From: a virus
Virus record (IMG/VR): IMGVR_UViG_3300040811_000687
Reading direction: 5' to 3' (one strand)
Length of the DNA: 64,000 bases
Shown here: positions 1-64,000 of the stretch, piece by piece
Layout of the letters: each line of letters begins with the position of its first letter
How positions within the stretch are numbered: the stretch's first letter is position 1
The notes under the pieces: generated by a model
What the model was told of the DNA's origin: nothing
Databases searched by the model: none
What the model saw: the letters and a program-made list of their open reading frames with translations, nothing else
Translations under genes and position numbers: made by a program

Positions 1-2
1 AA

Positions 3-74
3 TCATTATCTACACTATTAATTAAAGATAGTTCAGGTACTACATTAAAAACTATACACGCTGCTGGCGTGTAA
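3..74 (+). CDS. 3' end of a fibre/virion structural protein (truncated by window edge)
   Basis: Frame from base 3 reads SLSTLLIKDSSGTTLKTIHAAGV*, nearly identical to the C-terminus of fibre 26724..27737 (AVTLLIKNSSGTTLKTIIGNAT). Confidence 0.7.
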   Translation, partial: SLSTLLIKDSSGTTLKTIHAAGV

Positions 75-95
75 AAACTAGTCACTTAACGGTGA

Positions 96-103
96 CATAA
101 ATA
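96..103 (+). promoter_or_regulatory. T4-type late promoter variant (CATAAATA), 5 nt before ATG 109
   Basis: NATAAATA box preceded by a small hairpin GTCAC-TTAACG-GTGAC (81-96). Confidence 0.55.
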
Positions 104-108
104 ACATT

Positions 109-840
109 ATGAATATATTATTAACAGGCAGTGAAGGATTTATAGGTAAACACCTTCATAAATTTTTAGAACAAAACAATCACAAAGTAATACCAATAGA
201 TAAATTATCAGGTAACGATTTAATAAATTGTGACCTTAAATACGATGTAGATTTAGTCATACACTTGGCTGGTCTATCAGGAGTCAGAGATAGTTTAGAT
301 AGACCCACAGAATACTGGAAAGAAAATGTAATTGCAGGCCAAAGACTATTTGATTATTTTCCAAACACAAGAATACTATATGCTAGTTCATCAACGGCTG
401 TAGATCCTTGGAGAAATCCATATGCAATGAGTAAGAAGTCTTTAGAGAGTATAGCACCAAAGAATAGTGTAGGTATGAGATTTACAACTGTATACGGACC
501 TGGTGCAAGAGAGCATATGTTAATACCAAGAATATTAAGAGACGATGTTCCTTTTATACATACAAATCATACAAGAGACTTTATTCATATAAATGATTTA
601 ATCATGGCCATTGATACATTAATGAAATCAGATTTTAAAGGAATATGTGATGTTGGTAGAGGAGAATCTTATAACTTAATAGAGTTATTAACTTACTTCG
701 GAATTGACGCTGAAAAAAGAATTGGGAACGAGTTTGAGAGAGAAGATAATAAAGCAGACAACAAAGTATTAAACAAATTAAACTGGTCAACTACAATTGA
801 CCTTTACGATTATATAAAGGAGTATAAAAATGTCAACTGA
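109..840 (+). CDS. NAD-dependent nucleotide-sugar epimerase/dehydratase
   Basis: TGSEGFIG Rossmann motif, HLAGL, ASSS, YAMSK (YxxxK), RDFIHIND. Confidence 0.9.
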   Translation: MNILLTGSEGFIGKHLHKFLEQNNHKVIPIDKLSGNDLINCDLKYDVDLVIHLAGLSGVRDSLDRPTEYWKENVIAGQRLFDYFPNTRILYASSSTAVDPWRNPYAMSKKSLESIAPKNSVGMRFTTVYGPGAREHMLIPRILRDDVPFIHTNHTRDFIHINDLIMAIDTLMKSDFKGICDVGRGESYNLIELLTYFGIDAEKRIGNEFEREDNKADNKVLNKLNWSTTIDLYDYIKEYKNVN

Positions 841-1366
841 TATGAAAATAAATGTAGCTAGTGTAGAACATAAAGAAATAGGATTTGGTGAAGAATTACT
901 AAAAAATCATTTTGCAGGAGCTCACTTTACAAACAACGAAAGAACATGGATAGAAGTTTTAACTAATGAAAATGGAGATAGTCTTTCTTCACATCACATT
1001 GAATACGATTTAGATCATCCTAATTGTCAAGCATTAATGAAATTTACTACGTTAGATGATATACATGAAGCTACGTATATTAAAGTGAATAAGGAAAGAA
1101 AAGAATTTGAAGAATTTGCAATTCAAATTGCTAAAAGAGACGGTCTTGTACAAACAGACGATACTTCTCCAAGTAGAATACTTGATTATATTTTTAGTGA
1201 TAAAGAAGCAGATGAAGATGAAATGTTTGCTTTAAAAATTGCTTTATTTGAAGTAGACAAGATAAAAGATTCTAAAAATCTTGACGGTAAAAAAGCATTA
1301 AGAAAAAGTAAGACTAGAATAGAATTACTTAAAGGTGCTATTGATCTTTATAGTGAGGCAGAATAA
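830..1366 (+). CDS. hypothetical protein
   Basis: 178-aa ORF overlapping the epimerase stop, AAGGAG SD upstream; no motif recognised. Confidence 0.7.
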   Translation: MSTDMKINVASVEHKEIGFGEELLKNHFAGAHFTNNERTWIEVLTNENGDSLSSHHIEYDLDHPNCQALMKFTTLDDIHEATYIKVNKERKEFEEFAIQIAKRDGLVQTDDTSPSRILDYIFSDKEADEDEMFALKIALFEVDKIKDSKNLDGKKALRKSKTRIELLKGAIDLYSEAE

Positions 1367-1925
1367 AATCTGACCACCAACCTTGCCAACCTGGTTCTAA
1401 TAGGTGGTTCATTTGACCTAGAGTGCAAATACTAAATTCTTTTGGTGGTATTTCATATATATGGTTTTTAATAGAAGGACAAACTTTATCATAGTTTTTA
1501 TAATCTATTTCTCTATAGTAAAATTCATCACTACCTCTATCATATTTTTCTAGGTAAACATCTTCGTCTTCTTTAAATTTATCCCATATATGAGATACAT
1601 CGCCTGTCCAAGAAACGATAGTTGAGTTAAGTGGTGTATGAGCTTCTTCTCTCCACCACAAATCATTCAATAAAGTAAAGTCTTTACGAAATAAATCTGG
1701 TAATTCTTTCCATATAATAACATCTAAATCAAAGTATAGATTTTCTCCGTCTCTAAATTTATCATACATTTGAAACTTGTTATACCAATTACCATAAATG
1801 TCATTTTCAATAACTTCAAAACTATCATAAGATATTCCAGAATGGAAATCTATCATATACTTTAAATTATCAACATGCCATTGAGTAAATTTGTTACCAA
1901 ACCTACAAACTATTATTCTTCTCAT
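1338..1925 (-). CDS. GT-A fold glycosyltransferase-like protein
   Basis: LYFDLDVII DxD motif, LNSTIVSW, GSDEF; paralogous to 4378..5166. Confidence 0.7.
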   Translation of the reverse strand: MRRIIVCRFGNKFTQWHVDNLKYMIDFHSGISYDSFEVIENDIYGNWYNKFQMYDKFRDGENLYFDLDVIIWKELPDLFRKDFTLLNDLWWREEAHTPLNSTIVSWTGDVSHIWDKFKEDEDVYLEKYDRGSDEFYYREIDYKNYDKVCPSIKNHIYEIPPKEFSICTLGQMNHLLEPGWQGWWSDFILPHYKDQ

Positions 1926-2848
1926 ATTACAACTTTATTTTCTTCAGGATTACTATTTGCTGGACCAGTACACATAGTTAAACATCTTTTAGGTTTATCT
2001 TTTGTTGGTCTTTTAATTATATTAAAAAATTTAATCCATTCTTTACTATTAATTATATCTTCAACTGTATCATTATTATCCATATGAAGACTATCATTAA
2101 ATAAATCTTTTATTATTGGTTCGTTGTATCTGGTATTTAACCAACAACAAGGAAGTATTTTTCCTTTATTATTCCATGCCAAATCTCTTTTTGTTTTTAA
2201 ACATTTAGGTTCAAAAACTTTTTTTTCTTCAGGTTTAGTTATTTTATATACTATTTTACCTAACTTTTCTTCTTTCACTTCTTTTATGCCGTTATCTGTT
2301 CTAGATGAATAAATTAATAAAAGAGGTATATTATGCAATTTTGCCAATTGTTCAACTTCTTTTATATCATTTTTATTATAATCAAATACAATACATTGCC
2401 ATTGTACTTTAAGTCCTTGCTTAACTGCTTTTAACATAATATTAAAAAGATATTCTCCTTTTTGATGTATTCTATACTTATGGCTATCTTTTGGAAGTCC
2501 ATCAATACCAAAAACCCAGGTTGTTTTTTCTGAAGAAGCTTTAAATGCTTCATCATACCATTTTTCAGGTCTTTGTGAAGCTGCTGTAGAAATTTCTGTT
2601 TTAATATCTTTCTTCTTACACAACTTTAACATTTCTATAAAGTTTGGATTAAAGATAGGGTCTGAAAATGTTCCACAAAAACTAATTTTTTTGAAATAAT
2701 CAGTTAATTTGTCAAGTTGTTCTAATGTTAAATCTTTTCCTGGAATACTTTGGCCTTCTTGTTTATATTGTTGTCTAGCACAAGCAGCACATTCTAATGT
2801 ACACTTATTTCCAGAGTCAATATTAATAGCTCTATCTCTAAAATTCAT
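1922..2848 (-). CDS. radical SAM protein with fused SPASM/twitch-like domain
   Basis: CTLECAAC (CX3CX2C), GIDGLPKDSHKYR, C-terminal C...GKILPCCW...CLTMC. Confidence 0.9.
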   Translation of the reverse strand: MNFRDRAINIDSGNKCTLECAACARQQYKQEGQSIPGKDLTLEQLDKLTDYFKKISFCGTFSDPIFNPNFIEMLKLCKKKDIKTEISTAASQRPEKWYDEAFKASSEKTTWVFGIDGLPKDSHKYRIHQKGEYLFNIMLKAVKQGLKVQWQCIVFDYNKNDIKEVEQLAKLHNIPLLLIYSSRTDNGIKEVKEEKLGKIVYKITKPEEKKVFEPKCLKTKRDLAWNNKGKILPCCWLNTRYNEPIIKDLFNDSLHMDNNDTVEDIINSKEWIKFFNIIKRPTKDKPKRCLTMCTGPANSNPEENKVVI

Positions 2849-2862
2849 AACATAATTTAAAC

Positions 2863-3756
2863 TTATTTAATTTCTGTAACTTTTATATTTCTTTTATATG
2901 CTGAAGAATTTATTTTTGTATCAGCAGTTTCGGGAATAATATGTTCAACACCATATGGATCAATCATTGTTTTATTTTCATTACCTTTTATATTAACTAG
3001 TTTTGCCTTTCTCATTTTCATTCCTGTACGAGGATGAACTTCTTGACCGGTTAAAGTAATTCTACTTCCATTACCTGCACCTATTAAAAGTTCAGTATCA
3101 TCTTGTTCCCAACGTGGTCGGTTTTCATTTGGATAACCTACACCTAAACCATAGGCTACTTTCTTAATACCTTTATCTATATCATCTAAAATTCCTAATT
3201 TTTTTCCCCAAAAATCATTTCCGTTTACATCATTATGACTTTTATTTGGTCCAGTAACATATCCCATTTTAGCTGCAGCTCTCATAGTCAACCCTAAAGA
3301 TATGCCAATACTACAATAAGAATTTATCCATCTTTCATGGTGTGAATTTGGTTTTAAAGAACCATCAGCGTTACAGTTTAATTGTGTGTCAGGTTCTTTA
3401 GCTACCCATATAATGTAAATACTAGCATTTGCTTGTGTGTTTCTCCATGTTGATGGTGGATTTCTTCTATGAGTATTACCCCAAGTATATCTAGATATTT
3501 CTTGAATTACTTTTCTATCCCATGTATAATATAAATCAAAATGTGATTCATATTGTTTGCTAGGGGTATTTTGAGCAATATACAATAATTCTGCTACATG
3601 TCTTTCTTTATTTTCAATTTTATCATCTTCAAATTTTTTATAATCCCAGTTTCTTTGACATTTAGTAATTTGTTCTAATATTTTATGTTCTTCATCCCAA
3701 TCATAAGTCTCATTCATGTATTTTCTCATACCTTTTTCGTATCTGTTTATTGCCAT
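2863..3756 (-). CDS. nitroreductase-fold flavoprotein
   Basis: CQRNWD and AQNTPSKQ FMN-binding-like motifs, GISLGLTMRAAAKMGY, LGVGYP. Confidence 0.7.
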   Translation of the reverse strand: MAINRYEKGMRKYMNETYDWDEEHKILEQITKCQRNWDYKKFEDDKIENKERHVAELLYIAQNTPSKQYESHFDLYYTWDRKVIQEISRYTWGNTHRRNPPSTWRNTQANASIYIIWVAKEPDTQLNCNADGSLKPNSHHERWINSYCSIGISLGLTMRAAAKMGYVTGPNKSHNDVNGNDFWGKKLGILDDIDKGIKKVAYGLGVGYPNENRPRWEQDDTELLIGAGNGSRITLTGQEVHPRTGMKMRKAKLVNIKGNENKTMIDPYGVEHIIPETADTKINSSAYKRNIKVTEIK

Positions 3757-3781
3757 TTCTAATATTCCTTTCTAAATTTTT

Positions 3782-4390
3782 TTATATCTTACCCACTAAT
3801 AAAAATCTTGTTCCTCTTTCGTCTGTGACTTCATCTTCAGCTAAGACTTTTGATGTAACTGGTAATTGTTTTTTAAATTGTTCTATATCATCAACACAAT
3901 TATTATGTCCTTCTATATCCCACATATTATTTGAAGTAAAGGCAAAATGAGCTTTAGTATCTATTTTTAATTCGTTCATAGATGGCATATGCTCACAAGA
4001 AGTATTGATAATTAAATCAGTTTTTTTAATTCTACTTGAATCGGGTGCCCAATCAAAAACATCTGCTATTATGAAATCTACATTTTTATAATGTGAAAAC
4101 AATCTATTTTTAGCTATACTTACAACTTCATTATCCAAATCTATTAATGTAATTCTTTTTACTTTTTTAAACGCTGGTATTAATATGCTACCATACCAAC
4201 CACCAAAAATAACTATTTCACTATTAGAATTTATATCAATATTGTTGTATATCATATTTACTAATTTTTCTTTAGTTCTAAATTGATTAGGACTATATGA
4301 ATCTAAAAGATCATCATTGTGTCTGGCCTCTGCCATTATATTTTTAAATAATTGTAAATCTATATCCATTTTATTGATTATTGTTTCCAA
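3782..4390 (-). CDS. class I SAM-dependent methyltransferase-like protein
   Basis: VIFGGWYG glycine loop, LIDLD, ADVFD, DLIINTSCEHM. Confidence 0.7.
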   Translation of the reverse strand: METIINKMDIDLQLFKNIMAEARHNDDLLDSYSPNQFRTKEKLVNMIYNNIDINSNSEIVIFGGWYGSILIPAFKKVKRITLIDLDNEVVSIAKNRLFSHYKNVDFIIADVFDWAPDSSRIKKTDLIINTSCEHMPSMNELKIDTKAHFAFTSNNMWDIEGHNNCVDDIEQFKKQLPVTSKVLAEDEVTDERGTRFLLVGKI

Positions 4391-5166
4391 TATTTATACA
4401 AAGTGTTAGTGTTATTTTCATGTACAGTTCTACCTACACCTGTATAATGGAAAATTTTTAATTTTTCATCTGGTTCGTCTAGTAACATATAATCAGTATC
4501 AAATGTTTTTGAATATAACATGTTTAACTGTATCATATCTTCTTTATTTTCGGTGTATTTACCTAACCATTCTGGTGGTGTTAAAGTTAACTTACTTTCT
4601 TTTTCAAATATTTTCCAATCAACATAATTCTGTTCTCCATAATACTTAAAATGTACCTTACCTATATTATAATAGTGTAATTGCCAATAAGACGGGTTGA
4701 GTGCAAAATCGTCCCATACATGCTTTAATTGTCCTGATTTAAACTTGTAAAAGCCTCCGTTTAACGGTAGAATATTATGATCACGTAACTTTTCAGGATC
4801 TTTAATTTTTTTAGTATCATTATTCCACCAAACACCATAAGATACTAACTCATTATCTCCAACAGGAAAACCTATAAGATCGTCTACGTTACCTACAATA
4901 ACTTGATCTATATCCATTATTATTATATCATCACCTGGTTGTTGGCCACCAAATAAAGGACTAAAGAATTTTAATTTATGCCAGTGTTTTTTAATATCAC
5001 TATGATGATTATATGGTAGTACAATGTCAGCTTCAACATTAGGATCATCACTTATACATACTGATATAAAAGGTATGGTACTATTCTTTCTTAAAGCTTT
5101 ATAAAAGTTACCAACATAATCTGGTGTATAACTACCTTTATAATATACAGTACATATTCTAAGCAT
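4378..5166 (-). CDS. GT-A fold glycosyltransferase-like protein
   Basis: WHKLKFF, IIMDIDQVI DxD, LNGGFYKF, GEQNYV, FHYTG (GT8-like pattern). Confidence 0.75.
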   Translation of the reverse strand: MLRICTVYYKGSYTPDYVGNFYKALRKNSTIPFISVCISDDPNVEADIVLPYNHHSDIKKHWHKLKFFSPLFGGQQPGDDIIIMDIDQVIVGNVDDLIGFPVGDNELVSYGVWWNNDTKKIKDPEKLRDHNILPLNGGFYKFKSGQLKHVWDDFALNPSYWQLHYYNIGKVHFKYYGEQNYVDWKIFEKESKLTLTPPEWLGKYTENKEDMIQLNMLYSKTFDTDYMLLDEPDEKLKIFHYTGVGRTVHENNTNTLYKYWKQ

Positions 5167-6043
5167 TAATGTTTCTCCAAACTATATCAAACCTTTTGTT
5201 AATGGCATGTATGAAGTTTGCAGTTGAAGGTATAAACATTTGTGTATCAAAGAAATAATGCCATTTTTGATCTAACCATTGTACCGGTACTTTATGTTCT
5301 TTTAATTTAACAGCAAATATTGTTTCATTATCATAACCAAAAAAATCAGCAATCTTTTTAGGAAATATATCTGTTTCTCCTATAAGACTTTTCATTAATT
5401 GTATTGTTTCTTTAAAATCTTTAAAATATTCTAATTGATCTAAATGTTTTTTACTAATGCCTACTATACCTGTATTGATAACATCATTTTCAGGACTTAA
5501 TCCTTTTTCTATTAACATAGCCTGAGCATTATAGAATTTTGCATTAGGACTTCTTATAGTTTGTGTTTTATCAGTTATCTTTTGAATAGGAGATACTCTC
5601 TCGTTATTATTTAAAACGCATACACCTTTTGATAAGTCCCACACTTCAAAAAAGTTTTCAGTAGTATTGGTAACTACATCAAAGTCTAGATATAAAACTT
5701 CATCATACTCTTTACTAAATTCATATAATAAATGTATTTTGAAAAAATTAACTATGTTATAACTTGTGATTTCTGGATAAAATTCTCTCATCCACTTATA
5801 ATAATCAATATAACTAGTATCTAAAGAACCAAATTTTGTATCGTTTTCTACCATTACAAAATCTATACCTATTGATTTAGCATAGTTGACTTTATTTTCT
5901 ACTAACTGTTTATAGTTTTTTTGAAACTCATTTTTAGTATTGTAGTTTGTAGGTATGGCTCCTTCTTTTTTTATATGTTTATCAAATATATCTAATTCTT
6001 CTTTAGGTATATCTATGAATAAACTGAATATTACTCTTTTCAT
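5159..6043 (-). CDS. GT-A fold glycosyltransferase
   Basis: VLYLDFDVV DxD, INTGIVG, DNETIF, FIHAINK. Confidence 0.75.
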   Translation of the reverse strand: MKRVIFSLFIDIPKEELDIFDKHIKKEGAIPTNYNTKNEFQKNYKQLVENKVNYAKSIGIDFVMVENDTKFGSLDTSYIDYYKWMREFYPEITSYNIVNFFKIHLLYEFSKEYDEVLYLDFDVVTNTTENFFEVWDLSKGVCVLNNNERVSPIQKITDKTQTIRSPNAKFYNAQAMLIEKGLSPENDVINTGIVGISKKHLDQLEYFKDFKETIQLMKSLIGETDIFPKKIADFFGYDNETIFAVKLKEHKVPVQWLDQKWHYFFDTQMFIPSTANFIHAINKRFDIVWRNINA

Positions 6044-6059
6044 TTCACTCCTTTTCTTA

Positions 6060-6749
6060 TTATAACCAAGTAACTATTTCTTCTATTTCAGGTTTAATAT
6101 CTTCACTAACACTTAAAGGTGTTAATGTTTGTCTTCTAGTTTTTTCAGCATAACCAATACTCATCATAGAAATTGGCATACGTGTACACCATTTTAATCC
6201 AGCGTCTTGCCATTGTTTTTGATCTCTAATGAAACATGAGTTATATGATATATCAATGTCTTTTTCTAACAAATAATTTGTTAAATTTTGCATAAAGAGT
6301 CCTACTTCTACAGCAAAAACAGAAACAAGCCTATCTGCCTTTTCCTCAATCATTTGTTCAGGATGATGTCCTTCAGCTATTTTTTTTTCATAAAATTTGT
6401 TTGCTTTTTTACATACTCTAGCAGTAATAACTACCAAATAAGGATTTAATTTTATATGTTCGTAGAAAGGATTTACTGCCCCACCTTGTGTATGATTTTG
6501 ATATCCTGCTTTAACGGCATCGTCTTCGGCTCTAATATGATCCTTACGTACCATACTATAAACAGCGTCTTTGTCTTTCTGTTTTTCAGGACCTAAAACA
6601 AATACCTCATATGGATTAAAATTATTTTTAGATGGTGATGTTTTCCATGCCTTCCATAAAGCGTCCTTGACCTCATCTAACGGAGGTATTTTTTCACTAT
6701 ACTTTCTAACGTGTCTTCTTTTTGTTTCTAATAATTCAAATGTGTTCAT
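6060..6749 (-). CDS. nitroreductase family flavoprotein
   Basis: RRHVRKY and WKTSPSKNNFNPY motifs, MSIGY near C-terminus. Confidence 0.8.
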   Translation of the reverse strand: MNTFELLETKRRHVRKYSEKIPPLDEVKDALWKAWKTSPSKNNFNPYEVFVLGPEKQKDKDAVYSMVRKDHIRAEDDAVKAGYQNHTQGGAVNPFYEHIKLNPYLVVITARVCKKANKFYEKKIAEGHHPEQMIEEKADRLVSVFAVEVGLFMQNLTNYLLEKDIDISYNSCFIRDQKQWQDAGLKWCTRMPISMMSIGYAEKTRRQTLTPLSVSEDIKPEIEEIVTWL

Positions 6750-6750
6750 A

Positions 6751-8286
6751 TTATTTTCTTATTATATAGTCATTAATAACTAGTATATCTAATGCTGTCT
6801 TTTTAAATGTTTTTAATGCATGTTCAGGACTTTCTACAATAGGTTCTTGACAATTAAAACTTGTATTAAGCAACATGGGTACGCCAGTAATTTCTCCAAA
6901 CTCTCTTATTAGTTCATAGAATTTACTATTGTCATTTTTGTTTACAGTTTGTATTCTAGCAGTACCATCAACGTGAGTAACACCAGGTATTACTGATTTT
7001 TTATATTCTTTAACCTTACATATTCTTGACATATAAGGACTAGGTAAATTAGTATCAAAATATTCTTTATAGTGTTCTTCTAAAACTGCTGGTGCAAATG
7101 GTCTAAAGTCTTCTCTCATTTTTATTGTGCCATTGATGATATCTTTGATATCAGGATTACGAGGGTCAGCTAATATACTTCTATTACCTAATGCTCTATT
7201 ACCACTTTCTGATTTACCTTGAAACCAACCTACTATTTTACCATCAGCAATTGCCTGAGCAACTTCTTTGTATGAAATTAACTTTTCAGCACCTTTATAG
7301 TAATCATATGATTTACCAGCATAAACGTTAGACTTATGTACATTATTATTTATTGTATAATCGGCATGTTGATAAGCACCAATAGCTTGGCCTTCATCAC
7401 CTATTGCAGGTGGAACAAATACATTATCCCATTTTTCGGTAAACATTTCATTACAATAACCGTTATATGCAACACCACCAGCAAGACATAAGTTATCTGA
7501 ACTTTTTAAAGGATAAACATGTTCTTTAATTCTTTCCATAGTAATTTCTTGTAGTGTATATGCTAAATCATCTATACCATGTTTATCTATTTCTATGTGT
7601 TTCCATTCAGGATACTTTCTTTCTAAAATAGGTCCTTCTAATATAGTGGTTAATACATTATAATAGTAATCACTATGTTTACCATAACCAACTTTACCCA
7701 TAAGTTTACTTGCACCTAATGTTCCAAAACCTGTAAGATTAGACATATGATTCCACAACCAGCCAATAGGAAGTTGTGATGATAAATTAGTTGCTTTACC
7801 GTCTCTATCAAAAAATAAACATCTATATCTTGAGCCAATACCATCTATTGCAAGTACATCACTTTGTTGATAACCTGAATTTAAAAATGCATAAGCGGCA
7901 TGTGATTGATGATGATCAATATAATAGATACCGTCTTTATAATGATTTTGCCATAATGATTTAACTTCATAGTCTAAAATCTCATCGTGACCTTTGAATA
8001 TAGTATTAAATAATTCTTCTTTTGATTTTCTTATACCACCATAAGTATATGTAAATGCTAAAACACCCTCCTCTGGCTTTTTAAGATATTCACTTAAAAA
8101 TTCATCATTTAAAGTATAATCACCAGGATTTAATATATCTGATTGATGATTGTAAGCTTCTGCTCTGTATGGTAGATTATGTTTAAATCTAGTGTGTCTT
8201 TCTCTTTGATTGTGATATACACCATCATAGGTATTGTGATCGTGTAAGTTAATTGCAACAGCATTTATTTTCATTTTATTCTCCAT
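6751..8286 (-). CDS. carbamoyltransferase, NodU/CmcH/TobZ family
   Basis: HHQSHA, IDGIG, LAGGVAYN, IGDEG, RALGNRSILADP, FRPFAP, HVDGTARIQTV, LLNTSFN. Confidence 0.95.
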   Translation of the reverse strand: MENKMKINAVAINLHDHNTYDGVYHNQRERHTRFKHNLPYRAEAYNHQSDILNPGDYTLNDEFLSEYLKKPEEGVLAFTYTYGGIRKSKEELFNTIFKGHDEILDYEVKSLWQNHYKDGIYYIDHHQSHAAYAFLNSGYQQSDVLAIDGIGSRYRCLFFDRDGKATNLSSQLPIGWLWNHMSNLTGFGTLGASKLMGKVGYGKHSDYYYNVLTTILEGPILERKYPEWKHIEIDKHGIDDLAYTLQEITMERIKEHVYPLKSSDNLCLAGGVAYNGYCNEMFTEKWDNVFVPPAIGDEGQAIGAYQHADYTINNNVHKSNVYAGKSYDYYKGAEKLISYKEVAQAIADGKIVGWFQGKSESGNRALGNRSILADPRNPDIKDIINGTIKMREDFRPFAPAVLEEHYKEYFDTNLPSPYMSRICKVKEYKKSVIPGVTHVDGTARIQTVNKNDNSKFYELIREFGEITGVPMLLNTSFNCQEPIVESPEHALKTFKKTALDILVINDYIIRK

Positions 8287-8301
8287 TCTTAATAAATTTA
8301 T

Positions 8302-8670
8302 TTATAATCCCATTAAATCTCTTATTTCGGGATCAATCATATCCCTAGACCACGTAGGTGTCATTGTAATTCTAACTTTGCATTTAAGTCCTGGTATACT
8401 TTCAACGGCTTGTCTTACTCCGTTAACTATTTCATCTACGGCAGGACAAAAAGCAGACGTTAAACTCATTAATACAAATACATATCTTTCAGAGGTAACT
8501 TTAACATCATATATAAGTCCGAGTGTGTATATATCTGTAGAAATTTCAGGATCATAACAAGTTTTAAGTTTCTCTGTAATTTTATTAATAAACTCTAGAC
8601 GCATTTCTTGATCGTCTTTAATATCTGATAAAGTAGCGTTTACTTGTGGATCAATTGATGGTTCATTCAT
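8302..8670 (-). CDS. SufT/PaaD-like (DUF59/MIP18) Fe-S cluster assembly protein
   Basis: YDPEISTDIYTLGLIY, LTSAFCP, PTWSRDMI. Confidence 0.9.
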   Translation of the reverse strand: MNEPSIDPQVNATLSDIKDDQEMRLEFINKITEKLKTCYDPEISTDIYTLGLIYDVKVTSERYVFVLMSLTSAFCPAVDEIVNGVRQAVESIPGLKCKVRITMTPTWSRDMIDPEIRDLMGL

Positions 8671-8673
8671 AAT

Positions 8674-8988
8674 TTATTTTTTACTTTCTATTGTACAAAC
8701 TCTTTTACAAGGTTTAGGTGCCTTATCATAATCAATCAAACTATTTGGTAAAGTTTTTTTAAACCACTCTTTATTTAGTATATTTTTTAAAGAGTCATTT
8801 TTTATGTTATATTCTTCTTTTTTAGATAGATAGTCTTTTATAATAGGATGTGATCTACCATCAGTTTCTTTTTTGTTTTCATAATCTATAAAATGTAATT
8901 TTAAAAAACAACATTGAAACACTTGTCCGTCAGGCTGTATTAAACACCTACTACTTTCTTTCCATTTACAAATAATACTTTTAGCCAT
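8674..8988 (-). CDS. stand-alone SPASM-like Fe-S domain protein
   Basis: CKW...IQPDGQVFQCCF...CKRVC; follows radical SAM 8981..9679. Confidence 0.75.
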   Translation of the reverse strand: MAKSIICKWKESSRCLIQPDGQVFQCCFLKLHFIDYENKKETDGRSHPIIKDYLSKKEEYNIKNDSLKNILNKEWFKKTLPNSLIDYDKAPKPCKRVCTIESKK

Positions 8989-9679
8989 TTTCTTTATTTT
9001 TTGGATATTTGTCTACTGCTATCTGTACTGTTGTATCCGTAGCAGCTTCTAAATATTCATCTTCTCCTTTTTCATTGACAAAATGCCATTTTGATTTACC
9101 ATCAAATCTATCTGATAAACAAAATTCATGGTTATGTGATCCCCATTTCTTTGCTAAATCTAATATATCTTTTTTATAATCCTGGTTATGTTTAAATATA
9201 ATTGTTTGAGATAACGGTATTGCTTTTGTTTTTGACAAAGCATACATATTATTTAAAGATTTTTTTAATGAAGCACCACGTCTATATTTGGTGTGCATTT
9301 CTTCATTAATACCATCTATATCAAAAACGATTGCTAATCTTTTATCACAATAATTACCTATTTCTTCATAAAACTTTTCTGACCTAATACTACCATTTGT
9401 TGTTATGGTTACTTTAGATTTTATTGAATTGTCTATTATGTAATATATAATCTTTTTTATATCTTTGGCCATCAAAGGATCTCCCCATAAACCACAAAAA
9501 CTATATTCTTCCATGTCATCTAAATCATTTATTGGAAAAGCAGTTTGAAACTGTTCTAATGACCAAGTATCTAGAGGAAGTAATTCGTGAGTTTTTAATC
9601 CGTTAGGATCAGTTCTTCTACATTGTGGGCATTTAATGTTACAAAGATTAGTAACAGAAATATCAACCGTTTTCATCAT
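8981..9679 (-). CDS. radical SAM protein (core only)
   Basis: CNIKCPQC, GLWGDP, TTNGS, DIDGINEEMHTKYR. Confidence 0.9.
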   Translation of the reverse strand: MMKTVDISVTNLCNIKCPQCRRTDPNGLKTHELLPLDTWSLEQFQTAFPINDLDDMEEYSFCGLWGDPLMAKDIKKIIYYIIDNSIKSKVTITTNGSIRSEKFYEEIGNYCDKRLAIVFDIDGINEEMHTKYRRGASLKKSLNNMYALSKTKAIPLSQTIIFKHNQDYKKDILDLAKKWGSHNHEFCLSDRFDGKSKWHFVNEKGEDEYLEAATDTTVQIAVDKYPKNKENG

Positions 9680-10515
9680 AATTTTAATATATTACTATAC
9701 TTTTCAATAGGAAAATGTCCTTTCGGTTGTACATATTCTTTACATGTTACACAATACTTCTCATATTTGAATAACTGGAAGTTCATCATCTTATCAATGT
9801 TTTCTTTAGTCATAGGAAAAGACCTAGACAATTCGGTGTTATTTGCAAATTTTTTACTACAGTGTACTATATGTTTTTTTTCAAAATCTATAACAGGTAC
9901 CATAGGAAAAGCAGCACACATTTTACGATCTATTTCAGCCGCCTGTGTGTGTACTTCTTCTACATCACCTTTAGATGGTGTTCTACCGTTAAATGCTTTG
10001 AACATAGTATTTTTATGTTCTAATTGTTTTTTAAATTCTGGATAGTTAGCTATATACTTAAAGTAATTAGGCGTTTTAAGTACTACATTATAATTATTCA
10101 TATCATTAGGTGCTAGATAATCGTAGTTACCTAATTTTTTTATTTTATCTGGATAAAAATCCAGTGTTAAGTGTTCTACGTATAATATTTCAGGATCTTC
10201 TAATATTTCAGGATATCTTTTTCTTATAAAAGAATTAGATAAAACTTGAGGAATAAAATTAGGATATTCTTTTACCATTGCAATTACTTCACGAAGGTTT
10301 TTAATTAAACCTGGTTCACCACCAAGTAAACATATTCTAACTTTATATTCTTTTAACGCTTCTAAGGTTGATCTTAAAAAATCTAAATCTACTGTCAAGT
10401 TTCTCATTTCTAGAGTATAACTTGTACAATAATGACAATCTTTATTACAAGACATAGATAAAAAGAAATCTATCGCTAAATAATTTTTTTGTGCGTATTC
10501 TAGATCAAATTTCAT
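9676..10515 (-). CDS. radical SAM protein with C-terminal Cys motif
   Basis: CNKDCHYC, LLGGEP, C-terminal C...HC...CVTC. Confidence 0.9.
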   Translation of the reverse strand: MKFDLEYAQKNYLAIDFFLSMSCNKDCHYCTSYTLEMRNLTVDLDFLRSTLEALKEYKVRICLLGGEPGLIKNLREVIAMVKEYPNFIPQVLSNSFIRKRYPEILEDPEILYVEHLTLDFYPDKIKKLGNYDYLAPNDMNNYNVVLKTPNYFKYIANYPEFKKQLEHKNTMFKAFNGRTPSKGDVEEVHTQAAEIDRKMCAAFPMVPVIDFEKKHIVHCSKKFANNTELSRSFPMTKENIDKMMNFQLFKYEKYCVTCKEYVQPKGHFPIEKYSNILKL

Positions 10516-11294
10516 ATAATTTTATATATTGAGAGTCTTTGTATAATATCATCTGCTATAAATTTGTGTCCTTTTTCGTTAGGGTGTTTATCTAAAGTAG
10601 ATACCATTCTATCTGTTATATAACCGTTTTTATACAATTTGTGCATAACGTCTAACATACTAAATTGAGTAAAATTAAGTTTATCTTGAGGTATATTATC
10701 AGTTAAAAAATTTTTTATCTTATATTTATATTTTGCAATACATCTTTTTATTTCTGTTTCATCTAATTCACGACTTCTTATTGCTTTATATGGTAGTATC
10801 GTATCGTCTTTTGTCAATTTAGGATTAATTAATATATCTCGTTCAGTAGGCTTTAATCCTTCAAACATACTTTCATAAATAGCTCCCAACATAAAATGGC
10901 AATAAGGTAAATTAAATCTTTCACATAGTATTTGAAAGCTCATAAATTGTCGCATTGATTTTTTTACACAATTTAATAAATCCATAGATTTGTGGACTCT
11001 GTTGGATCTCCAACGACCAAACCATCCTTCTTGATAATCTTCTCTATGAGATTGTGTCCAAGCTGCTATAACTAATCCTATTTCTTCTTTTGGTGTGTTT
11101 AATATTTCATCTTGTAGAGTAGAATATATAAATTCATTACCTTGACCACCTTTACCTAAACAAACTAGTTCCATACCTAAATGTTTTGCAAGATGTTCGG
11201 GCCATTTTGGCCATGAAAAGTCCCATGTAGGATGGCACACTGATTCAAAATCTAAATCTGTACAACTATCTCCACTAACTATTAATTTTTTCAT
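10512..11294 (-). CDS. SGNH/GDSL hydrolase-like protein
   Basis: N-terminal GDS, GKGGQGN, C-terminal DKHPNEKGH. Confidence 0.75.
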   Translation of the reverse strand: MKKLIVSGDSCTDLDFESVCHPTWDFSWPKWPEHLAKHLGMELVCLGKGGQGNEFIYSTLQDEILNTPKEEIGLVIAAWTQSHREDYQEGWFGRWRSNRVHKSMDLLNCVKKSMRQFMSFQILCERFNLPYCHFMLGAIYESMFEGLKPTERDILINPKLTKDDTILPYKAIRSRELDETEIKRCIAKYKYKIKNFLTDNIPQDKLNFTQFSMLDVMHKLYKNGYITDRMVSTLDKHPNEKGHKFIADDIIQRLSIYKII

Positions 11295-12078
11295 ATAAAA
11301 ACTCCATCATTTTAATTTGTCCTTTTGCATTTGGATGACTGTCGTAATCTGATATTCTTAAATTTCTGACCGTTTCAAGACCTTCTTGTAAAGAATTACT
11401 TAGCTGTAGACTTTCTTCTATCGTAGTTTTATGTTCAAGACAATAACCATTTAGTTCATTTAGAGCTGGCCAACCTATAAAATTATTTATATCAATATGT
11501 TTCTCAAAATCCATAACCATATTTTCTAAAAATTCTTGATCTTCTTTTTTATTTCCAGGATATTTTATTCTAGGCATTTCCTCTGCAGGCTTTGATTGTT
11601 TCATATGGCTAATAATTTCATCATCATTGGGCCACGATCCTTCTAACCAACTCCAAAATAAAGGTATCATTTGAAAGTGTAAGTATTTTAAATTCCATCG
11701 TTGACAGACATTTTGATAACTTAAATAGTACATTAATGATCTTTTTGTCCAACCAAAAATATCACCATCTGAATTAGGAACTTTAACTTCCCATTTTAAT
11801 CTTCGTCCCTCTTGCCAAGTATATCTTTGTGCTTGTGACCAACCTGTTATAACTAATCCTATTCTTTCTTTATCTGTATTAGCTATTGTTTCAAGTACAG
11901 ATTCATAAATATAATCATTTCCATAACCAGATTTTGCTACATTGATACATTTCATATCTAGTTTTTCTGCTAACAACTCTGGCCATTTTGGCCAAGATGT
12001 ATCTATTTCAGGATGTATATGACTCTTATAATTTTTATCTGTAAAACTATCACCACCAGCTATTAATATTTTTTTCAT
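11275..12078 (-). CDS. SGNH/GDSL hydrolase-like protein (paralogue of 10512..11294)
   Basis: GGDSFT, SWPKWPELLA, SGYGN, DSHPNAKG. Confidence 0.75.
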   Translation of the reverse strand: MKKILIAGGDSFTDKNYKSHIHPEIDTSWPKWPELLAEKLDMKCINVAKSGYGNDYIYESVLETIANTDKERIGLVITGWSQAQRYTWQEGRRLKWEVKVPNSDGDIFGWTKRSLMYYLSYQNVCQRWNLKYLHFQMIPLFWSWLEGSWPNDDEIISHMKQSKPAEEMPRIKYPGNKKEDQEFLENMVMDFEKHIDINNFIGWPALNELNGYCLEHKTTIEESLQLSNSLQEGLETVRNLRISDYDSHPNAKGQIKMMEFLYEKINS

Positions 12079-12377
12079 ATTTTACTCCAGAATAATTTAT
12101 TAAATGCTATTTTCATTTTTTGTTTAGGTCCTTCTTTAAAGTTTAATGGACCGTAGTCATACTCTGGTGTTATATAAGTTTTTTCAACTATATATTCATA
12201 AACCGGTTCATTGTACTCATTAATTAAACTCTCATCAAATATATCACTGGTGCCTAATGCTCTTTTTATCATTTGACAGGTCTTAATAAGATTTTGATCA
12301 GTTATAGCAACAGGATTACCATTACTATCAATGTAGCTGATTTGATCTAAAGTTTGATTTGCTATTATTTCTATCAC
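12075..12377 (-). CDS. hypothetical protein
   Basis: 100-aa ORF with 4-nt overlaps on both sides within the operon. Confidence 0.65.
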   Translation of the reverse strand: MIEIIANQTLDQISYIDSNGNPVAITDQNLIKTCQMIKRALGTSDIFDESLINEYNEPVYEYIVEKTYITPEYDYGPLNFKEGPKQKMKIAFNKLFWSKI

Positions 12378-13426
12378 AGTGAGGCTAATATTGTATTACA
12401 TGTGTTATTTATTTCTTCATCTGTTAAAAAAGGATCAATTGGTAATGTTAAAATTGTATCACTGATATGTTTACAATTAATACAATCATCGCTTCTATGT
12501 GATATGTTTTTATACATAGGGCGTTCAGATATAGGTTTTTCATAGTGTACATTGGCATTTAATCTCTTTTTAACTCTGTTTCTTGTTTCTTTGTCTTCAA
12601 ATCTTACAATATATTTATGATACGTATGATTGACACCATTTGAGGTTGATTGTATAATTATGTCGTCCTTTAGTTGTTCATCATATTTTTTTGCTATTAT
12701 TTGTTTAGCCTCAACATATTGATCTAGTTTTTTTAATCTATAATCAATAAACTTTGCATTAAAGAATAACATTTTAGAGTTGTATCCTAGTATCTCATGG
12801 TTACCATGTTTTCTTAGCTTAATACACATATCAGCATAGTCTTTGTTATCTGTCAATACCACACCACCTCCGGCGATCCCACCTATCGTTTTGTTCGCAT
12901 TAAAACTTATTGTACTTAATTCTCCTAGAGTACCTGCTTTAACACCGTTAAGACTAGAACCTATGGCCTGAGCTGCGTCTTCTATAAATGATATGTTTTT
13001 TTCTTTACAAAATTTTAATATCTCTGTTATATCTGACATATTACCAAATAAATGTGGATAGACAATTGCTTTTACTTTGTCTGAATACATACGTTTGATA
13101 CTGTCAAGTGATATATGATAAGTTTCTTTATCTATATCGCAAAATACAGGAGTTGCACCTACCATAGATATACAAGACGCTGTTGATATCCACGAAAAGT
13201 TGGTTGTCAATACTTCATCGCCTGGTTTTATATTTAAACATTTTAAAGAAAACATTAAAGCGTCTGTACCGTTTTGACAAGCAACAGCATATTTTCTTCC
13301 TATTGTATCTGTAATTGTTTTTTCTAAAAACTCTATATTTTGTTCTTGTTTTTCTTGCATACACTCATCAAAAAGTTTAAGATATTCTTCTTTGTTTAGT
13401 GCATAATCTTTATTCCATGAATCCAT
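12374..13426 (-). CDS. DegT/DnrJ/EryC1/StrS PLP-dependent sugar aminotransferase
   Basis: NGTDAL, GATPVFCDI, IEDAAQAIG, SFNANKTIGG with catalytic Lys, GYNSKM. Confidence 0.95.
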   Translation of the reverse strand: MDSWNKDYALNKEEYLKLFDECMQEKQEQNIEFLEKTITDTIGRKYAVACQNGTDALMFSLKCLNIKPGDEVLTTNFSWISTASCISMVGATPVFCDIDKETYHISLDSIKRMYSDKVKAIVYPHLFGNMSDITEILKFCKEKNISFIEDAAQAIGSSLNGVKAGTLGELSTISFNANKTIGGIAGGGVVLTDNKDYADMCIKLRKHGNHEILGYNSKMLFFNAKFIDYRLKKLDQYVEAKQIIAKKYDEQLKDDIIIQSTSNGVNHTYHKYIVRFEDKETRNRVKKRLNANVHYEKPISERPMYKNISHRSDDCINCKHISDTILTLPIDPFLTDEEINNTCNTILASL

Positions 13427-13845
13427 TATTTTATTTCCTCTACTACTTTTTTACCTTCAGCTGAAAAGTGAGTTTCTATTTTTATTTTATCTTCTTTTTC
13501 TCTTACTTTACAGTGATGTATACAAACTGATTGTACTTTTTTTAAACTGTCTTCATCTCCTATATCTCTAGCATTAATTAAATCATTTTCAAACTCAACC
13601 CATTCTTTTGTTTCAAGTATTTCATTTATACTATTATAGTCTTCAAGTTTACTTACATCATACAAAGGTTTAAATTCTTTTGAATTTATTATATTTTTTT
13701 CGTCACACCAACAACATGGTAATAAATAACCTCTATTATTAACTGCCATAGGCATAACATGTTTTCTACCATGCCATTCGTAATTTCCTTGTCTATCTTT
13801 ATCCGGTAAACAGAGAGGACTTAATTTAATTCTTTGTTTTGCCAT
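13426..13845 (-). CDS. stand-alone SPASM-like Fe-S domain protein
   Basis: PLC...AVNNRGYLLPCCWCD...CIHHC. Confidence 0.75.
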   Translation of the reverse strand: MAKQRIKLSPLCLPDKDRQGNYEWHGRKHVMPMAVNNRGYLLPCCWCDEKNIINSKEFKPLYDVSKLEDYNSINEILETKEWVEFENDLINARDIGDEDSLKKVQSVCIHHCKVREKEDKIKIETHFSAEGKKVVEEIK

Positions 13846-14513
13846 TTGTAATTTCCATCTTTATCTTTTTCAGTTTGTTTTGTTAATAGTGTTTTAATTC
13901 CGGAAGAACCTGTTGGTCTTAAAGGATCTGGTTTACCATTATCATCCCTCCATCTAGAAGATTGAACCAATATAAATTCAAGTCCGTTGTCCGAAGCCAT
14001 TTTTTTGGCTTCTTCTATATTATTTTCATTGTAATTAAATATTATGTATTGCCATTGTGGTGTGGTATTTAAATGTTGTTTTGCTATTTTCATTATCTCA
14101 AACATCTTTTCTCCGTCTTGATTTTTTCTATACTTATGACTATCTTTCGGTAAGCCGTCACAGGCAAATACCCACCTTGCATTTGGATTTGCTTTAAATG
14201 ATTTAATAAACCATGATATAGGTTTAGCCGTGGCTGCGCTGTGAACTGTAGCTCCAATATTTTTTTTATTAAATAGTTCTAGTATTTCATTAAATCTAGG
14301 GTGATGTACAGGATCCGATAATTGTCCACAAAAGCCAACTGATTTAAAATGATCTGTTATCATATCTATTTCATGCAATGTTAGATCACGCCCATGTGGT
14401 ATTAAGCCTTTATTTGTAAAGGCCGTTTGTCTTTGACAATTAGGACATTCTAAAGGACATCTATGAGATAAATCCAAATTCAGTGCGTGTAATCTTTTTT
14501 TAAAATATGACAT
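13821..14513 (-). CDS. radical SAM protein (core only)
   Basis: CPLECPNC, FCGQLSDP, DGLPKDSHKYR. Confidence 0.9.
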   Translation of the reverse strand: MSYFKKRLHALNLDLSHRCPLECPNCQRQTAFTNKGLIPHGRDLTLHEIDMITDHFKSVGFCGQLSDPVHHPRFNEILELFNKKNIGATVHSAATAKPISWFIKSFKANPNARWVFACDGLPKDSHKYRKNQDGEKMFEIMKIAKQHLNTTPQWQYIIFNYNENNIEEAKKMASDNGLEFILVQSSRWRDDNGKPDPLRPTGSSGIKTLLTKQTEKDKDGNYKWQNKELN

Positions 14514-15379
14514 TATAATTGATTTATAGCTTCTATAAGTGTATTTATATTACTTTTATTTATCGGGTCCGTTAAACAGTTTGCTGGCCTTTTATAATAA
14601 ACAGGTCCTGCGTCTTTAATATTTTTATCTCTTGCATATATAAAATTCATTCCAAAAAAACGACACTCCTGCATTAATCTTGGTGCCGGATCAAATGTGT
14701 GTTTAGTATAAACGTAAGTGTCAAACATACCTAATAAATTTTTTACAGGTACAAATACATGATTTAAATTATGGTCTATGTACTTATCTTTGTATGCCAA
14801 GATACCATGATTTTGGTATTTGTGAATATGTTTTTTTAGTTCAGTATAATAACTTTCGTTTGTACCTAAAAATAGATACTTAAACTTAACGTCTTTAACT
14901 ATAGGTTTATATACACTGTAATTAATAATCTTTTCAAATTGTCTACCTATACCATTAACATATACCTCGTGATCGCATAAGTCAATTACTTTTTCTGGTT
15001 TAAAAAATTCTAGTGCTAAAGGATATTCTTTAGGGTGGTTTTCTGAATATACTGATATAAGAGGTTTCTTAAATAACAAACGTAAAGTCAATTGTGTATC
15101 TTTATCATAGTCTCTAATACTTTTATATGCCAAAGTTAACATACTTCTACCCATAATTAAATTTACATCAGCTTCTTCATAATCAAAATATACATTTTTC
15201 ATATGTATATACTTTTCTGTTAAGGCCTCTATATAAGTTTCTTTGGTAAATCTGTAGTGAGGTATGATTATAAGTTTTGCATTAATACCTAAATCGTTTA
15301 GATATTGTACTTGTTCAAAACTATAATGCATTAAACCATCGCCTGGTTTAGAAGTCACTATTACGTTTAATCTAGTCAT
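14513..15379 (-). CDS. hypothetical protein, possibly a divergent GT-B glycosyltransferase
   Basis: First gene of the minus-strand operon; weak GT-B-like C-terminal DPAPRLMQEC segment. Confidence 0.5.
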   Translation of the reverse strand: MTRLNVIVTSKPGDGLMHYSFEQVQYLNDLGINAKLIIIPHYRFTKETYIEALTEKYIHMKNVYFDYEEADVNLIMGRSMLTLAYKSIRDYDKDTQLTLRLLFKKPLISVYSENHPKEYPLALEFFKPEKVIDLCDHEVYVNGIGRQFEKIINYSVYKPIVKDVKFKYLFLGTNESYYTELKKHIHKYQNHGILAYKDKYIDHNLNHVFVPVKNLLGMFDTYVYTKHTFDPAPRLMQECRFFGMNFIYARDKNIKDAGPVYYKRPANCLTDPINKSNINTLIEAINQL

Positions 15380-15384
15380 ATATT

Positions 15385-15413
15385 ATTATAACATTTTTTG
15401 ATTAATTTGTCAA
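15385..15413 (-). promoter_or_regulatory. consensus sigma70 (early) promoter of the 14-kb minus-strand operon
   Basis: Minus strand TTGACA-N17-TATAAT, ATG 5 nt after the -10; a minus-strand TATAAATA also at 15423-15430. Confidence 0.85.
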
Positions 15414-15435
15414 TGTTGTACATATTTATAACACT

Positions 15436-15443
15436 TATAAATA
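15436..15443 (+). promoter_or_regulatory. T4 late promoter TATAAATA
   Basis: Exact box upstream of a GGAGG SD and ATG 15465. Confidence 0.75.
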
Positions 15444-15464
15444 GTTATATAACATGGAGGCTAT

Positions 15465-15635
15465 ATGACTATAAAAGCAAAACACAAAGATTTAAAAAAG
15501 CAAGTTAAAGAAGCTGAAGTAAAAAGAGAAACTAGACGTGGTTCAAGAAGTTGGACAGATTTACGTACATTAAAAAAATTAAAACTAAAAATGAAAGATA
15601 AGTTAAGATTATCTAAAAAAAGAATGAGTTTATGA
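15465..15635 (+). CDS. small basic coiled-coil protein, DUF465/YdcH-like (not in ORF track)
   Basis: 56 aa MTIKAKHKDLKKQVKEAE...LRTLKKLKLKMKDKL; GGAGG SD; ATGA overlap with next gene. Confidence 0.7.
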   Translation: MTIKAKHKDLKKQVKEAEVKRETRRGSRSWTDLRTLKKLKLKMKDKLRLSKKRMSL

Positions 15636-16087
15636 AGACTTACCAGTACGATTTAGAAAAGATTAAAAAAGAGTTAGAAACTTTACCAGATTATAATAAA
15701 CAATTATATCTACAAGGTTATTCTAAAGACATGGATCCTGAAGAAGGAGCTGGTAAAGGTTATGACGTAGATAAAGTAGAACACACATATACTGTTCCTT
15801 TATTTGATATACCTTATATTAATAGTATAATGGAAGAACACAAACTTACTAGAACAAGATTGATGAGAATGAAACCTAAAGCATGTTATCTTTGGCATAA
15901 TGACTTGACACAAAGATTACATATACCAATAGTAACAAATGAACACTGTTTCTTATTACTAGATAATGATAGAATACACATACCAGCCACAGGAGAGGCG
16001 TATGTAATAGACACTAGAAAAAAACATACAGCACTAAATTGTTCAAAAGAAGATCGTACTCATATTGTTGGAGGACTACCTTATTAA
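15632..16087 (+). CDS. 2OG-Fe(II) dioxygenase, aspartyl/asparaginyl beta-hydroxylase-like
   Basis: WHND (HxD), RLHIPI, HTALN, RTHIV. Confidence 0.8.
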   Translation: MKTYQYDLEKIKKELETLPDYNKQLYLQGYSKDMDPEEGAGKGYDVDKVEHTYTVPLFDIPYINSIMEEHKLTRTRLMRMKPKACYLWHNDLTQRLHIPIVTNEHCFLLLDNDRIHIPATGEAYVIDTRKKHTALNCSKEDRTHIVGGLPY

Positions 16088-17388
16088 TGGATAATACATT
16101 ATATGACGCCGTTATTACATCACTGCCAGGAATGGATAAGGGTAAACCTGCACCTGGTCCTTCTTTTTTAAAAGGATATTTAGAACCATTAGGATTTAAA
16201 ATTAAAGTTATAGATGGTAATCAATTAGATACTTTAGAAAATATACACAAAGAAATTGCAAAATATAAATTTAGATGGTTAGGTATATCTGTATTTTCTT
16301 TTATGCAAAAAGAAGATGGTTTAAAATTAGGAGAAAAATATGATAATGCTTTTTACGGAGGATCAGGTGTTGATATAAAATGGCCTTCTAAAAATTTTAT
16401 AGTAGGAGAAGGAGAATATGCTGTACAAGAATTTTTAAAAGGAAATTTTGATTATCCTGGTATTAACGGAAGACTACCAAAACAGATAGAAAACATAGAA
16501 GATTTGCCACCACCAGATTATTCAGACGTAATAAAAGAACACAAATATGGCAGATTTATAATATCTGGTTCTAGAGGTTGTGTTAGAAATTGTACTTTCT
16601 GTGATGTTGCAAGTATCTGGCCAAAATTTAGATGGAAATCAGGTAAAAAAATTGCTGACGAAATACATAGTGTTGCTGAACATACTAAATCTGAAAAGAT
16701 AGCATTTTCCGATTCATTGGTTAATGGTTCAATGAAACATTTTAGAGATATGGTTTACGAATTATCTATAAAAAAGAAAAAGGTAAAATGGGAAGGACAG
16801 TTTATTGTCAGAGCTGAAAAGACTTTTTCGCAAGAAGATTTTGATAATTTGGCAAACTCTGGTTGTAATGGTTTGGAAATGGGTATAGAATCAGGTAATG
16901 AAAGTGTTAGAAATCATATGAAAAAAAAGTTTACTAATGATGATATAAAATACTTTGTTACCAATTTAGGAGAAAGAAAAATTAAAATGAAGTTCTTACT
17001 GATTGTAGGATATCCTACGGAAACGGAAGAAATGTTTGAAGATACTATGCAACTATTAAGAGACTATGCAAAGTATTCACATTTAATCAGTGTATCTCAC
17101 CACGTTATGATGACTTTTGAAAATACACCTTTAGATTTTGAACATAGAGAATTGTTTGGTGGAGAATTTGGCTTCAAATGGAAAAATCAAAACTCCGATT
17201 TTGATATAAGATTTCAAAGATTTATAAAACTTTATGAATTAGGAAACCAATTAGGTTATCAGTTTCAACAACATTGTATTGACAAAATAGAAAGATACAA
17301 ATCTGATAAACTTAATGAAAATAGAAAGTCTATAGGAATTGATCACCCTAGAAAGAAAAAAGTTAATTCTTTACATGTACAATCTTAA
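16087..17388 (+). CDS. cobalamin-dependent (B12-binding) radical SAM enzyme
   Basis: N-terminal B12-binding-like domain (PAPGPSFLKGYL, LGISVFS, YGGSG, VGEGE) then SRGCVRNCTFC, GIESG, IVGYPTET; start probably ATG 16087 rather than 16039. Confidence 0.88.
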   Translation: MDNTLYDAVITSLPGMDKGKPAPGPSFLKGYLEPLGFKIKVIDGNQLDTLENIHKEIAKYKFRWLGISVFSFMQKEDGLKLGEKYDNAFYGGSGVDIKWPSKNFIVGEGEYAVQEFLKGNFDYPGINGRLPKQIENIEDLPPPDYSDVIKEHKYGRFIISGSRGCVRNCTFCDVASIWPKFRWKSGKKIADEIHSVAEHTKSEKIAFSDSLVNGSMKHFRDMVYELSIKKKKVKWEGQFIVRAEKTFSQEDFDNLANSGCNGLEMGIESGNESVRNHMKKKFTNDDIKYFVTNLGERKIKMKFLLIVGYPTETEEMFEDTMQLLRDYAKYSHLISVSHHVMMTFENTPLDFEHRELFGGEFGFKWKNQNSDFDIRFQRFIKLYELGNQLGYQFQQHCIDKIERYKSDKLNENRKSIGIDHPRKKKVNSLHVQS

Positions 17389-18992
17389 AAAGATTTATTA
17401 AAACCTAAAGTAAATTTTCTTCCTTCTTGACTAAACCCATGAGGTGATTCATAATTTTCATCAAATAGATTTAACAAACTAACACCAAAGTCTATACCAT
17501 AATAATTATATCCAAGATTTAAATCTAACAAATGTGTTTCAGGCATTGTTATAGTTGACCAATTAGAATTATGCACATCTAAATGTCTGCCTTTATATTT
17601 GTAATTAGTAGTTATAGAAAAGTTATTTTTTAAATCTTTTGTATTCATAAATCCAACAGACCAATTAGGTCTTCTTAATTGTACTACATCAATCTTTTTA
17701 CTATTTAAATGACTAATAAAAAATTTAGAATTTTCTTGATTATAACTAAACTCTATACCGTCAGTATTTAAATCACCAATATCATTTTTAAATATAGTTG
17801 TTGCAAAATTATTTTTAGTTAATGTTAACTCTTGTGATTCTCCATATTCAATAGCAGTCCATGTTGTCTTATCTTTATAACTTGTTGATGTACTACCACT
17901 TATACTTAAACCATCTTCTACCTCTTTAAAGAAACCTAATTTATATGTTTCGTGTTCTTCATCAAACCTATGATGATATGAAAATATATTGTGTGAAAAA
18001 TTAAAGAAGTATCCTAGATTATGATGTTGACTTGCTAAAGATTCATTATGTTTATAATCAAAGCCAAAACCATATTTTTCTTTTTGATGTGTTCCTCTTA
18101 TTGTATAGTTTTCACTTTCATAATGAGAGTCGTCATAGTCTCTATCATATTCATGTGTATGAAAAGTTAAACTATTATTTAAATAATCAACACCTGTTTG
18201 TAAGGCAAAGAAAGTATTATCTGCCCATTTACCGTCTTGTATGGAAACACTATGACCATCTATATCAGAGAAAGTGTTTCTTGCAAACCAAGATGTTCGC
18301 CAATGTATTTGATCATACCATTTACTTACGTTAACACCTATTGTTTTATTATTTGTTCCATCTTTTTCGTCAGCTCCTGATAAAACAGAAACGTTTTGCG
18401 ACTTATGTTCGCCAGCTGAAAAAGATATATCAAAGTCATTTAATTTAGTATAGTAATTACCACTAATAGTTTTATCATTACCATTACCACCAATACTTAA
18501 TTTTTTATCATAATCTACAGTTGTTCTAAAATTAATTGCACCACCAACAGCGTCTGCTCCCCAATGAGCACCTTGTGACCCTTTGTATACATCTATTTGT
18601 ACAACATTAAACATAAAGTCTTGACCAACATCGTGGGCGCCTGTAGGTGTAGAGTAATCATTGATTGATATTCCATTTAATAATACTAATGTATGATTAG
18701 AATTAGTGCCTCTTAAAAACACCGATGATTGTTGACCTGTAGGACCTGATTGAGTTATGTCTAAACCTTGAACATAGTTTAATACTTTAGGTAAATCAAT
18801 TAGATTATACTTTTGAATTTCAGATTTTTTAATTGTAAGTGTAGGTGTTATCTTATCACCTAATGCGTTTGAGTTGTTTATGTTTGGATATATTGTAAGA
18901 CAAGGAATATCGTCATCCCATTTACAATCATCTTCCTTGGAATAGGCAACATTAGCCCATACCAAGATTAATATAAGAATTAATCTTATCAT
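17385..18992 (-). CDS. btuB: BtuB-like TonB-dependent outer-membrane cobalamin receptor
   Basis: Signal peptide; plug GLDITQSGPTGQQSSVFLRGTNSNHTLVLLNG and KGSQGAHWGADAVGGAIN resemble BtuB; NLFDENYE...GRKFTLG and C-terminal Phe; cobalamin riboswitch upstream. Confidence 0.88.
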   Translation of the reverse strand: MIRLILILILVWANVAYSKEDDCKWDDDIPCLTIYPNINNSNALGDKITPTLTIKKSEIQKYNLIDLPKVLNYVQGLDITQSGPTGQQSSVFLRGTNSNHTLVLLNGISINDYSTPTGAHDVGQDFMFNVVQIDVYKGSQGAHWGADAVGGAINFRTTVDYDKKLSIGGNGNDKTISGNYYTKLNDFDISFSAGEHKSQNVSVLSGADEKDGTNNKTIGVNVSKWYDQIHWRTSWFARNTFSDIDGHSVSIQDGKWADNTFFALQTGVDYLNNSLTFHTHEYDRDYDDSHYESENYTIRGTHQKEKYGFGFDYKHNESLASQHHNLGYFFNFSHNIFSYHHRFDEEHETYKLGFFKEVEDGLSISGSTSTSYKDKTTWTAIEYGESQELTLTKNNFATTIFKNDIGDLNTDGIEFSYNQENSKFFISHLNSKKIDVVQLRRPNWSVGFMNTKDLKNNFSITTNYKYKGRHLDVHNSNWSTITMPETHLLDLNLGYNYYGIDFGVSLLNLFDENYESPHGFSQEGRKFTLGFNKSF

Positions 18993-18995
18993 GTT

Positions 18996-19097
18996 GAGTT
19001 TCCTTGCTCGTTGTATGGCCTAGGTGGCATTCGGAGTATAACCGTATCAAGTAATCTGGACGAATTTCACGTCACTTTCCCACTACACTTTTAGGCC
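18996..19097 (-). ncRNA. class II cobalamin riboswitch (AdoCbl-variant / env8 HyCbl type)
   Basis: Minus strand GGCCTAAAAGTGTAGTGGGAAAGTGACGTGAAATTCGTCCAGATTACTTGATACGGTTATACTCCGAATGCCACCTAGGCCATACAACGAGCAAGGAAACTC; GGCCTA/TAGGCC stem, GGGAA, GCCAC B12-box elements, terminal hairpin holds the AAGGA SD with CAAG complementary to CTTG. Confidence 0.92.
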
Positions 19098-19114
19098 ATT
19101 GTTATATACTATAT

Positions 19115-19143
19115 AGTATATAATATTTTATCTAAAATGGCAA
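19115..19143 (-). promoter_or_regulatory. sigma70 promoter for riboswitch-btuB
   Basis: Minus strand TTGCCA-N17-TATACT, ending 17 nt before the riboswitch. Confidence 0.75.
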
Positions 19144-19152
19144 CTTTCCGAA

Positions 19153-19160
19153 TATAAATA
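19153..19160 (+). promoter_or_regulatory. T4 late promoter TATAAATA
   Basis: Exact box, 5 nt before ATG 19166. Confidence 0.75.
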
Positions 19161-19165
19161 ACTGT

Positions 19166-19507
19166 ATGGCTGGAATAGCAAACTTAACGATAGACCAAGG
19201 GTCCAATTTTACATACGATTTAGAAGTCACTAATACCGATGGTACAGATTTTGATCTTACTGGATTTACGATGGTTGCTAAAATGTCTAAAGGTTATTCC
19301 TCTACATATCCTAGAACATCATTTACTTGTACAGTAACAAATCCTACAGAGGGTGTGGTAACTATAAGTTTAACTGCCGATCAAACAAAAGCTTTAAAGG
19401 CAGGTCGTCACGTATTTGATGTTGTAGCTACTCACGCTGATAGTACTGTTACTCGTTTATTAGAGGGTATTGTTATCGTAACTCCATCTGTAGTCAAATC
19501 TTTTTAA
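19166..19507 (+). CDS. small virion structural protein (Ig/BppU-like adaptor)
   Basis: ANLTIDQGSNF...DLTGFT...ISLTADQT...GRHVFDV...RLLEGIVIVTP, typical of marine T4-like virion proteins; late promoter. Confidence 0.7.
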   Translation: MAGIANLTIDQGSNFTYDLEVTNTDGTDFDLTGFTMVAKMSKGYSSTYPRTSFTCTVTNPTEGVVTISLTADQTKALKAGRHVFDVVATHADSTVTRLLEGIVIVTPSVVKSF

Positions 19508-20880
19508 GCAAGATATTCAAATACTGCTTTGTTCATACCTTTGTTAACAAGTTTAAACTGTGCTTTAGTCATAAAGCTTTCTAGAGTAGCCCAATTTAAA
19601 CCACTTATATCGTCAAAAACCCATACAGTTTGATCTGCTTTTCTTTGATTAAAGAATACTGCTTCTTTTAAAACACTTTTTGTATCATGTGGACCGTCAA
19701 AGTGTATCATTTCATATTTGTCTATCATTCTTTTATATTCATCATAGACAGGATAACCATTAGCAAAACTATTCATAAATTCTGAATCTTCTAGATTTAC
19801 AAGATGAAACTCTGGATAATCTTCAGCAAAATTTATTAGCGTAGTTTTTCTCATTAAATTATCATAGTTAAATTTTCTGGCTAATACACTATCAGAAGCT
19901 GCATAGTCAATATTACCATATGGATCAACACCTAAATGAACAAGACTAGTATTAGGATGATAATGTCTGTATGCGTCTATAATAGTTTTACTTCCTAGAC
20001 CTAATCTAACACCAATCTCCATACTTTGACCAATAGGATTTTTTAATCTTTGTACTGCTTCTGCTAATGAAGTATATTCTACACTATCACCAGTAAATTT
20101 TTCTCCTTCATTTACTTCTAGTGAATATTTTCCAGTTTTAGGATCAATACCTGGATAAACTCTACTAACATCTTTTGCAGTCTTATCAATAAATCTAGTA
20201 TCTTTTTCACCTTTGCCTTCAACTTCTTGAACATAAGTTTTTTCAATAGGTGGTTTTTCTTCAAACATATTACGATTATCCATAATTTGTCCTACTTCAA
20301 ATGTACTGTTACCTGTGTGTCTACAACGTATTGTAGTATCTGCCCATATTTTAAAACCTTTTGCTCTTGCTTTTCTACAAAAGTCAACATCTTCAGATAA
20401 TGTATTATTATGATCAAGTGCTGAATGATATGTGTATTGAGGATAACCAACTTCTCTAAATACTTTTCCTTTAATAAGGGCACAACCCATACCACAACCA
20501 ACTATTTCTAAAAACGGAGTATCTTTAACTTTTACCCAAGGAATACGTCTAGAACCACCGTTATTAGAAGCTTCATAAATTTCTAATGAGTGTGTTCCTG
20601 GTATTCTTTGAATATAAAGACCTGATACAATATCTACATCATGTGCTAACATTTTAACTAGTGTATCTTTATCAAAAGATATATCACTATCTACTGAAAA
20701 CAAATAATCATAATGTTCTCCCCATTTAGCAATTAGATTTCTAATTTGATCTACTTGATAACCAAAAAAGAATTGAAATTCAACTTTGTATCCTTCTGGT
20801 ATTGTAAGATCATATATCGCTTTGTATGTTTCTGGTTCTATATACTTGTTTGTTGGTATTGCTATTAATACTTTTTTCAT
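19504..20880 (-). CDS. GT2-like glycosyltransferase fused to a class I methyltransferase
   Basis: N-terminal SVDSDI, GCGMGCALI, SEDVDFC; C-terminal EIGVRLGLGS, GVDPY, IHFDGPH, VFDD. Confidence 0.8.
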   Translation of the reverse strand: MKKVLIAIPTNKYIEPETYKAIYDLTIPEGYKVEFQFFFGYQVDQIRNLIAKWGEHYDYLFSVDSDISFDKDTLVKMLAHDVDIVSGLYIQRIPGTHSLEIYEASNNGGSRRIPWVKVKDTPFLEIVGCGMGCALIKGKVFREVGYPQYTYHSALDHNNTLSEDVDFCRKARAKGFKIWADTTIRCRHTGNSTFEVGQIMDNRNMFEEKPPIEKTYVQEVEGKGEKDTRFIDKTAKDVSRVYPGIDPKTGKYSLEVNEGEKFTGDSVEYTSLAEAVQRLKNPIGQSMEIGVRLGLGSKTIIDAYRHYHPNTSLVHLGVDPYGNIDYAASDSVLARKFNYDNLMRKTTLINFAEDYPEFHLVNLEDSEFMNSFANGYPVYDEYKRMIDKYEMIHFDGPHDTKSVLKEAVFFNQRKADQTVWVFDDISGLNWATLESFMTKAQFKLVNKGMNKAVFEYLA

Positions 20881-22907
20881 TGTTTCATTATCCTATTCGC
20901 ATTTTTGGTTTGTTCGTCTCCGTTAATTTTATAATCGTTTAAAGGATTTATATCATTATAATTATATATTATATCTGATACAACTTTTACCTTATCTGGA
21001 TCAGCTTGTTCTATGAGTGAATAAAATATAGAACCGTCTCCGCCAGCTTTGTACCAGTTTTTGTTTTCGTCTTGGAAATTACTGTCATCAATATCATTTA
21101 AAAGTCCTGCTTTAAATGTTCTCAAATGTGTGTATGGCATGTTCCAATTAAATTTGTATTTTCTATATTCTTTCTTTTGTTTTATTTCCTCTGGATAGTT
21201 TTGTGCTATCAAAGGTATTCTATCAACCATTGAGTAACAAGACCCATAGGTAAATTCTGTAGTGCCGTCATAAAGATTATTGTAAAAGTGAAGTATCTCA
21301 TTATCATTTATAAAAGAATCATCACCATCTAAAAACATAACAATGTCATCTTCTTTACAATATTTTCTTATAGACTCTATTTGATTTCTAACAGCGCCTT
21401 TATTTTCTTCATTACGAATCACTTTTATTTTATCACTTTCCCATTGTTTGGCAATGTTGTAAGTATTATCTGTAGAGGCGTCATCAATTACAATCATTTC
21501 ATAGTTATCATAATCTTGTGAGACAACTGATTCAATACAGTTGCTAATATATTTTTCAGAGTTGTAAGTAGGAGATATTATAACTATCTTTTGTTCTACT
21601 TTTCTTGGTAAATAATTTTCTTCTATATTAGTAAATCTTCTACCAAAAACTTTTCTAACTCTAGAATTTATATGACATACTTTTCTATATTCTTCTTTTG
21701 ATAAGTAATTTCCTAATTGTCTATATAGATGTTGTTTCCATTGTAAGGCTACAGAGTCCCAACCTACAATACCTTTAATTTGATTACAAGCATATTGTTT
21801 TTGTTGATGTAAATATCTATTATGATGAGCCATTAATACAGTGTTGACAAATTTATCTACTTGTTTATTTTTTGGTATCCATGGAAATAAACCATTAGGT
21901 TCTATTGCATAATCTATTAAGTAACAAGCTTCGTTTACTGCTGTTTCTTCTAAAGCACCAAAACGTGTAGTGATTAAAGGAGTGTTATATGCTATTGCTT
22001 CTAAAGATGATATACCAAATGTTTCAGGAAAAGCACCTGGAAATAATTTATAACTTGCTCTTTCTAATATATCTGCTATTTCAGATTGTTTTATAACACC
22101 TGTAAATTCTATACCTAAATTTTTATTTTTAGGATCATTTGACATTTTAGTCCATTCTTTTCCTTGAGCGTCTAACTCTTGTCCTGGAAAAACATAAAAA
22201 CCACCAATACATATTAGTTTAGCTTCAGGTATTTTTTCTTTTATTTTTGGCCATATATCGTTAACTAAAGGTGCCATACCTTTTGTGAAAGCTGCATTGA
22301 AAACATATAAGTGTGGGTCTTTCTTTCTTATATCAACATCATTTTTATAAGTTACTATTCCATTTCTAGTTTGAAAAAATTTATGTTTTAATACTTCCAT
22401 GTTTCTTCTTTTACCATGGTCACAATTCATCACATAAGTTGAATGAAAATCTGATAAAGTAAATACTTCATCTATATGCCCTTGTATTAAAAGGTCTTCT
22501 AATATAAGATCGCCGTTTGCAAATGTGTCATGCATCCAAACTGCTTTATGTCTAGCATTAGCTGTGATTGCTGAATATCTTTGAGGATTATATCCTTCAA
22601 ACTGTTTATATAAGTTAGGTGTTATGAAAGGAATTATAGTTCTTAATGAAATTACAATATCAAATTTGAAATCACTTTTATAATCTAAAATAGTATTGTC
22701 AAAATATTGTACACCATCATAAGTGCCTTCTCTTGCGAGTTTTGAGTCTTTATTACAGTTGTTGAAAATAGTTACTTTGAAACCTAACTTTGTTAGTTCT
22801 TTGGCCATCAAGATAGTCGCAGACTCGCTACCACCAAGGCCTCTTTTCTTTAATGTATCTCCGTCATACGGAAGACCAATTATATCTAAAAATGCAATAG
22901 AAATCAT
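20877..22907 (-). CDS. GT4-GT2 bifunctional glycosyltransferase
   Basis: GLGGSESA, ETFGISSLEA (GT-B ExFG); then PTYNSEKYI, IDDASTD, FLDGDD (GT2). Confidence 0.9.
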   Translation of the reverse strand: MISIAFLDIIGLPYDGDTLKKRGLGGSESATILMAKELTKLGFKVTIFNNCNKDSKLAREGTYDGVQYFDNTILDYKSDFKFDIVISLRTIIPFITPNLYKQFEGYNPQRYSAITANARHKAVWMHDTFANGDLILEDLLIQGHIDEVFTLSDFHSTYVMNCDHGKRRNMEVLKHKFFQTRNGIVTYKNDVDIRKKDPHLYVFNAAFTKGMAPLVNDIWPKIKEKIPEAKLICIGGFYVFPGQELDAQGKEWTKMSNDPKNKNLGIEFTGVIKQSEIADILERASYKLFPGAFPETFGISSLEAIAYNTPLITTRFGALEETAVNEACYLIDYAIEPNGLFPWIPKNKQVDKFVNTVLMAHHNRYLHQQKQYACNQIKGIVGWDSVALQWKQHLYRQLGNYLSKEEYRKVCHINSRVRKVFGRRFTNIEENYLPRKVEQKIVIISPTYNSEKYISNCIESVVSQDYDNYEMIVIDDASTDNTYNIAKQWESDKIKVIRNEENKGAVRNQIESIRKYCKEDDIVMFLDGDDSFINDNEILHFYNNLYDGTTEFTYGSCYSMVDRIPLIAQNYPEEIKQKKEYRKYKFNWNMPYTHLRTFKAGLLNDIDDSNFQDENKNWYKAGGDGSIFYSLIEQADPDKVKVVSDIIYNYNDINPLNDYKINGDEQTKNANRIMKQ

Positions 22908-22935
22908 TTATTTAAATTATCAACTCACTACAGTT

Positions 22936-22977
22936 TATTTATAAATATACTATAACAGAATATTAAAAAAATGTCAA
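22936..22977. promoter_or_regulatory. divergent promoter cluster
   Basis: Palindromic TATTTATAAATA (22936-22947) gives TATAAATA on both strands; minus-strand TTGACA-N17-TATAGT (22949-22977). Confidence 0.7.
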
Positions 22978-23023
22978 TGCTTGGACATTAAAATAAAAAT
23001 ATGAGGGAAATAAGTATCGCAAT

Positions 23024-25075
23024 ATGCCAGTAATTCAAAACGCTAGTGTTCGTGTCGGCCTAGGACGTATAGGTTATACAGGATCAGGAGGTCCAACAGG
23101 TTTTACAGGTTCCAAAGGGGATCCAGGGGCTGCCGGATCACCAGGTGGTTATTCAGGTTCACAAGGTTTCACAGGATCACGTGGTGAACAAGGTCCAGGT
23201 GGTGGTTACACTGGTTCAGTAGGTGCTGTAGGTTTTACAGGATCCTCAGGAGGTTTAGGGTACACAGGTTCATCTGGTACAGTTGGTTTCACTGGCTCAA
23301 CAGGAGTAGGTTATACAGGATCAAAAGGTGCTGACGGATCAGATGGTGCTGTTGGTTTTACTGGTTCTACCGGAGCAGGATATACAGGATCAAAAGGTGA
23401 CGCAGGCTCAGATGGTGCCGTAGGTTTTTCAGGATCAAAAGGAGATACAGGTTCACAAGGTATACAAGGTGTAACAGGTTTTTCAGGATCAAAAGGAGAT
23501 ACTGGTACAGCAGGCGCTATAGGATATTCAGGATCAAAAGGAGATACAGGTTCACAAGGTATACAAGGTGTAACAGGTTTTTCAGGATCAAAAGGTGACG
23601 CAGGCTCAGATGGTGCCGTAGGTTTTACAGGATCAAAAGGTGATCAAGGTGTAATAGGTTTTTCAGGTTCAAAAGGAGATACAGGAACAGCAGGTGCTGA
23701 TGGTTCAGATGGTGCCGTAGGTTTTACAGGATCAGTTGGTATAGGTTACACTGGTTCAGCAGGTGCCACAGGTCCTCAAGGTCCAGGTGGTGGTTATACT
23801 GGTTCAGCAGGTGCCGTAGGTTTTACAGGATCAGCAGGATCAGGAGGAGATTCTCCTTTTGTATTTACAACTTCAGGAGATTATAGAACACTTACAGGTT
23901 ATATAGAAAGTGGTGTAACAAGTACAGTTAGAACAGCAGAATTTTCAGGTGATCTTTTAAGATTAACTTTAGCAACTTTTACTCCTACATTTTCAGCTTC
24001 ATCAACTCCAAGTTCATCATTAAATTGGGATGTTCCTTGTACAGGATTTTCTGTATCAGTAGATAACCCTAGTGATGTCACAAACGATTTTATAAGTTCA
24101 GTTTACTCTATCACTCAATCAAGTGGAAGTGTTAACGGTACTTTAAGTAATTATTCAGCAGGTAGTTATTCACAAACACCAGCAGGTGGTGTAGATTGGA
24201 ATCAAACTTTTACTGTAGACAATTCAAGTTCATATATTAGACCAATATCAACTAGTCGTACTGGAGGTTCGGCTGGTGCAACAATTAAATTTAATCATAA
24301 TGACGGCAGTGAATCAGAATATACAGATTCAAATACAAGTTTTTCTGTAAACTGGTCAACAGCGTCTATGAGTTTATCTAAAACTAATGTTAGCGGAAAA
24401 ACATTTTTAAAATCTTATGCTAGTACATCGTACTCTACTAGCACAAGTGGTATATCAAATTCAAGTAACACTTCACATGCTTTAACAGCAAGTGGTGGTT
24501 CTTTGAGTACAAATTCAGGAAGCGGATATGTGAGTGGGACATTTACATTTACATCACCTATACACAAAGACAATACAAGCGATACACGTACTATCTCAAA
24601 TACGTGTACGTTTACAAGACCTGTTGATGTAACAGGTTCCTCATATACGACAGATCAGTCGTCAACAACAAGCAACATATCTGCTTCATTTACGTATCCG
24701 TCTTTCTGGATCTGGACAACAGGAGTAGGAACTACTCCAACACTCTCCGATATAATAGATGATTCAACATCTACAGGTTTTGAATCGGCAGTTAATCAGT
24801 TGTCAGATCAAACAAGAACATTTTCAGTACAATCAGTTACTAATTCAGATTCTAATCCTAGGGCATTTTGGTTTGCTGTTAGAAATTCAGCGTCTCAACC
24901 TGGTACATTTAAAACAGGTGCAAGTGCAGGATTATTAAGTGATGTTAGTACAACAGATGGTGGAACAATTACACTAGTACCTGATTCACCATTATCAGGA
25001 CAAACAGGAGAAAGTTATCATTTATATGGATTTACTTTACAACCAGGAACAACTTACGTGGAGATAGGAGCATAG
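23024..25075 (+). CDS. collagen-like fibre protein with Ser/Thr-rich C-terminal domain
   Basis: About 260 aa of Gly-X-Y repeats (GFTGSKGD, GYTGS) then a beta-rich domain. Confidence 0.85.
   Translation: MPVIQNASVRVGLGRIGYTGSGGPTGFTGSKGDPGAAGSPGGYSGSQGFTGSRGEQGPGGGYTGSVGAVGFTGSSGGLGYTGSSGTVGFTGSTGVGYTGSKGADGSDGAVGFTGSTGAGYTGSKGDAGSDGAVGFSGSKGDTGSQGIQGVTGFSGSKGDTGTAGAIGYSGSKGDTGSQGIQGVTGFSGSKGDAGSDGAVGFTGSKGDQGVIGFSGSKGDTGTAGADGSDGAVGFTGSVGIGYTGSAGATGPQGPGGGYTGSAGAVGFTGSAGSGGDSPFVFTTSGDYRTLTGYIESGVTSTVRTAEFSGDLLRLTLATFTPTFSASSTPSSSLNWDVPCTGFSVSVDNPSDVTNDFISSVYSITQSSGSVNGTLSNYSAGSYSQTPAGGVDWNQTFTVDNSSSYIRPISTSRTGGSAGATIKFNHNDGSESEYTDSNTSFSVNWSTASMSLSKTNVSGKTFLKSYASTSYSTSTSGISNSSNTSHALTASGGSLSTNSGSGYVSGTFTFTSPIHKDNTSDTRTISNTCTFTRPVDVTGSSYTTDQSSTTSNISASFTYPSFWIWTTGVGTTPTLSDIIDDSTSTGFESAVNQLSDQTRTFSVQSVTNSDSNPRAFWFAVRNSASQPGTFKTGASAGLLSDVSTTDGGTITLVPDSPLSGQTGESYHLYGFTLQPGTTYVEIGA
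23428..23595 (+). repeat. exact 69-nt direct repeat within the collagen coding region
   Basis: 23428-23496 identical to 23527-23595; 23482-23547 is also identical to 25562-25627 in the next gene. Confidence 0.85.
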
Positions 25076-25076
25076 T

Positions 25077-26570
25077 ATGGCTACAAATTACGATGGTCTA
25101 ACACGAAACGTCTGGCCAGGAACATGGAGTACCGGCACTAACTCGCCTATCGTTATAGATACGGAAGTTAGAGGTACACTTCAAAGTATTTCTGGTGATA
25201 GTGGAGATAGATTAACAGATATTCCAGGTGCAAGAATAACAGAGGGTATGTTAGTATATGTTAAAAACGGATATACTTCAGGTTCAACTACATACACAGC
25301 AGACAAATATTATACTTACAAACTTCAAGGTAGTGAAGTACGTAGTAGTGTTACAGGTGCAGTGCCAAATGCCGACGCCAACTGGTCATTATTCAGTGTT
25401 GGTGGTGGATCAGGTTATACAGGATCAGCCGGCGCTATAGGTTTTACAGGATCAGCAGGTGCTGTAGGTTTTACAGGATCAGCAGGCGCTATAGGATATT
25501 CAGGATCAAAAGGTGATCAAGGTACTGTAGGTTTTTCAGGTTCAAAAGGAGATATAGGATATTCAGGATCAAAAGGAGATACTGGTACAGCAGGCGCTAT
25601 AGGATATTCAGGATCAAAAGGAGATACTGGTACAGCAGGCGCTATAGGATATTCAGGATCAAAAGGTGATCAAGGTGTTATTGGTTACACAGGTTCAATA
25701 GGTTTTTCAGGATCAAAAGGAGATATAGGATATTCAGGATCAAAAGGAGATACTGGAACAACAGGTGCTGATGGTTTAGATGGTGCTGTAGGTTTTTCAG
25801 GTTCAAAAGGAGATATAGGATATTCAGGATCAAAAGGTGATCAAGGTATAATTGGTTATACAGGTTCAAAAGGTGATCAAGGTGATCAAGGTGTTATTGG
25901 TTACACAGGTTCAATAGGTTTTTCAGGATCAAAAGGTGATCAAGGTATAATTGGTTATACAGGTTCAGAGGGAAATTTAGATATAGCAGTTGCTTCAACT
26001 CCTCCAGTTTCAGCAGGTATTGGTGATGTTTGGATTGATGACGCAACAGGTATTCAATACTTCTACATGAACGATGGTAACAGTAATCAATGGGTAGAAT
26101 TAAGTAACCAAGGTGTTGTAGGATTTACAGGTTCAGCTGGTGCTAGTACGTTATCTTCTCTTACAGACGTAACTATTAGTACACCACAAAAAGGCCATAC
26201 TTTAGTTTATGATGGTTCAGGTTGGGTACAAACACAAACTCCAATTTCACAATTTGTTGTAACAGCCAATGGTTCAAGTGCATACAGATTTGATGGTGCA
26301 GGATTCCCTAGTACGAGTGGCGATAATCCTACTATCTACCTTAAAAAAGGTCAAACATATTACTTTAGAAATACAACTAGTGGACATCCATTTAGAATAC
26401 AATCTACTACAGGTACAGGTGGAACAGTATATGATACAGGTGTTACTGATAATAACGCCTCAGGATCAACAGGTGTAGTTATATTTCATGTTCCTATGAG
26501 TGCTCCTGCGACATTATACTATCAATGTTCATCGCATGGTTCTATGGTAGGAACAATTACTATAGTTTAA
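25077..26570 (+). CDS. collagen-like fibre protein with C-terminal cupredoxin-like domain
   Basis: Gly-X-Y repeats; GDVWIDDATG module; C-terminal GQTYYF...GHPF...YYQCSSHGSMVG. Confidence 0.85.
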   Translation: MATNYDGLTRNVWPGTWSTGTNSPIVIDTEVRGTLQSISGDSGDRLTDIPGARITEGMLVYVKNGYTSGSTTYTADKYYTYKLQGSEVRSSVTGAVPNADANWSLFSVGGGSGYTGSAGAIGFTGSAGAVGFTGSAGAIGYSGSKGDQGTVGFSGSKGDIGYSGSKGDTGTAGAIGYSGSKGDTGTAGAIGYSGSKGDQGVIGYTGSIGFSGSKGDIGYSGSKGDTGTTGADGLDGAVGFSGSKGDIGYSGSKGDQGIIGYTGSKGDQGDQGVIGYTGSIGFSGSKGDQGIIGYTGSEGNLDIAVASTPPVSAGIGDVWIDDATGIQYFYMNDGNSNQWVELSNQGVVGFTGSAGASTLSSLTDVTISTPQKGHTLVYDGSGWVQTQTPISQFVVTANGSSAYRFDGAGFPSTSGDNPTIYLKKGQTYYFRNTTSGHPFRIQSTTGTGGTVYDTGVTDNNASGSTGVVIFHVPMSAPATLYYQCSSHGSMVGTITIV

Positions 26571-26614
26571 TTAAAAACTATTGTATTATTAACAGATTTG
26601 AAGAAGAATTATAT

Positions 26615-26622
26615 TATAAATA
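26615..26622 (+). promoter_or_regulatory. T4 late promoter TATAAATA
   Basis: Exact box in the intergenic region upstream of 26724. Confidence 0.7.
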
Positions 26623-26723
26623 GATGTAGAAAAGAAAAAAAAGACTTTTCTTGCAAGAATTATATGATAAAGAATTGAATTTTTAAATTTAAAAAAACAA
26701 TAATAAATTAGGAGACAACAAAA

Positions 26724-27737
26724 ATGGCAATTAACTTTCCAAGTAGTCCCGCATTAAATGACATATACACTCTCGGTACAAGACAGTGGAAATGGAATGG
26801 TAATGGCTGGGCTCTACAACCTCTTACAGCGGGTTTCACTGGATCAATCGGTTATACTGGTTCTAAAGGTGATATCGGGTATACAGGTTCTAAAGGGGAT
26901 ACTGGTTTAGGCTTCAACATTGCGAAGACATACACTAGTGTCGCTAACTTAACAGCGGATACAAGTCCATCAGGCATTAATACTGGTGAATTTGCTATCA
27001 TTGAAAACGGCTCTTTAACAGACGCCGAAAATTCTAGATTATACCTATGGAACGGTTCAGCATACTCATTCGTATCTGACCTTTCAGGTACAATTGGTTT
27101 CACAGGATCTTTTGGTTACACTGGATCTAAAGGGGATCAAGGTGTTATAGGTTACACTGGTTCTAAAGGGGATCAAGGTGTTATAGGTTACACTGGTTCT
27201 AAAGGTTTCACAGGATCAAAAGGTGACATTGGTTACACTGGTTCTAAAGGGGATCAAGGTGATATAGGTTACACAGGATCAAAAGGTGACATTGGTTACA
27301 CTGGTTCTAAAGGTTTCACAGGATCACAAGGTGACATTGGTTACACTGGATCAAAAGGTGACATTGGTTACACTGGATCTTTAGGTTTCACAGGATCAAA
27401 AGGTGATATAGGTTACACAGGATCAAAAGGTGACATTGGTTACACTGGATCTGAAGGTAATCTTGATATCACAACTTCATCTACTCCGCCAACATCTGGC
27501 GTAGGCGAAGGTGATATTTGGGTAGACAGCGCAACTGGTGTACAATACTTTTACTACAACGATGGTAACAGTACACAATGGGTAGAGCTTTCTAACCAAG
27601 GTGTTGTTGGATTTACAGGATCACAAGGTGCTCAAGTAGACACTGTTGATTCAAGTAACTTCAGCTCAGCTGTAACTTTACTAATCAAAAATAGTTCAGG
27701 TACTACATTAAAAACAATCATAGGTAACGCTACATAA
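26724..27737 (+). CDS. collagen-like fibre protein
   Basis: INFPSSP...WKWNG N-terminus, GYTGSKGD repeats, GDIWVDSATG module; AGGAG SD. Confidence 0.85.
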   Translation: MAINFPSSPALNDIYTLGTRQWKWNGNGWALQPLTAGFTGSIGYTGSKGDIGYTGSKGDTGLGFNIAKTYTSVANLTADTSPSGINTGEFAIIENGSLTDAENSRLYLWNGSAYSFVSDLSGTIGFTGSFGYTGSKGDQGVIGYTGSKGDQGVIGYTGSKGFTGSKGDIGYTGSKGDQGDIGYTGSKGDIGYTGSKGFTGSQGDIGYTGSKGDIGYTGSLGFTGSKGDIGYTGSKGDIGYTGSEGNLDITTSSTPPTSGVGEGDIWVDSATGVQYFYYNDGNSTQWVELSNQGVVGFTGSQGAQVDTVDSSNFSSAVTLLIKNSSGTTLKTIIGNAT

Positions 27738-27770
27738 TAAGTAGAGCAAATTAAAAGGAGAAAATAAATT

Positions 27771-28700
27771 ATGGCAACAAGAAACCCATTAGTATACAGC
27801 AGTGGAAATCTAGTTGAAATGACTTCAGCTCAAGTTGACGCAGTTATAGATAATATTGTTTATCAATATTCTTTATCGCCGTCAGTTACGTTATCAGTAG
27901 TAGGTTCAAGTGGCTCTTTAGGAGCAATTTCTGATACAAGATTACAAGCAGGTGCTATTTCTAATAGTTCTACTAGTTTTCCAGGATCAGGTACAACACA
28001 AGACCCTCAAACTGTAACAACAAACTATGATAAAGTAAGTCAAACAGTTGCTTCGGTTACGCCGACAACTGATACAGGTACAACATGGCCGGTATACTAC
28101 ACAAGTGGTGGTGAAATTCATGCTATGCCTTTAGCAGATATTAAGGATACGTTCTTACATCCTGCTATTGATTTACTTACAGCAAGTACAACTACAACGC
28201 AACAAGGTGGTACATATTTTGTATCATCTTCAGCGTCTGTTAGTGGTGCTACTGAAGTTAGTGGTTCAAACACACCTATATTCATTGACACAAGAGCCAA
28301 CACTGGCGCTTATGCTGCTGGATCTATAGGTGACCACGCACAAGATAACCCAACTACGATTACTAGTTACTATTTACAGAGAGTAAATGGTGCTACGTCA
28401 TCTTACGAAAATCTATTAAATATAGACGGTACAACTCACTTACAACAAACTGGTTCATCTTTTGATACTTTGTGTCAAGAGTGGATTAGAGCGACTGCAA
28501 GTGCTTCAGTAGACGGATATACGATTAGATACAACTTTAATGGTTCAGGTACTACAAGAGGTACAGGTATGGCTAACACTATACTTGATGGCTCTAGTTA
28601 CAATACTAGACAAGTTGGTGATGACTATAGAGCGCAAGAGTTTCCAGCAGGTTCGGTAACGACAGCTGCAACTCACACGCTAAAGATTGTTAAAGCATAA
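27771..28700 (+). CDS. virion structural protein (Ser/Thr-rich)
   Basis: S/T/G-rich beta-type protein in the fibre cluster; AGGAG SD. Confidence 0.7.
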   Translation: MATRNPLVYSSGNLVEMTSAQVDAVIDNIVYQYSLSPSVTLSVVGSSGSLGAISDTRLQAGAISNSSTSFPGSGTTQDPQTVTTNYDKVSQTVASVTPTTDTGTTWPVYYTSGGEIHAMPLADIKDTFLHPAIDLLTASTTTTQQGGTYFVSSSASVSGATEVSGSNTPIFIDTRANTGAYAAGSIGDHAQDNPTTITSYYLQRVNGATSSYENLLNIDGTTHLQQTGSSFDTLCQEWIRATASASVDGYTIRYNFNGSGTTRGTGMANTILDGSSYNTRQVGDDYRAQEFPAGSVTTAATHTLKIVKA

Positions 28701-28729
28701 TAATCTATAGTAATCAAAGGTGCAAAATT

Positions 28730-28761
28730 AACCCCCGGAGCCTAGGTTTCGGGGGTTTTTT
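28730..28761 (+). terminator. Rho-independent terminator
   Basis: AACCCCCGGAGCC-TA-GGTTTCGGGGGTT stem followed by a T run. Confidence 0.85.
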
Positions 28762-28787
28762 ATTGGAAAATAACTTGTTTAAAATGT

Positions 28788-28804
28788 TATAAATATTATA
28801 AATA
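28788..28804 (+). promoter_or_regulatory. tandem T4 late promoters
   Basis: TATAAATA at 28788-28795 and 28797-28804. Confidence 0.7.
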
Positions 28805-28838
28805 TGGTGATAGAACAAATAGAAGGAACAAAATTTAA

Positions 28839-31310
28839 ATGCCAACAATAAACTTTCCATCAGGTCCGTCTCTAAACGATACATATAATTTAGGTTTACG
28901 TACATGGAAATGGAATGGGGACGCATGGGCTTTAGAACCATTAACAGGTGGATTTACAGGATCACAAGGTTATACAGGATCAGTTGGTATAGGTTATACA
29001 GGATCAGTTGGTATAGGTTACACTGGTTCATCAGGTTATACAGGATCTAATATTGTTTTATTAGACGAAACACAAACTTTAACAAATAAAACACTTACAA
29101 CACCAGATGTTAATACATCATTGAAAATGGTTAGTAGTGGACAATTACAATTCAGAGATAATCAATCGTATATTTCAGAAAATGGTGGAATTATGTTATT
29201 TAACGCCGCGGCAGGACGTGGAGTTAGAATGTTCTCTGCCGGTGCTGAAAGAGTTGCTGTATCATATGCTGGTGACTTAGAATTAAAAGCAGGTACAGAT
29301 ATAATCTTTGAAGGATCAACAGCAAACGATTTTGAAACAACACTAACGGTTACTGACCCAACAGCAGACAGAAATATAACATTACCTGACTCAAGTGGTA
29401 CAGTTGTACTAGCAGACACTACTGACACATTAACAAATAAAACACTTACTAGTCCAAACATAAACGAAGCAGTTGCGTTGACTGCTACTGCTACGGAACT
29501 TAACTATTTGGATGGTGTTACTGGTATTACATTAGGTACTGCTAACGAATTACTTGTTGTTGGTAGTGATGGTTCTAGTATTGCAAGCGATAGCACTTTA
29601 GCAGTTGATACTAGCAATAATAGATTAGGTATCAATCAATCCTCACCTGAAGTAACATTACATATGACAGGCGAAGATGCTCAAACAGCACAAATTCGTA
29701 TGGAACAGTACAATGATAGTGCTGACGCTCCAGATGTAAGAACAAGAAGATACAGAGGTACAATTGCCTCACCAAGTGCCGTATCATCAGGCGATTATCT
29801 ATTTAGAAGTAACCACGAATACTATAATGGTTCATCACTTATTGTCGGTGGTAGTTTTGCTTTTGATAACACTAACAATGCCAATAGAACACAGTTTGCT
29901 GTTTCAGTTAACACAGATGGTACATCAGCGGATCCTAATATCGCAAGTAAAACACAATTTAAGATTGATGGTAATGATAGTGGTGCTATTACATTCAACA
30001 ACGCATACAAGTTTCCAACAATTGATGGTAACGCTAATCAAGTTTTAAAAACAGATGGTTCAGGAAATTTATCTTTTACAGATGTTTCTGGTGGATCTGG
30101 TGGAACTTCTTGGCAATCAACTATCGTAACAGGAACAACTTTAACAGCAGTAGCTGGAAATGGTTATTGGATTAACACAACATCAAATGCTTGTACTGTT
30201 ACACTTCCTGCTTCAGCAAGTGTTGGAGATTCAATTCAAATAGTAGATTACGCAGGTACTTTTGCCACAAACAATATTACATTAACTTCTAGTTTAAATA
30301 TAGAAGGTGGAACAAGTGATAAATTTTTAACTACCAACAGAGAAGGCGTAACCATAACTTACGCAGATGCTACTCAAGGTTGGGTTGCAACATCTGGAGT
30401 TAATTCAGGCGACCAAGGAATAGACCCAACTAATTCAGCTATTATAGCAGACTTTTTAGTTATTGCTGGAGGTGGTGGGGGTGGCTCAAGTGGTCAAGTT
30501 GATACAGCTGGTGGTGGTGGAGGTGCTGGTGGTTACAGAAATTCTTATTCCACAGAAAGTTCTGGTGGAGGTGGTTCTTCTGAAACATCTTTAAATTTAA
30601 CTACTGGAACAACTTATACAATAACAGTTGGTGCTGGTGGTGGAGGTGGTGCAGGAGGAGCTGCTGGCTCAGTTTGGAATCAAGGTGCTACTGGTTCTAA
30701 TTCTATTATATCTGGTTCTGATATTACAACAATTACTTCATCAGGTGGTGGTGGAGGTGGAACATATTATGATGGTGGTATTGCTGGTGGTTCTGGTGGT
30801 GGTGGAGGTGCTTTTACTGCTCAAACAGGTGGAAGTGGAACATCTAATCAAGGTTTTTCTGGTCAAACTACTTCTTCTCAAGGACAAAATTCAGGTCAAA
30901 TAGCTGGTGGAGGAGGTGGAGCTTCTGAAGCTGGAGGTACAGATGGTGCTGGTCATGGAGGAGATGGATTATCTTCTTCTATAACTGGTTCGTCAGTATC
31001 TAGAGGTGCTGGTGGTGGAGGTGCTGGAAACGTATCAAGTAGTGGAGGAACTGGTGGAGGTGGTGATGGAAAAAATTCATCTGGAGCTGGTAATGGTACT
31101 GCTGGAACAACAAATACTGGTAGTGGTGGAGGTGGTGCATATACAGGCAATTCAGGTAGTCATTCAGGAGGAGCAGGAGGTTCAGGTGTCGTAATTTTAA
31201 GATTACCAACATCACAATATTCTGGCACAACAACAGGTTCTCCAACTGTTACAACAGATGGAACAGACACAATATTAATTTATAACGCAAGTGGGAGTTA
31301 CACAGCATAA
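28839..31310 (+). CDS. tail fibre protein with C-terminal glycine-rich receptor-binding domain
   Basis: Shared INFPS N-terminus, TLTNKTLT repeats, VTLPAS.SVGD module, long poly-Gly domain ending GGSGVVILR. Confidence 0.85.
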   Translation: MPTINFPSGPSLNDTYNLGLRTWKWNGDAWALEPLTGGFTGSQGYTGSVGIGYTGSVGIGYTGSSGYTGSNIVLLDETQTLTNKTLTTPDVNTSLKMVSSGQLQFRDNQSYISENGGIMLFNAAAGRGVRMFSAGAERVAVSYAGDLELKAGTDIIFEGSTANDFETTLTVTDPTADRNITLPDSSGTVVLADTTDTLTNKTLTSPNINEAVALTATATELNYLDGVTGITLGTANELLVVGSDGSSIASDSTLAVDTSNNRLGINQSSPEVTLHMTGEDAQTAQIRMEQYNDSADAPDVRTRRYRGTIASPSAVSSGDYLFRSNHEYYNGSSLIVGGSFAFDNTNNANRTQFAVSVNTDGTSADPNIASKTQFKIDGNDSGAITFNNAYKFPTIDGNANQVLKTDGSGNLSFTDVSGGSGGTSWQSTIVTGTTLTAVAGNGYWINTTSNACTVTLPASASVGDSIQIVDYAGTFATNNITLTSSLNIEGGTSDKFLTTNREGVTITYADATQGWVATSGVNSGDQGIDPTNSAIIADFLVIAGGGGGGSSGQVDTAGGGGGAGGYRNSYSTESSGGGGSSETSLNLTTGTTYTITVGAGGGGGAGGAAGSVWNQGATGSNSIISGSDITTITSSGGGGGGTYYDGGIAGGSGGGGGAFTAQTGGSGTSNQGFSGQTTSSQGQNSGQIAGGGGGASEAGGTDGAGHGGDGLSSSITGSSVSRGAGGGGAGNVSSSGGTGGGGDGKNSSGAGNGTAGTTNTGSGGGGAYTGNSGSHSGGAGGSGVVILRLPTSQYSGTTTGSPTVTTDGTDTILIYNASGSYTA

Positions 31311-31687
31311 TGGCACATTTCGCAAAATTAGGAGTTGGTAATATAATTGAAAGAGTTGAAGTAGTATCAAATGATATTGCAACAACTGAACAAGCAGGAA
31401 TAGATTTTTTAAATAATTTATATAATTCAAGAGATGTTTGGAAACAGACTTCTTATAATACTTATGGTGGAGAACATAGATTAGGTGGAACACCATTTAG
31501 AAAAAATTATGCTGGAGTTGGTTATTCTTATGACCAAACTAGAGACGCTTTCATATCACCTAAACCTTTTAATAGTTGGATATTAAATGAAACAACTTGT
31601 CTTTGGGAAGCACCAGTTGCTTATCCAGATGATGATAACGACTATACTTGGAATGAATCAACACAAACTTGGGATTTAGTTGAATAG
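31310..31687 (+). CDS. conserved fibre-associated protein (MAHFAKL family)
   Basis: MAHFAKL...WKQTSYNT...FRKNYAG...DAFISPKP...W; typically follows Gly-rich fibres. Confidence 0.7.
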   Translation: MAHFAKLGVGNIIERVEVVSNDIATTEQAGIDFLNNLYNSRDVWKQTSYNTYGGEHRLGGTPFRKNYAGVGYSYDQTRDAFISPKPFNSWILNETTCLWEAPVAYPDDDNDYTWNESTQTWDLVE

Positions 31688-31720
31688 TATAAAGGATTAA
31701 AAAAAAGGATAAATATAAAC

Positions 31721-32533
31721 ATGGCAACTCCAACAACAAGAGAAGAATTAAAAGACTACGCTTTAAGAGCATTAGGTCAACCTGTTATAGAAATTAACGT
31801 TGACAATGATCAATTAGAGGATAGATTAGATGAAGCTTTACAATATTATTCTCAATATCATATGAATGCAATAAGAAGATGTTACTTAAAATATGAGTAT
31901 ACACAAGCTGATTATGATAGAATTGTTACTAACGGAGACGTAGCAGAATCACAAACTAAAAATTCGGTAACTACAACATGGAAAGAAAATCAAAATTTTA
32001 TAGTAGTTCCTGAATCAGTTATATCTGTCACTAATTTATTTCCTTTTTCAAGTAAAGGAAGTTTGAATTTATTTGATGTAAGATATCAGATGAGACTAAA
32101 TGATCTCTATGATTTTTCTTCAACATCGGTAGTTAACTATGATCTTGTGATGAGACAGTTAGACTTTTTAGATCACATTTTAGTTGGTGAAAAACCATTA
32201 AGATTTAATCAAAACGATAATAAATTATTCATTGATATGGATTGGAAAGAAGATTTACAAGTAGGTGAATTTTTAGTAATAGATTGTTTTAGAAAATTAG
32301 ATCCAGAAACATTTACAGATGTATATAATGACCAATGGTTAAAAAGATATGTCACAACACTATTTAAAAAACAATGGGGAGCAAACCTATCTAAATTCAA
32401 TGGCGTTGCTATGGTGGGTGGTGTGACTCTTAACGGAGGTCAAATATATTCTGAATCACTACAAGAGTGTGAAAAATTAGAAACAGAAATACGTACAACG
32501 TTTGAAGAGCCTCATAACTTTCTAATAGGATAA
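31721..32533 (+). CDS. gp13: neck protein gp13
   Basis: LRALGQPVIEINVD, KKQWGANLSKF, GGVTLNG; synteny. Confidence 0.95.
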   Translation: MATPTTREELKDYALRALGQPVIEINVDNDQLEDRLDEALQYYSQYHMNAIRRCYLKYEYTQADYDRIVTNGDVAESQTKNSVTTTWKENQNFIVVPESVISVTNLFPFSSKGSLNLFDVRYQMRLNDLYDFSSTSVVNYDLVMRQLDFLDHILVGEKPLRFNQNDNKLFIDMDWKEDLQVGEFLVIDCFRKLDPETFTDVYNDQWLKRYVTTLFKKQWGANLSKFNGVAMVGGVTLNGGQIYSESLQECEKLETEIRTTFEEPHNFLIG

Positions 32534-32538
32534 AAACT

Positions 32539-33345
32539 ATGGTAATAATGAATCCATACTTTCAGCACGGAGATGGCATCGGAAATGCATCCGAAAAATA
32601 TCTATACGAAGATTTAATCATAGAAGGATTAAAAATATATGGTAATTTAATTTACTATATGCCGAGAGAAATTGTAAACAGAGATTTAGTATTAGGTGAA
32701 GACGTTAATAGTAAATTTAAAAATGCTTTTCCTATTGAAATGTATTTTGAAACTACTGAAGGATTTGCTGGTCAACAAGAATTAATCAATAAGTTTGGAT
32801 TAGAAATTAGAGAAGATACTACATTGATGGTATCTAAAAGACGTTTTCATAATAAGATAGACATTAAAACAGAATTAAATGTAAAAGGTAGACCAAACGA
32901 AGGAGATATATTATTTTTTCCTTTGATGAACAGTTTCTTTGAAATTCAATTTGTAGAAGATCAGGAACCTTTTTTTCAATTAGGTAACTTACCTGTTTAC
33001 AAATTAAGAGTTACACGTTGGGAATATTCAAACGAAGAAATAGATGTCGGAATAAATGACATTGATAAAAGAGAAAGAGAAAATTCAGTTAATCTATTAG
33101 TAGACAGAGTGCGTTTAGAAAACGAAGCTGGTAGTATGCAACTAGAACAAGATGATGAATCATCTGGTAATGCTAACTTCTTATTAAACGAAGAATATGA
33201 CGCCACAGAAACTACAGTAGAAACTCAATCAGATTATGCACAAAATTTAGATTTAGATACAGCGGCCGGTTTTGATACTGCTTCTGTAGCAGATGACGTA
33301 CTAGACTTTACAGAAAGAAATCCATTTGGGGAGGTAGACATTTAA
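32539..33345 (+). CDS. gp14: neck protein gp14
   Basis: EDLIIEGLKIYG, RPNEGD, PFFQLG, DFTERNPFGE. Confidence 0.95.
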   Translation: MVIMNPYFQHGDGIGNASEKYLYEDLIIEGLKIYGNLIYYMPREIVNRDLVLGEDVNSKFKNAFPIEMYFETTEGFAGQQELINKFGLEIREDTTLMVSKRRFHNKIDIKTELNVKGRPNEGDILFFPLMNSFFEIQFVEDQEPFFQLGNLPVYKLRVTRWEYSNEEIDVGINDIDKRERENSVNLLVDRVRLENEAGSMQLEQDDESSGNANFLLNEEYDATETTVETQSDYAQNLDLDTAAGFDTASVADDVLDFTERNPFGEVDI

Positions 33346-33524
33346 TGGAAAGAGATAGACATAGACAATTACATGAGTTTCATAATAAAACTTTAAAACA
33401 AAAAAAACAAATGGAACTATCAAAAAATTTAAAAAAAGAAGTAAATACCGGTGCAAACGGCACACAAAAATATGTAATTAAAGAAGGAATTAACAAAGGT
33501 AAGATAGCCAATAAAGGACAATAA
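33345..33524 (+). CDS. small hypothetical protein (not in ORF track)
   Basis: 59 aa MERDRHRQLHEF...NKGQ; TAATG overlaps with both gp14 and gp15. Confidence 0.65.
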   Translation: MERDRHRQLHEFHNKTLKQKKQMELSKNLKKEVNTGANGTQKYVIKEGINKGKIANKGQ

Positions 33525-34468
33525 TGTTTGGAACACCGTTTTACAATGAAGGATTAAGAAAGATTATTATTGCTTTCGGACAACTATTTAATAATATAGT
33601 TATTGAAAGTACTAATAAGGATACTGGTGCTGTACTAAAAAGAATAAAAGTTCCTTTAGCATATGCTCCTAAAGAAAAGTTTTTAGTCCGTTTAGATGAA
33701 CAAAAAGATTTAGATGATAGATCAATGGCATTAACTTTACCTAGAATAGGTTTTGAAATATCAGGATTATCATATGACCCTAGTAGAAAATTAACAAGGG
33801 TTCAAAAATATAGAACGGAAAAAACACCATTGACAAGAGATCAATCTGTTGCTAAAATGGACAGAGTATATATGGAAGATGATAGTGGTCATATTCAGTT
33901 TGAAAAAGCAAATGTTACAACAGGATATGCTGAATATCCATTATTAGAAACATCGCCAACAGATTTTGAAGATTCAAAAAAACAAAGTTTTAATTATACA
34001 CCTGTACCATATAACATAAGTTTAAATGTTTATGCTTTTACAGCAACTGCTGAAAATGGTTTACAAATTGTAGAACAAATATTACCTTTCTTTCAACCAG
34101 ATTATACAGTAACAGTAAATGTTATGCCTGATATGAATATAAAAAGAGACGTACCTATTATTCTAAACAGTGTAAACTATGAAGACAGCTATGATGGTGC
34201 ATTTACAAATAGAAGAGCAGTAATATACTCAATGAATTTCACTGCTAAAACATATCTATTTGGGCCTACAACTAATCAAGGTGTTATTAAAAAAGTACAA
34301 GCAGATTTATATGCTGATACGGAAAACTCTCCGCCAAGAGAAGAAAGAATTACAGTTGTACCAGATCCAGTATCAGCTGATGTGAATGATGATTTTGGAT
34401 TTACAACAACAATAGAAAATTTTACTGACGGTAAAAAATATAACGTGAAGACAGGAAGTGATGAATAA
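33524..34468 (+). CDS. gp15: tail terminator / sheath stabiliser gp15
   Basis: IAFGQLFNNI, KVPLAYAPKEKF, LPRIGFE, QIVEQILPFFQP. Confidence 0.95.
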   Translation: MFGTPFYNEGLRKIIIAFGQLFNNIVIESTNKDTGAVLKRIKVPLAYAPKEKFLVRLDEQKDLDDRSMALTLPRIGFEISGLSYDPSRKLTRVQKYRTEKTPLTRDQSVAKMDRVYMEDDSGHIQFEKANVTTGYAEYPLLETSPTDFEDSKKQSFNYTPVPYNISLNVYAFTATAENGLQIVEQILPFFQPDYTVTVNVMPDMNIKRDVPIILNSVNYEDSYDGAFTNRRAVIYSMNFTAKTYLFGPTTNQGVIKKVQADLYADTENSPPREERITVVPDPVSADVNDDFGFTTTIENFTDGKKYNVKTGSDE

Positions 34469-34470
34469 TT

Positions 34471-34935
34471 ATGGCCAAACTAGAAGACAAGGTAAATGAA
34501 ATTCTAGGTATTGAAAGTATACCTGAAGCTACACAACCAAAAGAATTTAAACCACCTGTGGAAAGACCAAAAGGTGATGTAGAAATAAAAACAGAAAAAG
34601 ATATCAATCAAGATTACGCTTATAGTAGAGATAGTTATTACAATCTAATAGATAAAGGTCAAGAAGCCATTGATGGAATATTAGAGATAGCAAAAGAAGG
34701 CCAACACCCTAGAGCATATGAGGTTGCAGGTCAATTGTTAGGACAAGTTGCAACTACAGTTGATAAGTTACAAGACTTACAAAAAAAATTAAAAGATTTA
34801 AAAGAAGTACCAAAGTCTGCTAGTACAAATGTAAAAAATGCTCTTTTTGTTGGATCAACTGCCGAGTTACAGAAAATGTTAAATAGGAAAGATGATGATA
34901 CAATTGAAAAAAATATTACTCCCAAAAAGGAGTAG
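34471..34935 (+). CDS. gp16: terminase small subunit gp16
   Basis: HPRAYEVAG, NALFVGSTAELQKML. Confidence 0.95.
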   Translation: MAKLEDKVNEILGIESIPEATQPKEFKPPVERPKGDVEIKTEKDINQDYAYSRDSYYNLIDKGQEAIDGILEIAKEGQHPRAYEVAGQLLGQVATTVDKLQDLQKKLKDLKEVPKSASTNVKNALFVGSTAELQKMLNRKDDDTIEKNITPKKE

Positions 34936-34938
34936 AAA

Positions 34939-36570
34939 ATGAGTGAAGCATATTTAGGGAATCCTAACCTTAAAAAGGTTAATACTCCTGTTGAATACTC
35001 ACAAGATCAAATAGTAGAATACCAGAAATGTGCTGGCAATCCAATATACTTTATGGAAAAATATATCCGTATTGTATCTCTTGATGAGGGTCTTGTGCCT
35101 TTTAAAATGTATGGATTTCAAAAAGATATTGTTCAAAAAATTCACGATAATAGATTTACTATATGTAAACTACCAAGACAATCAGGAAAATCTACAACAA
35201 CTATTTCTTATCTATTGCATTATGCATTATTTAATCCAAACTCTAACATAGCCATACTTGCAAACAAAAGTTCTACTGCTAGAGATATATTGGGTAGACT
35301 GCAACTTGCATATGAAAATTTACCAAAATGGTTACAACAAGGTGTAATAAACTGGAACAAAGGTAATATAGAATTAGAAAATAAATCTACCATTGTTGCG
35401 GCTGCCACTTCTTCAAGTGCTATTCGGGGTGGTTCATTTAATATTATCTTTCTTGATGAGTTTGCTTTCGTACCTACTAACATTGCTGAAATGTTTTTTA
35501 GTTCAGTTTATCCTACAATATCTGCTGGTACAAGAACTAAAATGATTATAGTATCTACACCTTATGGTATGAACATGTACTATAAGATTTGGATGGACGC
35601 TATCAATAAAAAAAATGATTACATTCCTATAGAGGTACATTGGAGTGAGGTGCCAGGCCGTGATGAAGATTGGAAAATACAAACAATACGTAACACAAGT
35701 GAAGAACAATTCCAACAAGAGTTTGAGTGTGAGTTTTTAGGTTCTGTAAATACTTTAATATCAGCTTCTAAAATTAAGGCAACGCCTTATATAACACCTA
35801 TAAAGTCTGCTCAAGGCGTTGACATATATGAAGATAAAAAAGAAGGACACACTTATGTGGCTGCTGTTGATGTATCACGTGGTGTAGATAAAGATTATTC
35901 TGCCTTTTTAGTATTTGATGTAACTAGTATGCCTTATAAAGTTGTAGCAAAATATAGAAGTAACGAAATTAAACCTTTTGTATTTCCTAATATAATATCT
36001 AGAGTTTGCTTAGCATATAATCAAGCACATATATTAACAGAGGTAAATGATATAGGCCAACAAGTGGCTGAAGCCTTACAATTTGAAATTGAGTACCCTA
36101 ATTTATTAATGACAACACAAAAAGGTCGTGCTGGTCAAATATTAGGTGCTATGTATAGTGGTCGTGGTTCATCTATGGGTGTTCGTATGACAAAATCTAT
36201 TAAAAAAGTAGGTTGTTCAAACTTAAAAACATTAATTGAGGGAGACAAAGTTGTTGTTAATGATTTCAATATCATACAGGAGATGTCAACATTTACTAAA
36301 AGAGGTCAAAGTTGGCAGGCCGAAGACGGTTCCAATGATGATTTAATGATGTGTTTAGTCATTTTTGGTTGGTTATCTAATCAACCTTATTTTAAGGAGT
36401 TGACAAATACCAATGCACGTTTAAAAATGTATGAGGAACAAAAGAATTTGATAGAACAGGACATGGCACCATTTGGTTTTGTAGACGATGGAGTGACTGA
36501 TCCTGAAGACGAGGAAGTAGTTGATGAGTACGGTACCAGATGGTTTCCTGTTTCTAGAAAGGGACAATAG
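34939..36570 (+). CDS. gp17: terminase large subunit gp17
   Basis: YLGNPNLK, PRQSGKS Walker A, FLDEFAF Walker B, DVSRG, DDLMM. Confidence 0.97.
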   Translation: MSEAYLGNPNLKKVNTPVEYSQDQIVEYQKCAGNPIYFMEKYIRIVSLDEGLVPFKMYGFQKDIVQKIHDNRFTICKLPRQSGKSTTTISYLLHYALFNPNSNIAILANKSSTARDILGRLQLAYENLPKWLQQGVINWNKGNIELENKSTIVAAATSSSAIRGGSFNIIFLDEFAFVPTNIAEMFFSSVYPTISAGTRTKMIIVSTPYGMNMYYKIWMDAINKKNDYIPIEVHWSEVPGRDEDWKIQTIRNTSEEQFQQEFECEFLGSVNTLISASKIKATPYITPIKSAQGVDIYEDKKEGHTYVAAVDVSRGVDKDYSAFLVFDVTSMPYKVVAKYRSNEIKPFVFPNIISRVCLAYNQAHILTEVNDIGQQVAEALQFEIEYPNLLMTTQKGRAGQILGAMYSGRGSSMGVRMTKSIKKVGCSNLKTLIEGDKVVVNDFNIIQEMSTFTKRGQSWQAEDGSNDDLMMCLVIFGWLSNQPYFKELTNTNARLKMYEEQKNLIEQDMAPFGFVDDGVTDPEDEEVVDEYGTRWFPVSRKGQ

Positions 36571-36586
36571 TCTATTTCTAGGTTAT

Positions 36587-36594
36587 TATAAATA
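36587..36594 (+). promoter_or_regulatory. T4 late promoter TATAAATA
   Basis: Exact box upstream of gp18. Confidence 0.7.
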
Positions 36595-36686
36595 TCAGTA
36601 CTGGCTTTAAATATGGATGTAAGAAAACTTACAAAGATGTGAATTATAATATATTAATAATTAGCTAATTAAGAGGAGAATAACCT

Positions 36687-38612
36687 ATGGCATTTCAAGT
36701 ATCACCAGGTGTTCTTGTACAGGAAAGAGACTTAACTAGAATCATTCCTGCTGTATCAACTTCAATAGGCGCTTTTGCTGGCGAGTTCAGAAAAGGTCCT
36801 TTAGATGAGATTACATCAATCTCTAGTGAACAAGAGTTAGTAAATGTTTTCGGCAAACCGGATAATTCAAATTTTGAATCATTCTTTTCAGCTGCAAACT
36901 TTTTACAATACTCTAACGCATTAAGAGTAGTACGAGTACAAAATACTGGTTTAGCAAACGCAGCCGTTTCAGGCTCAGCAATTGCTATCAAAAATACACA
37001 AGACTACCAGGATAATTACAATACTGGTCAGGCGTCTGTCGGAGAATGGGCAGCTAGAACAGCGGGAGCATGGGGCAACGGCCTTAAAGTTTCTGCTTGT
37101 CACAGCGCAACAGCTTTCCAAGAGGATGCAAAAACAACAATAAGTGATTCTGCTATGTCTGTTGGTCACACAACAGTAACATTAGATGACGCAACTGGTT
37201 TTGCAGTCGGCGATATCGTTGAGTTTTCAACGAGTGCTGCTGGAACAGATTATGATGGCAGAAAATATAAAATAACAGGTGTTAACACTAACGACATAAC
37301 TTTTGTTAGAGCGGATACACTACAAGGTGGTTTACATCAAGTACCAGCTGATGGTGCAAACGTAAGAAGATTTTGGGAGTTCCATGAATTTGTTTCAGGT
37401 GCTCCAGGAACATCTCCTTACGCTGCTTCAAAAAGCGGAGTAAATGATGAAATGCACGTTGTCGTTGTAGACGAAGACGGTAATATCACAGGAAAAACTG
37501 GCGAAGTAATTGAAGTTTACGATAGAGTATCAAAAGCTTCAGACGCTAAATCACCACAAGGCGATTCAAACTATGTAAGAGACGTAATTTATAATAAATC
37601 AAATTACATTTACTGGATGGATCATCACGCTTCAGGATCAAACCATGGTTCAGCAGCTGCAGGAATAACTTTCACAGCAGTTGATACACCAAAAACTGAT
37701 TCTTTAGTTAACGGTGCAGATGGTTCAGCAGCAACAGCTGGCGAAATCAAAACTGCTTACGAGTTGTTTGAAGACGCAGAAACAGTTGATGTAGGTTTAA
37801 TCATCGGTGGATCTTGTAACGCTACACATGTAGACGATCTAATAACAATTGCAGAAAAAAGAAAAGACGCTATCGCATTCGTATCTCCAGAGAGATCAGA
37901 TGTTGCTGGTATCACTTCTTCAATCACTCAAACACAAAACGTATTAGCATTTATGAACGGTATTCGTTCTTCATCTTACGTTATGTTAGATAGTGGTTAC
38001 AAATACATGTACGACAGATATAATGACGTATATAGATTTGTTCCATTAAACGGTGACATTGCAGGCCTAGCAGCTAGAACTGACTTAATCGCAGATAGCT
38101 GGTTTTCTCCAGCAGGATTAAACAGAGGTGTTATCAGAGGTGCTGTTAAGTTAGCATATAATCCAAGTAAATCTCAAAGAGACGAATTGTACAAAGCAAG
38201 AATTAACCCAGTGGTTACATTCCCAGGCCAAGGTACAGTATTGTTTGGAGATAAAACTGGTTTATCTGCTCCTAGCGCATTTGATAGAATCAACGTTAGA
38301 AGATTGTTCATTGTTTTAGAGAAGGCAATATCAACTGCTTCTAAATTCCAACTTTTTGAATTCAATGATGAATTTACAAGAGCGAATTTCAGAAACATTG
38401 TAGAACCTTTTTTAAGAGAAGTACAAGGTAGACGAGGTATCACAGACTTTTTAGTAGTATGTGATGAAACAAATAACACAGGTGAAGTAATTGATAGAAA
38501 TGAATTTATTGCTGAGATATTTATTAAACCAGCAAGAAGTATCAACTTTATTACATTACAATTCATCGCAACACGAACCGGCGTTTCTTTTGAAGAAGTC
38601 GCAGGCGGTTAA
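36687..38612 (+). CDS. gp18: tail sheath protein gp18
   Basis: SPGVLVQERD, WFSPAG, FDRINVRRLF, FEFNDEFTR. Confidence 0.97.
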   Translation: MAFQVSPGVLVQERDLTRIIPAVSTSIGAFAGEFRKGPLDEITSISSEQELVNVFGKPDNSNFESFFSAANFLQYSNALRVVRVQNTGLANAAVSGSAIAIKNTQDYQDNYNTGQASVGEWAARTAGAWGNGLKVSACHSATAFQEDAKTTISDSAMSVGHTTVTLDDATGFAVGDIVEFSTSAAGTDYDGRKYKITGVNTNDITFVRADTLQGGLHQVPADGANVRRFWEFHEFVSGAPGTSPYAASKSGVNDEMHVVVVDEDGNITGKTGEVIEVYDRVSKASDAKSPQGDSNYVRDVIYNKSNYIYWMDHHASGSNHGSAAAGITFTAVDTPKTDSLVNGADGSAATAGEIKTAYELFEDAETVDVGLIIGGSCNATHVDDLITIAEKRKDAIAFVSPERSDVAGITSSITQTQNVLAFMNGIRSSSYVMLDSGYKYMYDRYNDVYRFVPLNGDIAGLAARTDLIADSWFSPAGLNRGVIRGAVKLAYNPSKSQRDELYKARINPVVTFPGQGTVLFGDKTGLSAPSAFDRINVRRLFIVLEKAISTASKFQLFEFNDEFTRANFRNIVEPFLREVQGRRGITDFLVVCDETNNTGEVIDRNEFIAEIFIKPARSINFITLQFIATRTGVSFEEVAGG

Positions 38613-38633
38613 TTAGTAGAGGAGAAATAAAAA

Positions 38634-39161
38634 ATGGCAAACATTAATGACTTCAAAGCTAAACTTGCAGGCGGTGGCGCAAGAGCCAATCAGTTTAAGG
38701 TTACAATGCCTTTTCCTGGTTATGCACAGGTTGGTGGAGAAATAGAAGACTTAGCATTTTTATGTACAGCTACATCTATACCAGGTATGACCGTTGCTAA
38801 TATCAACGTTCCATTTAGAGGTAGAGCAATTAAAATTGCAGGTGATAGAACAATTCCGTCATGGTCAATTACGGTACTAAACGATACAAATTTCAAAATC
38901 AGAAATGCTTTTGAAAGATGGCAGAATGGTATCAATAATATGACTGATAACGAGGGGTTAACTAATCCAGTTGACTACCAAGTAGACGCTTTTGTTGATC
39001 ATCTTGACAGAAATGGTAATAACGTTAAATCGTATACTTTGAGAGGACTGTTTCCTACAGAGATCGGTGGTATTGATTTAAGTATGGGCGAAGCAACAGA
39101 AATAGAAACTTTTGGTGTGACGTTTGAATATCAATACTTTGAAACAAATACTACAACGTAA
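38634..39161 (+). CDS. gp19: tail tube protein gp19
   Basis: GGGARANQF, FRGRAIKIAGDRT. Confidence 0.95.
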   Translation: MANINDFKAKLAGGGARANQFKVTMPFPGYAQVGGEIEDLAFLCTATSIPGMTVANINVPFRGRAIKIAGDRTIPSWSITVLNDTNFKIRNAFERWQNGINNMTDNEGLTNPVDYQVDAFVDHLDRNGNNVKSYTLRGLFPTEIGGIDLSMGEATEIETFGVTFEYQYFETNTTT

Positions 39162-39170
39162 TACAAAATT

Positions 39171-39197
39171 AGGAGGCGGCCTAAAAACCGCCTTCTT
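39171..39197 (+). terminator. probable terminator after gp19
   Basis: AGGAGGCGG-loop-CCGCCTTCT hairpin; weak T tail. Confidence 0.6.
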
Positions 39198-39240
39198 AAA
39201 ACTATTATAAGTAGTAGTAGAACAAACAGGAGATAATATT

Positions 39241-40761
39241 ATGGCAGAGTTTTTTGGATTTAAGATTACACGAGATAAACCTAAATCCGATCCAAAACAA
39301 AACTTTAGTACACCACAAGCAGAGGACGGTACACAAGTAGTCGCTGCTGGAGGGTATTTTGCGTCTCACCTTGACATGGAAGGAAACGCAAAGACTGAAG
39401 CGGATCTAATAAGAAGATACAGAGAAATTTCAATACATCCAGAATGTGATATGGCGATTGAGGATATTGTCAATGAGGCAATAGTTTCAAACGAAAATAA
39501 ACAGGCTGTTAGATTAATGACAGATAATGTTCCTTACAGTAGGGATATTAAGAGAAGACTTGAAGAAGAATTTACAGAGATATTAAGATTACTACAATTC
39601 AACAGTAGAGGCCACGAGTTGTTTAGACGTTGGTATGTTGATGGTAGAATATACTTTCAAAAGATAATTGATACAGAATCAGGTAAGAAAGGTATTACAG
39701 AATTAAAATATCTTGATCCTCGGAAAATCAAAAAAATCAGAGAAGTAAGAAAGAGAAGACCTGACGGAGTTGCTCCATCGGCTACGAATTTAGTAGACGA
39801 AACTATGGAATACTTTTTGTATAATGAAAGAGGTGTAGGTGGTGCTAGTTTACAAGGTATTAAAATTGCCGTAGACACTATCGCATTTTGTCCATCAGGA
39901 TTAATAGATCAAAACAAAAATTTAATTTTATCGTTTTTACATAAAGCAATTAAACCAGTTAATCAATTAAGAATGATTGAAGACGCTGCTGTTATTTACA
40001 GAATAGCAAGAGCGCCTGAAAGACGTATATTCAAAATTGATGTTGGTAATTTGCCTAAAATGAAAGCTGAACAATATTTAAGAGACGTTATGGCAAGATA
40101 CAGAAACAAACTTGTATATGACGCAGCTACTGGTGAAATCAGAGACGATAGAAATTATATGTCAATGTTAGAAGACTTTTGGTTACCAAGCAGAGAGGGT
40201 GGTAGAGGTACAGATATTACTACTTTACCAGGTGGTCAGAATTTAGGTGAGATTACAGACATAGAATACTTTAGAGCAAAACTTTATAGATCATTGAATG
40301 TACCTTCAAGTAGATTAGAAGCTTCAACAGGTTTTAATTTAGGAAGATCAACAGAAATAACAAGAGACGAATTAAAATTTACTAAATTTGTTCAAAAATT
40401 AAGAAAAAAATTTATTGAACTATTTAATGATATTTTAAAAACACAATTAATATTAAAAGGAATCATTGCTGAAGAAGAATGGCCAATGATTAGAGATAAT
40501 ATTTTTTATGATTTTTTACAAGACGGTCACTTTGCAGAATTAAAGCAGGCTGAAATGTTAAAAGATAGAATACAACTGGCTAACGATGTAAGAGATTATG
40601 TTGGTAAGTATTTTTCAGTTGAGTATGTTAGAAAAAATATACTAAAACAATCTGATCAAGATATAGAGAAGATTGATAGTCAAATCAAAAAAGAAATTGA
40701 CGATGGAATTATATCATCACCACAAGATCAGGTTGTTGATAGTGAGGATTCGTTCAATTAA
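39241..40761 (+). CDS. gp20: portal protein gp20
   Basis: RRWYVDGR, YRIARAPERRIFKIDVGNLP, EDFWLPSREGGRGT. Confidence 0.97.
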   Translation: MAEFFGFKITRDKPKSDPKQNFSTPQAEDGTQVVAAGGYFASHLDMEGNAKTEADLIRRYREISIHPECDMAIEDIVNEAIVSNENKQAVRLMTDNVPYSRDIKRRLEEEFTEILRLLQFNSRGHELFRRWYVDGRIYFQKIIDTESGKKGITELKYLDPRKIKKIREVRKRRPDGVAPSATNLVDETMEYFLYNERGVGGASLQGIKIAVDTIAFCPSGLIDQNKNLILSFLHKAIKPVNQLRMIEDAAVIYRIARAPERRIFKIDVGNLPKMKAEQYLRDVMARYRNKLVYDAATGEIRDDRNYMSMLEDFWLPSREGGRGTDITTLPGGQNLGEITDIEYFRAKLYRSLNVPSSRLEASTGFNLGRSTEITRDELKFTKFVQKLRKKFIELFNDILKTQLILKGIIAEEEWPMIRDNIFYDFLQDGHFAELKQAEMLKDRIQLANDVRDYVGKYFSVEYVRKNILKQSDQDIEKIDSQIKKEIDDGIISSPQDQVVDSEDSFN

Positions 40762-40781
40762 TAAATTAATGGAGAACAATT

Positions 40782-41117
40782 ATGAGTAGTGAAGTAAAAA
40801 ACTTTATAGATAAATTAAGTGCCGGTAAAAACGCAGAAGCCGGTGACGCTTTTAAAGACGCATTAAGAACAAAAGTAGGTGACGCATTAGACCAGAAAAG
40901 ACAAGATGTTGCTGGCAATATGTTTAACGCAATTGGTGATAAAAAACCTGAAGTAGCAACTCCAGGACAATTCAATCAAGACGGAACAATTACAAATGCC
41001 GATGGTACACCAGGTCAAACAGGTGCAGAAATGTCAGCAGCTACGGCTCCTGAAGTAACAGAACCATCTGTTGATTTAGCGCCAGAAACACCAGCAGTTG
41101 ATACACCAGAGGTATAA
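40782..41117 (+). CDS. prohead core protein (gp67-like)
   Basis: Position after the portal; small acidic protein. Confidence 0.55.
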   Translation: MSSEVKNFIDKLSAGKNAEAGDAFKDALRTKVGDALDQKRQDVAGNMFNAIGDKKPEVATPGQFNQDGTITNADGTPGQTGAEMSAATAPEVTEPSVDLAPETPAVDTPEV

Positions 41118-41121
41118 TTAA

Positions 41122-41388
41122 ATGTTAAGAGTAAGTGACATTGTAGAAGAACAAAAACTATTTAATAGTAATGCATTTAAACAATTAACTCCTGTTTTAC
41201 AAGACGCTGTTAAACAAATATACAAAACTATAGAAGAAGACGAAAATATTACTGTTGATAATTTGGCAGAAAAATTTGAACTTGCTGTAGATAATGTTGC
41301 TACTATTAACACGATAGAAAAAGAACAATTAGAGGGTTATTTTGATGATGAAATAACTGAACAATTAGAGAAATTAGGAGAAGAATAA
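41122..41388 (+). CDS. small acidic head-module protein (possibly gp68-like)
   Basis: Position between gp20 and gp21; GAGGT SD. Confidence 0.45.
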   Translation: MLRVSDIVEEQKLFNSNAFKQLTPVLQDAVKQIYKTIEEDENITVDNLAEKFELAVDNVATINTIEKEQLEGYFDDEITEQLEKLGEE

Positions 41389-41780
41389 TGGCAGATACAG
41401 TTACAACTCAAACCATATCAGATACATCTGGTATAAAGTATGTAGTTAAATTGACTAACATATCAGATGGTACTGGAGAAACTTTAGTAAAAAAAATAGA
41501 CGCTTCAGCGTTAACTTTTATGACCGAAGATGGTAATAGAAAGTTAAGTAAGATATGGTATTCAGTAAATACTAACAATAATAAATCAGCAGTTGAGTTG
41601 TTATGGGACGGTACTGTAAATTCTACAATTGTTTTTTTATCTGGAAATGGTCATTGGGATTTAAGAACTTCTGGAAATGAGATTGGTAACAATTCTACAA
41701 CGCCTACAGGTGACGTGTTGTTATCCACTAAAAATTTTGCAGCTGGAGATAATTATACGATTTTACTAGAGTTTAGATAA
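41388..41780 (+). CDS. hypothetical virion protein
   Basis: 130-aa ORF in the head module; AGGAG SD. Confidence 0.6.
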   Translation: MADTVTTQTISDTSGIKYVVKLTNISDGTGETLVKKIDASALTFMTEDGNRKLSKIWYSVNTNNNKSAVELLWDGTVNSTIVFLSGNGHWDLRTSGNEIGNNSTTPTGDVLLSTKNFAAGDNYTILLEFR

Positions 41781-41824
41781 AAATTATTATAAATATAAGG
41801 AAGTTTTAAACATAGAGGGAATTT

Positions 41825-42469
41825 ATGAAATTAATATCTGAAGAAGTAACAAACGCAGAATATATCGTTGAAGAAAACAACGGTAAAAAGAATTACAAAA
41901 TTAGAGGAATCTTCTTACAATCTGAAATCAAAAATAGAAATGGACGAGTATATGAAAAAGAGATTTTAGAGAAAGAAGTAAGAAGATATAACGCAGAATT
42001 TATTAATAAAAAAAGAGCATTTGGTGAACTTGGACATCCAGACAGTCCAACAGTAAATTTAGAGAGAGTGTCACATATGATTACTACTCTTTATCCAGAT
42101 GGTACTAATTTTATTGGTGAAGCTAAGATAATGAACACACCTTACGGTAAGATTGTAAAAGGTCTTATTGACGAAGGCGCTCAATTGGGTGTATCATCTA
42201 GAGGTATGGGTTCTTTATCACAAAGAGGTGGTGTTAATTATGTAGGTAGAGATTTTTATTTAGCTACAGCCGCTGACATTGTTGCAGATCCAAGCGCTCC
42301 AGACGCTTTCGTAGAAGGCATAATGGAGAACAAAAACTGGGTATGGGACAATGGCGTTCTTGTTGAAAAGGACATTAGTGACTGGAAGACAAGTATTGAA
42401 AGAGCTAAAAGTATTGCCTTAGCAGAAGCTAAAGCAAAAGTCTTTAAGGACTTTCTTAAAAAACTCTAG
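41825..42469 (+). CDS. gp21: prohead protease gp21
   Basis: NRNGRVY, GELGHP, GVSSRGMGS, DIVADPSAPDAFV; TATAAATA at 41788. Confidence 0.96.
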   Translation: MKLISEEVTNAEYIVEENNGKKNYKIRGIFLQSEIKNRNGRVYEKEILEKEVRRYNAEFINKKRAFGELGHPDSPTVNLERVSHMITTLYPDGTNFIGEAKIMNTPYGKIVKGLIDEGAQLGVSSRGMGSLSQRGGVNYVGRDFYLATAADIVADPSAPDAFVEGIMENKNWVWDNGVLVEKDISDWKTSIERAKSIALAEAKAKVFKDFLKKL

Positions 42470-42537
42470 TTTTATAAATATAACACGAGAATTTATAACT
42501 AGTTAAAGAATAAAATAAATAATAAGGAGATATCTCA

Positions 42538-43728
42538 ATGTCAGAAAACTTAAAGAACATTGAAGCAACAACAGATCAAAATACGGCAGTAGCTGAAAAT
42601 GCTAACCCGAATGCTGATCTACCGAAAAAGAACGCTGTAGCGTCTGAACCAACTCATCTGAAAAACGATGCTGAGGATTTAGGTGCAGCTGTAGTTAAAC
42701 CTACAGATAGCAATCCGGATGCTTCAAAATCAACTAAAGAAGTTTCTGGTCAGGCTCCTCAAAAATCTGAAGGTGCTCCCGAAGCTATGCCAAAATTAGC
42801 AGGACACAATACGAAATTAGAGTCTACAGAAACAAAAGCTGACGATAAAGAAACAGTTAAAGAAGGCGAAATGCCAGCTGGTCTGAAAAAATACCTTGAC
42901 AAGAAAAATGACAAGGAAGCTGATACTAAAAAAGAAGAAGTTGAAGCGAAAAAAGAAGACGAGAAGGCAGAGAACAAAGAGAAAGACATAGACGTAAAAG
43001 AACATGTTGAAGCTCTTGTTGCTGGAAATGCTGACTTATCGGAAGAATTTAAAGACAAAGCCGCAACTATTTTTGAAACAGCAATTAAATCTAAAGTAAA
43101 AGAAATCGCTGAAGAAATGGAAACGGATTACAATAAAAGATTCGAGGAAGAAACCTCTACAGCAAAAGCTGAGTTAGTGGAAAAAGTTGATTCTTACCTA
43201 TCATACGTGGTAGAAGAATGGATGAAAGAAAACGAACTTGCTTTAGAAAGAGGAATCAAAGGCGAAATCGCTGAGGACTTCATAAGTGGTTTGAAAAAAC
43301 TATTTGAAGATCACTACATTGATGTTCCAGACGAAAAATATAATGTGTTAGAAGATCAAGCTTCAAAAATTGAAACGTTAGAAAAAAAACTTAACGAGTC
43401 AATAGAGAAGAATGTTGAATTAAGTAAGTTAGGTAATAAGTACAAAGCAGCTGAAATTTTAGATGAAGCTTCTAAAGACTTAACTGAAACTGCAAAAGAA
43501 AAATTCAACAAACTTGCTGAAGAAGTAGATTATTCAACAGAAGCAGATTACAGAGAAAAAGTTAAGACAATTAAAGAGTCTTACTTTAAATCCAAAGACG
43601 TTTCTGGTGACGGTATAGATGAAGTAGCGGCTGGCGAAGGAACTCCTAACGAGGACCTAAGCAATGCGATGGCTGCTTATAGTGCCGCTATAAGTCAAAC
43701 AAAAGACATTAAATTGTCTAACAAATAA
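42538..43728 (+). CDS. gp22: prohead scaffold protein gp22
   Basis: LSEEFKDKAATIFE, YLSYVVEEWM; TATAAATA at 42473. Confidence 0.93.
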   Translation: MSENLKNIEATTDQNTAVAENANPNADLPKKNAVASEPTHLKNDAEDLGAAVVKPTDSNPDASKSTKEVSGQAPQKSEGAPEAMPKLAGHNTKLESTETKADDKETVKEGEMPAGLKKYLDKKNDKEADTKKEEVEAKKEDEKAENKEKDIDVKEHVEALVAGNADLSEEFKDKAATIFETAIKSKVKEIAEEMETDYNKRFEEETSTAKAELVEKVDSYLSYVVEEWMKENELALERGIKGEIAEDFISGLKKLFEDHYIDVPDEKYNVLEDQASKIETLEKKLNESIEKNVELSKLGNKYKAAEILDEASKDLTETAKEKFNKLAEEVDYSTEADYREKVKTIKESYFKSKDVSGDGIDEVAAGEGTPNEDLSNAMAAYSAAISQTKDIKLSNK

Positions 43729-43750
43729 TAATAATAGGGAGATAAAAAAC

Positions 43751-45085
43751 ATGTATTTATCAGAACAATACGAAAAAAAATGGCAGCCAGTTTTAGAGCA
43801 TCCTGATTTACCAAAAATCGGTGATTCTTACAAACGTGCCGTTACTGCTACGATCTTGGAAAACCAAGAAAGAGCTATGAAGGAAGACAGCGCATTTATG
43901 ACTGAAGCTGCTCCTACAAACAATACTGGTGGAACTTCAAATTGGGATCCAATTTTAATTTCATTAGTAAGAAGAGCAATGCCAAACCTTATCGCTTACG
44001 ATATTGCTGGTGTTCAACCAATGACTGGTCCAACTGGACTTATTTTCGCAATGAGATCAAGATATACTTCAGCAACTGGAGCAGAAGCTCTATTTGACGA
44101 AGCTGATACTGATTACTCATCTAGAAATGCTGCTGGTGATTCAAACGCATATGACGGAGTAACTGAGCACAGAGGATCTAATCCATCTGTACTTAATGAC
44201 TCACCTGCTGGCGAATACACTAGAGGTCAAGGTATGACAACTGCTGAAGCTGAGGCTTTAGGCGACGCTTCTGCTAATCAGTTTGCTGAAATGGCTTTCT
44301 CAATTGAGAAAACTACAGTGACTGCAAGAAGCAGAGCTCTTAAAGCAGAATACACTATGGAACTTGCTCAAGATTTAAAAGCAATCCACGGTTTAGACGC
44401 TGAAACTGAATTAGCAAACATTCTATCTGCTGAAATCCTTGCGGAAATCAACAGAGAAGTTGTTAGATCAGTTTACATCAATTCAGAAAAAGGCGCTGCT
44501 ACAAACACAACTACTGCTGGTGTATTTGATTTAGATACAGACTCTAACGGTAGATGGTCAGTTGAGAGATTTAAAGGTCTTATGTTCCAATTGGAAAGAG
44601 ACGCAAACAGAATCGCTCAAAGAACAAGAAGAGGTAAAGGGAACATGATTATTTGTTCTGCTGATGTCGCTTCTGCTCTACAAATGGCTGGTGTTTTAGA
44701 TTACACGCCTGCTTTAAACAACAATCTAAACGTTGATGACACTGGTTCAACATTCGCTGGTGTATTAAACGGTAGATTCAAAGTATACATTGATCCATAT
44801 AGTGCAAACTCAAGCGCTAACCAATACTACGTTGTTGGTTACAAAGGTACTTCACCTTATGACGCTGGTATGTTCTATTGTCCATATGTTCCACTACAAA
44901 TGGTGAGAGCAGTTGGTCAAGATACTTTCCAACCAAAAATTGGTTTCAAAACTAGATACGGTTTAGTTGCGAATCCTTTTGCGGAAACTGGTGCTGCTTC
45001 GGGTGCGGTTACAGGAATCACTGATTCAGGTACACCTAACTCAAACAGATACTACCAAAAAGTTAAAGTAGCAAACATCATGTAA
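43751..45085 (+). CDS. gp23: major capsid protein gp23
   Basis: GVQPMTGPTGLIFAMR, KAEYTMELAQDLKAIHGLDAE, FQPKIGFKTRYG. Confidence 0.98.
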   Translation: MYLSEQYEKKWQPVLEHPDLPKIGDSYKRAVTATILENQERAMKEDSAFMTEAAPTNNTGGTSNWDPILISLVRRAMPNLIAYDIAGVQPMTGPTGLIFAMRSRYTSATGAEALFDEADTDYSSRNAAGDSNAYDGVTEHRGSNPSVLNDSPAGEYTRGQGMTTAEAEALGDASANQFAEMAFSIEKTTVTARSRALKAEYTMELAQDLKAIHGLDAETELANILSAEILAEINREVVRSVYINSEKGAATNTTTAGVFDLDTDSNGRWSVERFKGLMFQLERDANRIAQRTRRGKGNMIICSADVASALQMAGVLDYTPALNNNLNVDDTGSTFAGVLNGRFKVYIDPYSANSSANQYYVVGYKGTSPYDAGMFYCPYVPLQMVRAVGQDTFQPKIGFKTRYGLVANPFAETGAASGAVTGITDSGTPNSNRYYQKVKVANIM

Positions 45086-45107
45086 TACGTTGTTTAGACG
45101 TTTTATT

Positions 45108-45138
45108 AAAAAAGGGGGCTTCGGTCCCCTTTTTTTTT
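45108..45138 (+). terminator. Rho-independent terminator after gp23
   Basis: AAAGGGGGC-TTCG-GTCCCCTTT followed by a T run. Confidence 0.9.
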
Positions 45139-45165
45139 GGTCCTAATAATGGGATAAATAAAAGT

Positions 45166-45927
45166 ATGGAAAAAGTAATTATAGATGATAATGGTAATGA
45201 AATAACTGATGGTATGAAAATTAAAAGATCAGAATGGAATCTTTTACCTAATAAAAATAAAGTATATAAATCAACAAAAGTTAATTTAGATTTATCACAT
45301 AGATGTCCTTTAGAGTGTTTACGTTGTCCTAGACAAACGTATGATTATAAAGGTAAAATTCAATATAGAGGTGAATTAAAAAAAGAAGGTCTAAAAAAGA
45401 AACCAGTACCAGGCAGAGATATAACAATGGAAGAATTTGATAAAATTACAGATTATTTTGCTACGATACAATTTTGTGGACAATATTCTGATCCTATACA
45501 TCATCCACATTTTATTGATATGTTAAAAATGATAAAAAGAAAAGGTTTAAGAAGTCAAGTACATTGTGCCTCTAATTATAAATCAGACGAATGGTTTAAA
45601 GAAGCATTTGAGGCCTGTCCTGAAGCACAATGGTGGTTTGGTATAGATGGATTACCTAAAGATAGTCACAAGTATAGAATAAATCAAGATGGTGAAATGC
45701 ATTTTAAAAGATTAAAAATGGCAAGACAGATATTAACTAGAAAACCTATATGGCAATATATTGTTTTTAGTTACAATCAACATGATATAGAAAAGGCTAT
45801 GAAAATGGCTGAAGATATAGATGTTATTTTTAGTGTCATAAACAGTGGTAGGTGGGACAACAAAGGTCCAGATAAACTAGCTCCTACAAACGGAAAAGGA
45901 ATTAAAGCAAATGAATATGAAAAATAA
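45166..45927 (+). CDS. radical SAM protein (core only), paralogue of 13821..14513
   Basis: NLDLSHRCPLECLRC, FCGQYSDP, GIDGLPKDSHKYR; GATAAATA 5 nt before the ATG. Confidence 0.9.
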   Translation: MEKVIIDDNGNEITDGMKIKRSEWNLLPNKNKVYKSTKVNLDLSHRCPLECLRCPRQTYDYKGKIQYRGELKKEGLKKKPVPGRDITMEEFDKITDYFATIQFCGQYSDPIHHPHFIDMLKMIKRKGLRSQVHCASNYKSDEWFKEAFEACPEAQWWFGIDGLPKDSHKYRINQDGEMHFKRLKMARQILTRKPIWQYIVFSYNQHDIEKAMKMAEDIDVIFSVINSGRWDNKGPDKLAPTNGKGIKANEYEK

Positions 45928-46381
45928 AATTAAATTTAATTTTCCACACGTAAGCGAATATGAAGAAAAAGGAAAAATAGGAACTAATCATACTAAACTA
46001 TATGATGATGACGGTAATATAATATCAGATGAAGAAAATGGTATCAAAAGCAATGTTGGAATAAAACCTATGTGCATTAGAGGAAACATGAACTTGGCCG
46101 TAACTAATAGAGGTCAATTATTACCTTGTTGTAAATGTGATACTCATAGAATGATGAAAGATCCGGAGTTTAAAAAATTAGTGGATAATAGTTATCTTAC
46201 AGATTATGATAGTGTAAATGACCTATTGAATAATGATTATTACAAAGCCTTTCAAGAGTCATTAGAACGCAATAGAGGTCCTTTTGCTTGTTGGGATCTT
46301 TGTAGAACTAATAAAGAAAAAGGTAGACAAGAAATGACAGTAGCCGTAAAAGGTGAATTAAAAATATGGGAAAGAAAATAA
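45911..46381 (+). CDS. stand-alone SPASM-like Fe-S domain protein
   Basis: PMC...AVTNRGQLLPCCKCD...CWDLC. Confidence 0.75.
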   Translation: MNMKNKIKFNFPHVSEYEEKGKIGTNHTKLYDDDGNIISDEENGIKSNVGIKPMCIRGNMNLAVTNRGQLLPCCKCDTHRMMKDPEFKKLVDNSYLTDYDSVNDLLNNDYYKAFQESLERNRGPFACWDLCRTNKEKGRQEMTVAVKGELKIWERK

Positions 46382-46394
46382 TATAAATAGTAGT

Positions 46395-46646
46395 ATGAAA
46401 AATTTATTAAGATCAATATTAGGTATATTAGTAGTAATAGTATGTATTAAAGTTTTTGCTTTATTCGTATTCTTATGTTATATTGGTTTTTTTGTACCCG
46501 AATCACCAAATCCTCTAGAAAGTATTGAAGATAAAATAGAACAGGTTGAGAAAAAAGAACGTGTTTTAACTGAAAACGAAAAAGAATTAGAGAAGAAATC
46601 TACAGAAAAAGACTGGGATGAAGTAGATAAGGAACGTAATAAATAG
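46395..46646 (+). CDS. small membrane protein
   Basis: Long N-terminal hydrophobic segment, charged C-terminus; TATAAATA at 46382. Confidence 0.65.
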   Translation: MKNLLRSILGILVVIVCIKVFALFVFLCYIGFFVPESPNPLESIEDKIEQVEKKERVLTENEKELEKKSTEKDWDEVDKERNK

Positions 46647-46650
46647 TATT

Positions 46651-47271
46651 ATGACAACACTAAAAAACAGACAGCCTACAAAATTAGACTATGCAAGTCC
46701 AACACAATTTAAATTTAGTATAGTTAAATTGCCAAAAGTAGAATATTTTTGTACAGCTGCAACAGTACCTGGAATATCATTAGCCAATACGCCAGCACAA
46801 GTAACACCACTTAAAGATATACCTCTACCTGGTGATAAGTTAGATTATGAAAAACTTGTTTGTACGTTTTTGGTAGATGAAAATTTAGAAAATTATCAAG
46901 AGATACACGGTTGGTTAAGAGGTTTAGGTTTTCCCGAAGATAACAAAGAACATCAAAATCTTTTAGTAAGTGGTAACGATAGATTTCCTGGTAGTACAAG
47001 CAGTGTATTAGGTGAAGCAGGCCGAACAAAATATGCACCACCAAAAACAGGTGGTCTTTTTTCAGATGCTACGTTAAATGTGTTATCAAATAAAAATAAT
47101 TCCGTAATAGAAGTTAGATTTAGAGACGTATTTCCTATTTCTCTAACTGGCCTCTCTTACAACCAACAAGCAACAGATGTTGATTATCTTACGGCAACTG
47201 TTACATTTGATTATAAGATATACGATTTTGCTACTAAAGGTGCAAGTCGGACAACAGTTACAACATCTTAA
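46651..47271 (+). CDS. gp3: tail tube terminator gp3-like protein
   Basis: SPTQFKF...VEYFC...PG, FLVDENLENY, FPISL; synteny before uvsY. Confidence 0.8.
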   Translation: MTTLKNRQPTKLDYASPTQFKFSIVKLPKVEYFCTAATVPGISLANTPAQVTPLKDIPLPGDKLDYEKLVCTFLVDENLENYQEIHGWLRGLGFPEDNKEHQNLLVSGNDRFPGSTSSVLGEAGRTKYAPPKTGGLFSDATLNVLSNKNNSVIEVRFRDVFPISLTGLSYNQQATDVDYLTATVTFDYKIYDFATKGASRTTVTTS

Positions 47272-47313
47272 TAAATAAGACTAGTAACAAAATGAAAGAA
47301 AAGTGGAGATATA

Positions 47314-47742
47314 ATGGACCTAGAACAATTACAAACAGAAGCAGATAAAGATTTAAAGATCAACGATATTGAATTAGATATTGAATCTTTAAAAACACCA
47401 GCGCTACATAACAAGTATTTAAAATATTTAACAAAATTTAAATTACTATTAACACGTGCTGAAGATGAGTACAGAATTGTTAAAAGAGTAAAATGGGAAT
47501 ACTATACAGGCAAAGCCGATCAACAAGTATACGTAGATAGACCTTTTAATTTTAAACTATTAAAGGTAGATGTACCACAATATATTGATTCCGATCCCGA
47601 AGTACAAAAGTTAAATCAAAAAGTAAAATATTTAGAGACGGTTGTTGACTTTTTAGATAGAACTTTAAGACAAATAACTAATAGAACTTTTACTATTAAG
47701 AACGCAATAGACTGGAAAAGATTTACCAGTGGAGCTGTATAG
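47314..47742 (+). CDS. uvsY: recombination mediator UvsY
   Basis: LHNKYL, WEYYTGKA, IKNAIDWKRF. Confidence 0.92.
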   Translation: MDLEQLQTEADKDLKINDIELDIESLKTPALHNKYLKYLTKFKLLLTRAEDEYRIVKRVKWEYYTGKADQQVYVDRPFNFKLLKVDVPQYIDSDPEVQKLNQKVKYLETVVDFLDRTLRQITNRTFTIKNAIDWKRFTSGAV

Positions 47743-48302
47743 TGTATTTAACTAACAACAATTGTATTTCCGTATCAAAGTTTGAACCAGATTATTGTAA
47801 CAAACTAATTGCATTGTGTGATACTTTAAAACTGGAAGAAGCAACTATACAAGACGGCAATGGTAAAAATCGTAGTAGTAGTGTTGCGTGGGTTAAACAA
47901 AATGATGAGTTATATCAATCTATAGAAGAAGTAATTTTTAATCATAATGTAAAAGCAGAATGGAATTTTGATTTAAAAGAATTTGAACCTTTTCAGTATA
48001 CAATATATGAAGAAGGAGACCACTATGATTGGCACATAGATTCACACACTAAGCCTTACCCTAATGGTTTTATTAGAAAGATAAGTTTTACTTTATGTTT
48101 AAATGAAGATTATGAAGGAGGAGAATTTGAAATTGCAAGTTTAAATCCTAAAGGAGTTAATCAAAATATAAAGTTTAAAGATAAATTTACGACAGGTACA
48201 TTGATATCCTTTCCCTCATTTAGTTGGCATAAGGTACATCCGGTAACCAAAGGAACAAGAAAGGTTTTAGTAGGTTGGATTGTAGGTCCTTCTTTCGTGT
48301 AA
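47742..48302 (+). CDS. 2OG-Fe(II) oxygenase (prolyl-4-hydroxylase/PKHD-like)
   Basis: YDWHID, RKISF, YEGGEF, FPSF.WHKV.PVTKGTR. Confidence 0.9.
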   Translation: MYLTNNNCISVSKFEPDYCNKLIALCDTLKLEEATIQDGNGKNRSSSVAWVKQNDELYQSIEEVIFNHNVKAEWNFDLKEFEPFQYTIYEEGDHYDWHIDSHTKPYPNGFIRKISFTLCLNEDYEGGEFEIASLNPKGVNQNIKFKDKFTTGTLISFPSFSWHKVHPVTKGTRKVLVGWIVGPSFV

Positions 48303-49777
48303 TGCCCGATATAAGATACATCATAGTTGACAAGATAAACGATGTCTATTTAAAAGTAGACGCTGACGCCTCTATACGTAGAGAGTTATCAGAGTATTTT
48401 TGTTTTGAGGTGCCAGGTTATAAGTTTGTTCCTGCATATAGGAACAGAGTATGGGACGGAAAAATAAGATTATTTTCTTATGCAACTGGTCAAATATATG
48501 CCGGTTTATATCCTTATATACTTAAATGGTGTGAAGATAATAAAATACAAGTAGTAGATGGTACTAAAACAGTTGATACTAAAGTTGATTTAAAATTAGT
48601 AGAGGCATTTACAAAAGCATTAAAGATACCTTTTGAAGTAAGAGATTATCAAAAAGAGGCATTTATTCATGCAACAACAAAGAGTAGATGTTTATTGTTA
48701 TCTCCAACAGCCTCTGGTAAATCACTTATAGTATATCTATTAGTAAGATTTAATATGTTAAGACTAAAAGAAGAAAAGAAAAAGATACTTATTATAGTAC
48801 CAACAACATCATTAGTAGAACAACTATTCAAAGACTTCAAAGATTATGGTTGGAATCCAGACAAAAACGTACACAAAATATATCAAGGACATGATAAAGA
48901 TACTAATAAAAATGTTATTATATCTACATGGCAATCAATATACAATCAACCAAAAGTATGGTTTAAACAGTTTGGTATGGTCATAGGTGACGAAGCACAC
49001 TTATTTAAGGCAGTTTCACTCACAAAGATAATGACCAAACTAGAAAAATGTAAGTATAGAATAGGTCTTACAGGTACTTTAGATGGTACTAAAACACACA
49101 AGTTGGTGTTAGAAGGATTATTTGGTGTTGTTAATAAGGTTATATCTACAAGTGAATTGCAAGAGAACAAACAATTAGCCGAATTAAAAATTATATGTTT
49201 AGTATTACAACATGACAAAGAAGTAAGACATATGATGAAAGATAAGAACTACCAAGAGGAGATGGATTACTTGGTACGAAATGAAAAAAGAAACAAATAC
49301 ATTAGAAACTTGGCCTCTAGTTTACAAGGAAATACTTTATGTTTATTTCAGTATGTTGAAAAACACGGTGATGAACTTGTAAAAATGATAAAAGAAAAGG
49401 CAGAGGATAAAAATGTATTCTATGTACACGGAGGAGTAGAAACAGATGATAGAGAAAAGATTAGAGAAATTACGGAGAAAAGTGATAACGCCATTATTGT
49501 TGCTAGTTACGGCACTTTTTCAACCGGAATTAATATACGGAATTTGCATAACATTATTTTTGCTAGTCCTTCTAAATCTCGTATAAGAAATTTACAAAGT
49601 ATTGGTAGAGGTTTAAGATTAAAGGACAATGATTCAGCTGCGACTTTATATGATATAGCAGACGACATAAGTTATAAAGACAAAGAAAATTACACGTTAG
49701 CACATTTTCGTGAACGGATAAATATTTACAATGGTGAAGATTTTAATTATGAGATACACAATATAGATTTGAAATGA
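48302..49777 (+). CDS. uvsW: UvsW DNA helicase
   Basis: WDGKIRLF, PTASGKS, GDEAH, QSIGRGLR; ATG 48302 is the likely start. Confidence 0.95.
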   Translation: MPDIRYIIVDKINDVYLKVDADASIRRELSEYFCFEVPGYKFVPAYRNRVWDGKIRLFSYATGQIYAGLYPYILKWCEDNKIQVVDGTKTVDTKVDLKLVEAFTKALKIPFEVRDYQKEAFIHATTKSRCLLLSPTASGKSLIVYLLVRFNMLRLKEEKKKILIIVPTTSLVEQLFKDFKDYGWNPDKNVHKIYQGHDKDTNKNVIISTWQSIYNQPKVWFKQFGMVIGDEAHLFKAVSLTKIMTKLEKCKYRIGLTGTLDGTKTHKLVLEGLFGVVNKVISTSELQENKQLAELKIICLVLQHDKEVRHMMKDKNYQEEMDYLVRNEKRNKYIRNLASSLQGNTLCLFQYVEKHGDELVKMIKEKAEDKNVFYVHGGVETDDREKIREITEKSDNAIIVASYGTFSTGINIRNLHNIIFASPSKSRIRNLQSIGRGLRLKDNDSAATLYDIADDISYKDKENYTLAHFRERINIYNGEDFNYEIHNIDLK

Positions 49778-50250
49778 TATCAGATGAAGATTTTAGATTT
49801 TTGTTAGAAGAAAGTCGGTACGCCAAAAAGATATTAGAAATAGGTACTGGCACAGGTAAAAGTACAACTGCTTTAGTGGCAAACAGAGCAGAGGTATATA
49901 CTATTGACAAAGACGATATATTTGAATATGTTGGTATTGAAGATAACATAAACAGATTTCATTGTACAAGTGTTGATTATTGGAAAGAGTATGGTCATTT
50001 TGATTTTGATTTTGTGTTTGTTGACGGATCAATCGGCGTTTATGATTGCGAAGAAATATTAAAAAGAACTAAGGATAATTTTAAAATTGTTTTCCATGAT
50101 TATTTACCTAACGAAGAAAAATATCCTGGAAAAAATAAAGGTTGGTATAATATGAAAGTTTTTAAAGAAACTTCATTATTAACTTATGATATAATAACAA
50201 AAACTGGTGGTACTCATTGTGTATTGGCAGAGCTAAAGAAGGATAAATAA
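49774..50250 (+). CDS. class I SAM-dependent methyltransferase
   Basis: ILEIGTGTGKST, FVFVDG, VFHD. Confidence 0.85.
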   Translation: MISDEDFRFLLEESRYAKKILEIGTGTGKSTTALVANRAEVYTIDKDDIFEYVGIEDNINRFHCTSVDYWKEYGHFDFDFVFVDGSIGVYDCEEILKRTKDNFKIVFHDYLPNEEKYPGKNKGWYNMKVFKETSLLTYDIITKTGGTHCVLAELKKDK

Positions 50251-50254
50251 TCAT

Positions 50255-50683
50255 ATGGAAAATAACATTAAGATTATTAAGTTGGTGAACGGAGACGATA
50301 TCGTTTGCGTAGTTGACTTTACTAAAAGACAATTAGATCCAAAAAACAAAACAATCAATATAGAAAAGCCTTTACAAATAAAATACGTGCCACAAATAAC
50401 AGTGCAAGGTTTTAAGGACTACATTGCATTGATTCGTTGGACGGCCTATACTAACGATGAACAAATTACTATACCAAAAGATAAGATAATGACAATTACA
50501 AATGCTAATGATAGTATGAGTAAAAGTTATCTTGGTGTTGTTGATACATACGAAGATATTCCTCTGGCGGACAAAGATGTAAAAAAGTCGCAAGTTAAAT
50601 TTACCACCACAGAGAATAAAGAAATTAATAGAATCTTTGATGATTCAATATATGATGACGATGATGAAGGAACTTTGCATTAG
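50255..50683 (+). CDS. conserved T4-like hypothetical protein (Sm-like fold)
   Basis: IIKLVNGDDIVC N-terminus, acidic tail ending in LH; usual position before gp55. Confidence 0.7.
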   Translation: MENNIKIIKLVNGDDIVCVVDFTKRQLDPKNKTINIEKPLQIKYVPQITVQGFKDYIALIRWTAYTNDEQITIPKDKIMTITNANDSMSKSYLGVVDTYEDIPLADKDVKKSQVKFTTTENKEINRIFDDSIYDDDDEGTLH

Positions 50684-50761
50684 AGGAGACCAGTACCTGG
50701 AGCTTCTCCCCAAACGGCTACACCGTTCATTATACATAAAATTATCAAAAAGTCAATGCTG

Positions 50762-50786
50762 ATTTCGGCACAAACCGAAATTTTTT
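50762..50786 (+). terminator. hairpin plus T run upstream of the tRNA
   Basis: ATTTCGG-CACAAA-CCGAAAT then a T run. Confidence 0.55.
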
Positions 50787-50789
50787 CAA

Positions 50790-50864
50790 GCGGGTGTAGC
50801 TCAGTGGTAGAGCGTCTCGTTGCCAACGAGAAGGCCGTCGGTCCGACCCCGATCACCCGCTCCA
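50790..50864 (+). tRNA. tRNA-Gly (GCC), atypical T-loop
   Basis: GCGGGTG/CACCCGC acceptor stem, TAGCTCAGTGGTAGAGC D arm, TCTCG-TTGCCAA-CGAGA anticodon arm, U73, encoded CCA; T-loop TCCGACC. Confidence 0.92.
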
Positions 50865-50878
50865 AAATGCTTAAAACA

Positions 50879-50907
50879 TTGACATTTAAACTGAAAGATG
50901 TTATATT
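50879..50907 (+). promoter_or_regulatory. sigma70 promoter of gp55
   Basis: TTGACA-N17-TATATT, ATG 6 nt downstream. Confidence 0.8.
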
Positions 50908-50913
50908 AAGAAT

Positions 50914-51495
50914 ATGAGTAAAACAAAAAAAGAACACTATGTTAATAACAAAGAGTTTTTAGAGGCAATGAATAAGTACAGAAAAGCTGTACGAAGAGCG
51001 GCCAGATTAAAACAAGATAAACCACTGGTAGGAGACTATCTTGGATCATGTTTTTTAAAGATTGCTAATCATTTGTCATACAGACCTAATTTTATAAATT
51101 ATACTTTTAAAGATGACATGATATCAGATGGTATAGAAAACTGTCTACAATACCTTGACAACTTTGATGGTAAAAAATCAAATAATCCGTTTGCTTACTT
51201 CACTCAAATAATCTATTATGCATTTATACGTAGAATACAAAAAGAGAAAAAGCAAGTGACTATTAAACACAAATTAATCAGCAATTCTAATTTAGATGAC
51301 TTTGCTTTGCAACCAGGTGATGATAGAGAGTTTAAGAATCAAATGACTGAATATCTACAGAAAAATTTACCAATGGACGCACAAGAAAAGATTGCTGAAG
51401 AAGTTAAAAATAGTAAAAAGAAACGTAAGAAAAGAACAAGTAAGAATAGTTTAGATTATTTTTTTGAAAATTATGAAGATAGCCCTACTAAATGA
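50914..51495 (+). CDS. gp55: late-transcription sigma factor gp55
   Basis: HYVNNKEF, LSYRPNFINY, NPFAYFTQI. Confidence 0.96.
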   Translation: MSKTKKEHYVNNKEFLEAMNKYRKAVRRAARLKQDKPLVGDYLGSCFLKIANHLSYRPNFINYTFKDDMISDGIENCLQYLDNFDGKKSNNPFAYFTQIIYYAFIRRIQKEKKQVTIKHKLISNSNLDDFALQPGDDREFKNQMTEYLQKNLPMDAQEKIAEEVKNSKKKRKKRTSKNSLDYFFENYEDSPTK

Positions 51496-52519
51496 TACAC
51501 ACTTTGGTTGCCGTAATGATTCTCCACATTTTATAAATTATCAGAATAAGTTTTATGAGGAACAGTTTTTTCCTTATCTTATTAAGAATAATATTAAATG
51601 TTTAATACATTTAGGTGACGTAGTTGATAGACGAAAATTTATTAATCATAATACAGCCCACAACTTTAAAAAAGTATTTTGGGATAGATTAAAAGAACTA
51701 GATATAGAAACTCACGTTATACTAGGTAATCACGATACATATTACAAGAATACAAATGAAGTTAATGCTTTGGAAAATCTTAATATAGGTAACGAAGTTA
51801 AGATATACACTAAAGCCACCGAAATAACTTTAGATGGTTTAGATGTATTGTTAATACCATGGATATGTGAAGACAATATGGAAGATACTCTATATAAATT
51901 AGATAACTCTACATCACAAATTGCCTTTGGTCATTTAGAAGTAAAAGGTTTTGAAATGCATAAAGGAGTTATGAATGAACATGGTCTAGAGAAACAAAAT
52001 TTTAGAAGATTTGAAAAAGTATTTTCTGGTCACTTTCATAAGAAATCAGATGACGGACATATCTTTTATCTAGGTACACAATATCAAATTATGTGGTCAG
52101 ACTATAACTGTCCTAAAGGTTTTCATATATTTGATACAGATACTAGAGAACTAGAACGAATAGAGAACACTTTACCTATATTTAAAAAATTATCATATGA
52201 CGATACTAAAGAAAACTATGACAATTTAGATTTATCTTCTTATGAAAATTGTTTTGTAAAACTGTTTGTTAATAGAAAAACTAATCCAGAAATGTATGGT
52301 AATCTAATAGAAAGGTTTTACAACAATACAAATATACATGAGTTAATTATAAATGAAGATACAAATGACATAACACAAACAGTTAGAGTTGATACTATAG
52401 ATCAAGGAGAAGATACACTGACATTTTTAGGTAATTATATTGAACAGGTAGATACTGATTTAGATAAACACAAACTAAAAGAATTTGCAAAAGAATTATA
52501 TACGGAGGCCAGTGAGTAA
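51473..52519 (+). CDS. gp47: recombination endonuclease gp47 (Mre11-like)
   Basis: DTHFG, LGDVVD, GNHD, SGHFH; ATG (MKIALL) is the likely start. Confidence 0.95.
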   Translation: MKIALLNDTHFGCRNDSPHFINYQNKFYEEQFFPYLIKNNIKCLIHLGDVVDRRKFINHNTAHNFKKVFWDRLKELDIETHVILGNHDTYYKNTNEVNALENLNIGNEVKIYTKATEITLDGLDVLLIPWICEDNMEDTLYKLDNSTSQIAFGHLEVKGFEMHKGVMNEHGLEKQNFRRFEKVFSGHFHKKSDDGHIFYLGTQYQIMWSDYNCPKGFHIFDTDTRELERIENTLPIFKKLSYDDTKENYDNLDLSSYENCFVKLFVNRKTNPEMYGNLIERFYNNTNIHELIINEDTNDITQTVRVDTIDQGEDTLTFLGNYIEQVDTDLDKHKLKEFAKELYTEASE

Positions 52520-52871
52520 ATATAAAAATCCATTTGAAGGACCTTTTAAAGTAACTAAAGGTAAAAAAATTAAAATTGTAAAAAGAAAAAGTGCCTACAG
52601 TTCAAAACCTTTACCTAACAATTTACTTAATGAGAAAAGAAAAAAGAAAATATACATACATGTGAATCAACATGTGATCAGAGCGAACAAGAAAAACAAT
52701 GACAACGATCCTGTGATAACAATCAAGCAAGGTAATAAGAACACCTACTGCCATGAAGTTGAGATCAAAGGACCAAGTCGTATGCTATACGGGGGCAACG
52801 ACAAACCCATATTGAGCTGTGGTGCGAGAGTTGTGATAGAAACAGAATCAGAGATAGAGGTGATTAAATGA
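52512..52871 (+). CDS. conserved phage hypothetical protein
   Basis: IHVNQHVIR...PVITIK...YCHEVEI.GPS...LSCGARVVIET; start uncertain (GTG 52512 after GGAGG). Confidence 0.65.
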   Translation: MSKYKNPFEGPFKVTKGKKIKIVKRKSAYSSKPLPNNLLNEKRKKKIYIHVNQHVIRANKKNNDNDPVITIKQGNKNTYCHEVEIKGPSRMLYGGNDKPILSCGARVVIETESEIEVIK

Positions 52872-54583
52872 TAGTATTTAAAAAGATAATGTATAAAAAC
52901 TTCCTATCTACAGGTAATATACCTATAGAAGTTGAACTAGATAAATCACACACAACACTAATAGTAGGTCAAAACGGATCAGGTAAATCTACTTTACTTG
53001 ACGCATTATGTTTTGTTTTATTTAACAAACCATTTAGAATTATAAAAAAAGATCAGATAGTAAACTCAATAAACAATGCTGATTGTATTGTAGAAATAGA
53101 ATTTACTGTAGGACAAAAACAATACAAAATTATACGTGGCATAAAACCTAACATATTTGAAATCTATTGCGATGGTACTCTTTTAAATCAAGACGCCAAT
53201 AGTATAGACTATCAAAAATATCTAGAACAAAATATAATGAGACTTAATTACAGGTCTTTTTTACAAGTAGTGTTATTAGGTGCTTCATCATACGAACCAT
53301 TTATGAAAATGAAACCTAGATACAGACGAGAGGTTGTGGAAGAAATATTAGACATTAGAGTATTCGGACTTATGGATTTAATATTAAGAAGTCAACAATC
53401 AGACTTGGCTAAAAAGGTTGTAGAAATGAAACACCGTGCTGATTTAATACAAACCAAGTACGAAACAGAGTTAAATCACTTCAATGCTATCTCCGACCTT
53501 AATATGAACGACCTAGATGGTAAGAAACAGCTGGTTAACAAAAACAAAGAAGATAGTAAAAACTATATTAAAAAGATAGAAGAATTAAACGAACAAATAG
53601 GTTATAAGAAAAAAGACATAGAAAACAAGGACAAGGTACAAACAAAGGTAGGTCAACTATCTAAACTAGAAGCTAAAATAGAAACTAATCTATCTACCCA
53701 CCAAAAGACATTAGAGTTTTTTGAGAATAATAATAACTGTCCTACGTGTACACAACCTATAGATCAAGAATTTAAAACAAAAAAAATAGAATCAACTAAA
53801 CAAAAAGTAAAAACTTTATCAGATGGTATGAAAGAAATACTAAATGAGATAGCTAATACAGAATTAAAACTATCAGAAATGAATAAAGTATCACAAAAGA
53901 TACATGAACTAAATATTGATATATCCAAATTTGAAACTTCTTTAGATGAGATAAATAAGTTTAGCAATAGAATACATGAAGAAATAAGATTGTTAGAAAA
54001 CAAACAAGTTGATGGTAAAGAGATTGAGTCACAACTAGAAGAACTTAATAAACAATTAGAAGAAACTAGAATTGAAAGAGATAGAATAGTTGAACAAAAA
54101 GATTACGTAGATATATTAAGAGAAATACTAAATGACAAAGGTGCCAAGGCACAGATTATACGTAAGTATGTTCCAATAATGAACAACTTAATTAATCAAC
54201 ATTTACAGGCCATGGATTTCTTTGTATCGTTTCATTTAGATGAGGAGTTTAATGAGACAGTAAAAAGTAGATTTAGAGATACTTTTAATTACAATAACTT
54301 TAGTGAGGGTGAAAAAATGAGAATAGACCTTGCATTGTTATTTACGTGGCGACATATCGCAAAAATGAAAAACAGTACAAATACCAATCTATTAATATTA
54401 GATGAGATATTTGATGGCAGTTTAGATGGCCAAGGTACAGATGATTTCTTTAAGATAATAACACAACTTACAAAAGAAAACATTTTTATCATATCACATA
54501 AAGGCGATATAATGTTTGATAAATTTACAAATATAATCAAGTATGAAAAGTACAAAAATTTCACTAGATTACAAGCAACATAA
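52868..54583 (+). CDS. gp46: recombination ATPase gp46 (Rad50-like)
   Basis: GQNGSGKS, CPTC zinc hook, FSEGEK, LDEIFD. Confidence 0.96.
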   Translation: MIVFKKIMYKNFLSTGNIPIEVELDKSHTTLIVGQNGSGKSTLLDALCFVLFNKPFRIIKKDQIVNSINNADCIVEIEFTVGQKQYKIIRGIKPNIFEIYCDGTLLNQDANSIDYQKYLEQNIMRLNYRSFLQVVLLGASSYEPFMKMKPRYRREVVEEILDIRVFGLMDLILRSQQSDLAKKVVEMKHRADLIQTKYETELNHFNAISDLNMNDLDGKKQLVNKNKEDSKNYIKKIEELNEQIGYKKKDIENKDKVQTKVGQLSKLEAKIETNLSTHQKTLEFFENNNNCPTCTQPIDQEFKTKKIESTKQKVKTLSDGMKEILNEIANTELKLSEMNKVSQKIHELNIDISKFETSLDEINKFSNRIHEEIRLLENKQVDGKEIESQLEELNKQLEETRIERDRIVEQKDYVDILREILNDKGAKAQIIRKYVPIMNNLINQHLQAMDFFVSFHLDEEFNETVKSRFRDTFNYNNFSEGEKMRIDLALLFTWRHIAKMKNSTNTNLLILDEIFDGSLDGQGTDDFFKIITQLTKENIFIISHKGDIMFDKFTNIIKYEKYKNFTRLQAT

Positions 54584-54594
54584 ATAGGAGTATT

Positions 54595-55317
54595 ATGGGA
54601 AGCACACAAAAAAATGTAATGAAGAAGCCAAAGGTGCAGATGAATAAACTTTCTGCTAATGCAAATAAACAGAGTCCTAAATCTTATACAAATAAGACTA
54701 CAGAAAAAATAAATAAAGAATCAGAGACAGGTTTTCTTACGCCAAAAGATAACGTAGATGATGGTACTTTTAAACTAGTACCACCAAGAGACCCTAGAAT
54801 ACAATCAGCAATAGCACCTTTTTCAGATGACATGTTAGAAGAACATGGTATCAAAGATAGACAAGAACTAACAGATAGAATGTTTAAAACAATGTTAAAG
54901 TATGGTGGTATAGGTCTTACAGCAAATCAAGTAGGATTACCTTTTAACATGTTTGTTTTAGGTGCCCACGATCATATAGAAAAAGGTTTAAAAATGGCAT
55001 GTTTTAATCCATTTATAGTTACTAAAAGTGAGGAAGAAGTAGTAATGAAAGAGGGTTGTTTAACCTTTCCTTTTGTATTCATATCAAAAACTAGACCTAG
55101 AAAAGTGGTAGTTAAGTATGAAGACGAGAACGGTGCCTTACAAGAAGGCCACCTTGATGGTGTTGTTAGTAGAGTATTCCAACATGAGTATGAACACACG
55201 TTAGGCAAGACTTTTATAGATGGTGTATCTAAAATGAAACTAGATATGGCATACAAAAAGGCAGGAAAACAAATGAAAGCCTATCAAAAACACAAGGCGG
55301 AGATGGAAAAAGCCTAG
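54595..55317 (+). CDS. def: peptide deformylase
   Basis: GIGLTANQVG, EGCLT, QHEYEH. Confidence 0.9.
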   Translation: MGSTQKNVMKKPKVQMNKLSANANKQSPKSYTNKTTEKINKESETGFLTPKDNVDDGTFKLVPPRDPRIQSAIAPFSDDMLEEHGIKDRQELTDRMFKTMLKYGGIGLTANQVGLPFNMFVLGAHDHIEKGLKMACFNPFIVTKSEEEVVMKEGCLTFPFVFISKTRPRKVVVKYEDENGALQEGHLDGVVSRVFQHEYEHTLGKTFIDGVSKMKLDMAYKKAGKQMKAYQKHKAEMEKA

Positions 55318-55319
55318 GC

Positions 55320-55348
55320 TTGACAATCAGGATACTTTATGATACCTT
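55320..55348 (+). promoter_or_regulatory. sigma70-type early promoter
   Basis: GGCTTGACA-N17-TACCTT, ATG 6 nt downstream. Confidence 0.6.
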
Positions 55349-55354
55349 TATATT

Positions 55355-56695
55355 ATGACAGCAGTACAAAAAGACGAATTTGATATACACGCAAAACAAG
55401 ATTTAGAAGGCGTTGAAAAAAAGTGGCAACAGTTTCAAGACGAAAATGATATATCTAATTTAGAAGATATAGATGAGAAAGTACTTAAAGAAGCTATAGA
55501 AAAAGACCTTGGTTACGTGTCTAAAATGACAGTACAAGAGTATACACTATTTCAAAAGTGGCAAGAAGTACATAGAAAATATCCTACGGTAGAAACTACT
55601 ACCTTATATGGTACTGAAAGATTACTTAAATCTCCCGAACAAAAACATCAAATAGAATCAGTTAGAAAAAATATCTGGATACCAGAATCACCTGAAGATT
55701 ATGATAAACTAGAACCTGTATTAGAATTTACAGATGATAGTACTAAAAATTTTAAAGGCAAAGCAGTAAGAACTCAACAATTATCAGAGAACTGGAATAC
55801 ATTAAGAACTTTCTTATCTACTATGAAAAACAATAGTAATATTGGTAGACAGTTATTCTTTAATGTAAATGACAATAGATCAGGTAAACATCTAGGTGTC
55901 ATTTGTATATCTGGTGACTTTATGGATTTAACACCTAGAGACAGTGCTATTGGCTGGGATAGACAGAGTAAAACTTTTGGTGGTATGATTAATCATACAG
56001 CAATTGGTTCTTCTATTGTACCAACACAACCACTAGGTTATAGTTACACAGGTGGTAAACTATTAGCATATCTATGTTTATCAGATGACGTACAAAGAAT
56101 ATGGCAAGAAAAGTATGGTGACAAACTAGTTGGTGTTACCACAACATCTTTATATGGTAAAGCAAAAGCAAATACATTAAGTCAATATGATGGTTTAAAA
56201 TACTGGAAACGTATGGGTTTTACTATGGGGTCAGTATCATATGAACCACAACCAGAAACTAAAAAACTAATTAAACAATGGTTAAAGAAAAATCATACTA
56301 AAAAATACTTTGAGTGGTATGAGGCAACAAGAGCCAACGGCCAACCATTAAAGAGAGATCATAAGAATAGATCATATATGTTTACCTATTCTAAAATGGG
56401 TATAGATAAAAAACTAATTAAAACAGATCACGCTAGAGGTATCTATTTTGCAAGATTATATGAAAACACTTATGAGTATTTAAGAGGCGAAGTAAAAGAT
56501 GACGGTCTAATATCTAGATTTGATTCGTCTACCGAAGCATTAGTTAAAGTATGGAAAGATAAACATGCCTCTAAAAGAATTAAAAACTTACTAGCAACCG
56601 ATAGATTCTCTAAAGAATCACACTTCTATGATGATTTAATATACCTTGATTGGGAACAGTGCAAGGAAAAGTACTTGAATCAGGTAGGGAGATAA
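55355..56695 (+). CDS. DUF4338 / Druantia DruA-like protein
   Basis: GRQLFF, PRDSAIGW, VPTQPLGY...GGKLLA, TTTSLYG motifs. Confidence 0.65.
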   Translation: MTAVQKDEFDIHAKQDLEGVEKKWQQFQDENDISNLEDIDEKVLKEAIEKDLGYVSKMTVQEYTLFQKWQEVHRKYPTVETTTLYGTERLLKSPEQKHQIESVRKNIWIPESPEDYDKLEPVLEFTDDSTKNFKGKAVRTQQLSENWNTLRTFLSTMKNNSNIGRQLFFNVNDNRSGKHLGVICISGDFMDLTPRDSAIGWDRQSKTFGGMINHTAIGSSIVPTQPLGYSYTGGKLLAYLCLSDDVQRIWQEKYGDKLVGVTTTSLYGKAKANTLSQYDGLKYWKRMGFTMGSVSYEPQPETKKLIKQWLKKNHTKKYFEWYEATRANGQPLKRDHKNRSYMFTYSKMGIDKKLIKTDHARGIYFARLYENTYEYLRGEVKDDGLISRFDSSTEALVKVWKDKHASKRIKNLLATDRFSKESHFYDDLIYLDWEQCKEKYLNQVGR

Positions 56696-56771
56696 CGAAT
56701 CTACCATGAAAAATATAATGTTCTGGTTGTGTTCTTTCAAAAAGTAAGTAAAATCAACGATATTTAATGGC

Positions 56772-56800
56772 TTGACTTTTCTGTATTTTCCATATAGGAT
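56772..56800 (+). promoter_or_regulatory. sigma70-type early promoter
   Basis: GGCTTGACT-N17-TAGGAT. Confidence 0.7.
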
Positions 56801-56808
56801 AAGTGTAT

Positions 56809-59094
56809 ATGAAAAAAAATACCACTACAAATATTAGCCTTGACCAAAAAAGTCAACTAGCTAAACTTATCGCTACAGAAAATATAACTATTCAACATAA
56901 CAATGTACGTACTGCTTCGTTTGATGTAAAAAACAGAGTACTTACATTACCAATATTCAAAACAAAATCGCCAGATGTTTATGACATGCTTATCGCCCAC
57001 GAGTGTGCTCATGCTCTCTTTACTCCTTATAAGTCGTGGGCAAAAATTCAAGATGATGAGCTACGTGCTTATGTAAATGTTCTAGAAGATTGTAGAATAG
57101 ATAAAAAAATACAAACACAATATCCTGGTGTAGTTAGAAACTACATTAATGGTTTTGATATTCTTAACAAAGCAAATTTCTTTGGTACTAAAGACAAAGA
57201 TATTAATAAAGACTACATGTTAATTGATAAGATCAATATGTTTTATAAGTCTTCAAAAAGACTACCAATATTTTTCTCTACTTTAGATAATATCTGGATT
57301 AATAAAGTTAATGCTTTAAAATCATTTAAAGATGTTGTTGAGTTAGCCAAGAAGATGTTAGATTGGCAGAAAAAAGAAACTAAAAAACAAGAAAAAAATA
57401 GTGACTTTTCTGGTAGTAATCTAGATAAACTTTACAAACAACCAGATGACCATCAAAAACCTGATGAGTCAGATAGTGAAGAACAAAATGAAGATCAAGA
57501 GTCTGCTGAAAAACAAGATGATGAAAAGCAAGACGGTGATCAAGAAGATGGTAACAACGAGTCGCAACAATCAACTACTCATGGTGATGGTGCAGCTACA
57601 GTAGATGGTTCAGGTCTAGACTCTAGAAAATTTATTGCTATTACTGATAAGAAGTATCAAGAAAACACAGCAAATATTACAGAGACAAAATACGATTACA
57701 GTTATGTTACTTTACCAGATTCTAATCTAGAAAAAATTGTTGTTAGAAATAAAACTTTCTTAAAAGAAATGAGAGATTATATCAAAACAGAAACTTACAG
57801 TTATTCTAGTACAATTCAATATCTAAACTGGTTAAGAAATGATTTTAAAAAGTATCAAAGTGATAACATGAAAACTGTTAACTATCTTGTTAAAGAGTTT
57901 GAAATGAAAAAATCTGCTACTGCTTACAAAAGAGCAAGTACTGATAAAACAGGTACTATTGATCCTCTTAAATTAAAAGATTATAGATTCAGTGATGATA
58001 TATTCAAAAGATTAACTGTACTACCTACAGAAAAAAACCATGGTATGATGATGTTGTTAGATTGGTCTGGTAGTATGTGTGCTGATCTTAAAAAAACTAT
58101 TGATCAATTAATTAATCTAGTAATGTTTTGTAGAAAAATTAATATACCTTTTAAAGTATATGCATTTACAACTGAATATTGCAATAAACAAGGTATGGAT
58201 CATAGAGATACGGATCCAACAAAGTCTAGTTGGAAATACAAAGCAAATGATATGTATCTAGAAAATTATAATTTAATTGAAATGGCAGATCATACTCTTA
58301 AAAAGAAAGATTTAGAAGAGTCTCTTATGTATCTTTACAACATGGGTTTATGTTATGATAATCACACTAGAGCTTCATATTGGGATACTAAACCACAATA
58401 CGAGGGTAGTAGATTTCATATGCCTAGTCAATACAGTTTAGGTACTACTCCACTTAACGAAGCTTTAGTTAGTTGTTTAAAACTAGTACCTTTGTTTAAG
58501 AAAAAATACAATATTGAAAAGATGACTTTTATTACCTTAACAGACGGTGGTGCCAATTACAGTGGTGATAGTAAACTAGTTGATGTTGATGGTAAACTTA
58601 CTAAAAAACATAAAGATGATTTAAGAGGTTCTTTAAATACTAATGAGCCGTATATACCAGTTAGAACTGTTATTAAAGTTGGTAAAAAACAATATGTTAA
58701 CGAAGATGGCAGATCACAATTAACTAATCAGTTGTTACGTATGATTCAAAAAGAACATAACATTAAGACAATTGGTTTCTTTGTATTAAAACAAATTAAA
58801 TGGTGGACAATTGGTGACTATGTTAGACATTGTAAAACATATGAGCAAAGAGAAAAAGCTATGGCTGATATTAAGAAGAAATTTCTTAAAGAGAAGTGTG
58901 CCGTTGTAACTCATAAAGGTTACAATAGATATTTCTTACTTAATGGTAAGACTATGAAAGTTGAGAATACTGATCTTTCTACAATTAAAGATGACGCCAA
59001 ACCAGGTCAGATTAAAAACGTATTTAGTAAAAGTATGAAAGGACGAATCACTTCTAGAACACTTTTAAACAAATTCATAGAGGAGGTTGCCTAG
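56809..59094 (+). CDS. CobT-like VWA protein with N-terminal HExxH peptidase-like domain
   Basis: AHECAH, NVLEDCRI, acidic linker, LLDWSGSM MIDAS, TPLNEAL, LTDG; ATG 56809 is the likely start. Confidence 0.85.
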   Translation: MKKNTTTNISLDQKSQLAKLIATENITIQHNNVRTASFDVKNRVLTLPIFKTKSPDVYDMLIAHECAHALFTPYKSWAKIQDDELRAYVNVLEDCRIDKKIQTQYPGVVRNYINGFDILNKANFFGTKDKDINKDYMLIDKINMFYKSSKRLPIFFSTLDNIWINKVNALKSFKDVVELAKKMLDWQKKETKKQEKNSDFSGSNLDKLYKQPDDHQKPDESDSEEQNEDQESAEKQDDEKQDGDQEDGNNESQQSTTHGDGAATVDGSGLDSRKFIAITDKKYQENTANITETKYDYSYVTLPDSNLEKIVVRNKTFLKEMRDYIKTETYSYSSTIQYLNWLRNDFKKYQSDNMKTVNYLVKEFEMKKSATAYKRASTDKTGTIDPLKLKDYRFSDDIFKRLTVLPTEKNHGMMMLLDWSGSMCADLKKTIDQLINLVMFCRKINIPFKVYAFTTEYCNKQGMDHRDTDPTKSSWKYKANDMYLENYNLIEMADHTLKKKDLEESLMYLYNMGLCYDNHTRASYWDTKPQYEGSRFHMPSQYSLGTTPLNEALVSCLKLVPLFKKKYNIEKMTFITLTDGGANYSGDSKLVDVDGKLTKKHKDDLRGSLNTNEPYIPVRTVIKVGKKQYVNEDGRSQLTNQLLRMIQKEHNIKTIGFFVLKQIKWWTIGDYVRHCKTYEQREKAMADIKKKFLKEKCAVVTHKGYNRYFLLNGKTMKVENTDLSTIKDDAKPGQIKNVFSKSMKGRITSRTLLNKFIEEVA

Positions 59095-59124
59095 ATGGTA
59101 CTGGTATCAACAGTTATTTTAGGC

Positions 59125-59153
59125 TTGCTTTCTATGGTAAAACCTGATAGGAT
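59125..59153 (+). promoter_or_regulatory. sigma70-type early promoter
   Basis: GGCTTGCTT-N17-TAGGAT. Confidence 0.65.
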
Positions 59154-59189
59154 AAAGGATAAAAACAACGTAACAAAAAGGATAACACT

Positions 59190-60404
59190 ATGTTAAACAC
59201 TAAACAAACACAATTTGTTGAACATGCTTATGCTATGTTTAACAAAAAAGAATTAACTGTAGAGCAGTTAAAGAAAGCCAATGTAAAATTTGGTTGTAAG
59301 TATGCTCCACAATGGTTGATTAAAAATAAAGATTACAAGTTAGGTAAATCTTTGTTCAAATTACCTGTAGATGGTGAGGACGTTTCAGTACCCACAAAAT
59401 CTGTAGTTAAAAGTAAAAAGACCACAGCAGTTGCTGAAGAAACTAAAAGTGAGGCTGCTTATATTGTTTCATCTTTAGTTGGCGATATTGTTCCTAAAAA
59501 GGATCCTATATTCGTTCCTTTTGGTAACTATACAGATATAAAATCTATCATAAAATCTGGTAGATTCTACCCTATATTCATAACTGGTTTATCTGGTAAT
59601 GGTAAAACTATGGGTGTAATTCAATCTTGTGCTGAGGCCAAAAAAGAATTAATCAGAGTTAACGTAACAATTGAAACCGATGAGGACGATCTATTAGGTG
59701 GTTATAGACTTAAAGATGGCCAAACTGTTTGGCAAAACGGTCCTGTTATTGAGGCAATGGAAAGAGGCGCTCTTTTATTATTAGATGAAGTTGATTTAGC
59801 TTCTAATAAAATCATGTGTCTACAACCAATACTTGAAGGATCAGGTGTGTACGTTAAAAAGATAAACAAGTTTGTTAAACCTGCTTCAGGTTTCAACATC
59901 GTTGCTACTGCCAATACTAAAGGTCAAGGTAGTGAAGACGGTAAGTTTATCGGAACTAACATTCTTAACGAAGCTTTTCTTGAAAGATTTCCTGTTACAT
60001 TAGAACAGAAATATCCAAGTACGGCTATTGAGAAAAAAATATTAACCAATACGTTAAAAGCGGCTGGTAAATCAGACAAAGGCTTCATTGAGAAGTTGAC
60101 TACATGGGCTGATGTTATCAGAAAAACTTATTTTGACGGTGGTGTAGACGAGATTATCTCAACAAGAAGATTAGTCCACATAACACAAGCTTATGCTATA
60201 TTTAATAATAAAGTTAAAGCTATTCAAATGTGTACTAATAGATTTGATGATGATACAAAAAATTCGTTTGTAGAGTTATATACTAAAGTCGATTCTGGTT
60301 CAAGTGTTGAAGACATTATGGAACAAAATAGACAACAGGATTTAGCTGCTCAATCGGATACTGACGAGGATAAAGATGAGTCGGAAGATTCTGACAATAT
60401 CTAA
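59190..60404 (+). CDS. CobS/MoxR-like AAA+ ATPase
   Basis: GLSGNGKT, LLLDEVD, ATANTKGQG, NEAFLERF, ISTRRL. Confidence 0.9.
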   Translation: MLNTKQTQFVEHAYAMFNKKELTVEQLKKANVKFGCKYAPQWLIKNKDYKLGKSLFKLPVDGEDVSVPTKSVVKSKKTTAVAEETKSEAAYIVSSLVGDIVPKKDPIFVPFGNYTDIKSIIKSGRFYPIFITGLSGNGKTMGVIQSCAEAKKELIRVNVTIETDEDDLLGGYRLKDGQTVWQNGPVIEAMERGALLLLDEVDLASNKIMCLQPILEGSGVYVKKINKFVKPASGFNIVATANTKGQGSEDGKFIGTNILNEAFLERFPVTLEQKYPSTAIEKKILTNTLKAAGKSDKGFIEKLTTWADVIRKTYFDGGVDEIISTRRLVHITQAYAIFNNKVKAIQMCTNRFDDDTKNSFVELYTKVDSGSSVEDIMEQNRQQDLAAQSDTDEDKDESEDSDNI

Positions 60405-60423
60405 ATCGTTTAGTGTAATCCTT

Positions 60424-60447
60424 GTGGGTGGTGTAGTGGCCACCCAC
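60424..60447 (+). other. GC-rich hairpin upstream of bS21
   Basis: GTGGGTGG-N8-CCACCCAC, no T tail. Confidence 0.6.
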
Positions 60448-60478
60448 GTTATAAGGCAATCACTACAGAAAGGAATAG

Positions 60479-60685
60479 ATGTCAGGAATTAAAATTGATG
60501 TTAGAAATGGAAATGTGGAACAAGCATTACGTGTATTAAAACGTAAGCACCTTAAAGATAATTTCCTTAAAACATATAAAGAAAAAATGTATTTTGAAAA
60601 GCCTTCAGAAAAAAAACGAAGGAAGAAAAAAGAAATGACTGCTAATAGCAGGAAAGCTAAGAAGTTACGTGAAAGAAATTTATAG
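60479..60685 (+). CDS. rpsU: ribosomal protein bS21
   Basis: VRNGNVEQALRVLKRK...YFEKPSEKKRRKK. Confidence 0.92.
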   Translation: MSGIKIDVRNGNVEQALRVLKRKHLKDNFLKTYKEKMYFEKPSEKKRRKKKEMTANSRKAKKLRERNL

Positions 60686-60977
60686 ATTTAACGCTACATT
60701 TGATATATATATTATGGTCAAGGCTGCTCGTAAGTCCTTTTGACAGCGTTAAAGGAAGCTTATAAGCTTCGGATATGGACTAACGTTTTTGGTGTTTTTA
60801 TGGTCCTTAAATAAACGAAAACACCACTTATTGATATTCACTAGGGAACTGGTAGGGATCCTCAGCCTAGTGAATTTCTATAAGTAGGGTTGACAAATAA
60901 AATATCGTACTTATATAAATAACTGTAGACGCCATAATGGGTCTACTTAAATTAACTTGCTTAACAAAGGAGATAAT

Positions 60978-61427
60978 ATGACTAATAAAGCAATTTCAAT
61001 TTTCAATCAATTAAGACCACTATCAGTAGGATTTGATGATGTGTTTGACCATTTCCAAGGAATGTTTGATCACCAATATGATTCTATAAATACTTCAAAC
61101 TATCCACCATATAATATCATTAAGACAGGTAAATATACCTATGATATTCAGGTTGCTCTTGCAGGCTATGGTAAGAAGGACGTAGATGTGTCTTTTGAAA
61201 ATAACATCTTAACTATTAAATCTGTTAAAGACGAATCAGAAAAAGAGGTTGAGGAAAACGATGGTATACTACACAAAGGTATTGCCAAACGTATGTTTAC
61301 TAAATCTTTTACTATTGCCGATGATGTAGAAATCAAAGGTGCTGAACTAAAAGATGGTCTTTTAAGTGTTTCTATGGAACGAATCATACCAGAGAACAAA
61401 AAGGCTAGAAAAATACAGATAAAATAA
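60978..61427 (+). CDS. small heat-shock protein Hsp20
   Basis: NYPPYNI, ALAGY, LHKGIAKRMF, AELKDGLL; AGGAG SD before ATG 60978; TTGACA at 60890 and TATAAATA at 60914. Confidence 0.95.
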   Translation: MTNKAISIFNQLRPLSVGFDDVFDHFQGMFDHQYDSINTSNYPPYNIIKTGKYTYDIQVALAGYGKKDVDVSFENNILTIKSVKDESEKEVEENDGILHKGIAKRMFTKSFTIADDVEIKGAELKDGLLSVSMERIIPENKKARKIQIK

Positions 61428-61440
61428 ACTAAAAAAAAGT

Positions 61441-61480
61441 GGAAGGGAGCATTGACTTCCTTCCTCTTTTATTATATAAT
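61441..61480 (+). terminator. terminator hairpin overlapping a sigma70 promoter
   Basis: GGAAGGGAG-CATTGA-CTTCCTTCC + TCTTTT; TTGACT(61452)-N17-TATAAT(61475). Confidence 0.7.
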
Positions 61481-61491
61481 GAGAGTATATT

Positions 61492-62040
61492 ATGAAAATA
61501 CCAAATATAACATTTAAGACTAGAGTTGGTGACCTGACCGAATCAGGAGAATGTAACTTTGAAGACGGCAAATGGGTTGATGTAACATCAGCTAATCTCT
61601 TTGACAATAAAAGAGTTGTTTTGTTTAGTTTACCAGGTGCTTTTACACCTACATGTACATCACAACAACTACCTGGTTTTGAATCAAGTACAAAAGCTTT
61701 TAAGATTTCTCACAACATAGATGAAGTTTATTGTGTTTCAGTAAATGATTCGTTTGTGATGAATGCGTGGGCTCATGCTTCAAATATAAAAAACGTTAAG
61801 ATGATACCAGATGGTAACGGAGAACTAACAAAGGCATTAGATATGTTAGTTAACAAAGAAGCCATTGGTTTTGGTTATCGTTCTTGGAGATATGCAGCTA
61901 TAATAAATGACGGTGAGATAGAGAAAATGTTTGTAGAACCTGGTAGAGATATCAATGATCCTTCGGATCCATATGGTGTTTCTTCTCCAGAAAATGTTTT
62001 ATCTTACTTACAAAGTGAAGAAATTAAGAGGTCAGTTTAA
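61492..62040 (+). CDS. peroxiredoxin (PRX5-like)
   Basis: LPGAFTPTCT, SVNDSFVM, DGNG, RSWRY. Confidence 0.95.
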   Translation: MKIPNITFKTRVGDLTESGECNFEDGKWVDVTSANLFDNKRVVLFSLPGAFTPTCTSQQLPGFESSTKAFKISHNIDEVYCVSVNDSFVMNAWAHASNIKNVKMIPDGNGELTKALDMLVNKEAIGFGYRSWRYAAIINDGEIEKMFVEPGRDINDPSDPYGVSSPENVLSYLQSEEIKRSV

Positions 62041-62043
62041 GGC

Positions 62044-62072
62044 TTGACTTTTTATTTGATCTGTAGTAGGAT
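62044..62072 (+). promoter_or_regulatory. sigma70-type early promoter for tRNA-Gly/gp45
   Basis: GGCTTGACT-N17-TAGGAT, ending 7 nt before the tRNA. Confidence 0.7.
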
Positions 62073-62079
62073 CAATAAT

Positions 62080-62153
62080 GCGGATATAGTATAAAAGTAT
62101 TATGAGAGATTTCCAATCTTTAGAACTTGGGGCAGTACCAAGTATCCGCTCCA
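62080..62153 (+). tRNA. tRNA-Gly (TCC), non-canonical D and T loops
   Basis: GCGGATA/TATCCGC acceptor stem, AGAGA-TTTCCAA-TCTTT anticodon arm, CTTGG-GGCAGTA-CCAAG T arm, U73 and CCA. Confidence 0.85.
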
Positions 62154-62181
62154 TTAAACAATGAAAAAAGGTGAATATATA

Positions 62182-62844
62182 ATGAACTTGTCAACAGAAA
62201 CAATTGCTATGTTAAAAAACTTTTCTGATATTAATCAGAATATTTTAATTAAGCCAGGAAATAAAATACAAACTATTTCCAATATGAGAAATATTTTAGC
62301 AGAAGCTGAAATAAAAGAAAAATTTGATAGCGAATTTGCTATCTATGATCTACCACAATTTTTAAGATCACTAGACTTATTTAAAAGTCCTGAACTTAAA
62401 TTTAATGGTGGTGCTAGCATGACAATCAGTGAGGCTAAATCTAGTAAATCAGTTAAGTATTTCTTTTCTGATAAATCTACTATATTTACACCTAACAAGA
62501 TTAACATGCCAGATAATCATGTCACATTTACATTAAAGAATGATGACTTGGTAGAATTACACAAAGGTGTTACAACTTTAAATTTACCAGATGTATCTGT
62601 AATAGGTGATGGTAAAAACATTAAACTTGTTGCAACAGATAAAAAGAATAAATCTTCTAACGAAGTATCTACTGTAATTGGCGAATCAGATATTAAGTTT
62701 ACTGCTTACTTTAAATCAGAAAACTTTAAAATGATACCAGATGATTACGATGTAGCAATCTCAAAAGCAAAAATATCTAGTTTTATTTCTAGAGGTAAGA
62801 ACGTACAATATTGGATCGCATTAGAACCTGACTCTGAATTTTAA
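62182..62844 (+). CDS. gp45: sliding clamp gp45
   Basis: LKNFSDINQNILI, FAIYDL, YWIALEPDS; ATG 62182 is the likely start. Confidence 0.95.
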   Translation: MNLSTETIAMLKNFSDINQNILIKPGNKIQTISNMRNILAEAEIKEKFDSEFAIYDLPQFLRSLDLFKSPELKFNGGASMTISEAKSSKSVKYFFSDKSTIFTPNKINMPDNHVTFTLKNDDLVELHKGVTTLNLPDVSVIGDGKNIKLVATDKKNKSSNEVSTVIGESDIKFTAYFKSENFKMIPDDYDVAISKAKISSFISRGKNVQYWIALEPDSEF

Positions 62845-62855
62845 GGAGTTAGACA

Positions 62856-63800
62856 ATGACAGATTTTTTATGGGTTGAACAATACCGACCTAAAACAATA
62901 AACGATTGTATCTTACCAGAGGAAACAAAGAAAACATTTCTAGAGTTTCTATCTAAAAAAGAACTACCAAACATGTTATTAACTGGTACTGCCGGTACTG
63001 GTAAAACAACTGTAGCACGAGCCTTGTGTGAAGAATTAAATCTTGATTATATTATAATCAATGGTTCAGATGAGGGTCGTCAAATAGATACCTTGAGGTA
63101 TAAGATTAAAAACTTTGCAACAACTGTATCTTTCAATACAGAATCAAAACATAAAGTAGTCATAATTGACGAGGCAGATTATATGAACGCCGAGTCTGTA
63201 CAGCCTGCTTTAAGAAACTTCATAGAAAGTTTTTATAACAACTGTAGATTCATATTTACTTGTAACTATAAGAACAAAATCATACCAGCTTTACATAGTC
63301 GTTGTACTGTTATTGACTTTAAGGTCACTAATGGTCAAGTTAAGAAGACAGCTATAGCATTTATGCAACGTATGGAGGGTATCTTAAAAGAACAAGAGAT
63401 TGAGTATGATAAGAAGACATTGGCTCAGTTAATTGAGAAACATTATCCAGACTTTAGAAGAACTATAAACGAACTTCAAAGGTATTCTGTACGTGGTAAG
63501 ATTGACAGTGGTATTCTATTCAATTTAAAAGAGACCGACTACAAAAATCTTATGATTCATTTGAAGAAAAAAGAGTTTGATAGTATGAGAAAGTGGGTAA
63601 TTCAACATTTAGATATGGACGCTACTGATTTATTCAGAGGTGTCTATGATATTTTATATGAAACCCTAGAACCTAAATCCGTACCACAAGCAATACTGAT
63701 CATCGCCGGATATCAGTATAAGGCGGCTTTTGTAGCAGACCATGAGATCAATACAATAGCTTGCTTAACTGAAATCATGGCCAACTGTAAATTCAAATGA
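62856..63800 (+). CDS. gp44: clamp loader large subunit gp44
   Basis: LWVEQYRP, GTAGTGKT, IIDEAD, LHSRC. Confidence 0.96.
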   Translation: MTDFLWVEQYRPKTINDCILPEETKKTFLEFLSKKELPNMLLTGTAGTGKTTVARALCEELNLDYIIINGSDEGRQIDTLRYKIKNFATTVSFNTESKHKVVIIDEADYMNAESVQPALRNFIESFYNNCRFIFTCNYKNKIIPALHSRCTVIDFKVTNGQVKKTAIAFMQRMEGILKEQEIEYDKKTLAQLIEKHYPDFRRTINELQRYSVRGKIDSGILFNLKETDYKNLMIHLKKKEFDSMRKWVIQHLDMDATDLFRGVYDILYETLEPKSVPQAILIIAGYQYKAAFVADHEINTIACLTEIMANCKFK

Positions 63801-64000
63801 TTGCTTGGTTATACGGTTTCTTTCAGTTAGACATGAAATCAGGAATATATTTCCTGACAGTAGGTAAAACGAAAGATAAAAAAGAACGAGTAGACAATTA
63901 TAAAACTACAAACGCCAATATTACTTTTGAATACTTAAAAGAAGTTAAACCTAACTTCTTAACCAAAGCTGAAGGCGAGCTTTTAGAACACTTAAAGAAA
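63797..64000 (+). CDS. partial ORF, GIY-YIG/T5orf172-like nuclease
   Basis: MIAWLYGF...SGIYFLTVGKTKD..ERVDNYKTTN...AEGELLE; ATGA overlap with gp44; open to the window end. Confidence 0.5.
   Translation, partial: MIAWLYGFFQLDMKSGIYFLTVGKTKDKKERVDNYKTTNANITFEYLKEVKPNFLTKAEGELLEHLKK

What the first reader, a model, noticed from the sequence alone, without database searches (positions are those of the whole stretch)
109..22907. 23-kb biosynthetic-cluster-like island that carries its own cofactor logistics
Seen: at least five glycosyltransferase genes, an epimerase, a DegT aminotransferase, a NodU-type carbamoyltransferase, two methyltransferase domains, two SGNH proteins, a 2OG hydroxylase, two nitroreductase folds, five radical SAM enzymes, a SufT-like factor and BtuB, bracketed by fibre genes. 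The stretch 1338-15379 is one tightly coupled operon. Inference: a pathway building a heavily decorated amino-sugar glycan (carbamoyl, methyl, acyl, radical-derived groups) for virion fibres or the host surface. SufT would supply Fe-S clusters, BtuB would supply B12, and the flavoproteins might supply electrons. The product is unknown.
Basis: partly seen in the sequence, partly recalled or inferred. Interest (0 to 1): 0.8.

Follow-up and report, generated by a model that had tools for sequence, protein, structure and literature searches.

The report
Phage sugar-tailoring island with B12 import
A marine T4-like phage, probably of SAR11 bacteria, carries next to its tail-fibre genes a mosaic of soluble sugar-decorating and iron-sulfur radical enzymes together with its own riboswitch-controlled vitamin B12 outer-membrane receptor; the island type is already known, the B12 part was not found in the papers searched, and what the enzymes make is untested.

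Summary
Only one glycosyltransferase gene passes curated cut-offs.

The window is a T4-like pelagimyophage (portal 76% identical to Pelagibacter phage Mosig). The island is the enzyme-rich part of the published 'host recognition cluster' (Zaragoza-Solas 2020). This scan noted similar radical-SAM/glycosyltransferase islands in at least 44 other phage genomes.

It is not one pathway but at least three modules that assort independently:
- **A:** a soluble amino-sugar tailoring operon, shared with Mosig.
- **B:** a B12 module.
- **C:** two large glycosyltransferases paired with proline-poor collagen-like fibres.

The strongest result is module B. A full AdoCbl-II cobalamin riboswitch (19017-19097, minus; 75 bits against a threshold of 36.5; covariation supported) precedes the BtuB-like receptor. 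That receptor abuts a class B (B12-type) radical SAM gene. In 33 of 38 related viral loci a BtuB-type receptor fills this slot, in 8 of them a distant (26% identical) one.

The 'cofactor logistics' idea is therefore supported for B12. For Fe-S it is plausible and already published. For flavoproteins as electron donors it is unsupported. Product and acceptor remain unknown; fibre glycosylation is slightly favoured over host-envelope remodelling.

The parts
109..840 (+). Short (243 aa) NAD-dependent sugar epimerase/dehydratase (SDR)
   Evidence: PF01370 at 87 bits. 57% identical to the Mosig 'putative epimerase'. 64% identical in the phage contig L029.
830..1366 (+). Conserved unknown protein that follows the epimerase
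   Evidence: No family hit. Homologues sit in the same position in Mosig, L028 and L029.
1338..1925 (-). GT-A-like protein (weak); last gene of the operon
   Evidence: PHROG 1962 glycosyltransferase at E 7e-5. It has a DxD-like DLDVI motif. 63-68% identical in L028 and L029.
1922..2848 (-). Radical SAM enzyme with a fused C-terminal SPASM-like Cys-rich domain (rSAM1)
   Evidence: PF04055 at 34.1 bits; PF13186 at 17.8 bits, below cut-off. CxxxCxxC is present. Its relatives come only from metagenomes and viruses, in both fused and split forms.
2863..3756 (-). Nitroreductase-fold protein (lead only)
   Evidence: ESM Atlas score 0.96: 26 of 30 nearest viral clusters carry PF00881. 59% identical to Mosig_00093, annotated as nitroreductase-domain. 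No Pfam or NCBIfam hit of its own.
3782..4390 (-). Class I SAM-dependent methyltransferase
   Evidence: PF01564 at 25.5 bits against a cut-off of 22.9, plus weaker methyltransferase families. Conserved in L027-L029.
4378..5166 (-). GT-A-like glycosyltransferase
   Evidence: PHROG 1962 at E 1.6e-9. It has a DIDQV motif.
5159..6043 (-). GT8-like glycosyltransferase (weak)
   Evidence: PF01501 at 22.5 bits, below the cut-off of 24.3. It has an LDFDVV motif. 47-56% identical in L027-L029.
6060..6749 (-). Nitroreductase-family flavoprotein
   Evidence: PF00881 at 37.1 bits. No BluB or other NCBIfam match.
6751..8286 (-). NodU/CmcH-type O-carbamoyltransferase
   Evidence: PF16861 at 234 bits and PF02543 at 74 bits. 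78% nucleotide identity to Mosig. NodU equivalog at 144 bits, far below its cut-off of 1000.
8302..8670 (-). DUF59 / SufT-like Fe-S assembly factor
   Evidence: PF01883 at 50.4 bits. TIGR02945 at 82.8 bits, below its cut-off of 143. In another phage lineage it lies directly beside the riboswitch-receptor pair (L026).
8674..8988 (-). Stand-alone SPASM/twitch Cys-rich domain, partner of rSAM2
   Evidence: PF13186 at 29.3 bits. It overlaps the upstream radical SAM gene by 8 nt.
8981..9679 (-). Radical SAM core (rSAM2), split from its SPASM domain
   Evidence: PF04055 at 34.0 bits. Many SPASM-type families match, all below cut-off.
9676..10515 (-). Small radical SAM enzyme (rSAM3); the most conserved rSAM of the operon core
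   Evidence: PF04055 at 29.4 bits, with CxxxCxxC. 64-71% identical and always between the 100-aa protein and the carbamoyltransferase in Mosig and L027-L029. dN/dS 0.05-0.09.
10512..11294 (-). SGNH-like hydrolase/acyl-esterase paralogue
   Evidence: 40% identical to 11275-12078. It has GDS and D-K-H-P-N motifs.
11275..12078 (-). SGNH-like hydrolase/acyl-esterase
   Evidence: PF13472 at 20.6 bits, below cut-off. It has GDS and D-S-H-P-N motifs.
12075..12377 (-). Conserved 100-aa protein of unknown function
   Evidence: No family hit. 80-99% identical in relatives, dN/dS about 0.1.
12374..13426 (-). DegT-family PLP sugar aminotransferase, nearest to the LegC/PseC type
   Evidence: PF01041 at 269 bits. 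LegC at E 2.8e-56 and PseC at E 3.9e-54, both below equivalog cut-offs.
13426..13845 (-). Stand-alone SPASM-like Cys-rich protein, partner of rSAM4
   Evidence: It aligns to residues 223-308 of the fused rSAM1 (E 1e-9). Six Cys and a shared PCCW motif.
13821..14513 (-). Radical SAM core (rSAM4), a split paralogue of rSAM1
   Evidence: 46% identical to rSAM1 residues 4-187 (E 3e-55). CxxxCxxC is present.
14513..15379 (-). First gene of the operon; GT-B (GT1/GT4)-like (lead)
   Evidence: ESM Atlas scores of 0.92-0.98 to viral clusters, including one named GT family 1 and others carrying PF00534. dN/dS about 0.1.
15385..15430 (-). Promoter region of the 19-gene operon: perfect sigma-70 consensus plus a T4-late-type TATAAATA
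   Evidence: TTGACA-17-TATAAT preceded by TG, 12 of 12, joint best of three 12/12 sites in the 20 kb scanned. It ends 5 nt before the ATG. TATAAATA lies at 15423-15430. This motif is strongly enriched upstream of genes.
15465..15635 (+). 56-aa DUF465-like ORF that opens the plus-strand operon
   Evidence: PF04325 at E 0.013, weak. TATAAATA lies at 15436-15443.
15632..16087 (+). Asp/Asn beta-hydroxylase-like 2OG oxygenase (151 aa)
   Evidence: PF05118 at 34.6 bits. 71-99% identical next to the class B rSAM in all 38 loci that reach that side.
16087..17388 (+). Class B (cobalamin-type) radical SAM enzyme, probably a methylase
   Evidence: PF04055 at 71.5 bits. PhpK family at E 8e-28 and other B12-rSAM families. 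Close homologues carry PF02310. The model has pLDDT 85; top PDB matches are MgmA, OxsB and TsrM. The start at Met17 fits the 433-aa homologue P0243.
17385..18992 (-). BtuB-like TonB-dependent outer-membrane receptor (535 aa)
   Evidence: Plug at 64.9 bits. TonB-B12 is the best NCBIfam match, far below its cut-off. E. coli BtuB gives the only strong PDB sequence hits (E 3e-23). The top 12 fold matches are BtuB, TM 0.68-0.77 (11 crystal entries 0.72-0.77). It has a signal peptide and a C-terminal Phe. Its stop overlaps the stop of the class B rSAM gene.
18996..19097 (-). AdoCbl-II (class II cobalamin) riboswitch: aptamer 19017-19097 plus hairpin 18996-19009 with the Shine-Dalgarno in its loop
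   Evidence: RF01689 at 75.2 bits against a gathering score of 36.5, E 7e-17, full model. Covariation: 11 of 22 pairs with double changes, 93% paired against 28-46% in slid controls. The CUUG loop is complementary to CAAG in the SD hairpin.
19115..19143 (-). Sigma-70-like promoter of the riboswitch-receptor transcript
   Evidence: TTGCCA-17-TATACT, 10 of 12. It is conserved in the relatives that carry the riboswitch.
19166..19507 (+). LtfC-like beta-sandwich protein (structural/fibre accessory)
   Evidence: PF23926 at 24 bits, below cut-off. 49% identical to Mosig's 'putative tail fiber protein'.
19504..20880 (-). Two-domain protein: weak GT-A-like N-terminus and a Methyltransf_24 C-terminus
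   Evidence: PF13578 at 27.0 bits; PF13506 at E 0.0086. It always accompanies the next gene.
20877..22907 (-). Fused GT-B (GT1/GT4) and GT-A (GT2) glycosyltransferase
   Evidence: PF00535 at 97 bits and PF00534 at 47.9 bits. dN/dS 0.12-0.16.
22936..22947 (.). Back-to-back TATAAATA late-promoter motifs between the glycosyltransferases and the fibre genes
   Evidence: One search gives the sites; one search gives the positional enrichment (13 of 19 within 70 nt upstream of a gene, 0.8 expected).
23024..27737 (+). Three proline-poor collagen-like fibre genes (candidate acceptors; outside the given coordinates)
   Evidence: PF01391. 85, 64 and 51 G-X-Y triplets. Thr is the commonest residue at Y in two of the three proteins and joint second in the third. 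Pro fills 4 of 85 X positions in the first protein and is not among the eight commonest X residues in the other two.

Best explanation
The stretch is the enzyme-rich part of the 'host recognition cluster' of a T4-like pelagimyophage. It is a mosaic of three co-located modules.

**Module A (1338-15379, plus 109-1366).** This is an operon of soluble cytoplasmic enzymes. An SDR and a LegC/PseC-like aminotransferase would make a 4-amino-deoxy sugar nucleotide. A carbamoyltransferase, a methyltransferase, SGNH proteins, a conserved small radical SAM enzyme and three SPASM-type radical SAM units (one fused, two split) would decorate it. Several glycosyltransferase-like proteins would transfer it.

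**Module B.** Host RNA polymerase transcribes, from a sigma-70-type promoter, a class II cobalamin riboswitch followed by a BtuB-like outer-membrane receptor. When cellular B12 is low, the Shine-Dalgarno hairpin is free and the receptor is made. Imported B12 then shuts translation off through a kissing-loop. The B12 serves the convergent class B radical SAM enzyme, probably a methylase, which is co-transcribed with a 2OG hydroxylase from a late-type promoter. A DUF59/SufT-like protein helps load the many Fe-S clusters.

**Module C (19504-22907).** Two multi-domain glycosyltransferases share a divergent late-promoter region with proline-poor collagen-like fibres.

**Shown:** the domains, the operon structure, the riboswitch, the receptor fold, the conserved linkage and purifying selection.

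**Inferred:** sugar chemistry, B12 transport, expression timing, and the acceptor. I favour O-glycosylation of fibre proteins (about 0.4) over host LPS/envelope remodelling (about 0.3).
For: **Identity and synteny**
- The portal is 76% identical to Mosig, and Mosig has a syntenic island.
- The published cluster holds glycosyltransferases and radical SAM cassettes (PMC7029224).

**Module A**
- Domains are given.
- Junctions between ORFs measure -25 to +25 nt.
- The core order is conserved in Mosig and in the phage contigs L027-L029.
- dN/dS is 0.05-0.55.
- No protein has a transmembrane segment.

**Module B: riboswitch**
- RF01689 scores 75 bits in the window.
- RF01689 also scores 69.6-83 bits upstream of the receptor in 6 relatives tested with Rfam. 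By eye the same leader sequence is present in 21 of 25 receptor-anchored loci.
- Covariation supports the fold.

**Module B: receptor**
- It is BtuB-like by sequence and by fold.
- Receptors of the SAR11 order that are about 40% identical also carry RF01689.

**Module B: class B radical SAM enzyme**
- Fold and family point to the cobalamin-type class.
- A BtuB-type receptor abuts this gene in 33 of 38 viral loci. In 8 of them it is only 26% identical, yet TonB-B12 is again its best family.
- In a second lineage the order B12-rSAM, DUF59, riboswitch, receptor sits beside thyX.

**Timing**
- The operon has a perfect sigma-70 promoter and the receptor a sigma-70-like one.
- TATAAATA is enriched upstream of genes: 13 of 19, 0.8 expected. 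Five of these lie inside the island.

**Fibres as acceptor**
- The glycosyltransferase pair is present together with the collagen fibres or absent together with them.
- The repeats are G-[YF]-[TS].
Against: - Nothing was measured: no product, acceptor, ligand binding or expression data.
- Only one glycosyltransferase gene and no sugar-activating enzyme pass curated cut-offs.
- Mosig keeps module A without any collagen-repeat protein, so module A cannot be specific for those fibres.
- GT8- and GT4-type enzymes without membrane segments also act on lipid A-core, so the lack of membrane proteins does not exclude host LPS.
- The perfect sigma-70 promoter suggests early expression, which suits host remodelling.
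- The island holds no inner-membrane B12 transporter and no TonB/ExbBD. TonB_C was not found in 201 Pelagibacterales genomes.
- AprD4 has the class B fold but does not use B12 (one search lists it among the matches; the property is from my own knowledge).
- The riboswitch is missing from several receptor-bearing lineages. Two loci have the receptor with no class B rSAM nearby.
- The receptor model is of moderate confidence only (pLDDT 68).
- The host is inferred, not known.
Confidence: 0.5

Rival explanations
1. Host-envelope remodelling. The enzymes alter the host's LPS core, O-chain or another surface glycan during infection. This would block superinfection by competing phages or stop progeny re-adsorbing to debris. 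It is the published reading for pelagimyophage glycosyltransferases.
For: - The authors of PMC7029224 argue this from the dominance of GT8 in these phages.
- GT8-like and GT-B-like proteins are present.
- A perfect sigma-70 promoter allows early expression.
- Module A occurs in Mosig, which has no collagen fibres.
- Peripheral LPS-core transferases need no membrane segment (my own knowledge).
Against: - There is no flippase, polymerase, ligase, initiating phosphoglycosyl transferase, exporter or Gtr-type membrane protein; no island protein has a transmembrane segment.
- Five late-promoter motifs lie inside the island.
- The island always sits among fibre genes, and the glycosyltransferase pair co-varies with the collagen fibres.
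Confidence: 0.3
2. Protein or peptide modification rather than sugar editing. The SPASM-type radical SAM units, the Asp/Asn-hydroxylase-like oxygenase and the MgmA-like class B enzyme would act directly on phage structural proteins or on a small peptide. Possible reactions are cross-links, beta-hydroxylation and C-methylation.
For: - SPASM-type families that match, all below cut-off, are mostly peptide or cofactor maturases.
- The best structural match of the class B enzyme is a protein glutamine C-methylase, MgmA.
- PF05118 enzymes hydroxylate protein Asp/Asn (family description).
- The module lies beside fibre genes.
Against: - No precursor-like small ORF fits in the tight operon. The only small proteins are 100-139 aa, and two of them are SPASM domains.
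- The radical SAM genes are interleaved with sugar enzymes in a conserved order: DegT, 100-aa protein, rSAM3, carbamoyltransferase.
- Twitch/SPASM enzymes also act on sugars, for example BtrN (my own knowledge).
Confidence: 0.12
3. DNA hypermodification. The island would build a sugar or amino-alkyl decoration on phage DNA bases to evade host nucleases.
For: T4-like phages glycosylate DNA, and some thymidine hypermodification pathways use PLP and radical SAM enzymes (my own knowledge). All the enzymes here are soluble.
Against: - No base-hydroxymethylase, nucleotide kinase or DNA glycosyltransferase family was detected in the island.
- The island lies in the fibre module, not the nucleotide-metabolism module.
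- Restriction systems are reported as rare in SAR11 (PMC7029224).
- The rest of the genome could not be searched.
Confidence: 0.05
4. The receptor is not a nutrient importer for the phage. It could be a recently captured host cassette with its riboswitch. It might serve as a surface decoy or exclusion factor, or simply be carried along.
For: - The receptor cassette sits in several different genomic contexts: beside nrdAB in L015 and L024, and beside thyX in L020 and L026.
- Some lineages lack the riboswitch.
- No energising or inner-membrane partner was found.
Against: - dN/dS is 0.11-0.18 over many lineages.
- The riboswitch keeps its pairs through compensatory changes within phage lineages.
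- Adjacency to a class B radical SAM gene is 87%. It persists through replacement by a 26%-identical BtuB-type receptor that comes with a DUF6580 membrane protein.
Confidence: 0.1

Closest known systems
Host recognition cluster (HRC) of pelagimyophages (Zaragoza-Solas et al. 2020, PMC7029224)
   Same: A large non-syntenic island in the structural region of T4-like SAR11 phages, holding tail fibres, many glycosyltransferases (GT8 prominent) and radical SAM cassettes. The window is syntenic with the island of the cultured relative Mosig.
   Different: A term search of that paper found no carbamoyltransferase, TonB, B12/cobalamin, Fe-S or nitroreductase. 'Riboswitch' was not among the terms searched. 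It proposes host O-chain modification. Here the island splits into three independently assorting modules and encodes no membrane machinery.
Radical-SAM / glycosyltransferase / carbamoyltransferase islands behind the tail-fibre genes of large aquatic phages, noted earlier in this scan (e.g. e1-5791579, e1-5338232; 51 notes in at least 44 genomes)
   Same: The same enzyme mix (several uncharacterised radical SAM paralogues, SGNH proteins, a carbamoyltransferase, an SDR, an amino-sugar enzyme, glycosyltransferase-like genes), the same position beside fibre genes, and an unknown product.
   Different: Those notes are unchecked by me and concern other genomes. None of the eight shown mentions a B12 receptor or riboswitch. 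Here there are fewer radical SAM genes, and two of the SPASM domains are split off as separate ORFs.
Bacterial btuB under a cobalamin riboswitch; the class II model env8HyCbl (Rfam RF01689; Polaski et al. 2016, PMC5028336)
   Same: The order is promoter, Cbl-II aptamer, hairpin with the Shine-Dalgarno in its loop, then a BtuB-type receptor. The L5 loop (CUUG) is complementary to the SD-hairpin loop (CAAG). The hairpin lies at RNA positions 89-102, and in close relatives G96-A97-G98-A99 match the numbering given for env8HyCbl. SAR11-order genomes have the same arrangement.
   Different: Here it is encoded by a lytic-type T4-like phage. The receptor is shorter (535 aa, very short loops) and scores far below the BtuB equivalog cut-offs.
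Fe-S cluster helper genes with many radical SAM genes in marine T4-like viral genomes (Nishimura et al. 2017, PMC5332604)
   Same: A DUF59/PaaD-type protein is encoded together with several radical SAM enzymes in T4-like marine phages, and is read as support for Fe-S protein maturation.
   Different: The window shows no A-type carrier or IscU. Here the DUF59 gene sits inside the tailoring operon, and in another lineage directly beside the riboswitch-receptor pair.
Cobalamin-dependent (class B) radical SAM enzymes: MgmA, OxsB, TsrM, TokK, CysS
   Same: An N-terminal Rossmann-like domain is followed by a radical SAM barrel with CxxxCxxC. These enzymes give the full-length fold matches, and homologues carry PF02310.
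   Different: Sequence identity is 14-19%. It reaches no NCBIfam cut-off. The substrate is unknown, and AprD4 shows that the fold alone does not prove B12 use.
Glycosylated collagen-like surface proteins with dedicated amino-sugar operons: Bacillus anthracis BclA/anthrose and Mimivirus fibril glycans (my own knowledge, not tested here)
   Same: G-X-Thr collagen-like repeats on a surface fibre lie next to genes for a decorated 4-amino-4,6-dideoxy sugar (DegT-type aminotransferase, methyl and acyl tailoring, glycosyltransferases).
   Different: No homology to the anthrose or Mimivirus enzymes was tested. Radical SAM enzymes, carbamoylation and B12 are not part of those systems. Glycosylation of these phage fibres is a hypothesis.

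Membership tests
Rfam RF01689 AdoCbl-II (class II cobalamin) riboswitch | Covariance-model score at or above the gathering threshold over the full model | tested here: met
   75.2 bits against 36.5, model positions 1-81 of 81, E 7e-17.
Rfam RF01689 AdoCbl-II (class II cobalamin) riboswitch | Helices kept by compensatory changes among homologues | tested here: met
   Nine sequences (phage lineages plus two SAR11-order genomes): 93% of cells paired, 11 of 22 pairs with changes on both sides, 0 of 500 shuffles reach this, slid controls 28-46%.
Rfam RF01689 AdoCbl-II (class II cobalamin) riboswitch | Sits in the 5' leader of a B12-related gene, with an SD-bearing hairpin able to kiss loop L5 | tested here: met
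   The aptamer ends 25 nt before the receptor's ATG. The hairpin GAG-CAAGGAAA-CUC holds the SD. CUUG in L5 is complementary to CAAG.
Rfam RF01689 AdoCbl-II (class II cobalamin) riboswitch | Binds a cobalamin and represses expression | not testable with these tools
   Needs in-line probing or ITC, and a reporter assay.
BtuB (TonB-dependent vitamin B12 receptor) | N-terminal plug domain plus a 22-strand barrel, a signal peptide and a C-terminal aromatic residue | tested here: met
   Plug at 64.9 bits. The model shows about 22 barrel strands. The top 12 PDB matches are BtuB, TM 0.68-0.77 (11 crystal entries 0.72-0.77), but pLDDT is only 68. It has a signal peptide and ends in ...KSF.
BtuB (TonB-dependent vitamin B12 receptor) | Reaches the curated equivalog score (TIGR01779 / NF007926) | tested here: not met
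   95.3 bits against 599.7, and 86.8 against 836. These are the best families, but only the plug and the last strands align. It is therefore BtuB-like, not a certified equivalog.
BtuB (TonB-dependent vitamin B12 receptor) | TonB box and an available TonB-ExbBD system | tested here: inconclusive
   A conserved N-terminal motif D-I-P-C-x-T-I lies where the TonB box would be. PF03544 was found in 0 of 201 Pelagibacterales genomes, even those with receptors.
BtuB (TonB-dependent vitamin B12 receptor) | Genetic link to B12: riboswitch control and B12-using neighbours | tested here: met
   The riboswitch lies upstream. A class B rSAM gene is adjacent in 33 of 38 loci, including a xenologous BtuB-type replacement.
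BtuB (TonB-dependent vitamin B12 receptor) | Transports cobalamin | not testable with these tools
   Needs complementation of a btuB mutant or uptake assays.
Class B (cobalamin-dependent) radical SAM enzymes | CxxxCxxC radical SAM core | tested here: met
   PF04055 at 71.5 bits; the motif reads C-VRN-C-TF-C.
Class B (cobalamin-dependent) radical SAM enzymes | N-terminal Rossmann-like cobalamin-binding domain | tested here: met
   Full-length fold matches to MgmA, OxsB and TsrM with cobalamin bound. PF02310 is precomputed on 70-72%-identical homologues. The N-terminus has no Cys, which argues against the MiaB type. The protein's own Pfam hit to PF02310 is not significant.
Class B (cobalamin-dependent) radical SAM enzymes | Actually binds and uses cobalamin | not testable with these tools
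   AprD4, also among the matches, has the fold without using B12.
SPASM/twitch radical SAM enzymes | Radical SAM core followed by a Cys-rich auxiliary-cluster domain | tested here: met
   One unit is fused (1922-2848). Two are split: 13821-14513 with 13426-13845, and 8981-9679 with 8674-8988. PF13186 scores 29.3 bits for 8674-8988. Paralogy is shown. No named subfamily cut-off is reached.
SufT / DUF59 Fe-S assembly factor | DUF59 domain with its conserved Cys | tested here: met
   PF01883 at 50.4 bits. An ...SAFCPA... motif is present. TIGR02945 and TIGR03406 are the best families but fall below their cut-offs.
Pelagimyophage host recognition cluster | Non-syntenic island between VrlC and gp14 that contains tail fibres and glycosyltransferases | tested here: inconclusive
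   Synteny with Mosig's island downstream of VrlC is shown, and fibre genes follow. But VrlC lies off the window, and I did not verify gp14 myself.
Self-contained O-antigen / capsule assembly or Gtr-type O-antigen modification locus | Membrane components: initiating transferase, flippase, polymerase/ligase or exporter, or GtrA/B/C | tested here: not met
   No hydrophobic segment of transmembrane strength occurs in any island protein except the receptor's signal peptide.

The most novel reading that the evidence does not exclude
A lytic marine phage installs its own riboswitch-gated vitamin B12 receptor in the host outer membrane early in infection. The imported B12 powers a B12-dependent radical SAM reaction. 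That reaction, together with a set of phage-specific SPASM radical SAM enzymes, edits a carbamoylated, methylated amino-sugar glycan placed on proline-poor collagen-like tail fibres. As a corollary, the widely used class II model riboswitch env8HyCbl would itself be a phage RNA.
Probability: 0.25. Interest if true: 0.85.

Novelty: new variant of a known kind. Interest (0 to 1): 0.62.

Why it matters
- **Abundance.** SAR11 and its phages are among the most abundant biological entities in the sea.
- **Vitamin economy.** If a phage brings its own B12 gate, infection changes which cells take up a scarce vitamin. That bears on marine B12 budgets and widens 'auxiliary metabolic genes' to cofactor import under RNA control.
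- **Riboswitches in phages.** Only glutamine riboswitches have been reported in this phage group (PMC9004378). A cobalamin riboswitch would add a ligand class.
- **New enzymes.** The radical SAM families here occur only in viral and metagenomic data. They are conserved under purifying selection and sit in a fixed order with sugar enzymes, so they are a source of uncharacterised radical carbohydrate or protein chemistry.
- **Adsorption biology.** If the fibres are glycosylated, that would affect host recognition and adsorption in the ocean's most common phage-host pair.
- **A way in.** The cultured relative Mosig has module A, so part of this can be tested directly.

Tried and rejected
**Ideas tested and dropped**
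- Nitroreductase 6060-6749 as BluB (maker of the B12 lower ligand): no NCBIfam hit at all. Nitroreductase genes are also present in Mosig, which lacks the B12 module. Rejected.
- The radical SAM splits as frameshift artefacts: rejected. Both split (about 190-240 aa) and fused forms are common in the databases, and relatives keep the split.
- The island as decaying or random genes: rejected by dN/dS of 0.05-0.55 with no stops.
- My recollection that SAR11 lacks TonB-dependent receptors: wrong in part. 66 of 201 Pelagibacterales genomes have exactly one, and a cobalamin-riboswitch-like element lies upstream of every receptor whose coordinates I compared.

**Searches that led nowhere**
- No cultured phage holds a homologue of the receptor; the hits are bacterial sequences within the phage collection.
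- A scan of genome contigs with the receptor alone found nothing.
- The nearest virus record, G001, is a 45-kb fragment without the island.
- PDB sequence searches for 5159-6043, 19504-20880 and the DUF6580 protein returned nothing.
- 'DUF6580' occurs in no paper searched.
- No searched paper reports a viral btuB or a viral cobalamin riboswitch.
- Text searches with 23- to 26-nt stretches of the riboswitch (DNA and RNA spelling) found no paper that prints them.
- The three 'cellular' hits to the carbamoyltransferase (L027-L029, MAGs labelled Pelagibacter, Gammaproteobacteria and Rhodobiaceae) are short contigs carrying the same operon. Two of them (L028, L029) also carry fibre-like protein genes. 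I read them as mis-binned phage DNA, not as a cellular origin.

- No whole genome is held for this window.
- Not used: the search of protein representatives and the metagenome-contig scan.

Full report
**1. What the window is.** The portal gene (39241-40761) is 76% identical to that of Pelagibacter phage Mosig EXVC030M. It is 55-62% identical to portals of other T4-like marine myophages. The only long nucleotide match of the island in the phage collection is Mosig's carbamoyltransferase, at 78%. Mosig carries a syntenic island downstream of VrlC: epimerase, a minus-strand operon with nitroreductase-like, methyltransferase, carbamoyltransferase, aminotransferase and 'MoaA-like' radical SAM genes, then Asp/Arg-hydroxylase genes and tail fibres. 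Zaragoza-Solas et al. (PMC7029224) described this region in pelagimyophages as the 'host recognition cluster'. It is large, non-syntenic, lies between VrlC and gp14, and holds fibres, many glycosyltransferases and radical SAM cassettes. They proposed host O-chain modification. No whole genome is held for the window. The host is inferred from these relatives.

**2. The observation.** Details are in the observation check. Three points refine it.
- Only 20877-22907 is a robust glycosyltransferase (GT1 + GT2). The other five candidates are weak hits or language-model leads.
- The five radical SAM genes fall into three kinds. The first kind is three paralogous SPASM-type units, one fused (1922-2848) and two split into a core ORF and a Cys-rich ORF (13821-14513 with 13426-13845; 8981-9679 with 8674-8988). 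Searches show the split pieces align to the two halves of the fused protein. The second kind is a small, highly conserved enzyme (9676-10515). The third is a class B enzyme (16087-17388).
- The 19 ORFs of 1338-15379 are separated by -25 to +25 nt.

All genes tested are under purifying selection against environmental relatives (dN/dS 0.05-0.55, no stops). This removes the 'randomly assorted, unexpressed' alternative at the sequence level.

**3. The island is a mosaic.** I anchored searches of IMG/VR on the receptor (25 loci) and on the class B radical SAM gene (40 loci), then mapped all window proteins onto them.
- **Module A.** Its core order is GT-B-like, SGNH, DegT, a 100-aa protein, rSAM3, carbamoyltransferase, methyltransferase, GT8-like, two GT-A-like genes, then the unknown protein and the epimerase on the other strand. 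This order recurs in Mosig and in three short contigs binned into MAGs. Those contigs carry the same operon, and two of them also carry fibre-like proteins, so I take them for phage DNA.
- **Cassettes.** Relative to that core the window has four extra cassettes: a second SGNH gene; rSAM2 + SPASM + DUF59; a nitroreductase; and a nitroreductase-like gene + rSAM1. This matches the published remark that related clusters differ by radical SAM cassettes.
- **Mosig.** It lacks the receptor, the class B enzyme, the two large glycosyltransferases and any collagen-repeat protein in its whole genome.
- **Module C.** The pair 19504-22907 is present wherever the collagen-like fibres are. It is absent in Mosig and in the clade L066-L075, where no collagen fibre is seen either.

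**4. The B12 module.** An Rfam scan found a complete AdoCbl-II (RF01689) aptamer at 19017-19097 on the minus strand, in the 173-nt gap before the receptor gene. It scores 75.2 bits against a gathering score of 36.5.
- **Leader layout.** Upstream lies TTGCCA-17-TATACT. Downstream a small hairpin carries the Shine-Dalgarno sequence in its loop. Its CAAG is complementary to CUUG in loop L5. This is the arrangement described for the class II model env8HyCbl (PMC5028336).
- **Conservation.** RF01689 scores 69.6-83 bits upstream of the receptor in six relatives tested. By eye the same leader sequence is present in 21 of 25 receptor-anchored loci. Two diverged phage copies and two SAR11-order copies give 11 of 22 pairs with compensatory changes.
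- **The receptor.** TonB-B12/BtuB is its best family, far below the equivalog cut-off. E. coli BtuB gives its only strong PDB sequence matches. The predicted structure (pLDDT 68) matches BtuB first (top 12 matches, TM 0.68-0.77; 11 crystal entries 0.72-0.77). It has a signal peptide and a C-terminal Phe.
- **Host-order comparison.** In Pelagibacterales, 66 of 201 sampled genomes have exactly one TonB-dependent receptor. Eight have a BtuB-like one, 35-40% identical to the phage protein. A RF01689-like element lies just upstream of every receptor whose coordinates I compared.
- **The neighbour.** The convergent gene is a class B radical SAM enzyme. Its family hits are PhpK, ladderane-type and other B12-rSAM models. 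PF02310 is recorded on 70-72%-identical homologues. A confident model (pLDDT 85) best matches MgmA, OxsB and TsrM.

**5. Linkage between receptor and class B enzyme.** Of the 38 class-B-anchored loci with at least 2 kb downstream:
- 25 have the same receptor (73-98% identical);
- 8 have, in the same slot, a 601-aa receptor only 26% identical, which again matches TonB-B12 best over its full length (E 1.6e-48) and is preceded by a DUF6580 membrane protein;
- 5 have none.

In another phage lineage the order rSAM, unknown, B12-binding rSAM, unknown, DUF59, riboswitch, receptor lies beside thyX. Keeping the function through non-orthologous replacement and in a second context is the best available evidence that the receptor serves the B12 enzyme.

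There are exceptions. Two loci have the receptor beside nrdAB with no class B gene nearby. Several lineages lack the riboswitch.

**6. Fe-S and flavin 'logistics'.** The DUF59 protein is real. It varies in presence, and in L026 it is adjacent to the riboswitch-receptor pair. Nishimura et al. (PMC5332604) already reported PaaD/DUF59, A-type carriers and IscU with up to 12 radical SAM genes in marine T4-like genomes, and read them as Fe-S support. Nothing links the two nitroreductase-fold proteins to electron delivery. They accompany module A in Mosig, and neither is BluB-like.

**7. Timing.** TATAAATA, the T4 late-promoter motif, occurs 19 times in the window. Thirteen copies lie within 70 nt upstream of a same-strand gene start, where 0.8 would be expected (P about 2e-14). 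On the minus strand, five of these lie in the island:
- before 20877-22907;
- before the operon start;
- before rSAM4;
- before the carbamoyltransferase;
- before the methyltransferase.

One more precedes the plus-strand DUF465/hydroxylase/class B operon. The 19-gene operon also has a perfect TTGACA-17-TG-TATAAT promoter, which ends 5 nt before its ATG. The receptor has only the sigma-70-type promoter. My reading, inferred from motifs only, is that the receptor is made early and the tailoring enzymes are made early and late.

**8. Acceptor.** No island protein has a transmembrane segment. The island therefore cannot by itself assemble or export a surface polymer. That fits a cytoplasmic acceptor such as virion proteins. 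It also fits peripheral action on lipid A-core.

The fibre genes next door carry 51-85 G-X-Y triplets each, of the type G-[YF]-[TS] with very little proline. Other first-stage notes on this genome raised these as candidate substrates.

Against a fibre-only model, module A exists in Mosig without such fibres. I put fibre or virion glycosylation at about 0.4, host-envelope remodelling at about 0.3, direct protein or peptide modification at about 0.12, DNA modification at about 0.05, and other at the remainder.

**9. Gaps in the B12 story.** The island has no inner-membrane B12 transporter and no TonB/ExbBD. TonB_C was not found in any of 201 Pelagibacterales genomes, including those with receptors. 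Energisation is therefore unresolved. The DUF6580 membrane protein in the sister lineage is a candidate inner-membrane partner, but I found no literature on it and no solved relative.

**10. Comparison with what is known, and novelty.** The island type is known, both from PMC7029224 and from 51 earlier notes of this scan in at least 44 other phage genomes. The Fe-S idea is also known (PMC5332604). A phage-encoded cobalamin riboswitch and BtuB-type receptor coupled to a class B radical SAM enzyme was not found in the papers I could search. Buchholz et al. report only glutamine riboswitches in this phage group. Other first-stage notes on this genome flagged the same module independently. I rate the finding a new variant of a known kind. 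Interest is moderate to high because of the B12 module and the uncharacterised radical SAM families, and it is limited by the complete lack of functional data.

**11. Limits.** No whole genome was available. The receptor model is of moderate confidence. Several glycosyltransferase assignments are leads only.

Noticed in passing
window 13426-14513 and 8674-9679 (minus strand): Two of the three SPASM-type radical SAM units are split into a core ORF and an overlapping Cys-rich ORF, while a paralogue (1922-2848) is fused. Both forms are common in viral metagenomes. This suggests a two-subunit version of a SPASM enzyme.
   Followed up: partly
window 15385-15413 (minus strand): The perfect sigma-70 promoter of the 19-gene operon ends only 5 nt before the start codon, and there is no Shine-Dalgarno sequence. 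The early transcript may be leaderless.
   Followed up: no
window 15465-15635 (+): A 56-aa DUF465-like ORF (weak, E 0.013) opens the hydroxylase / class B radical SAM operon. Its stop overlaps the hydroxylase start.
   Followed up: no
L047-L051, L063, L077, L083 (e.g. L048:7332-9469, minus strand): A sister phage lineage has, in the same slot, a DUF6580 membrane protein followed by a different 601-aa BtuB-type receptor, with no riboswitch. DUF6580 may be an unrecognised inner-membrane B12 transporter.
   Followed up: partly
Pelagibacterales genomes (e.g. G082:C2:10096-10774, G154:C11:8028-9460): About a third of sampled Pelagibacterales genomes have exactly one TonB-dependent receptor. A cobalamin-riboswitch-like element lies just upstream of every receptor whose coordinates I compared (9 over and 41 under the Rfam threshold). 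None of 201 genomes shows a TonB_C domain.
   Followed up: partly
L027, L028, L029 (MAG contigs PAFP01000047.1, NYWC01000079.1, PAHC01000009.1): Contigs binned into Pelagibacter, Gammaproteobacteria and Rhodobiaceae MAGs carry the same tailoring operon. L028 and L029 also carry fibre-like protein genes. They look like phage DNA binned with cellular genomes.
   Followed up: partly
window 18996-19097 against the env8HyCbl numbering in PMC5028336: In close relatives of the window the Shine-Dalgarno hairpin occupies RNA positions 89-102, and G96-A97-G98-A99 match the residue numbers published for the env8HyCbl model riboswitch. The window itself has A at position 98. The model RNA may come from this phage group.
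   Followed up: partly
L015:536-6346 and L024:5169-11599: In two other T4-like viral contigs the same receptor lies beside class Ia ribonucleotide reductase genes (with the riboswitch in L015, without it in L024). The receptor moves as a cassette between hypervariable regions.
   Followed up: partly
window 50790-50861 and 62080-62150 (+): Two tRNA genes lie in the structural part of the window (Rfam RF00005, 67.5 and 43.4 bits).
   Followed up: no

Follow-up and report, generated by a model that had tools for sequence, protein, structure and literature searches.

A cobalamin riboswitch, a BtuB-like receptor gene and a B12-type radical SAM gene linked in a T4-like phage of SAR11

Architecture of the locus

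We analyzed a window of 64,000 nucleotides from IMG/VR virus record IMGVR_UViG_3300040811_000687. Its major tail and head genes form a T4-type set, with tail sheath, portal, major head protein and gp46-like PHROGs matched at E-values of 1e-141 to 1e-208, and the capsid protein shares 86% identity with that of Pelagibacter phage Mosig, 74% with that of Melnitz and 71% with that of HTVC008M. The window belongs to a T4-like pelagimyophage, a phage of SAR11, and these matches confirm a first-pass annotation that had placed the locus inside a lytic T4-like genome. The riboswitch, receptor and radical SAM gene described below are located in a hypervariable host-recognition cluster, where the receptor gene has fibre and glycosylation genes as neighbors.

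The leader of the receptor gene, on the minus strand, contains the aptamer of a class II cobalamin riboswitch (AdoCbl-II, RF01689; positions 19017-19097). It matches the covariance model over its full length (1-81/81) with 75.2 bits (E 6e-17; gathering threshold 36.5), and the Rfam scan thus upholds the intact cobalamin riboswitch claimed previously. Compensatory changes are found in 12 of the 20 predicted pairs among 18 sequences, the window aptamer and 17 phage and SAR11 homologues. The classical Cobalamin model RF00174 had no match in 45 viral records. The aptamer is followed by an expression platform (18996-19016, minus strand), as delineated by sequence reading and an MFE fold. Here, a 7-nt J1/13 linker (AUACAAC, 19010-19016) leads into the P13 hairpin GAG-CAAGGAAA-CUC (18996-19009), which is also present in the MFE fold. 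The SD sequence AAGGA lies inside loop L13 (CAAGGAAA), 8 nt before the receptor AUG at 18992, and the earlier placement of the SD in the last hairpin was correct. CAAG in L13 is complementary to CUUG in the aptamer loop L5, and relatives show matched changes on both sides of the kissing loop (CCAGG/CCUGG, CCUG/CAGG and CCCG/CGGG). The high RF01689 score, together with the covariation of pairs and of the kissing loop, argues that the riboswitch and its SD-holding loop are under selection. The element appears to be a genuine riboswitch of the translational kissing-loop type.

A sigma-70-like, early-type promoter (TTGCCA-17 nt-TATACT; 19115-19143, minus strand) lies ahead of the riboswitch. The sigma70 promoter annotated here stands as a match in 10 of 12 positions within a ~59-nt piece that is retained in relatives lacking the riboswitch (L007, L023 and L024), but such sites are not more frequent than by chance in the AT-rich stretch (28 observed, 25.5 expected).

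The gene behind the riboswitch encodes a putative BtuB-like outer-membrane receptor of 535 amino acids (17385-18992, minus strand), with a signal peptide, a plug, a 22-strand barrel with short loops and the C-terminal sequence ...NKSF. The plug domain matches PF07715 with 64.9 bits (E 1e-17; threshold 23.9), and E. coli BtuB comes out first in a sequence search of the PDB (E 3e-23). An AlphaFold model (pLDDT 71) places ~22 strands around the plug, and the top 12 Foldseek matches are all E. coli BtuB (TM 0.70-0.74). These HMM and structure searches agree with the BtuB-like receptor proposed earlier. The Pfam barrel model matches basal phage relatives but not the window receptor, and two NCBIfam B12-receptor models score far below their cut-offs (TIGR01779, 95.3 bits against 599.7; NF007926, 86.8 against 836). 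No canonical TonB box was found in the receptor, and an invariant C-x-W...P-C-L-T-I occupies the box position. SAR11 and basal phage forms are longer (~615 residues), the external loops being shortened in the window receptor; one basal phage form (L069, 611 residues) is 41% identical. Searching phage isolates with the receptor by tblastn returned only plug-domain matches, in mislabelled bacterial records. Because a Cbl riboswitch precedes the gene in both phage and SAR11 lineages, the receptor family is tied to corrinoids, and the window protein may well transport cobalamin.

The stop codon of the receptor gene overlaps that of a convergent gene (16087-17388, plus strand) in the sequence TTAA at 17385-17388; the ORF coordinates reproduce the overlap that had been annotated. 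The start codon of the convergent gene, ATG 16087, follows a GGAGGA and overlaps the end of the preceding gene (TAATG). The product is a putative 433-residue enzyme of class-B type, with a predicted B12-binding domain ahead of radical SAM. The core motif CxxxCxxC is present as CVRNCTFC (PF04055, E 1e-19). The PF02310 match of the window protein is below threshold (E 0.016; 15.5 bits against 32.1); among its relatives, 35 of 40 match this model at E<0.01, and in P0123, P0125 and P0130, which are closely related to it, the match spans the full domain. NCBIfam PhpK and B12-rSAM models match the radical SAM core, with all curated family cut-offs missed. The best fold matches (TM 0.65-0.68) are the cobalamin enzymes MgmA (9ccb), OxsB, TsrM, TokK and CysS, and the cobalamin-free AprD4 and MiaB are also among the good matches. 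The annotation as a B12-binding radical SAM enzyme is sustained by the family and the core motif, with the protein's own N-terminal domain scoring below threshold. We assign the protein to the B12-binding/radical SAM family on these sequence criteria, and it may bind and use cobalamin.

The radical SAM gene is translationally coupled to a gene for an Asp/Asn beta-hydroxylase-like protein (15632-16087, plus strand; PF05118, E 2e-8), and the same gene order is found in L007. The first gene of this presumably late operon is a small ORF encoding a very basic 56-residue product (15465-15635, plus strand), with a homologous small ORF in L007. A T4-type late promoter motif, TATAAATA (15436-15443, plus strand), precedes the first ATG of the operon (15465) by 22 nt. 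The late promoter annotated at 15436 rests on this position, since TATAAATA occurs in the window no more often than by chance (19 against 15.7 expected). We also considered a RiPP operon made up of the small ORF, the hydroxylase and a class-B methylase. The 56-residue product is Lys/Arg-rich without the look of a core peptide, and we rejected this candidate, which had no other support.

Linkage in viral loci and a related unit in SAR11

We identified the receptor on 66 viral contigs. A class-B-type radical SAM gene is present on 45 of the 59 informative ones: in 25 loci an ortholog of the window radical SAM gene lies behind the receptor in convergent orientation, 20 further contigs carry other class-B-type genes, and on 14 no such gene is in reach. 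In the reverse test, a receptor gene is convergent behind the radical SAM ortholog in 21 of 31 informative loci. The tail-to-tail junction is retained across 73% to 99% receptor identity, and in more distant phages, as in SAR11, the neighbor belongs to other class-B subfamilies. The receptor and class-B radical SAM genes do not assort independently, in agreement with the association proposed from the window. Some linkage is expected from location alone, since radical SAM cassettes are abundant in the island that holds both genes (PMC7029224). In the phage collection, the isolates Mosig, HTVC008M and Melnitz have no match to the receptor or to the window radical SAM protein, and no isolate contains DNA near-identical to the window. 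The nearest record, G001 (45 kb), is without the locus.

A Cbl riboswitch directly precedes the receptor in 23 of the 66 viral loci, L069 included; it is absent from the other 43 and thus dispensable. At divergent receptor genes that stand in for the usual one behind the radical SAM ortholog (L163, L165, L183 and L193), no Rfam riboswitch was found. Among the sampled loci, the short SD-sequestering platform occurs only in phages. SAR11 copies have a longer platform of ~100 nt, a type still present in the phage loci L026 and L063.

The nearest cellular relatives of the phage receptor are SAR11 receptors, at 30-35% identity. In a quick IQ-TREE phylogeny with SH-aLRT support, the phage clade (93) is sister to the SAR11 clade (99), and a branch with support of 100 splits both from other bacteria. 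The SAR11 genes form a unit beside the rRNA genes, composed of an AdoCbl-II riboswitch, a btuB-like gene, the gene of a membrane protein (DUF6580) and neighbors of class-B radical SAM type. The riboswitch is found directly before the receptor in 13 of 15 scanned SAR11 loci, the DUF6580 gene always follows the receptor gene, and receptor flankers pass the Pfam cut-offs for both B12-binding and Radical_SAM. Considered as a BtuM-like protein, DUF6580 gave no PDB sequence match. The host and phage units resemble each other in their sister receptor clades, in the N-terminal signature C-x-W...P-C-x-T-I, in riboswitch family and in the kind of neighbors; they differ in that the host protein has ~615 residues and comes with DUF6580 and a long platform, both of which are missing from the window version. 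As the sister receptor clade, the same riboswitch and class-B radical SAM neighbors all occur in SAR11, the unit appears to be host-derived rather than a phage invention.

The search for a TonB partner in the host was negative: two HMMs found no TonB in the SAR11 genomes searched (17 from single cells and 5 larger ones) or in 5 large viral contigs. Each of the larger SAR11 genomes (n=5) contains one ExbD/TolR gene only. In the phage loci, we found none of TonB, ExbBD, BtuFCD or DUF6580. The phage would supply the outer-membrane step only, and of the importer that it was proposed to install, the loci encode the BtuB-like receptor.

Comparison with known systems

We compared the window RNA to env8HyCbl, an AdoCbl-variant (class II, Cbl-IIa) riboswitch from the marine metagenome read AACY021350931.1 (Johnson 2012; Polaski 2016, PMC5028336), whose source organism was not assigned in that work (PMC5028336). 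By the published numbering, both RNAs, which belong to the same Rfam family, share a 7-nt J1/13, P13/L13 at nucleotides 89-102, U45-A99, G96, unpaired purines at 97 and 98, a 6-nt L5 and an RBS in L13. A97 and G98 of env8HyCbl also occur in the relatives L010 and L032, and the window has A98. The RF01689 class prefers hydroxo- and methylcobalamin over AdoCbl, and a reporter under an RNA of this class was repressed ~8.5-fold by hydroxocobalamin (PMC5028336). By analogy with env8HyCbl, given the same family and geometry, the window riboswitch is predicted to bind cobalamin and to repress.

As in the E. coli btuB leader, a cobalamin riboswitch here precedes, and would control the translation of, a plug-and-barrel outer-membrane protein. 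However, the window aptamer is of the compact class II (81 nt) rather than the long AdoCbl class, and the receptor is ~18-20% identical to E. coli BtuB over the fold, ~75 residues shorter, devoid of a canonical TonB box, and encoded by a lytic phage; no TonB was found in the host lineage. Riboswitches of marine phages have been reported before, namely glutamine/glnA RNAs (Melnitz, Mosig and cyanophages), manA and wcaG (PMC9004378, PMC2864571). They likewise place a host-type metabolite-sensing RNA before a gene of a lytic marine phage, but belong to another ligand class, whereas the gene behind the window riboswitch encodes a nutrient receptor. An earlier riboswitch search in pelagimyophage genomes reported none (PMC7029224). 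The radical SAM protein shares an N-terminal Rossmann-like domain and a radical SAM barrel with MgmA (9ccb), TsrM, OxsB, TokK and CysS; it differs from class B methylases in its short length (433 residues), its sub-threshold B12-domain match and the missed family cut-offs.

A proposed B12 supply module

We consider it rather probable that a SAR11 myophage here carries, within its host-recognition cluster, an auxiliary module of host origin, which senses B12, imports it through its receptor and supplies a class-B enzyme. The overall interpretation of the first-pass annotation is supported in all its testable elements. In such a module, host RNA polymerase would transcribe the receptor mRNA from the sigma-70-type promoter early in infection. 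At low levels of hydroxo- or methylcobalamin, the SD in L13 would be free, and the BtuB-like protein would be made, exported and inserted into the outer membrane, where it would admit corrinoids. Energization of the receptor and passage of B12 across the inner membrane are assumed here. Rising corrinoid levels would let the ligand bridge the aptamer and the L5-L13 kissing loop, hiding the SD and stopping synthesis. The imported cobalamin would serve the tail-to-tail radical SAM enzyme and, in related phages, other such enzymes, so that the phage probably brings a B12 supply for its own late enzymes. The window enzyme would be expressed from the late promoter together with the hydroxylase-like protein, and most likely C-methylates a glycan or structural protein of the surrounding glycosylation/fibre island. 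Class-B methylases (TsrM, TokK, Fom3-type) cycle through methylcobalamin. This is the form preferred by the riboswitch class, which we count in favor of supply to a class-B enzyme.

Other readings have to be weighed against this module. JGI labels relatives of the receptor as a cellular 'outer membrane cobalamin receptor', and the gene family is otherwise cellular, as expected if the DNA were cellular or a bacterial riboswitch-receptor piece had been misassembled onto phage DNA. We regard such an artefact as extremely improbable, and a chimera at this locus, considered in the first-pass annotation, is contradicted by the junctions with phage genes, which are shared by dozens of contigs assembled independently from different samples (ENA, JGI, IMG/VR and Tara). 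The junction of riboswitch, receptor and radical SAM gene also turns up in independent contigs of many samples. T4-type structural genes lie in the same window, the GC content and coding style of the riboswitch-receptor piece are those of its flanks, and the phage receptors form their own clade. Alternatively, the receptor-like protein could act in phage-host surface interplay, as a superinfection exclusion factor, as a decoy or as a substitute for a surface protein of the host, with the riboswitch a hitch-hiking remnant of a captured host gene. The location among fibre and glycosylation genes (PMC7029224), the shortened external loops (535 versus ~615 residues), the loss of the riboswitch in most lineages, and the failure to find TonB or an inner-membrane partner fit this idea. 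Yet the riboswitch is intact and scores far above threshold, compensatory changes keep its kissing-loop complementarity, and the streamlined SD-sequestering platform of the window lineage, unseen in SAR11 copies, looks like adaptation rather than decay. A surface role would also leave the linkage with B12-type enzymes in phage and host unexplained, and we think it unlikely.

It seems similarly improbable that B12 or another corrinoid taken up through the receptor feeds host metabolism during infection, or further phage enzymes, next to a cobalamin-independent radical SAM protein placed there by accident of the island. The sub-threshold PF02310 match and the folds of AprD4 and MiaB would be consistent with such an accident, as would the receptor loci L001-L006, where the neighbors are class I ribonucleotide reductase genes and a radical SAM gene is missing, and the finding that, of 47 distant viral class-B genes, just 1 has a receptor nearby. 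Against it stand the PF02310 domain in most family members, full-length in three close relatives, best fold matches that are cobalamin enzymes, the conserved tail-to-tail junction, and the replacement of the neighbor by other class-B subfamilies in distant phages and SAR11.

The favored module allows for a more far-reaching version, which is possible but doubtful. The SAR11 receptor is present in 12 of 201 sampled genomes (~6%) and DUF6580 in ~24%, so the phage may supply a missing outer-membrane gate. A B12-indifferent SAR11 cell would become a B12 importer that powers phage class-B chemistry on glycans or fibres, through a gate that works without classical TonB: it would either rely on the Tol system or be a ligand-gated channel, with the N-terminal Cys-Trp...Pro-Cys signature as its mark. 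The env8 hydroxocobalamin riboswitch would then be a phage RNA; if true, a structural and single-molecule model for more than a decade is of viral origin.

In the surface ocean, vitamin B12 is often limiting and is exchanged like a currency. The most abundant bacterium there, SAR11, is usually described as having little B12 uptake by outer-membrane receptors. Our analysis points to an unrecognized flexible SAR11 B12 unit (riboswitch, BtuB-like protein, DUF6580 and class-B radical SAM), located in the hypervariable stretch next to the rRNA genes, and to a gate of BtuB type in bacteria for which the TonB searches came back empty. A lytic phage metering an auxiliary gene by riboswitch would be a rare case, and the unit offers a clean, testable sensor-importer-consumer model. 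A B12 sensor, gate and B12-type enzymes in a widespread phage lineage would add viruses to the B12 economy of the ocean.

The riboswitch leader and the BtuB-like receptor

On the minus strand, positions 19017-19097 match the complete Rfam model of the AdoCbl-II aptamer (RF01689) at 75.2 bits, where the gathering threshold is 36.5, which bears out the cobalamin riboswitch proposed in the first-pass annotation. Downstream of P1, the leader runs through a 7-nt linker (AUACAAC) into the hairpin GAG-CAAGGAAA-CUC, followed by AAC and the AUG start codon at 18992. The loop of this hairpin contains the sequence CAAG, complementary to CUUG in L5, and also the Shine-Dalgarno sequence AAGGA. Such a layout, a kissing loop acting on translation, typifies class II cobalamin riboswitches. 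An alignment of the window aptamer with 17 phage and SAR11 homologues revealed compensatory changes in 12 of 20 helix pairs. Covariation extends to the kissing loop: the window type is CUUG/CAAG, two viral relatives (L026 and L063) have CCAGG/CCUGG, most SAR11 copies have CCUG/CAGG, and one SAR11 locus, L086, has CCCG/CGGG. A sigma-70-like site (TTGCCA-17-TATACT, 19143-19115, minus strand) is kept even in the riboswitch-deleted relatives L007, L023 and L024, although matches of this kind occur at chance frequency in this AT-rich DNA.

We compared the leader to env8HyCbl, a published class II cobalamin riboswitch model RNA, by published numbering rather than by letters. Its 102-nt geometry is matched by window 18996-19097 (minus strand) and by the leaders of two relatives, L010:5354-5455 and L032:5896-5997. 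The 7-nt linker, P13/L13 at nt 89-102, U45-A99 and G96 all fall in the same positions in the window leader, and at 97 and 98 both RNAs have unpaired purines (PMC5028336). As in env8HyCbl, these purines are A97 and G98 in L010 and L032. With hydroxocobalamin, env8HyCbl represses a reporter ~8.5-fold, and it discriminates against AdoCbl (PMC5028336). Among the sampled phage and SAR11 loci, the short expression platform was seen in phage loci only. The shared geometry and this distribution together suggest that the model RNA is probably derived from a pelagimyophage.

The riboswitch precedes a gene (17385-18992, minus strand) for a 535-residue protein with a signal peptide, a Plug domain (Pfam, E 1e-17) and a C-terminal Phe. 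Its best solved relative by sequence is E. coli BtuB (E 3e-23). An AlphaFold model (pLDDT 71; 47 homologues) places the plug inside ~22 strands, and the 12 best Foldseek matches to this model are all BtuB (TM 0.70-0.74), in agreement with the initial description of a BtuB-like receptor. The protein scores far below the NCBIfam BtuB cut-offs, and its sequence contains no canonical TonB box. Where E. coli BtuB has DTLVVTA, the phage receptor family carries an invariant C-x-W...P-C-x-T-I motif. The same invariant N-terminal motif occupies the TonB-box place in BtuB-like receptors from SAR11 genomes. Searches with two TonB models drew a blank in 17 single-cell and five larger SAR11 genomes, the latter with one ExbD/TolR gene each, and likewise in five large viral contigs, of which one is rated complete. 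Across the SAR11 genomes encoding a BtuB-like receptor (genome records G147, G080, G100, G112 and G153, and the 17 single-cell genomes), no TonB C-terminal domain was detectable, and ExbD/TolR-family genes numbered one per genome.

The convergent radical SAM gene and its surroundings

Translation of the plus-strand radical SAM gene begins at 16087, in a TAATG overlap behind GGAGGA, and the gene ends in the TTAA (17385-17388) that it shares with the receptor stop codon, as the first-pass annotation had stated. In a unit of three genes it comes last, after a small basic ORF and an Asp/Asn-hydroxylase-like gene, and TATAAATA lies in front of the unit at 15436. The protein contains a CxxxCxxC motif. 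The Pfam B12-binding domain is matched by 35 of 40 relatives, and at full length by the closest cluster representatives (E 1e-5 to 1e-6), whereas the match of the window protein itself is weak (E 0.016). For a structural model (pLDDT 92.9), the nearest folds are those of the cobalamin enzymes MgmA, OxsB, TsrM and TokK, with further likeness to AprD4 and MiaB, which are cobalamin-free. From the domain matches and fold likenesses, we thus conclude that the enzyme is class-B-type; its use of cobalamin is probable.

The convergent genes for receptor and radical SAM protein meet (17385-17388 and flanks) with no terminator-like site in between, so that early and late transcripts would be expected to extend into each other in antisense. 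This overlap could possibly act as a temporal switch. A perfect sigma-70 consensus with extended -10 (TTGACA-17-TGnTATAAT, 12/12) is found at 15385-15413 on the minus strand, directed into the minus-strand gene 14513-15379 and back to back with TATAAATA of the plus-strand late operon.

PHROG matches to tail sheath, portal, major head protein and a gp46-like nuclease (E 1e-141 to 1e-208) identify a T4-type myophage, as had been claimed. Identity of the major head protein reaches 86% with Pelagibacter phage Mosig, 74% with the OM43 phage Melnitz and 71% with HTVC008M. Between ~1 and 33 kb the window encodes glycosyltransferases, a carbamoyltransferase, radical SAM proteins and collagen-like fibres; this island is the counterpart of the hypervariable 'host recognition cluster' in pelagimyophages (PMC7029224). 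Several more radical SAM genes, classed by NCBIfam as SPASM/maturase-like, are spread over the island (13426-14513, 8674-9679, 1922-2848) and found behind the capsid gene (45166-46381).

Distribution and linkage among phages

A protein search with the receptor returned 591 relatives, nearly all from marine metagenomes. The inspected contexts are phage-like: the gene adjoins nrdA/nrdB in six loci (L001-L006), has a syntenic copy in L007, and lies in L154 beside ThyX and CsgF/CsgG genes typical of pelagimyophages. IMG/VR contains 66 receptor loci (41-99% identity), 23 of which have the riboswitch directly upstream, 21 found by BLAST and two (L026, L063) by the covariance model. Both methods detected it in L069, whose basal receptor (611 aa) is only 41% identical. 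The classical RF00174 was found in none of the scanned viral receptor loci.

A convergent ortholog of the window radical SAM gene lies behind the receptor in 25 loci (73-99% receptor identity), and a further seven loci break off at the receptor and are uninformative. Other class-B-type genes occur on 20 further receptor contigs, often immediately adjacent (L059, L060, L065, L066, L069) or within 10 kb (L045-L047, L049, L070, L071); 14 receptor contigs have none. In the reverse direction, a receptor sits right behind the radical SAM ortholog in 21 of 31 informative loci, six of these receptors being very divergent and without riboswitch, and near distant viral class-B genes in only 1 of 47 loci. 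Counts in both directions thus indicate that the two genes are linked, but not obligately. Part of this linkage may stem from the common island rich in radical SAM cassettes. The very divergent receptors that occupy the place behind the ortholog (L163:9339-11020, minus strand; also L164, L165, L172, L183, L193) share 27-30% identity with the basal phage form and have the same C-terminal ...DGRNFNFGIKKSF ending; no Rfam riboswitch is present at these loci. A phage collection search gave no match to the receptor or the radical SAM protein in the isolates Mosig, HTVC008M and Melnitz.

Relation to the flexible SAR11 unit

The nearest cellular relatives of the receptor (~615 aa, 30-35% identical) come from Pelagibacteraceae single-cell and metagenome genomes. 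The scanned SAR11 loci adjoin 23S or 5S rRNA genes, where SAR11 hypervariable region 2 lies, and an AdoCbl-II riboswitch (74-101 bits) lies just upstream in 13 of 15. Next after the receptor comes a DUF6580 membrane protein that is a candidate corrinoid permease of the inner membrane, and the flanks hold glycosyltransferases and proteins above the Pfam cut-offs for both B12-binding and Radical_SAM. Present in some SAR11 genomes, this flexible unit includes between one and three radical SAM genes of the B12-binding kind (SAR11 loci L074-L093, e.g. L086:3736-9759 and L075:2145-6403). The receptor is rare in SAR11: among 201 sampled Pelagibacteraceae genomes, 12 contain it, all with adjoining DUF6580, and 49 contain DUF6580. 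No DUF6580 was found in the phage loci searched, a result that, like the lack of TonB matches, sits poorly with the proposed B12 import.

In a quick maximum-likelihood tree, a phage/metagenome receptor clade (support 93) is sister to the SAR11 clade (99), and a branch with support 100 sets both apart from other bacteria. Long basal phage forms lie nearest the phage/SAR11 split, and an N-terminal Cys-Trp...Pro-Cys signature is common to both clades. L026:5829-6000 and L063:5828-6000 keep the long SAR11-type platform (AGUCCGCUGU...GGCCUGGGAAAGUCUAGUUCUACAAU...) almost letter for letter, with the swapped kissing-loop pair and the regulated element ~60 nt before the start codon, whereas the window lineage has the short, Shine-Dalgarno-sequestering platform.

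A pelagimyophage survey looked for riboswitches and found none (PMC7029224), and the Melnitz study reported only glutamine riboswitches in such phages and, for the OM43 host, a cobalamin riboswitch ahead of btuB (PMC9004378). Whether SAR11 btuB is B12-regulated is stated as unknown in a B12 mesocosm study (PMC9296465). We found no description of a phage-encoded btuB or cobalamin riboswitch in the literature. Sequence analysis confirmed the original observation overall and supports its first reading, in which the phage would sense B12, import it and feed a B12-dependent radical SAM enzyme. What the phage carries is a copy of the flexible SAR11 unit, streamlined in protein and leader.

Follow-up and report, generated by a model that had tools for sequence, protein, structure and literature searches.

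An env8-like cobalamin riboswitch precedes a BtuB-like receptor gene in a pelagic T4-like phage

The window analyzed here is the whole 64,000-nt stretch of the IMG/VR virus record IMGVR_UViG_3300040811_000687, and the riboswitch is read on its minus strand. Positions 18996-19097 form a 102-nt leader, which ends 3 nt ahead of the ATG (18992-18990) of a gene encoding a BtuB-like outer-membrane receptor. The leader is situated between this target gene and a gene encoding an LtfC-like tail-fibre assembly protein. This pair is flanked by a glycosyltransferase gene and fibre genes in one direction and by genes for radical SAM and sugar-modifying proteins in the other. All features of the locus are listed in Table 1.

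Table 1. Features of the riboswitch locus and its neighbours (coordinates of the window; nt, position within the 102-nt leader)
Feature	Coordinates	Strand	Evidence and remarks
Radical SAM protein, convergent neighbour	16039..17388	+	Stop overlaps the receptor stop
BtuB-like outer-membrane receptor, 535 aa	17385..18992	-	Signal peptide, Plug, ~22-strand minimal barrel
Regulatory hairpin P13/L13, nt 89-102	18996..19009	-	Read from sequence
nt 98	19000	-	A in the window, G in env8; one of two bulged purines of L13
Shine-Dalgarno AAGGA	19001-19005	-	Inside L13; ATG 7-8 nt downstream
J1/13 linker, 7 nt, AUACAAC	19010..19016	-	Read from sequence
Cobalamin aptamer (P1, J1/3, P3, P4/L4, P5/L5, P6/L6, J6/3)	19017..19097	-	cmscan and covariation
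L5 loop, nt 45-50, UACUUG	19048..19053	-	Read from sequence; kissing-loop partner of L13
nt 11	19087	-	U in the window, C in env8; centre of the J1/3 T-loop-like turn, nt 9-13
Candidate sigma-70-type promoter, TTGCCA-17 nt-TATACT	19115..19143	-	Consensus scan, 10/12 matches
LtfC-like tail-fibre assembly protein, divergent neighbour	19166..19507	+	phrog_1084 E 1e-26, phrog_3304 E 4e-19

The aptamer belongs to the family RF01689 (AdoCbl-II, formerly named AdoCbl-variant, also Cbl-IIa). Rfam cmscan aligned it to model positions 1-81 of 81 with 75.2 bits (E 6e-17), the gathering score of the family being 36.5 bits. Helix P6 is reduced to 3 bp and a 7-nt loop, without the peripheral extension of class I. 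The 21 nt following the aptamer consist of the 7-nt linker and a 3-bp hairpin with the 8-nt loop CAAGGAAA, which holds both the Shine-Dalgarno sequence and two unpaired purines and is complementary to L5: CUUG (nt 47-50) of L5 faces CAAG (nt 92-95) of L13. Thus the layout described in the earlier note, a CTTG/CAAG kissing loop overlapping an AAGGA Shine-Dalgarno sequence in front of the ATG, is read from the sequence as claimed. A degenerate pattern of the riboswitch core has one match in the window and none in 100 shuffled versions; the riboswitch is confirmed as real, well past chance expectation.

As the env8 comparison sequence we used row 8 of the 144-sequence AdoCbl-variant alignment of Weinberg 2010 (PMC2864571, supplement file 200). 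This row, JCVI_SCAF_1096627830159/1185-1300, reads GGCCUAAAAG.CGUAG...CAAGGAGACUC. In the literature, env8 has the accession AACY021350931.1 and is placed in RF01689 (Polaski et al., PMC5028336), and its numbered residues are U45, A46, G96, the unpaired A97 and G98, A99, and the hairpin 89-102 (PMC5028336). A closing pair A9-U13, a wild-type G12, J1/3 at nt 9-13, and a J1/13 of 7 nt have also been described, and the PDB structures cited are 4FRN and 4FRG (PMC6158498). Row 8 agrees with each of the published residue numbers. On the basis of the row number and the published numbering, row 8 is our candidate for env8. The name "Env8" in the cobavirus paper refers to an unrelated contig and not to the riboswitch.

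The leader of the window is identical to row 8 at 100 of 102 positions, the two differences being C11U and G98A. The earlier note had described a match to env8 at all but about two positions, and both positions that it gave were right. Row 9 of the same alignment is closer still (101 of 102 identical) and carries U11, which also occurs in the IMG/VR contigs L001, L003, and L006; the env8-type 102-mer is present exactly in the contigs L002 and L005. J1/3, where C11U is located, has been described as a selectivity determinant (PMC6158498).

The second difference was observed in the window only, since the other 40 of the 41 env8-type copies fetched have G98. The same A98 is found in RNA-library contigs of the estuary runs X15 and X16, which have no differences from the window over positions 18855/18867-19082. 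A98 in contigs otherwise identical to the window indicates that it is a real allele. The purine bulge of L13 is thus A97 A98 in the window versus A97 G98 in env8. The substitution alters one of two bulged purines reported to be strictly conserved in position and number, and it changes the Shine-Dalgarno sequence from AAGGAG to the weaker AAGGAA. The earlier note had further expected a preference for light-stable methyl and hydroxo forms of cobalamin; this description does not fit methylcobalamin, which is photolabile and has hydroxocobalamin as its photoproduct. A preference for HyCbl and MeCbl, with their small upper ligands, has been shown for the env8 sequence alone (PMC5028336, PMC6158498).

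The product of the target gene matches the Pfam Plug domain with 64.9 bits. Its top-scoring receptor family in NCBIfam is TIGR01779, the TonB-dependent B12 receptor, with 95.3 bits against a cut-off of 599.7. As the score is below the equivalog cut-off (TIGR01779/NF007926), the protein is called here BtuB-like rather than BtuB. An AF2 model built with 54 relatives (pLDDT 88, pTM 0.88) has a plug, about 22 strands, and very short loops. In Foldseek, E. coli BtuB accounts for each of the 12 best PDB matches of the model (TM 0.83, E 6e-30), and siderophore receptors come at 1e-20; the fold, a plug in a 22-strand barrel, is hence nearest to BtuB. The sequence is 20% identical to E. coli BtuB; its N-terminus contains a C-x-W-D-x3-PC motif and no recognisable TonB box. 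Judging from this model, the phage receptor could transport B12.

The convergently transcribed neighbour of the receptor gene encodes a radical SAM protein (Radical_SAM, 71.5 bits) with the core CVRNCTFC. Its best NCBIfam matches are B12-binding radical SAM families, and it is 38% identical to a 523-aa phage homologue encoded on contig L014. The B12-binding domain PF02310 scores 13.3 bits in the window protein, which is weak, 28.5 bits in the L014 homologue, and 38.8 bits, above the cut-off, in a SAR11 homologue (locus L113). Homologues of this neighbour adjoin the receptor gene in 14 viral, 6 metagenomic env8-type, and 40 SAR11 loci, and the linkage persists across divergent phage clades. The link drawn in the earlier note between the riboswitch and class B radical SAM methylases is therefore plausible, given the homology to B12-binding radical SAM proteins, although the protein's own B12-domain match is weak.

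The surrounding 64 kb contain genes for T4-type TerL, tail sheath, portal, scaffold, major head, UvsW-like, gp46-like, and CobS proteins, as identified by PHROG profiles. Matches to phrog_2, 213, 138, 23, 237, 16, and 77 have E values from 1e-70 to 1e-207, for instance, 1e-207 for the portal and 8e-170 for the major head protein. Collagen-like tail fibres and a baseplate-fibre connector are encoded as well. The best DNA match is Pelagibacter phage Mosig (EXVC030M), which matches 92% of the portal-to-capsid module at 75.5% nucleotide identity; HTVC008M and Melnitz, a phage of OM43, come next. With structural and replication/repair genes on one contig and pelagimyophages as relatives, the source is a T4-like myovirus of the pelagimyophage type. 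Searches of 50,697 GenBank phage records with blastn and tblastn yielded no match to the riboswitch or the 4-kb region and no genuine homologue of the receptor in a phage; the matches obtained proved to be bacterial contigs filed as phage. The nearest virus record (G001), a fragment estimated as 25% complete, has no RF01689 match.

The same arrangement is found in other viral contigs. A pattern scan of IMG/VR identified 34 contigs, 27 of which are env8-type. Of these, 25 show a 535-543-aa BtuB-like gene and phage neighbours, and 58% of the other ORFs on the env8-type contigs have homologues in the window, in conserved order. More than 20 viral contigs from independent assemblies show this order, as do Sanger GOS scaffolds. 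In a second IMG/VR type, the riboswitch is situated ahead of a DUF6580 gene and a receptor gene, near TerL, gp32, UvsX, and UvsW. No DUF6580 protein is encoded in the window; the DUF6580 protein has no sequence match in PDB, and the Atlas gives only clusters of DUF6580 proteins.

For env8 itself, the 2010 alignment includes flanks on the GOS scaffold, 100 nt ahead of the riboswitch and 200 nt after it. The upstream flank contains the reverse-complemented start of the LtfC-like gene, and a 27-mer of it is found exactly, at the homologous place, in 12 viral loci, which include L002 and L005. The promoter-region variant of the scaffold is exact in contig L020, and the receptor N-terminus encoded in the downstream flank is the same. 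In support of the earlier note, which had suggested that this RNA is viral, the T4-like genes of the window, the exact 102-mer in L002 and L005, and the matching GOS flanks in 12 contigs all place the env8 lineage in viruses. Within the literature searched it is new that the model env8 riboswitch is phage-encoded, that it controls a phage BtuB-like gene, and that pelagic T4-like phages carry cobalamin riboswitches.

The env8 RNA would be bacterial if the window were SAR11 chromosomal DNA, that is, a prophage, a genomic island, or a chimeric assembly. In favour of such an origin, SAR11 chromosomes carry both the same riboswitch class and a related receptor, the GC content of the window (about 30%) is that of SAR11, and one env8-type metagenomic locus, L249, adjoins a SAR11-like sdhA gene. 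We nevertheless regard it as extremely improbable, because phage genes flank the riboswitch on both sides and the 64 kb are full of T4-like genes for structure and replication, because the conserved order recurs in the viral contigs and Sanger scaffolds mentioned above, because the nearest cultured relatives are lytic pelagimyophages, and because neither an integrase nor a SAR11 housekeeping gene was seen among the annotated ORFs of the window. For the metagenomic loci, an assignment of the whole env8 type to phage was tried and rejected. The SdhA protein of L249 is 87-89% identical to that of SAR11, and its position beside the riboswitch means that the env8-type architecture also exists on SAR11 DNA. 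Two further metagenomic loci, L173 and L252, are not SAR11 chromosome; the GC content of L212 and L252 is 46%.

Conservation of the RNA was analyzed in 18 distinct env8-type copies aligned with MAFFT. Standard pairs fill 94.4% of the pair cells, and compensatory changes are seen in five base pairs (two in P1 and one each in P5, P6, and P13). For instance, the P13 pair 89-102 changes from G-C to A-U in two copies. None of 500 shuffles reaches the observed value in any of five measures, and in slid registers the paired cells fall to 30-48%. Four rows with an apparently unpaired P1 result from a MAFFT register slip of GUGCU-type P1 helices, which are paired when read directly. The RF01689 fold with its short P6 is thus backed by covariation, and the pairs U45-A99, C47-G95, U48-A94, U49-A93, and G50-C92 are invariant in all 18 copies. 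Across relatives, identity to the window is 80-97% in the riboswitch, 57-83% in the coding sequence, and 42-65% in the 60 nt upstream. From these comparisons, the aptamer, the kissing loop, and the Shine-Dalgarno sequence are clearly under purifying selection in the phage lineage.

The promoter-like sequence ends about 18 nt upstream of P1, and the closest viral copies have the same sequence. It is considered as a candidate only, since 14 such matches were found in the AT-rich DNA of the window, compared with 14.1 expected by chance. RNA-library contigs identical to the window cover nt 16-102 of the leader and the first 138 nt of the coding sequence; DNA contamination of these libraries is possible, and strand, ends, and level are not readable from the contigs. 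The contigs end at 19082 and none of them spans 19083-19138, which is at most a weak hint at a transcript start near P1.

In env8, both the aptamer and the L5-L13 kissing loop are in contact with cobalamin; at physiological Mg2+ the loop forms only with the ligand, and a reporter in E. coli is repressed about 8.5-fold by hiding of the ribosome-binding site (PMC5028336). Every element of this switch is kept in the window. We suggest the following scheme of regulation. The sigma-70-like promoter would drive leftward transcription of the leader. In an infected cell short of cobalamin, the 14-nt P13/L13 hairpin would be free, so that ribosomes could bind at AAGGA in L13 and start at the ATG 7-8 nt further on. 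The minimal phage BtuB-like receptor would then be made, placed in the outer membrane, and import cobalamin. Once bound, cobalamin would stabilise the L5-L13 kissing loop, bury the Shine-Dalgarno sequence, and switch translation off. The imported B12 might supply the neighbouring phage radical SAM enzyme of the B12 type.

Thus we predict, with high confidence, a functional class-IIa cobalamin riboswitch, an allele of env8, which is located on a lytic T4-like pelagimyophage and turns its receptor off in response to B12. The regulated gene is most likely a B12-repressed phage gene of B12 uptake. The activity of the promoter, the transport of B12 by the receptor, and the purpose of the import are what we infer.

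A different role of the receptor has to be considered. The riboswitch could be viral and the receptor could serve to alter the cell surface (superinfection exclusion, a decoy, or a pore) with no import, the B12 control being a leftover or a cue of the host state. In E. coli, BtuB is well known as a receptor for phages and colicins. The phage receptor has lost about 85 loop residues as compared with the host proteins (535 versus 608-649 aa), and within the phage clade the short forms are the derived ones. TonB_C (PF03544) had no match in five cassette-bearing SAR11 genomes, with the control positive in just 3 of 14 known genomes, and the 64-kb window showed no inner-membrane transporter for B12. 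The clear purifying selection on the aptamer, kissing loop, and Shine-Dalgarno sequence is hard to square with relic B12 sensing. In divergent phage clades, the receptor gene keeps a B12-type radical SAM gene as its linked neighbour, which also speaks against a surface role. Furthermore, the second phage lineage inserts a membrane protein between the riboswitch and the receptor, which looks like an uptake operon. We consider a surface function unlikely and prefer B12 uptake under B12-repressed control.

The setting of the riboswitch class as a whole proved to be different from that of env8. The SAR11-type platform has CCUG in L5, CAGGAAAAG in L13, and a long conserved tail. At least 116 of the 144 rows of the seed alignment have this platform, and 8 are env8-type. 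A pattern search of one genome per species from 185,579 GTDB species gave 105 matches, of which 99 are of the SAR11 type. Nearly all SAR11-type matches come from Pelagibacteraceae, some of them on a complete 1.30-Mb chromosome or on contigs of 0.3-1.2 Mb. Infernal found one copy above the cut-off in each of three SAR11-type genomes (72-98 bits). It also found one copy above the Rfam cut-off in 24 of the 151 Pelagibacteraceae genomes that are at least 80% complete, several of them more than 0.5 Mb inside a contig. RF01689 was found by Infernal in none of 150 other Pseudomonadota. Among the first 120 metagenomic matches listed, 13-14 (about 12%) are env8-type and 3 belong to the second phage type.

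The earlier note had raised the possibility that the whole class comes largely from pelagic T4-like phages, and had named a location of the copies mainly in bacterial chromosomes as the observation that would speak against it. The occurrence of the riboswitch in two separate T4-like phage lineages, the 27 env8-type contigs of IMG/VR, and the viral origin of some seed rows, explained by infected cells caught on GOS filters, fit the picture of a mainly phage-borne class with bacterial copies as exceptions. The counts from the seed, GTDB, Infernal, and the metagenomes speak against it, and the class as a whole is found mainly on SAR11 chromosomes, in front of btuB-like genes. By the measure of the note itself, the broad claim is refuted at the present sampling depth, and we consider it very improbable.

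On SAR11 chromosomes, the riboswitch precedes BtuB-like receptors of 608-675 aa with two types of N-terminus. Type A shares a C-x-W-D-N-x3-PC motif with the phage protein, and over their full length the two are 30-33% identical. In 40 of the 99 SAR11 loci, a gene nearby encodes a radical SAM protein whose B12-binding domain scores above the Pfam cut-off. A quick maximum-likelihood tree, with SAR11 type B as the root, pairs the main clade of env8-type receptors with SAR11 type A as its sister, each having 99% SH-aLRT support. The same tree indicates that the short receptors of 535-548 aa are derived from forms of 609-624 aa, L249 being basal. Since the phage set of riboswitch, btuB-like, and radical SAM genes mirrors the chromosomal set of SAR11, the phage cassette is a host-like module kept by the phage, and the env8-type architecture on the SAR11 DNA of L249 makes a host origin likely.

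The RNA env8 serves as a standard model in studies of riboswitch folding, in single-molecule work, and in ligand design, and is used in the Riboglow imaging tag. For its source and the gene under its control, only "marine metagenome" had previously been given. Its placement on a pelagimyophage ahead of a BtuB-like gene gives this work a biological setting and a testable physiology. The host affected is SAR11, the most abundant ocean bacterium. The B12 regulation of SAR11 btuB has been stated as unknown (PMC9296465); our census, in which SAR11 btuB-like genes are preceded by the RF01689 class, bears on this, and it corrects an over-reading of the whole class as viral.

Riboswitches in phages have been called rare, and only glutamine riboswitches were reported in the Melnitz phage group (PMC9004378). 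The one cobalamin riboswitch in that study precedes btuB in the OM43 host, and none was found in phage (PMC9004378). Our own literature search on phage cobalamin riboswitches returned nothing relevant. Within the literature searched, the riboswitch described here is thus the first cobalamin riboswitch assigned to a phage, and it points to B12 uptake as an auxiliary function of phages.

As a tentative and rather doubtful extension, pelagic T4-like phages might run a cobalamin economy of their own. It would consist of the riboswitch, a stripped-down BtuB, the DUF6580 protein in the second lineage, and import for a phage B12-dependent radical SAM enzyme, which could possibly modify the glycosylated collagen-like fibres encoded adjacently. 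If so, the B12 supply would limit the production of SAR11 phages, and the marine B12 cycle would have in phages a sink and driver that has gone unrecognised. The biophysical work on env8 over two decades would then concern a viral RNA tuned to the infected cell.

Among known systems, the closest is env8HyCbl (env8Cbl-IIa) itself. The window RNA shares with it the length of 102 nt, the helices, the 7-nt J1/13, the L5-L13 kissing loop, and the Shine-Dalgarno sequence in L13, and differs from it by U11 in place of C11 in the J1/3 turn and A98 in place of G98 among the bulged purines. In the literature searched, env8 is known as a marine or environmental sequence only, whereas here its source is assigned to a pelagimyophage. 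The chromosomal RF01689 riboswitches of SAR11 have in common with the phage one the aptamer family (72-101 bits), the btuB-like target, and often the radical SAM neighbour. They differ in L5 (CCUG), in L13 (CAGGAAAAG), in the long platform, in a receptor start about 60-130 nt further downstream, and in being chromosomal.

The leader of E. coli btuB (RF00174) also has a B12-responsive kissing loop that hides the ribosome-binding site, as in the phage (PMC10653944). However, it has a class I aptamer with a peripheral extension, is AdoCbl-selective and cellular, and controls a full-size BtuB with a TonB box. Finally, the glutamine riboswitches of Melnitz, Mosig, and metagenomic pelagimyophages likewise represent T4-like phages mirroring host regulation, but with another ligand and another target (PMC9004378). 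Against this background, the RNA of the window, its fold, and its switch mechanism were already known, and it is the viral setting that is newly recognised.

In SAR11 chromosomes, a single RF01689 cobalamin riboswitch was found ahead of the BtuB-like receptor gene in 24 of the 151 genomes sampled, and a gene encoding a B12-binding radical SAM protein (538-546 aa) often lies close to this locus. Whether the SAR11 btuB gene responds to B12 was stated to be unknown in a 2022 paper (PMC9296465).

RF01689 riboswitches with the SAR11-type platform were also identified in a second lineage of T4-like phages (IMG/VR loci L015, L023, L011, L022, L024, L027, and L033), where they adjoin the phage genes for TerL, gp32, UvsX, and UvsW. 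The downstream operon encodes a membrane protein of the DUF6580 family (PF20221; 169-183 aa), followed by a TonB-dependent receptor of 621-638 aa. DUF6580, for which a PDB sequence search found no relative of solved structure, could provide the inner-membrane step in B12 uptake.

Env8-type riboswitches are present outside clear phage contigs as well. The metagenome contig of locus L249 combines the short env8-type platform with a 618-aa receptor and an adjoining SdhA that is 87-89% identical to SdhA of SAR11. Here the phage cassette has a relative on a chromosome, and the lineage of this relative is a likely donor. The sole env8-type match among species genomes (L069) lies on a 2.9-kb contig with 28.5% GC from a metagenome-assembled genome labelled Flavobacterium; the contig is probably a mis-binned fragment of SAR11 or phage. 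Further env8-type riboswitches accompany receptors of 540-590 aa on the contigs of L212 and L252 (46% GC) and of L147 and L176 (40% GC), GC contents far above those of SAR11 and the window phage. L252 and L173 have in common a block consisting of an 863-aa ORFan, a 188-aa ORF, and a ClpX-like ATPase.

Among other genes of the window, those for HSP20 and the Fe-S assembly protein have homologs, with 58-64% identity, that likewise lie beside env8-type cassettes on other contigs. The CobS-like AAA ATPase belongs to phrog_249 and scores 69 bits against TIGR01650, under the cut-off of this model. The large sugar and cofactor gene island lies beside collagen-like fibre genes.

Coordinates of window features and of riboswitch loci on other contigs
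Feature	Location	Strand	Details
Sugar/cofactor island	window 1-22907	mostly -	epimerase, carbamoyltransferase, DegT-type aminotransferase, several radical SAM/SPASM pairs; Asp/Arg hydroxylase-like ORF, glycosyltransferases, methyltransferases
Fe-S assembly protein, in island	window 8302-8670		
Collagen-like fibre genes	window 23024-27737		
phrog_459 "peptidase", CobS-like ATPase, HSP20, in this order	window 56803-60404 and 60957-61427		peptidase 763 aa
tRNA genes (2)	window 50790-50861 and 62080-62150	+	Rfam, 67.5 and 43.4 bits
SAR11 RF01689 locus	L090:2759-4876	-	Pelagibacteraceae; likewise L098, L113, and about 95 further loci
Second-lineage cassette	L015:4062-6626	-	RF01689 + two-gene operon
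Second-lineage cassette	L023:1241-3774	+	RF01689 + two-gene operon
Env8-type locus	L249:310-4953		metagenome contig
Env8-type match	L069:2-620	-	species genome

As for receptor energization, the TonB C-terminal domain (PF03544) was detected in none of the five receptor-encoding SAR11 genomes with the cassette (G002, G003, G004, G056, and G061), the control being detected in just three of 14 known genomes. In the type A receptors of SAR11 and in the phage receptors alike, the position expected for a TonB box is occupied by a Cys-x-Trp-Asp...Pro-Cys motif.
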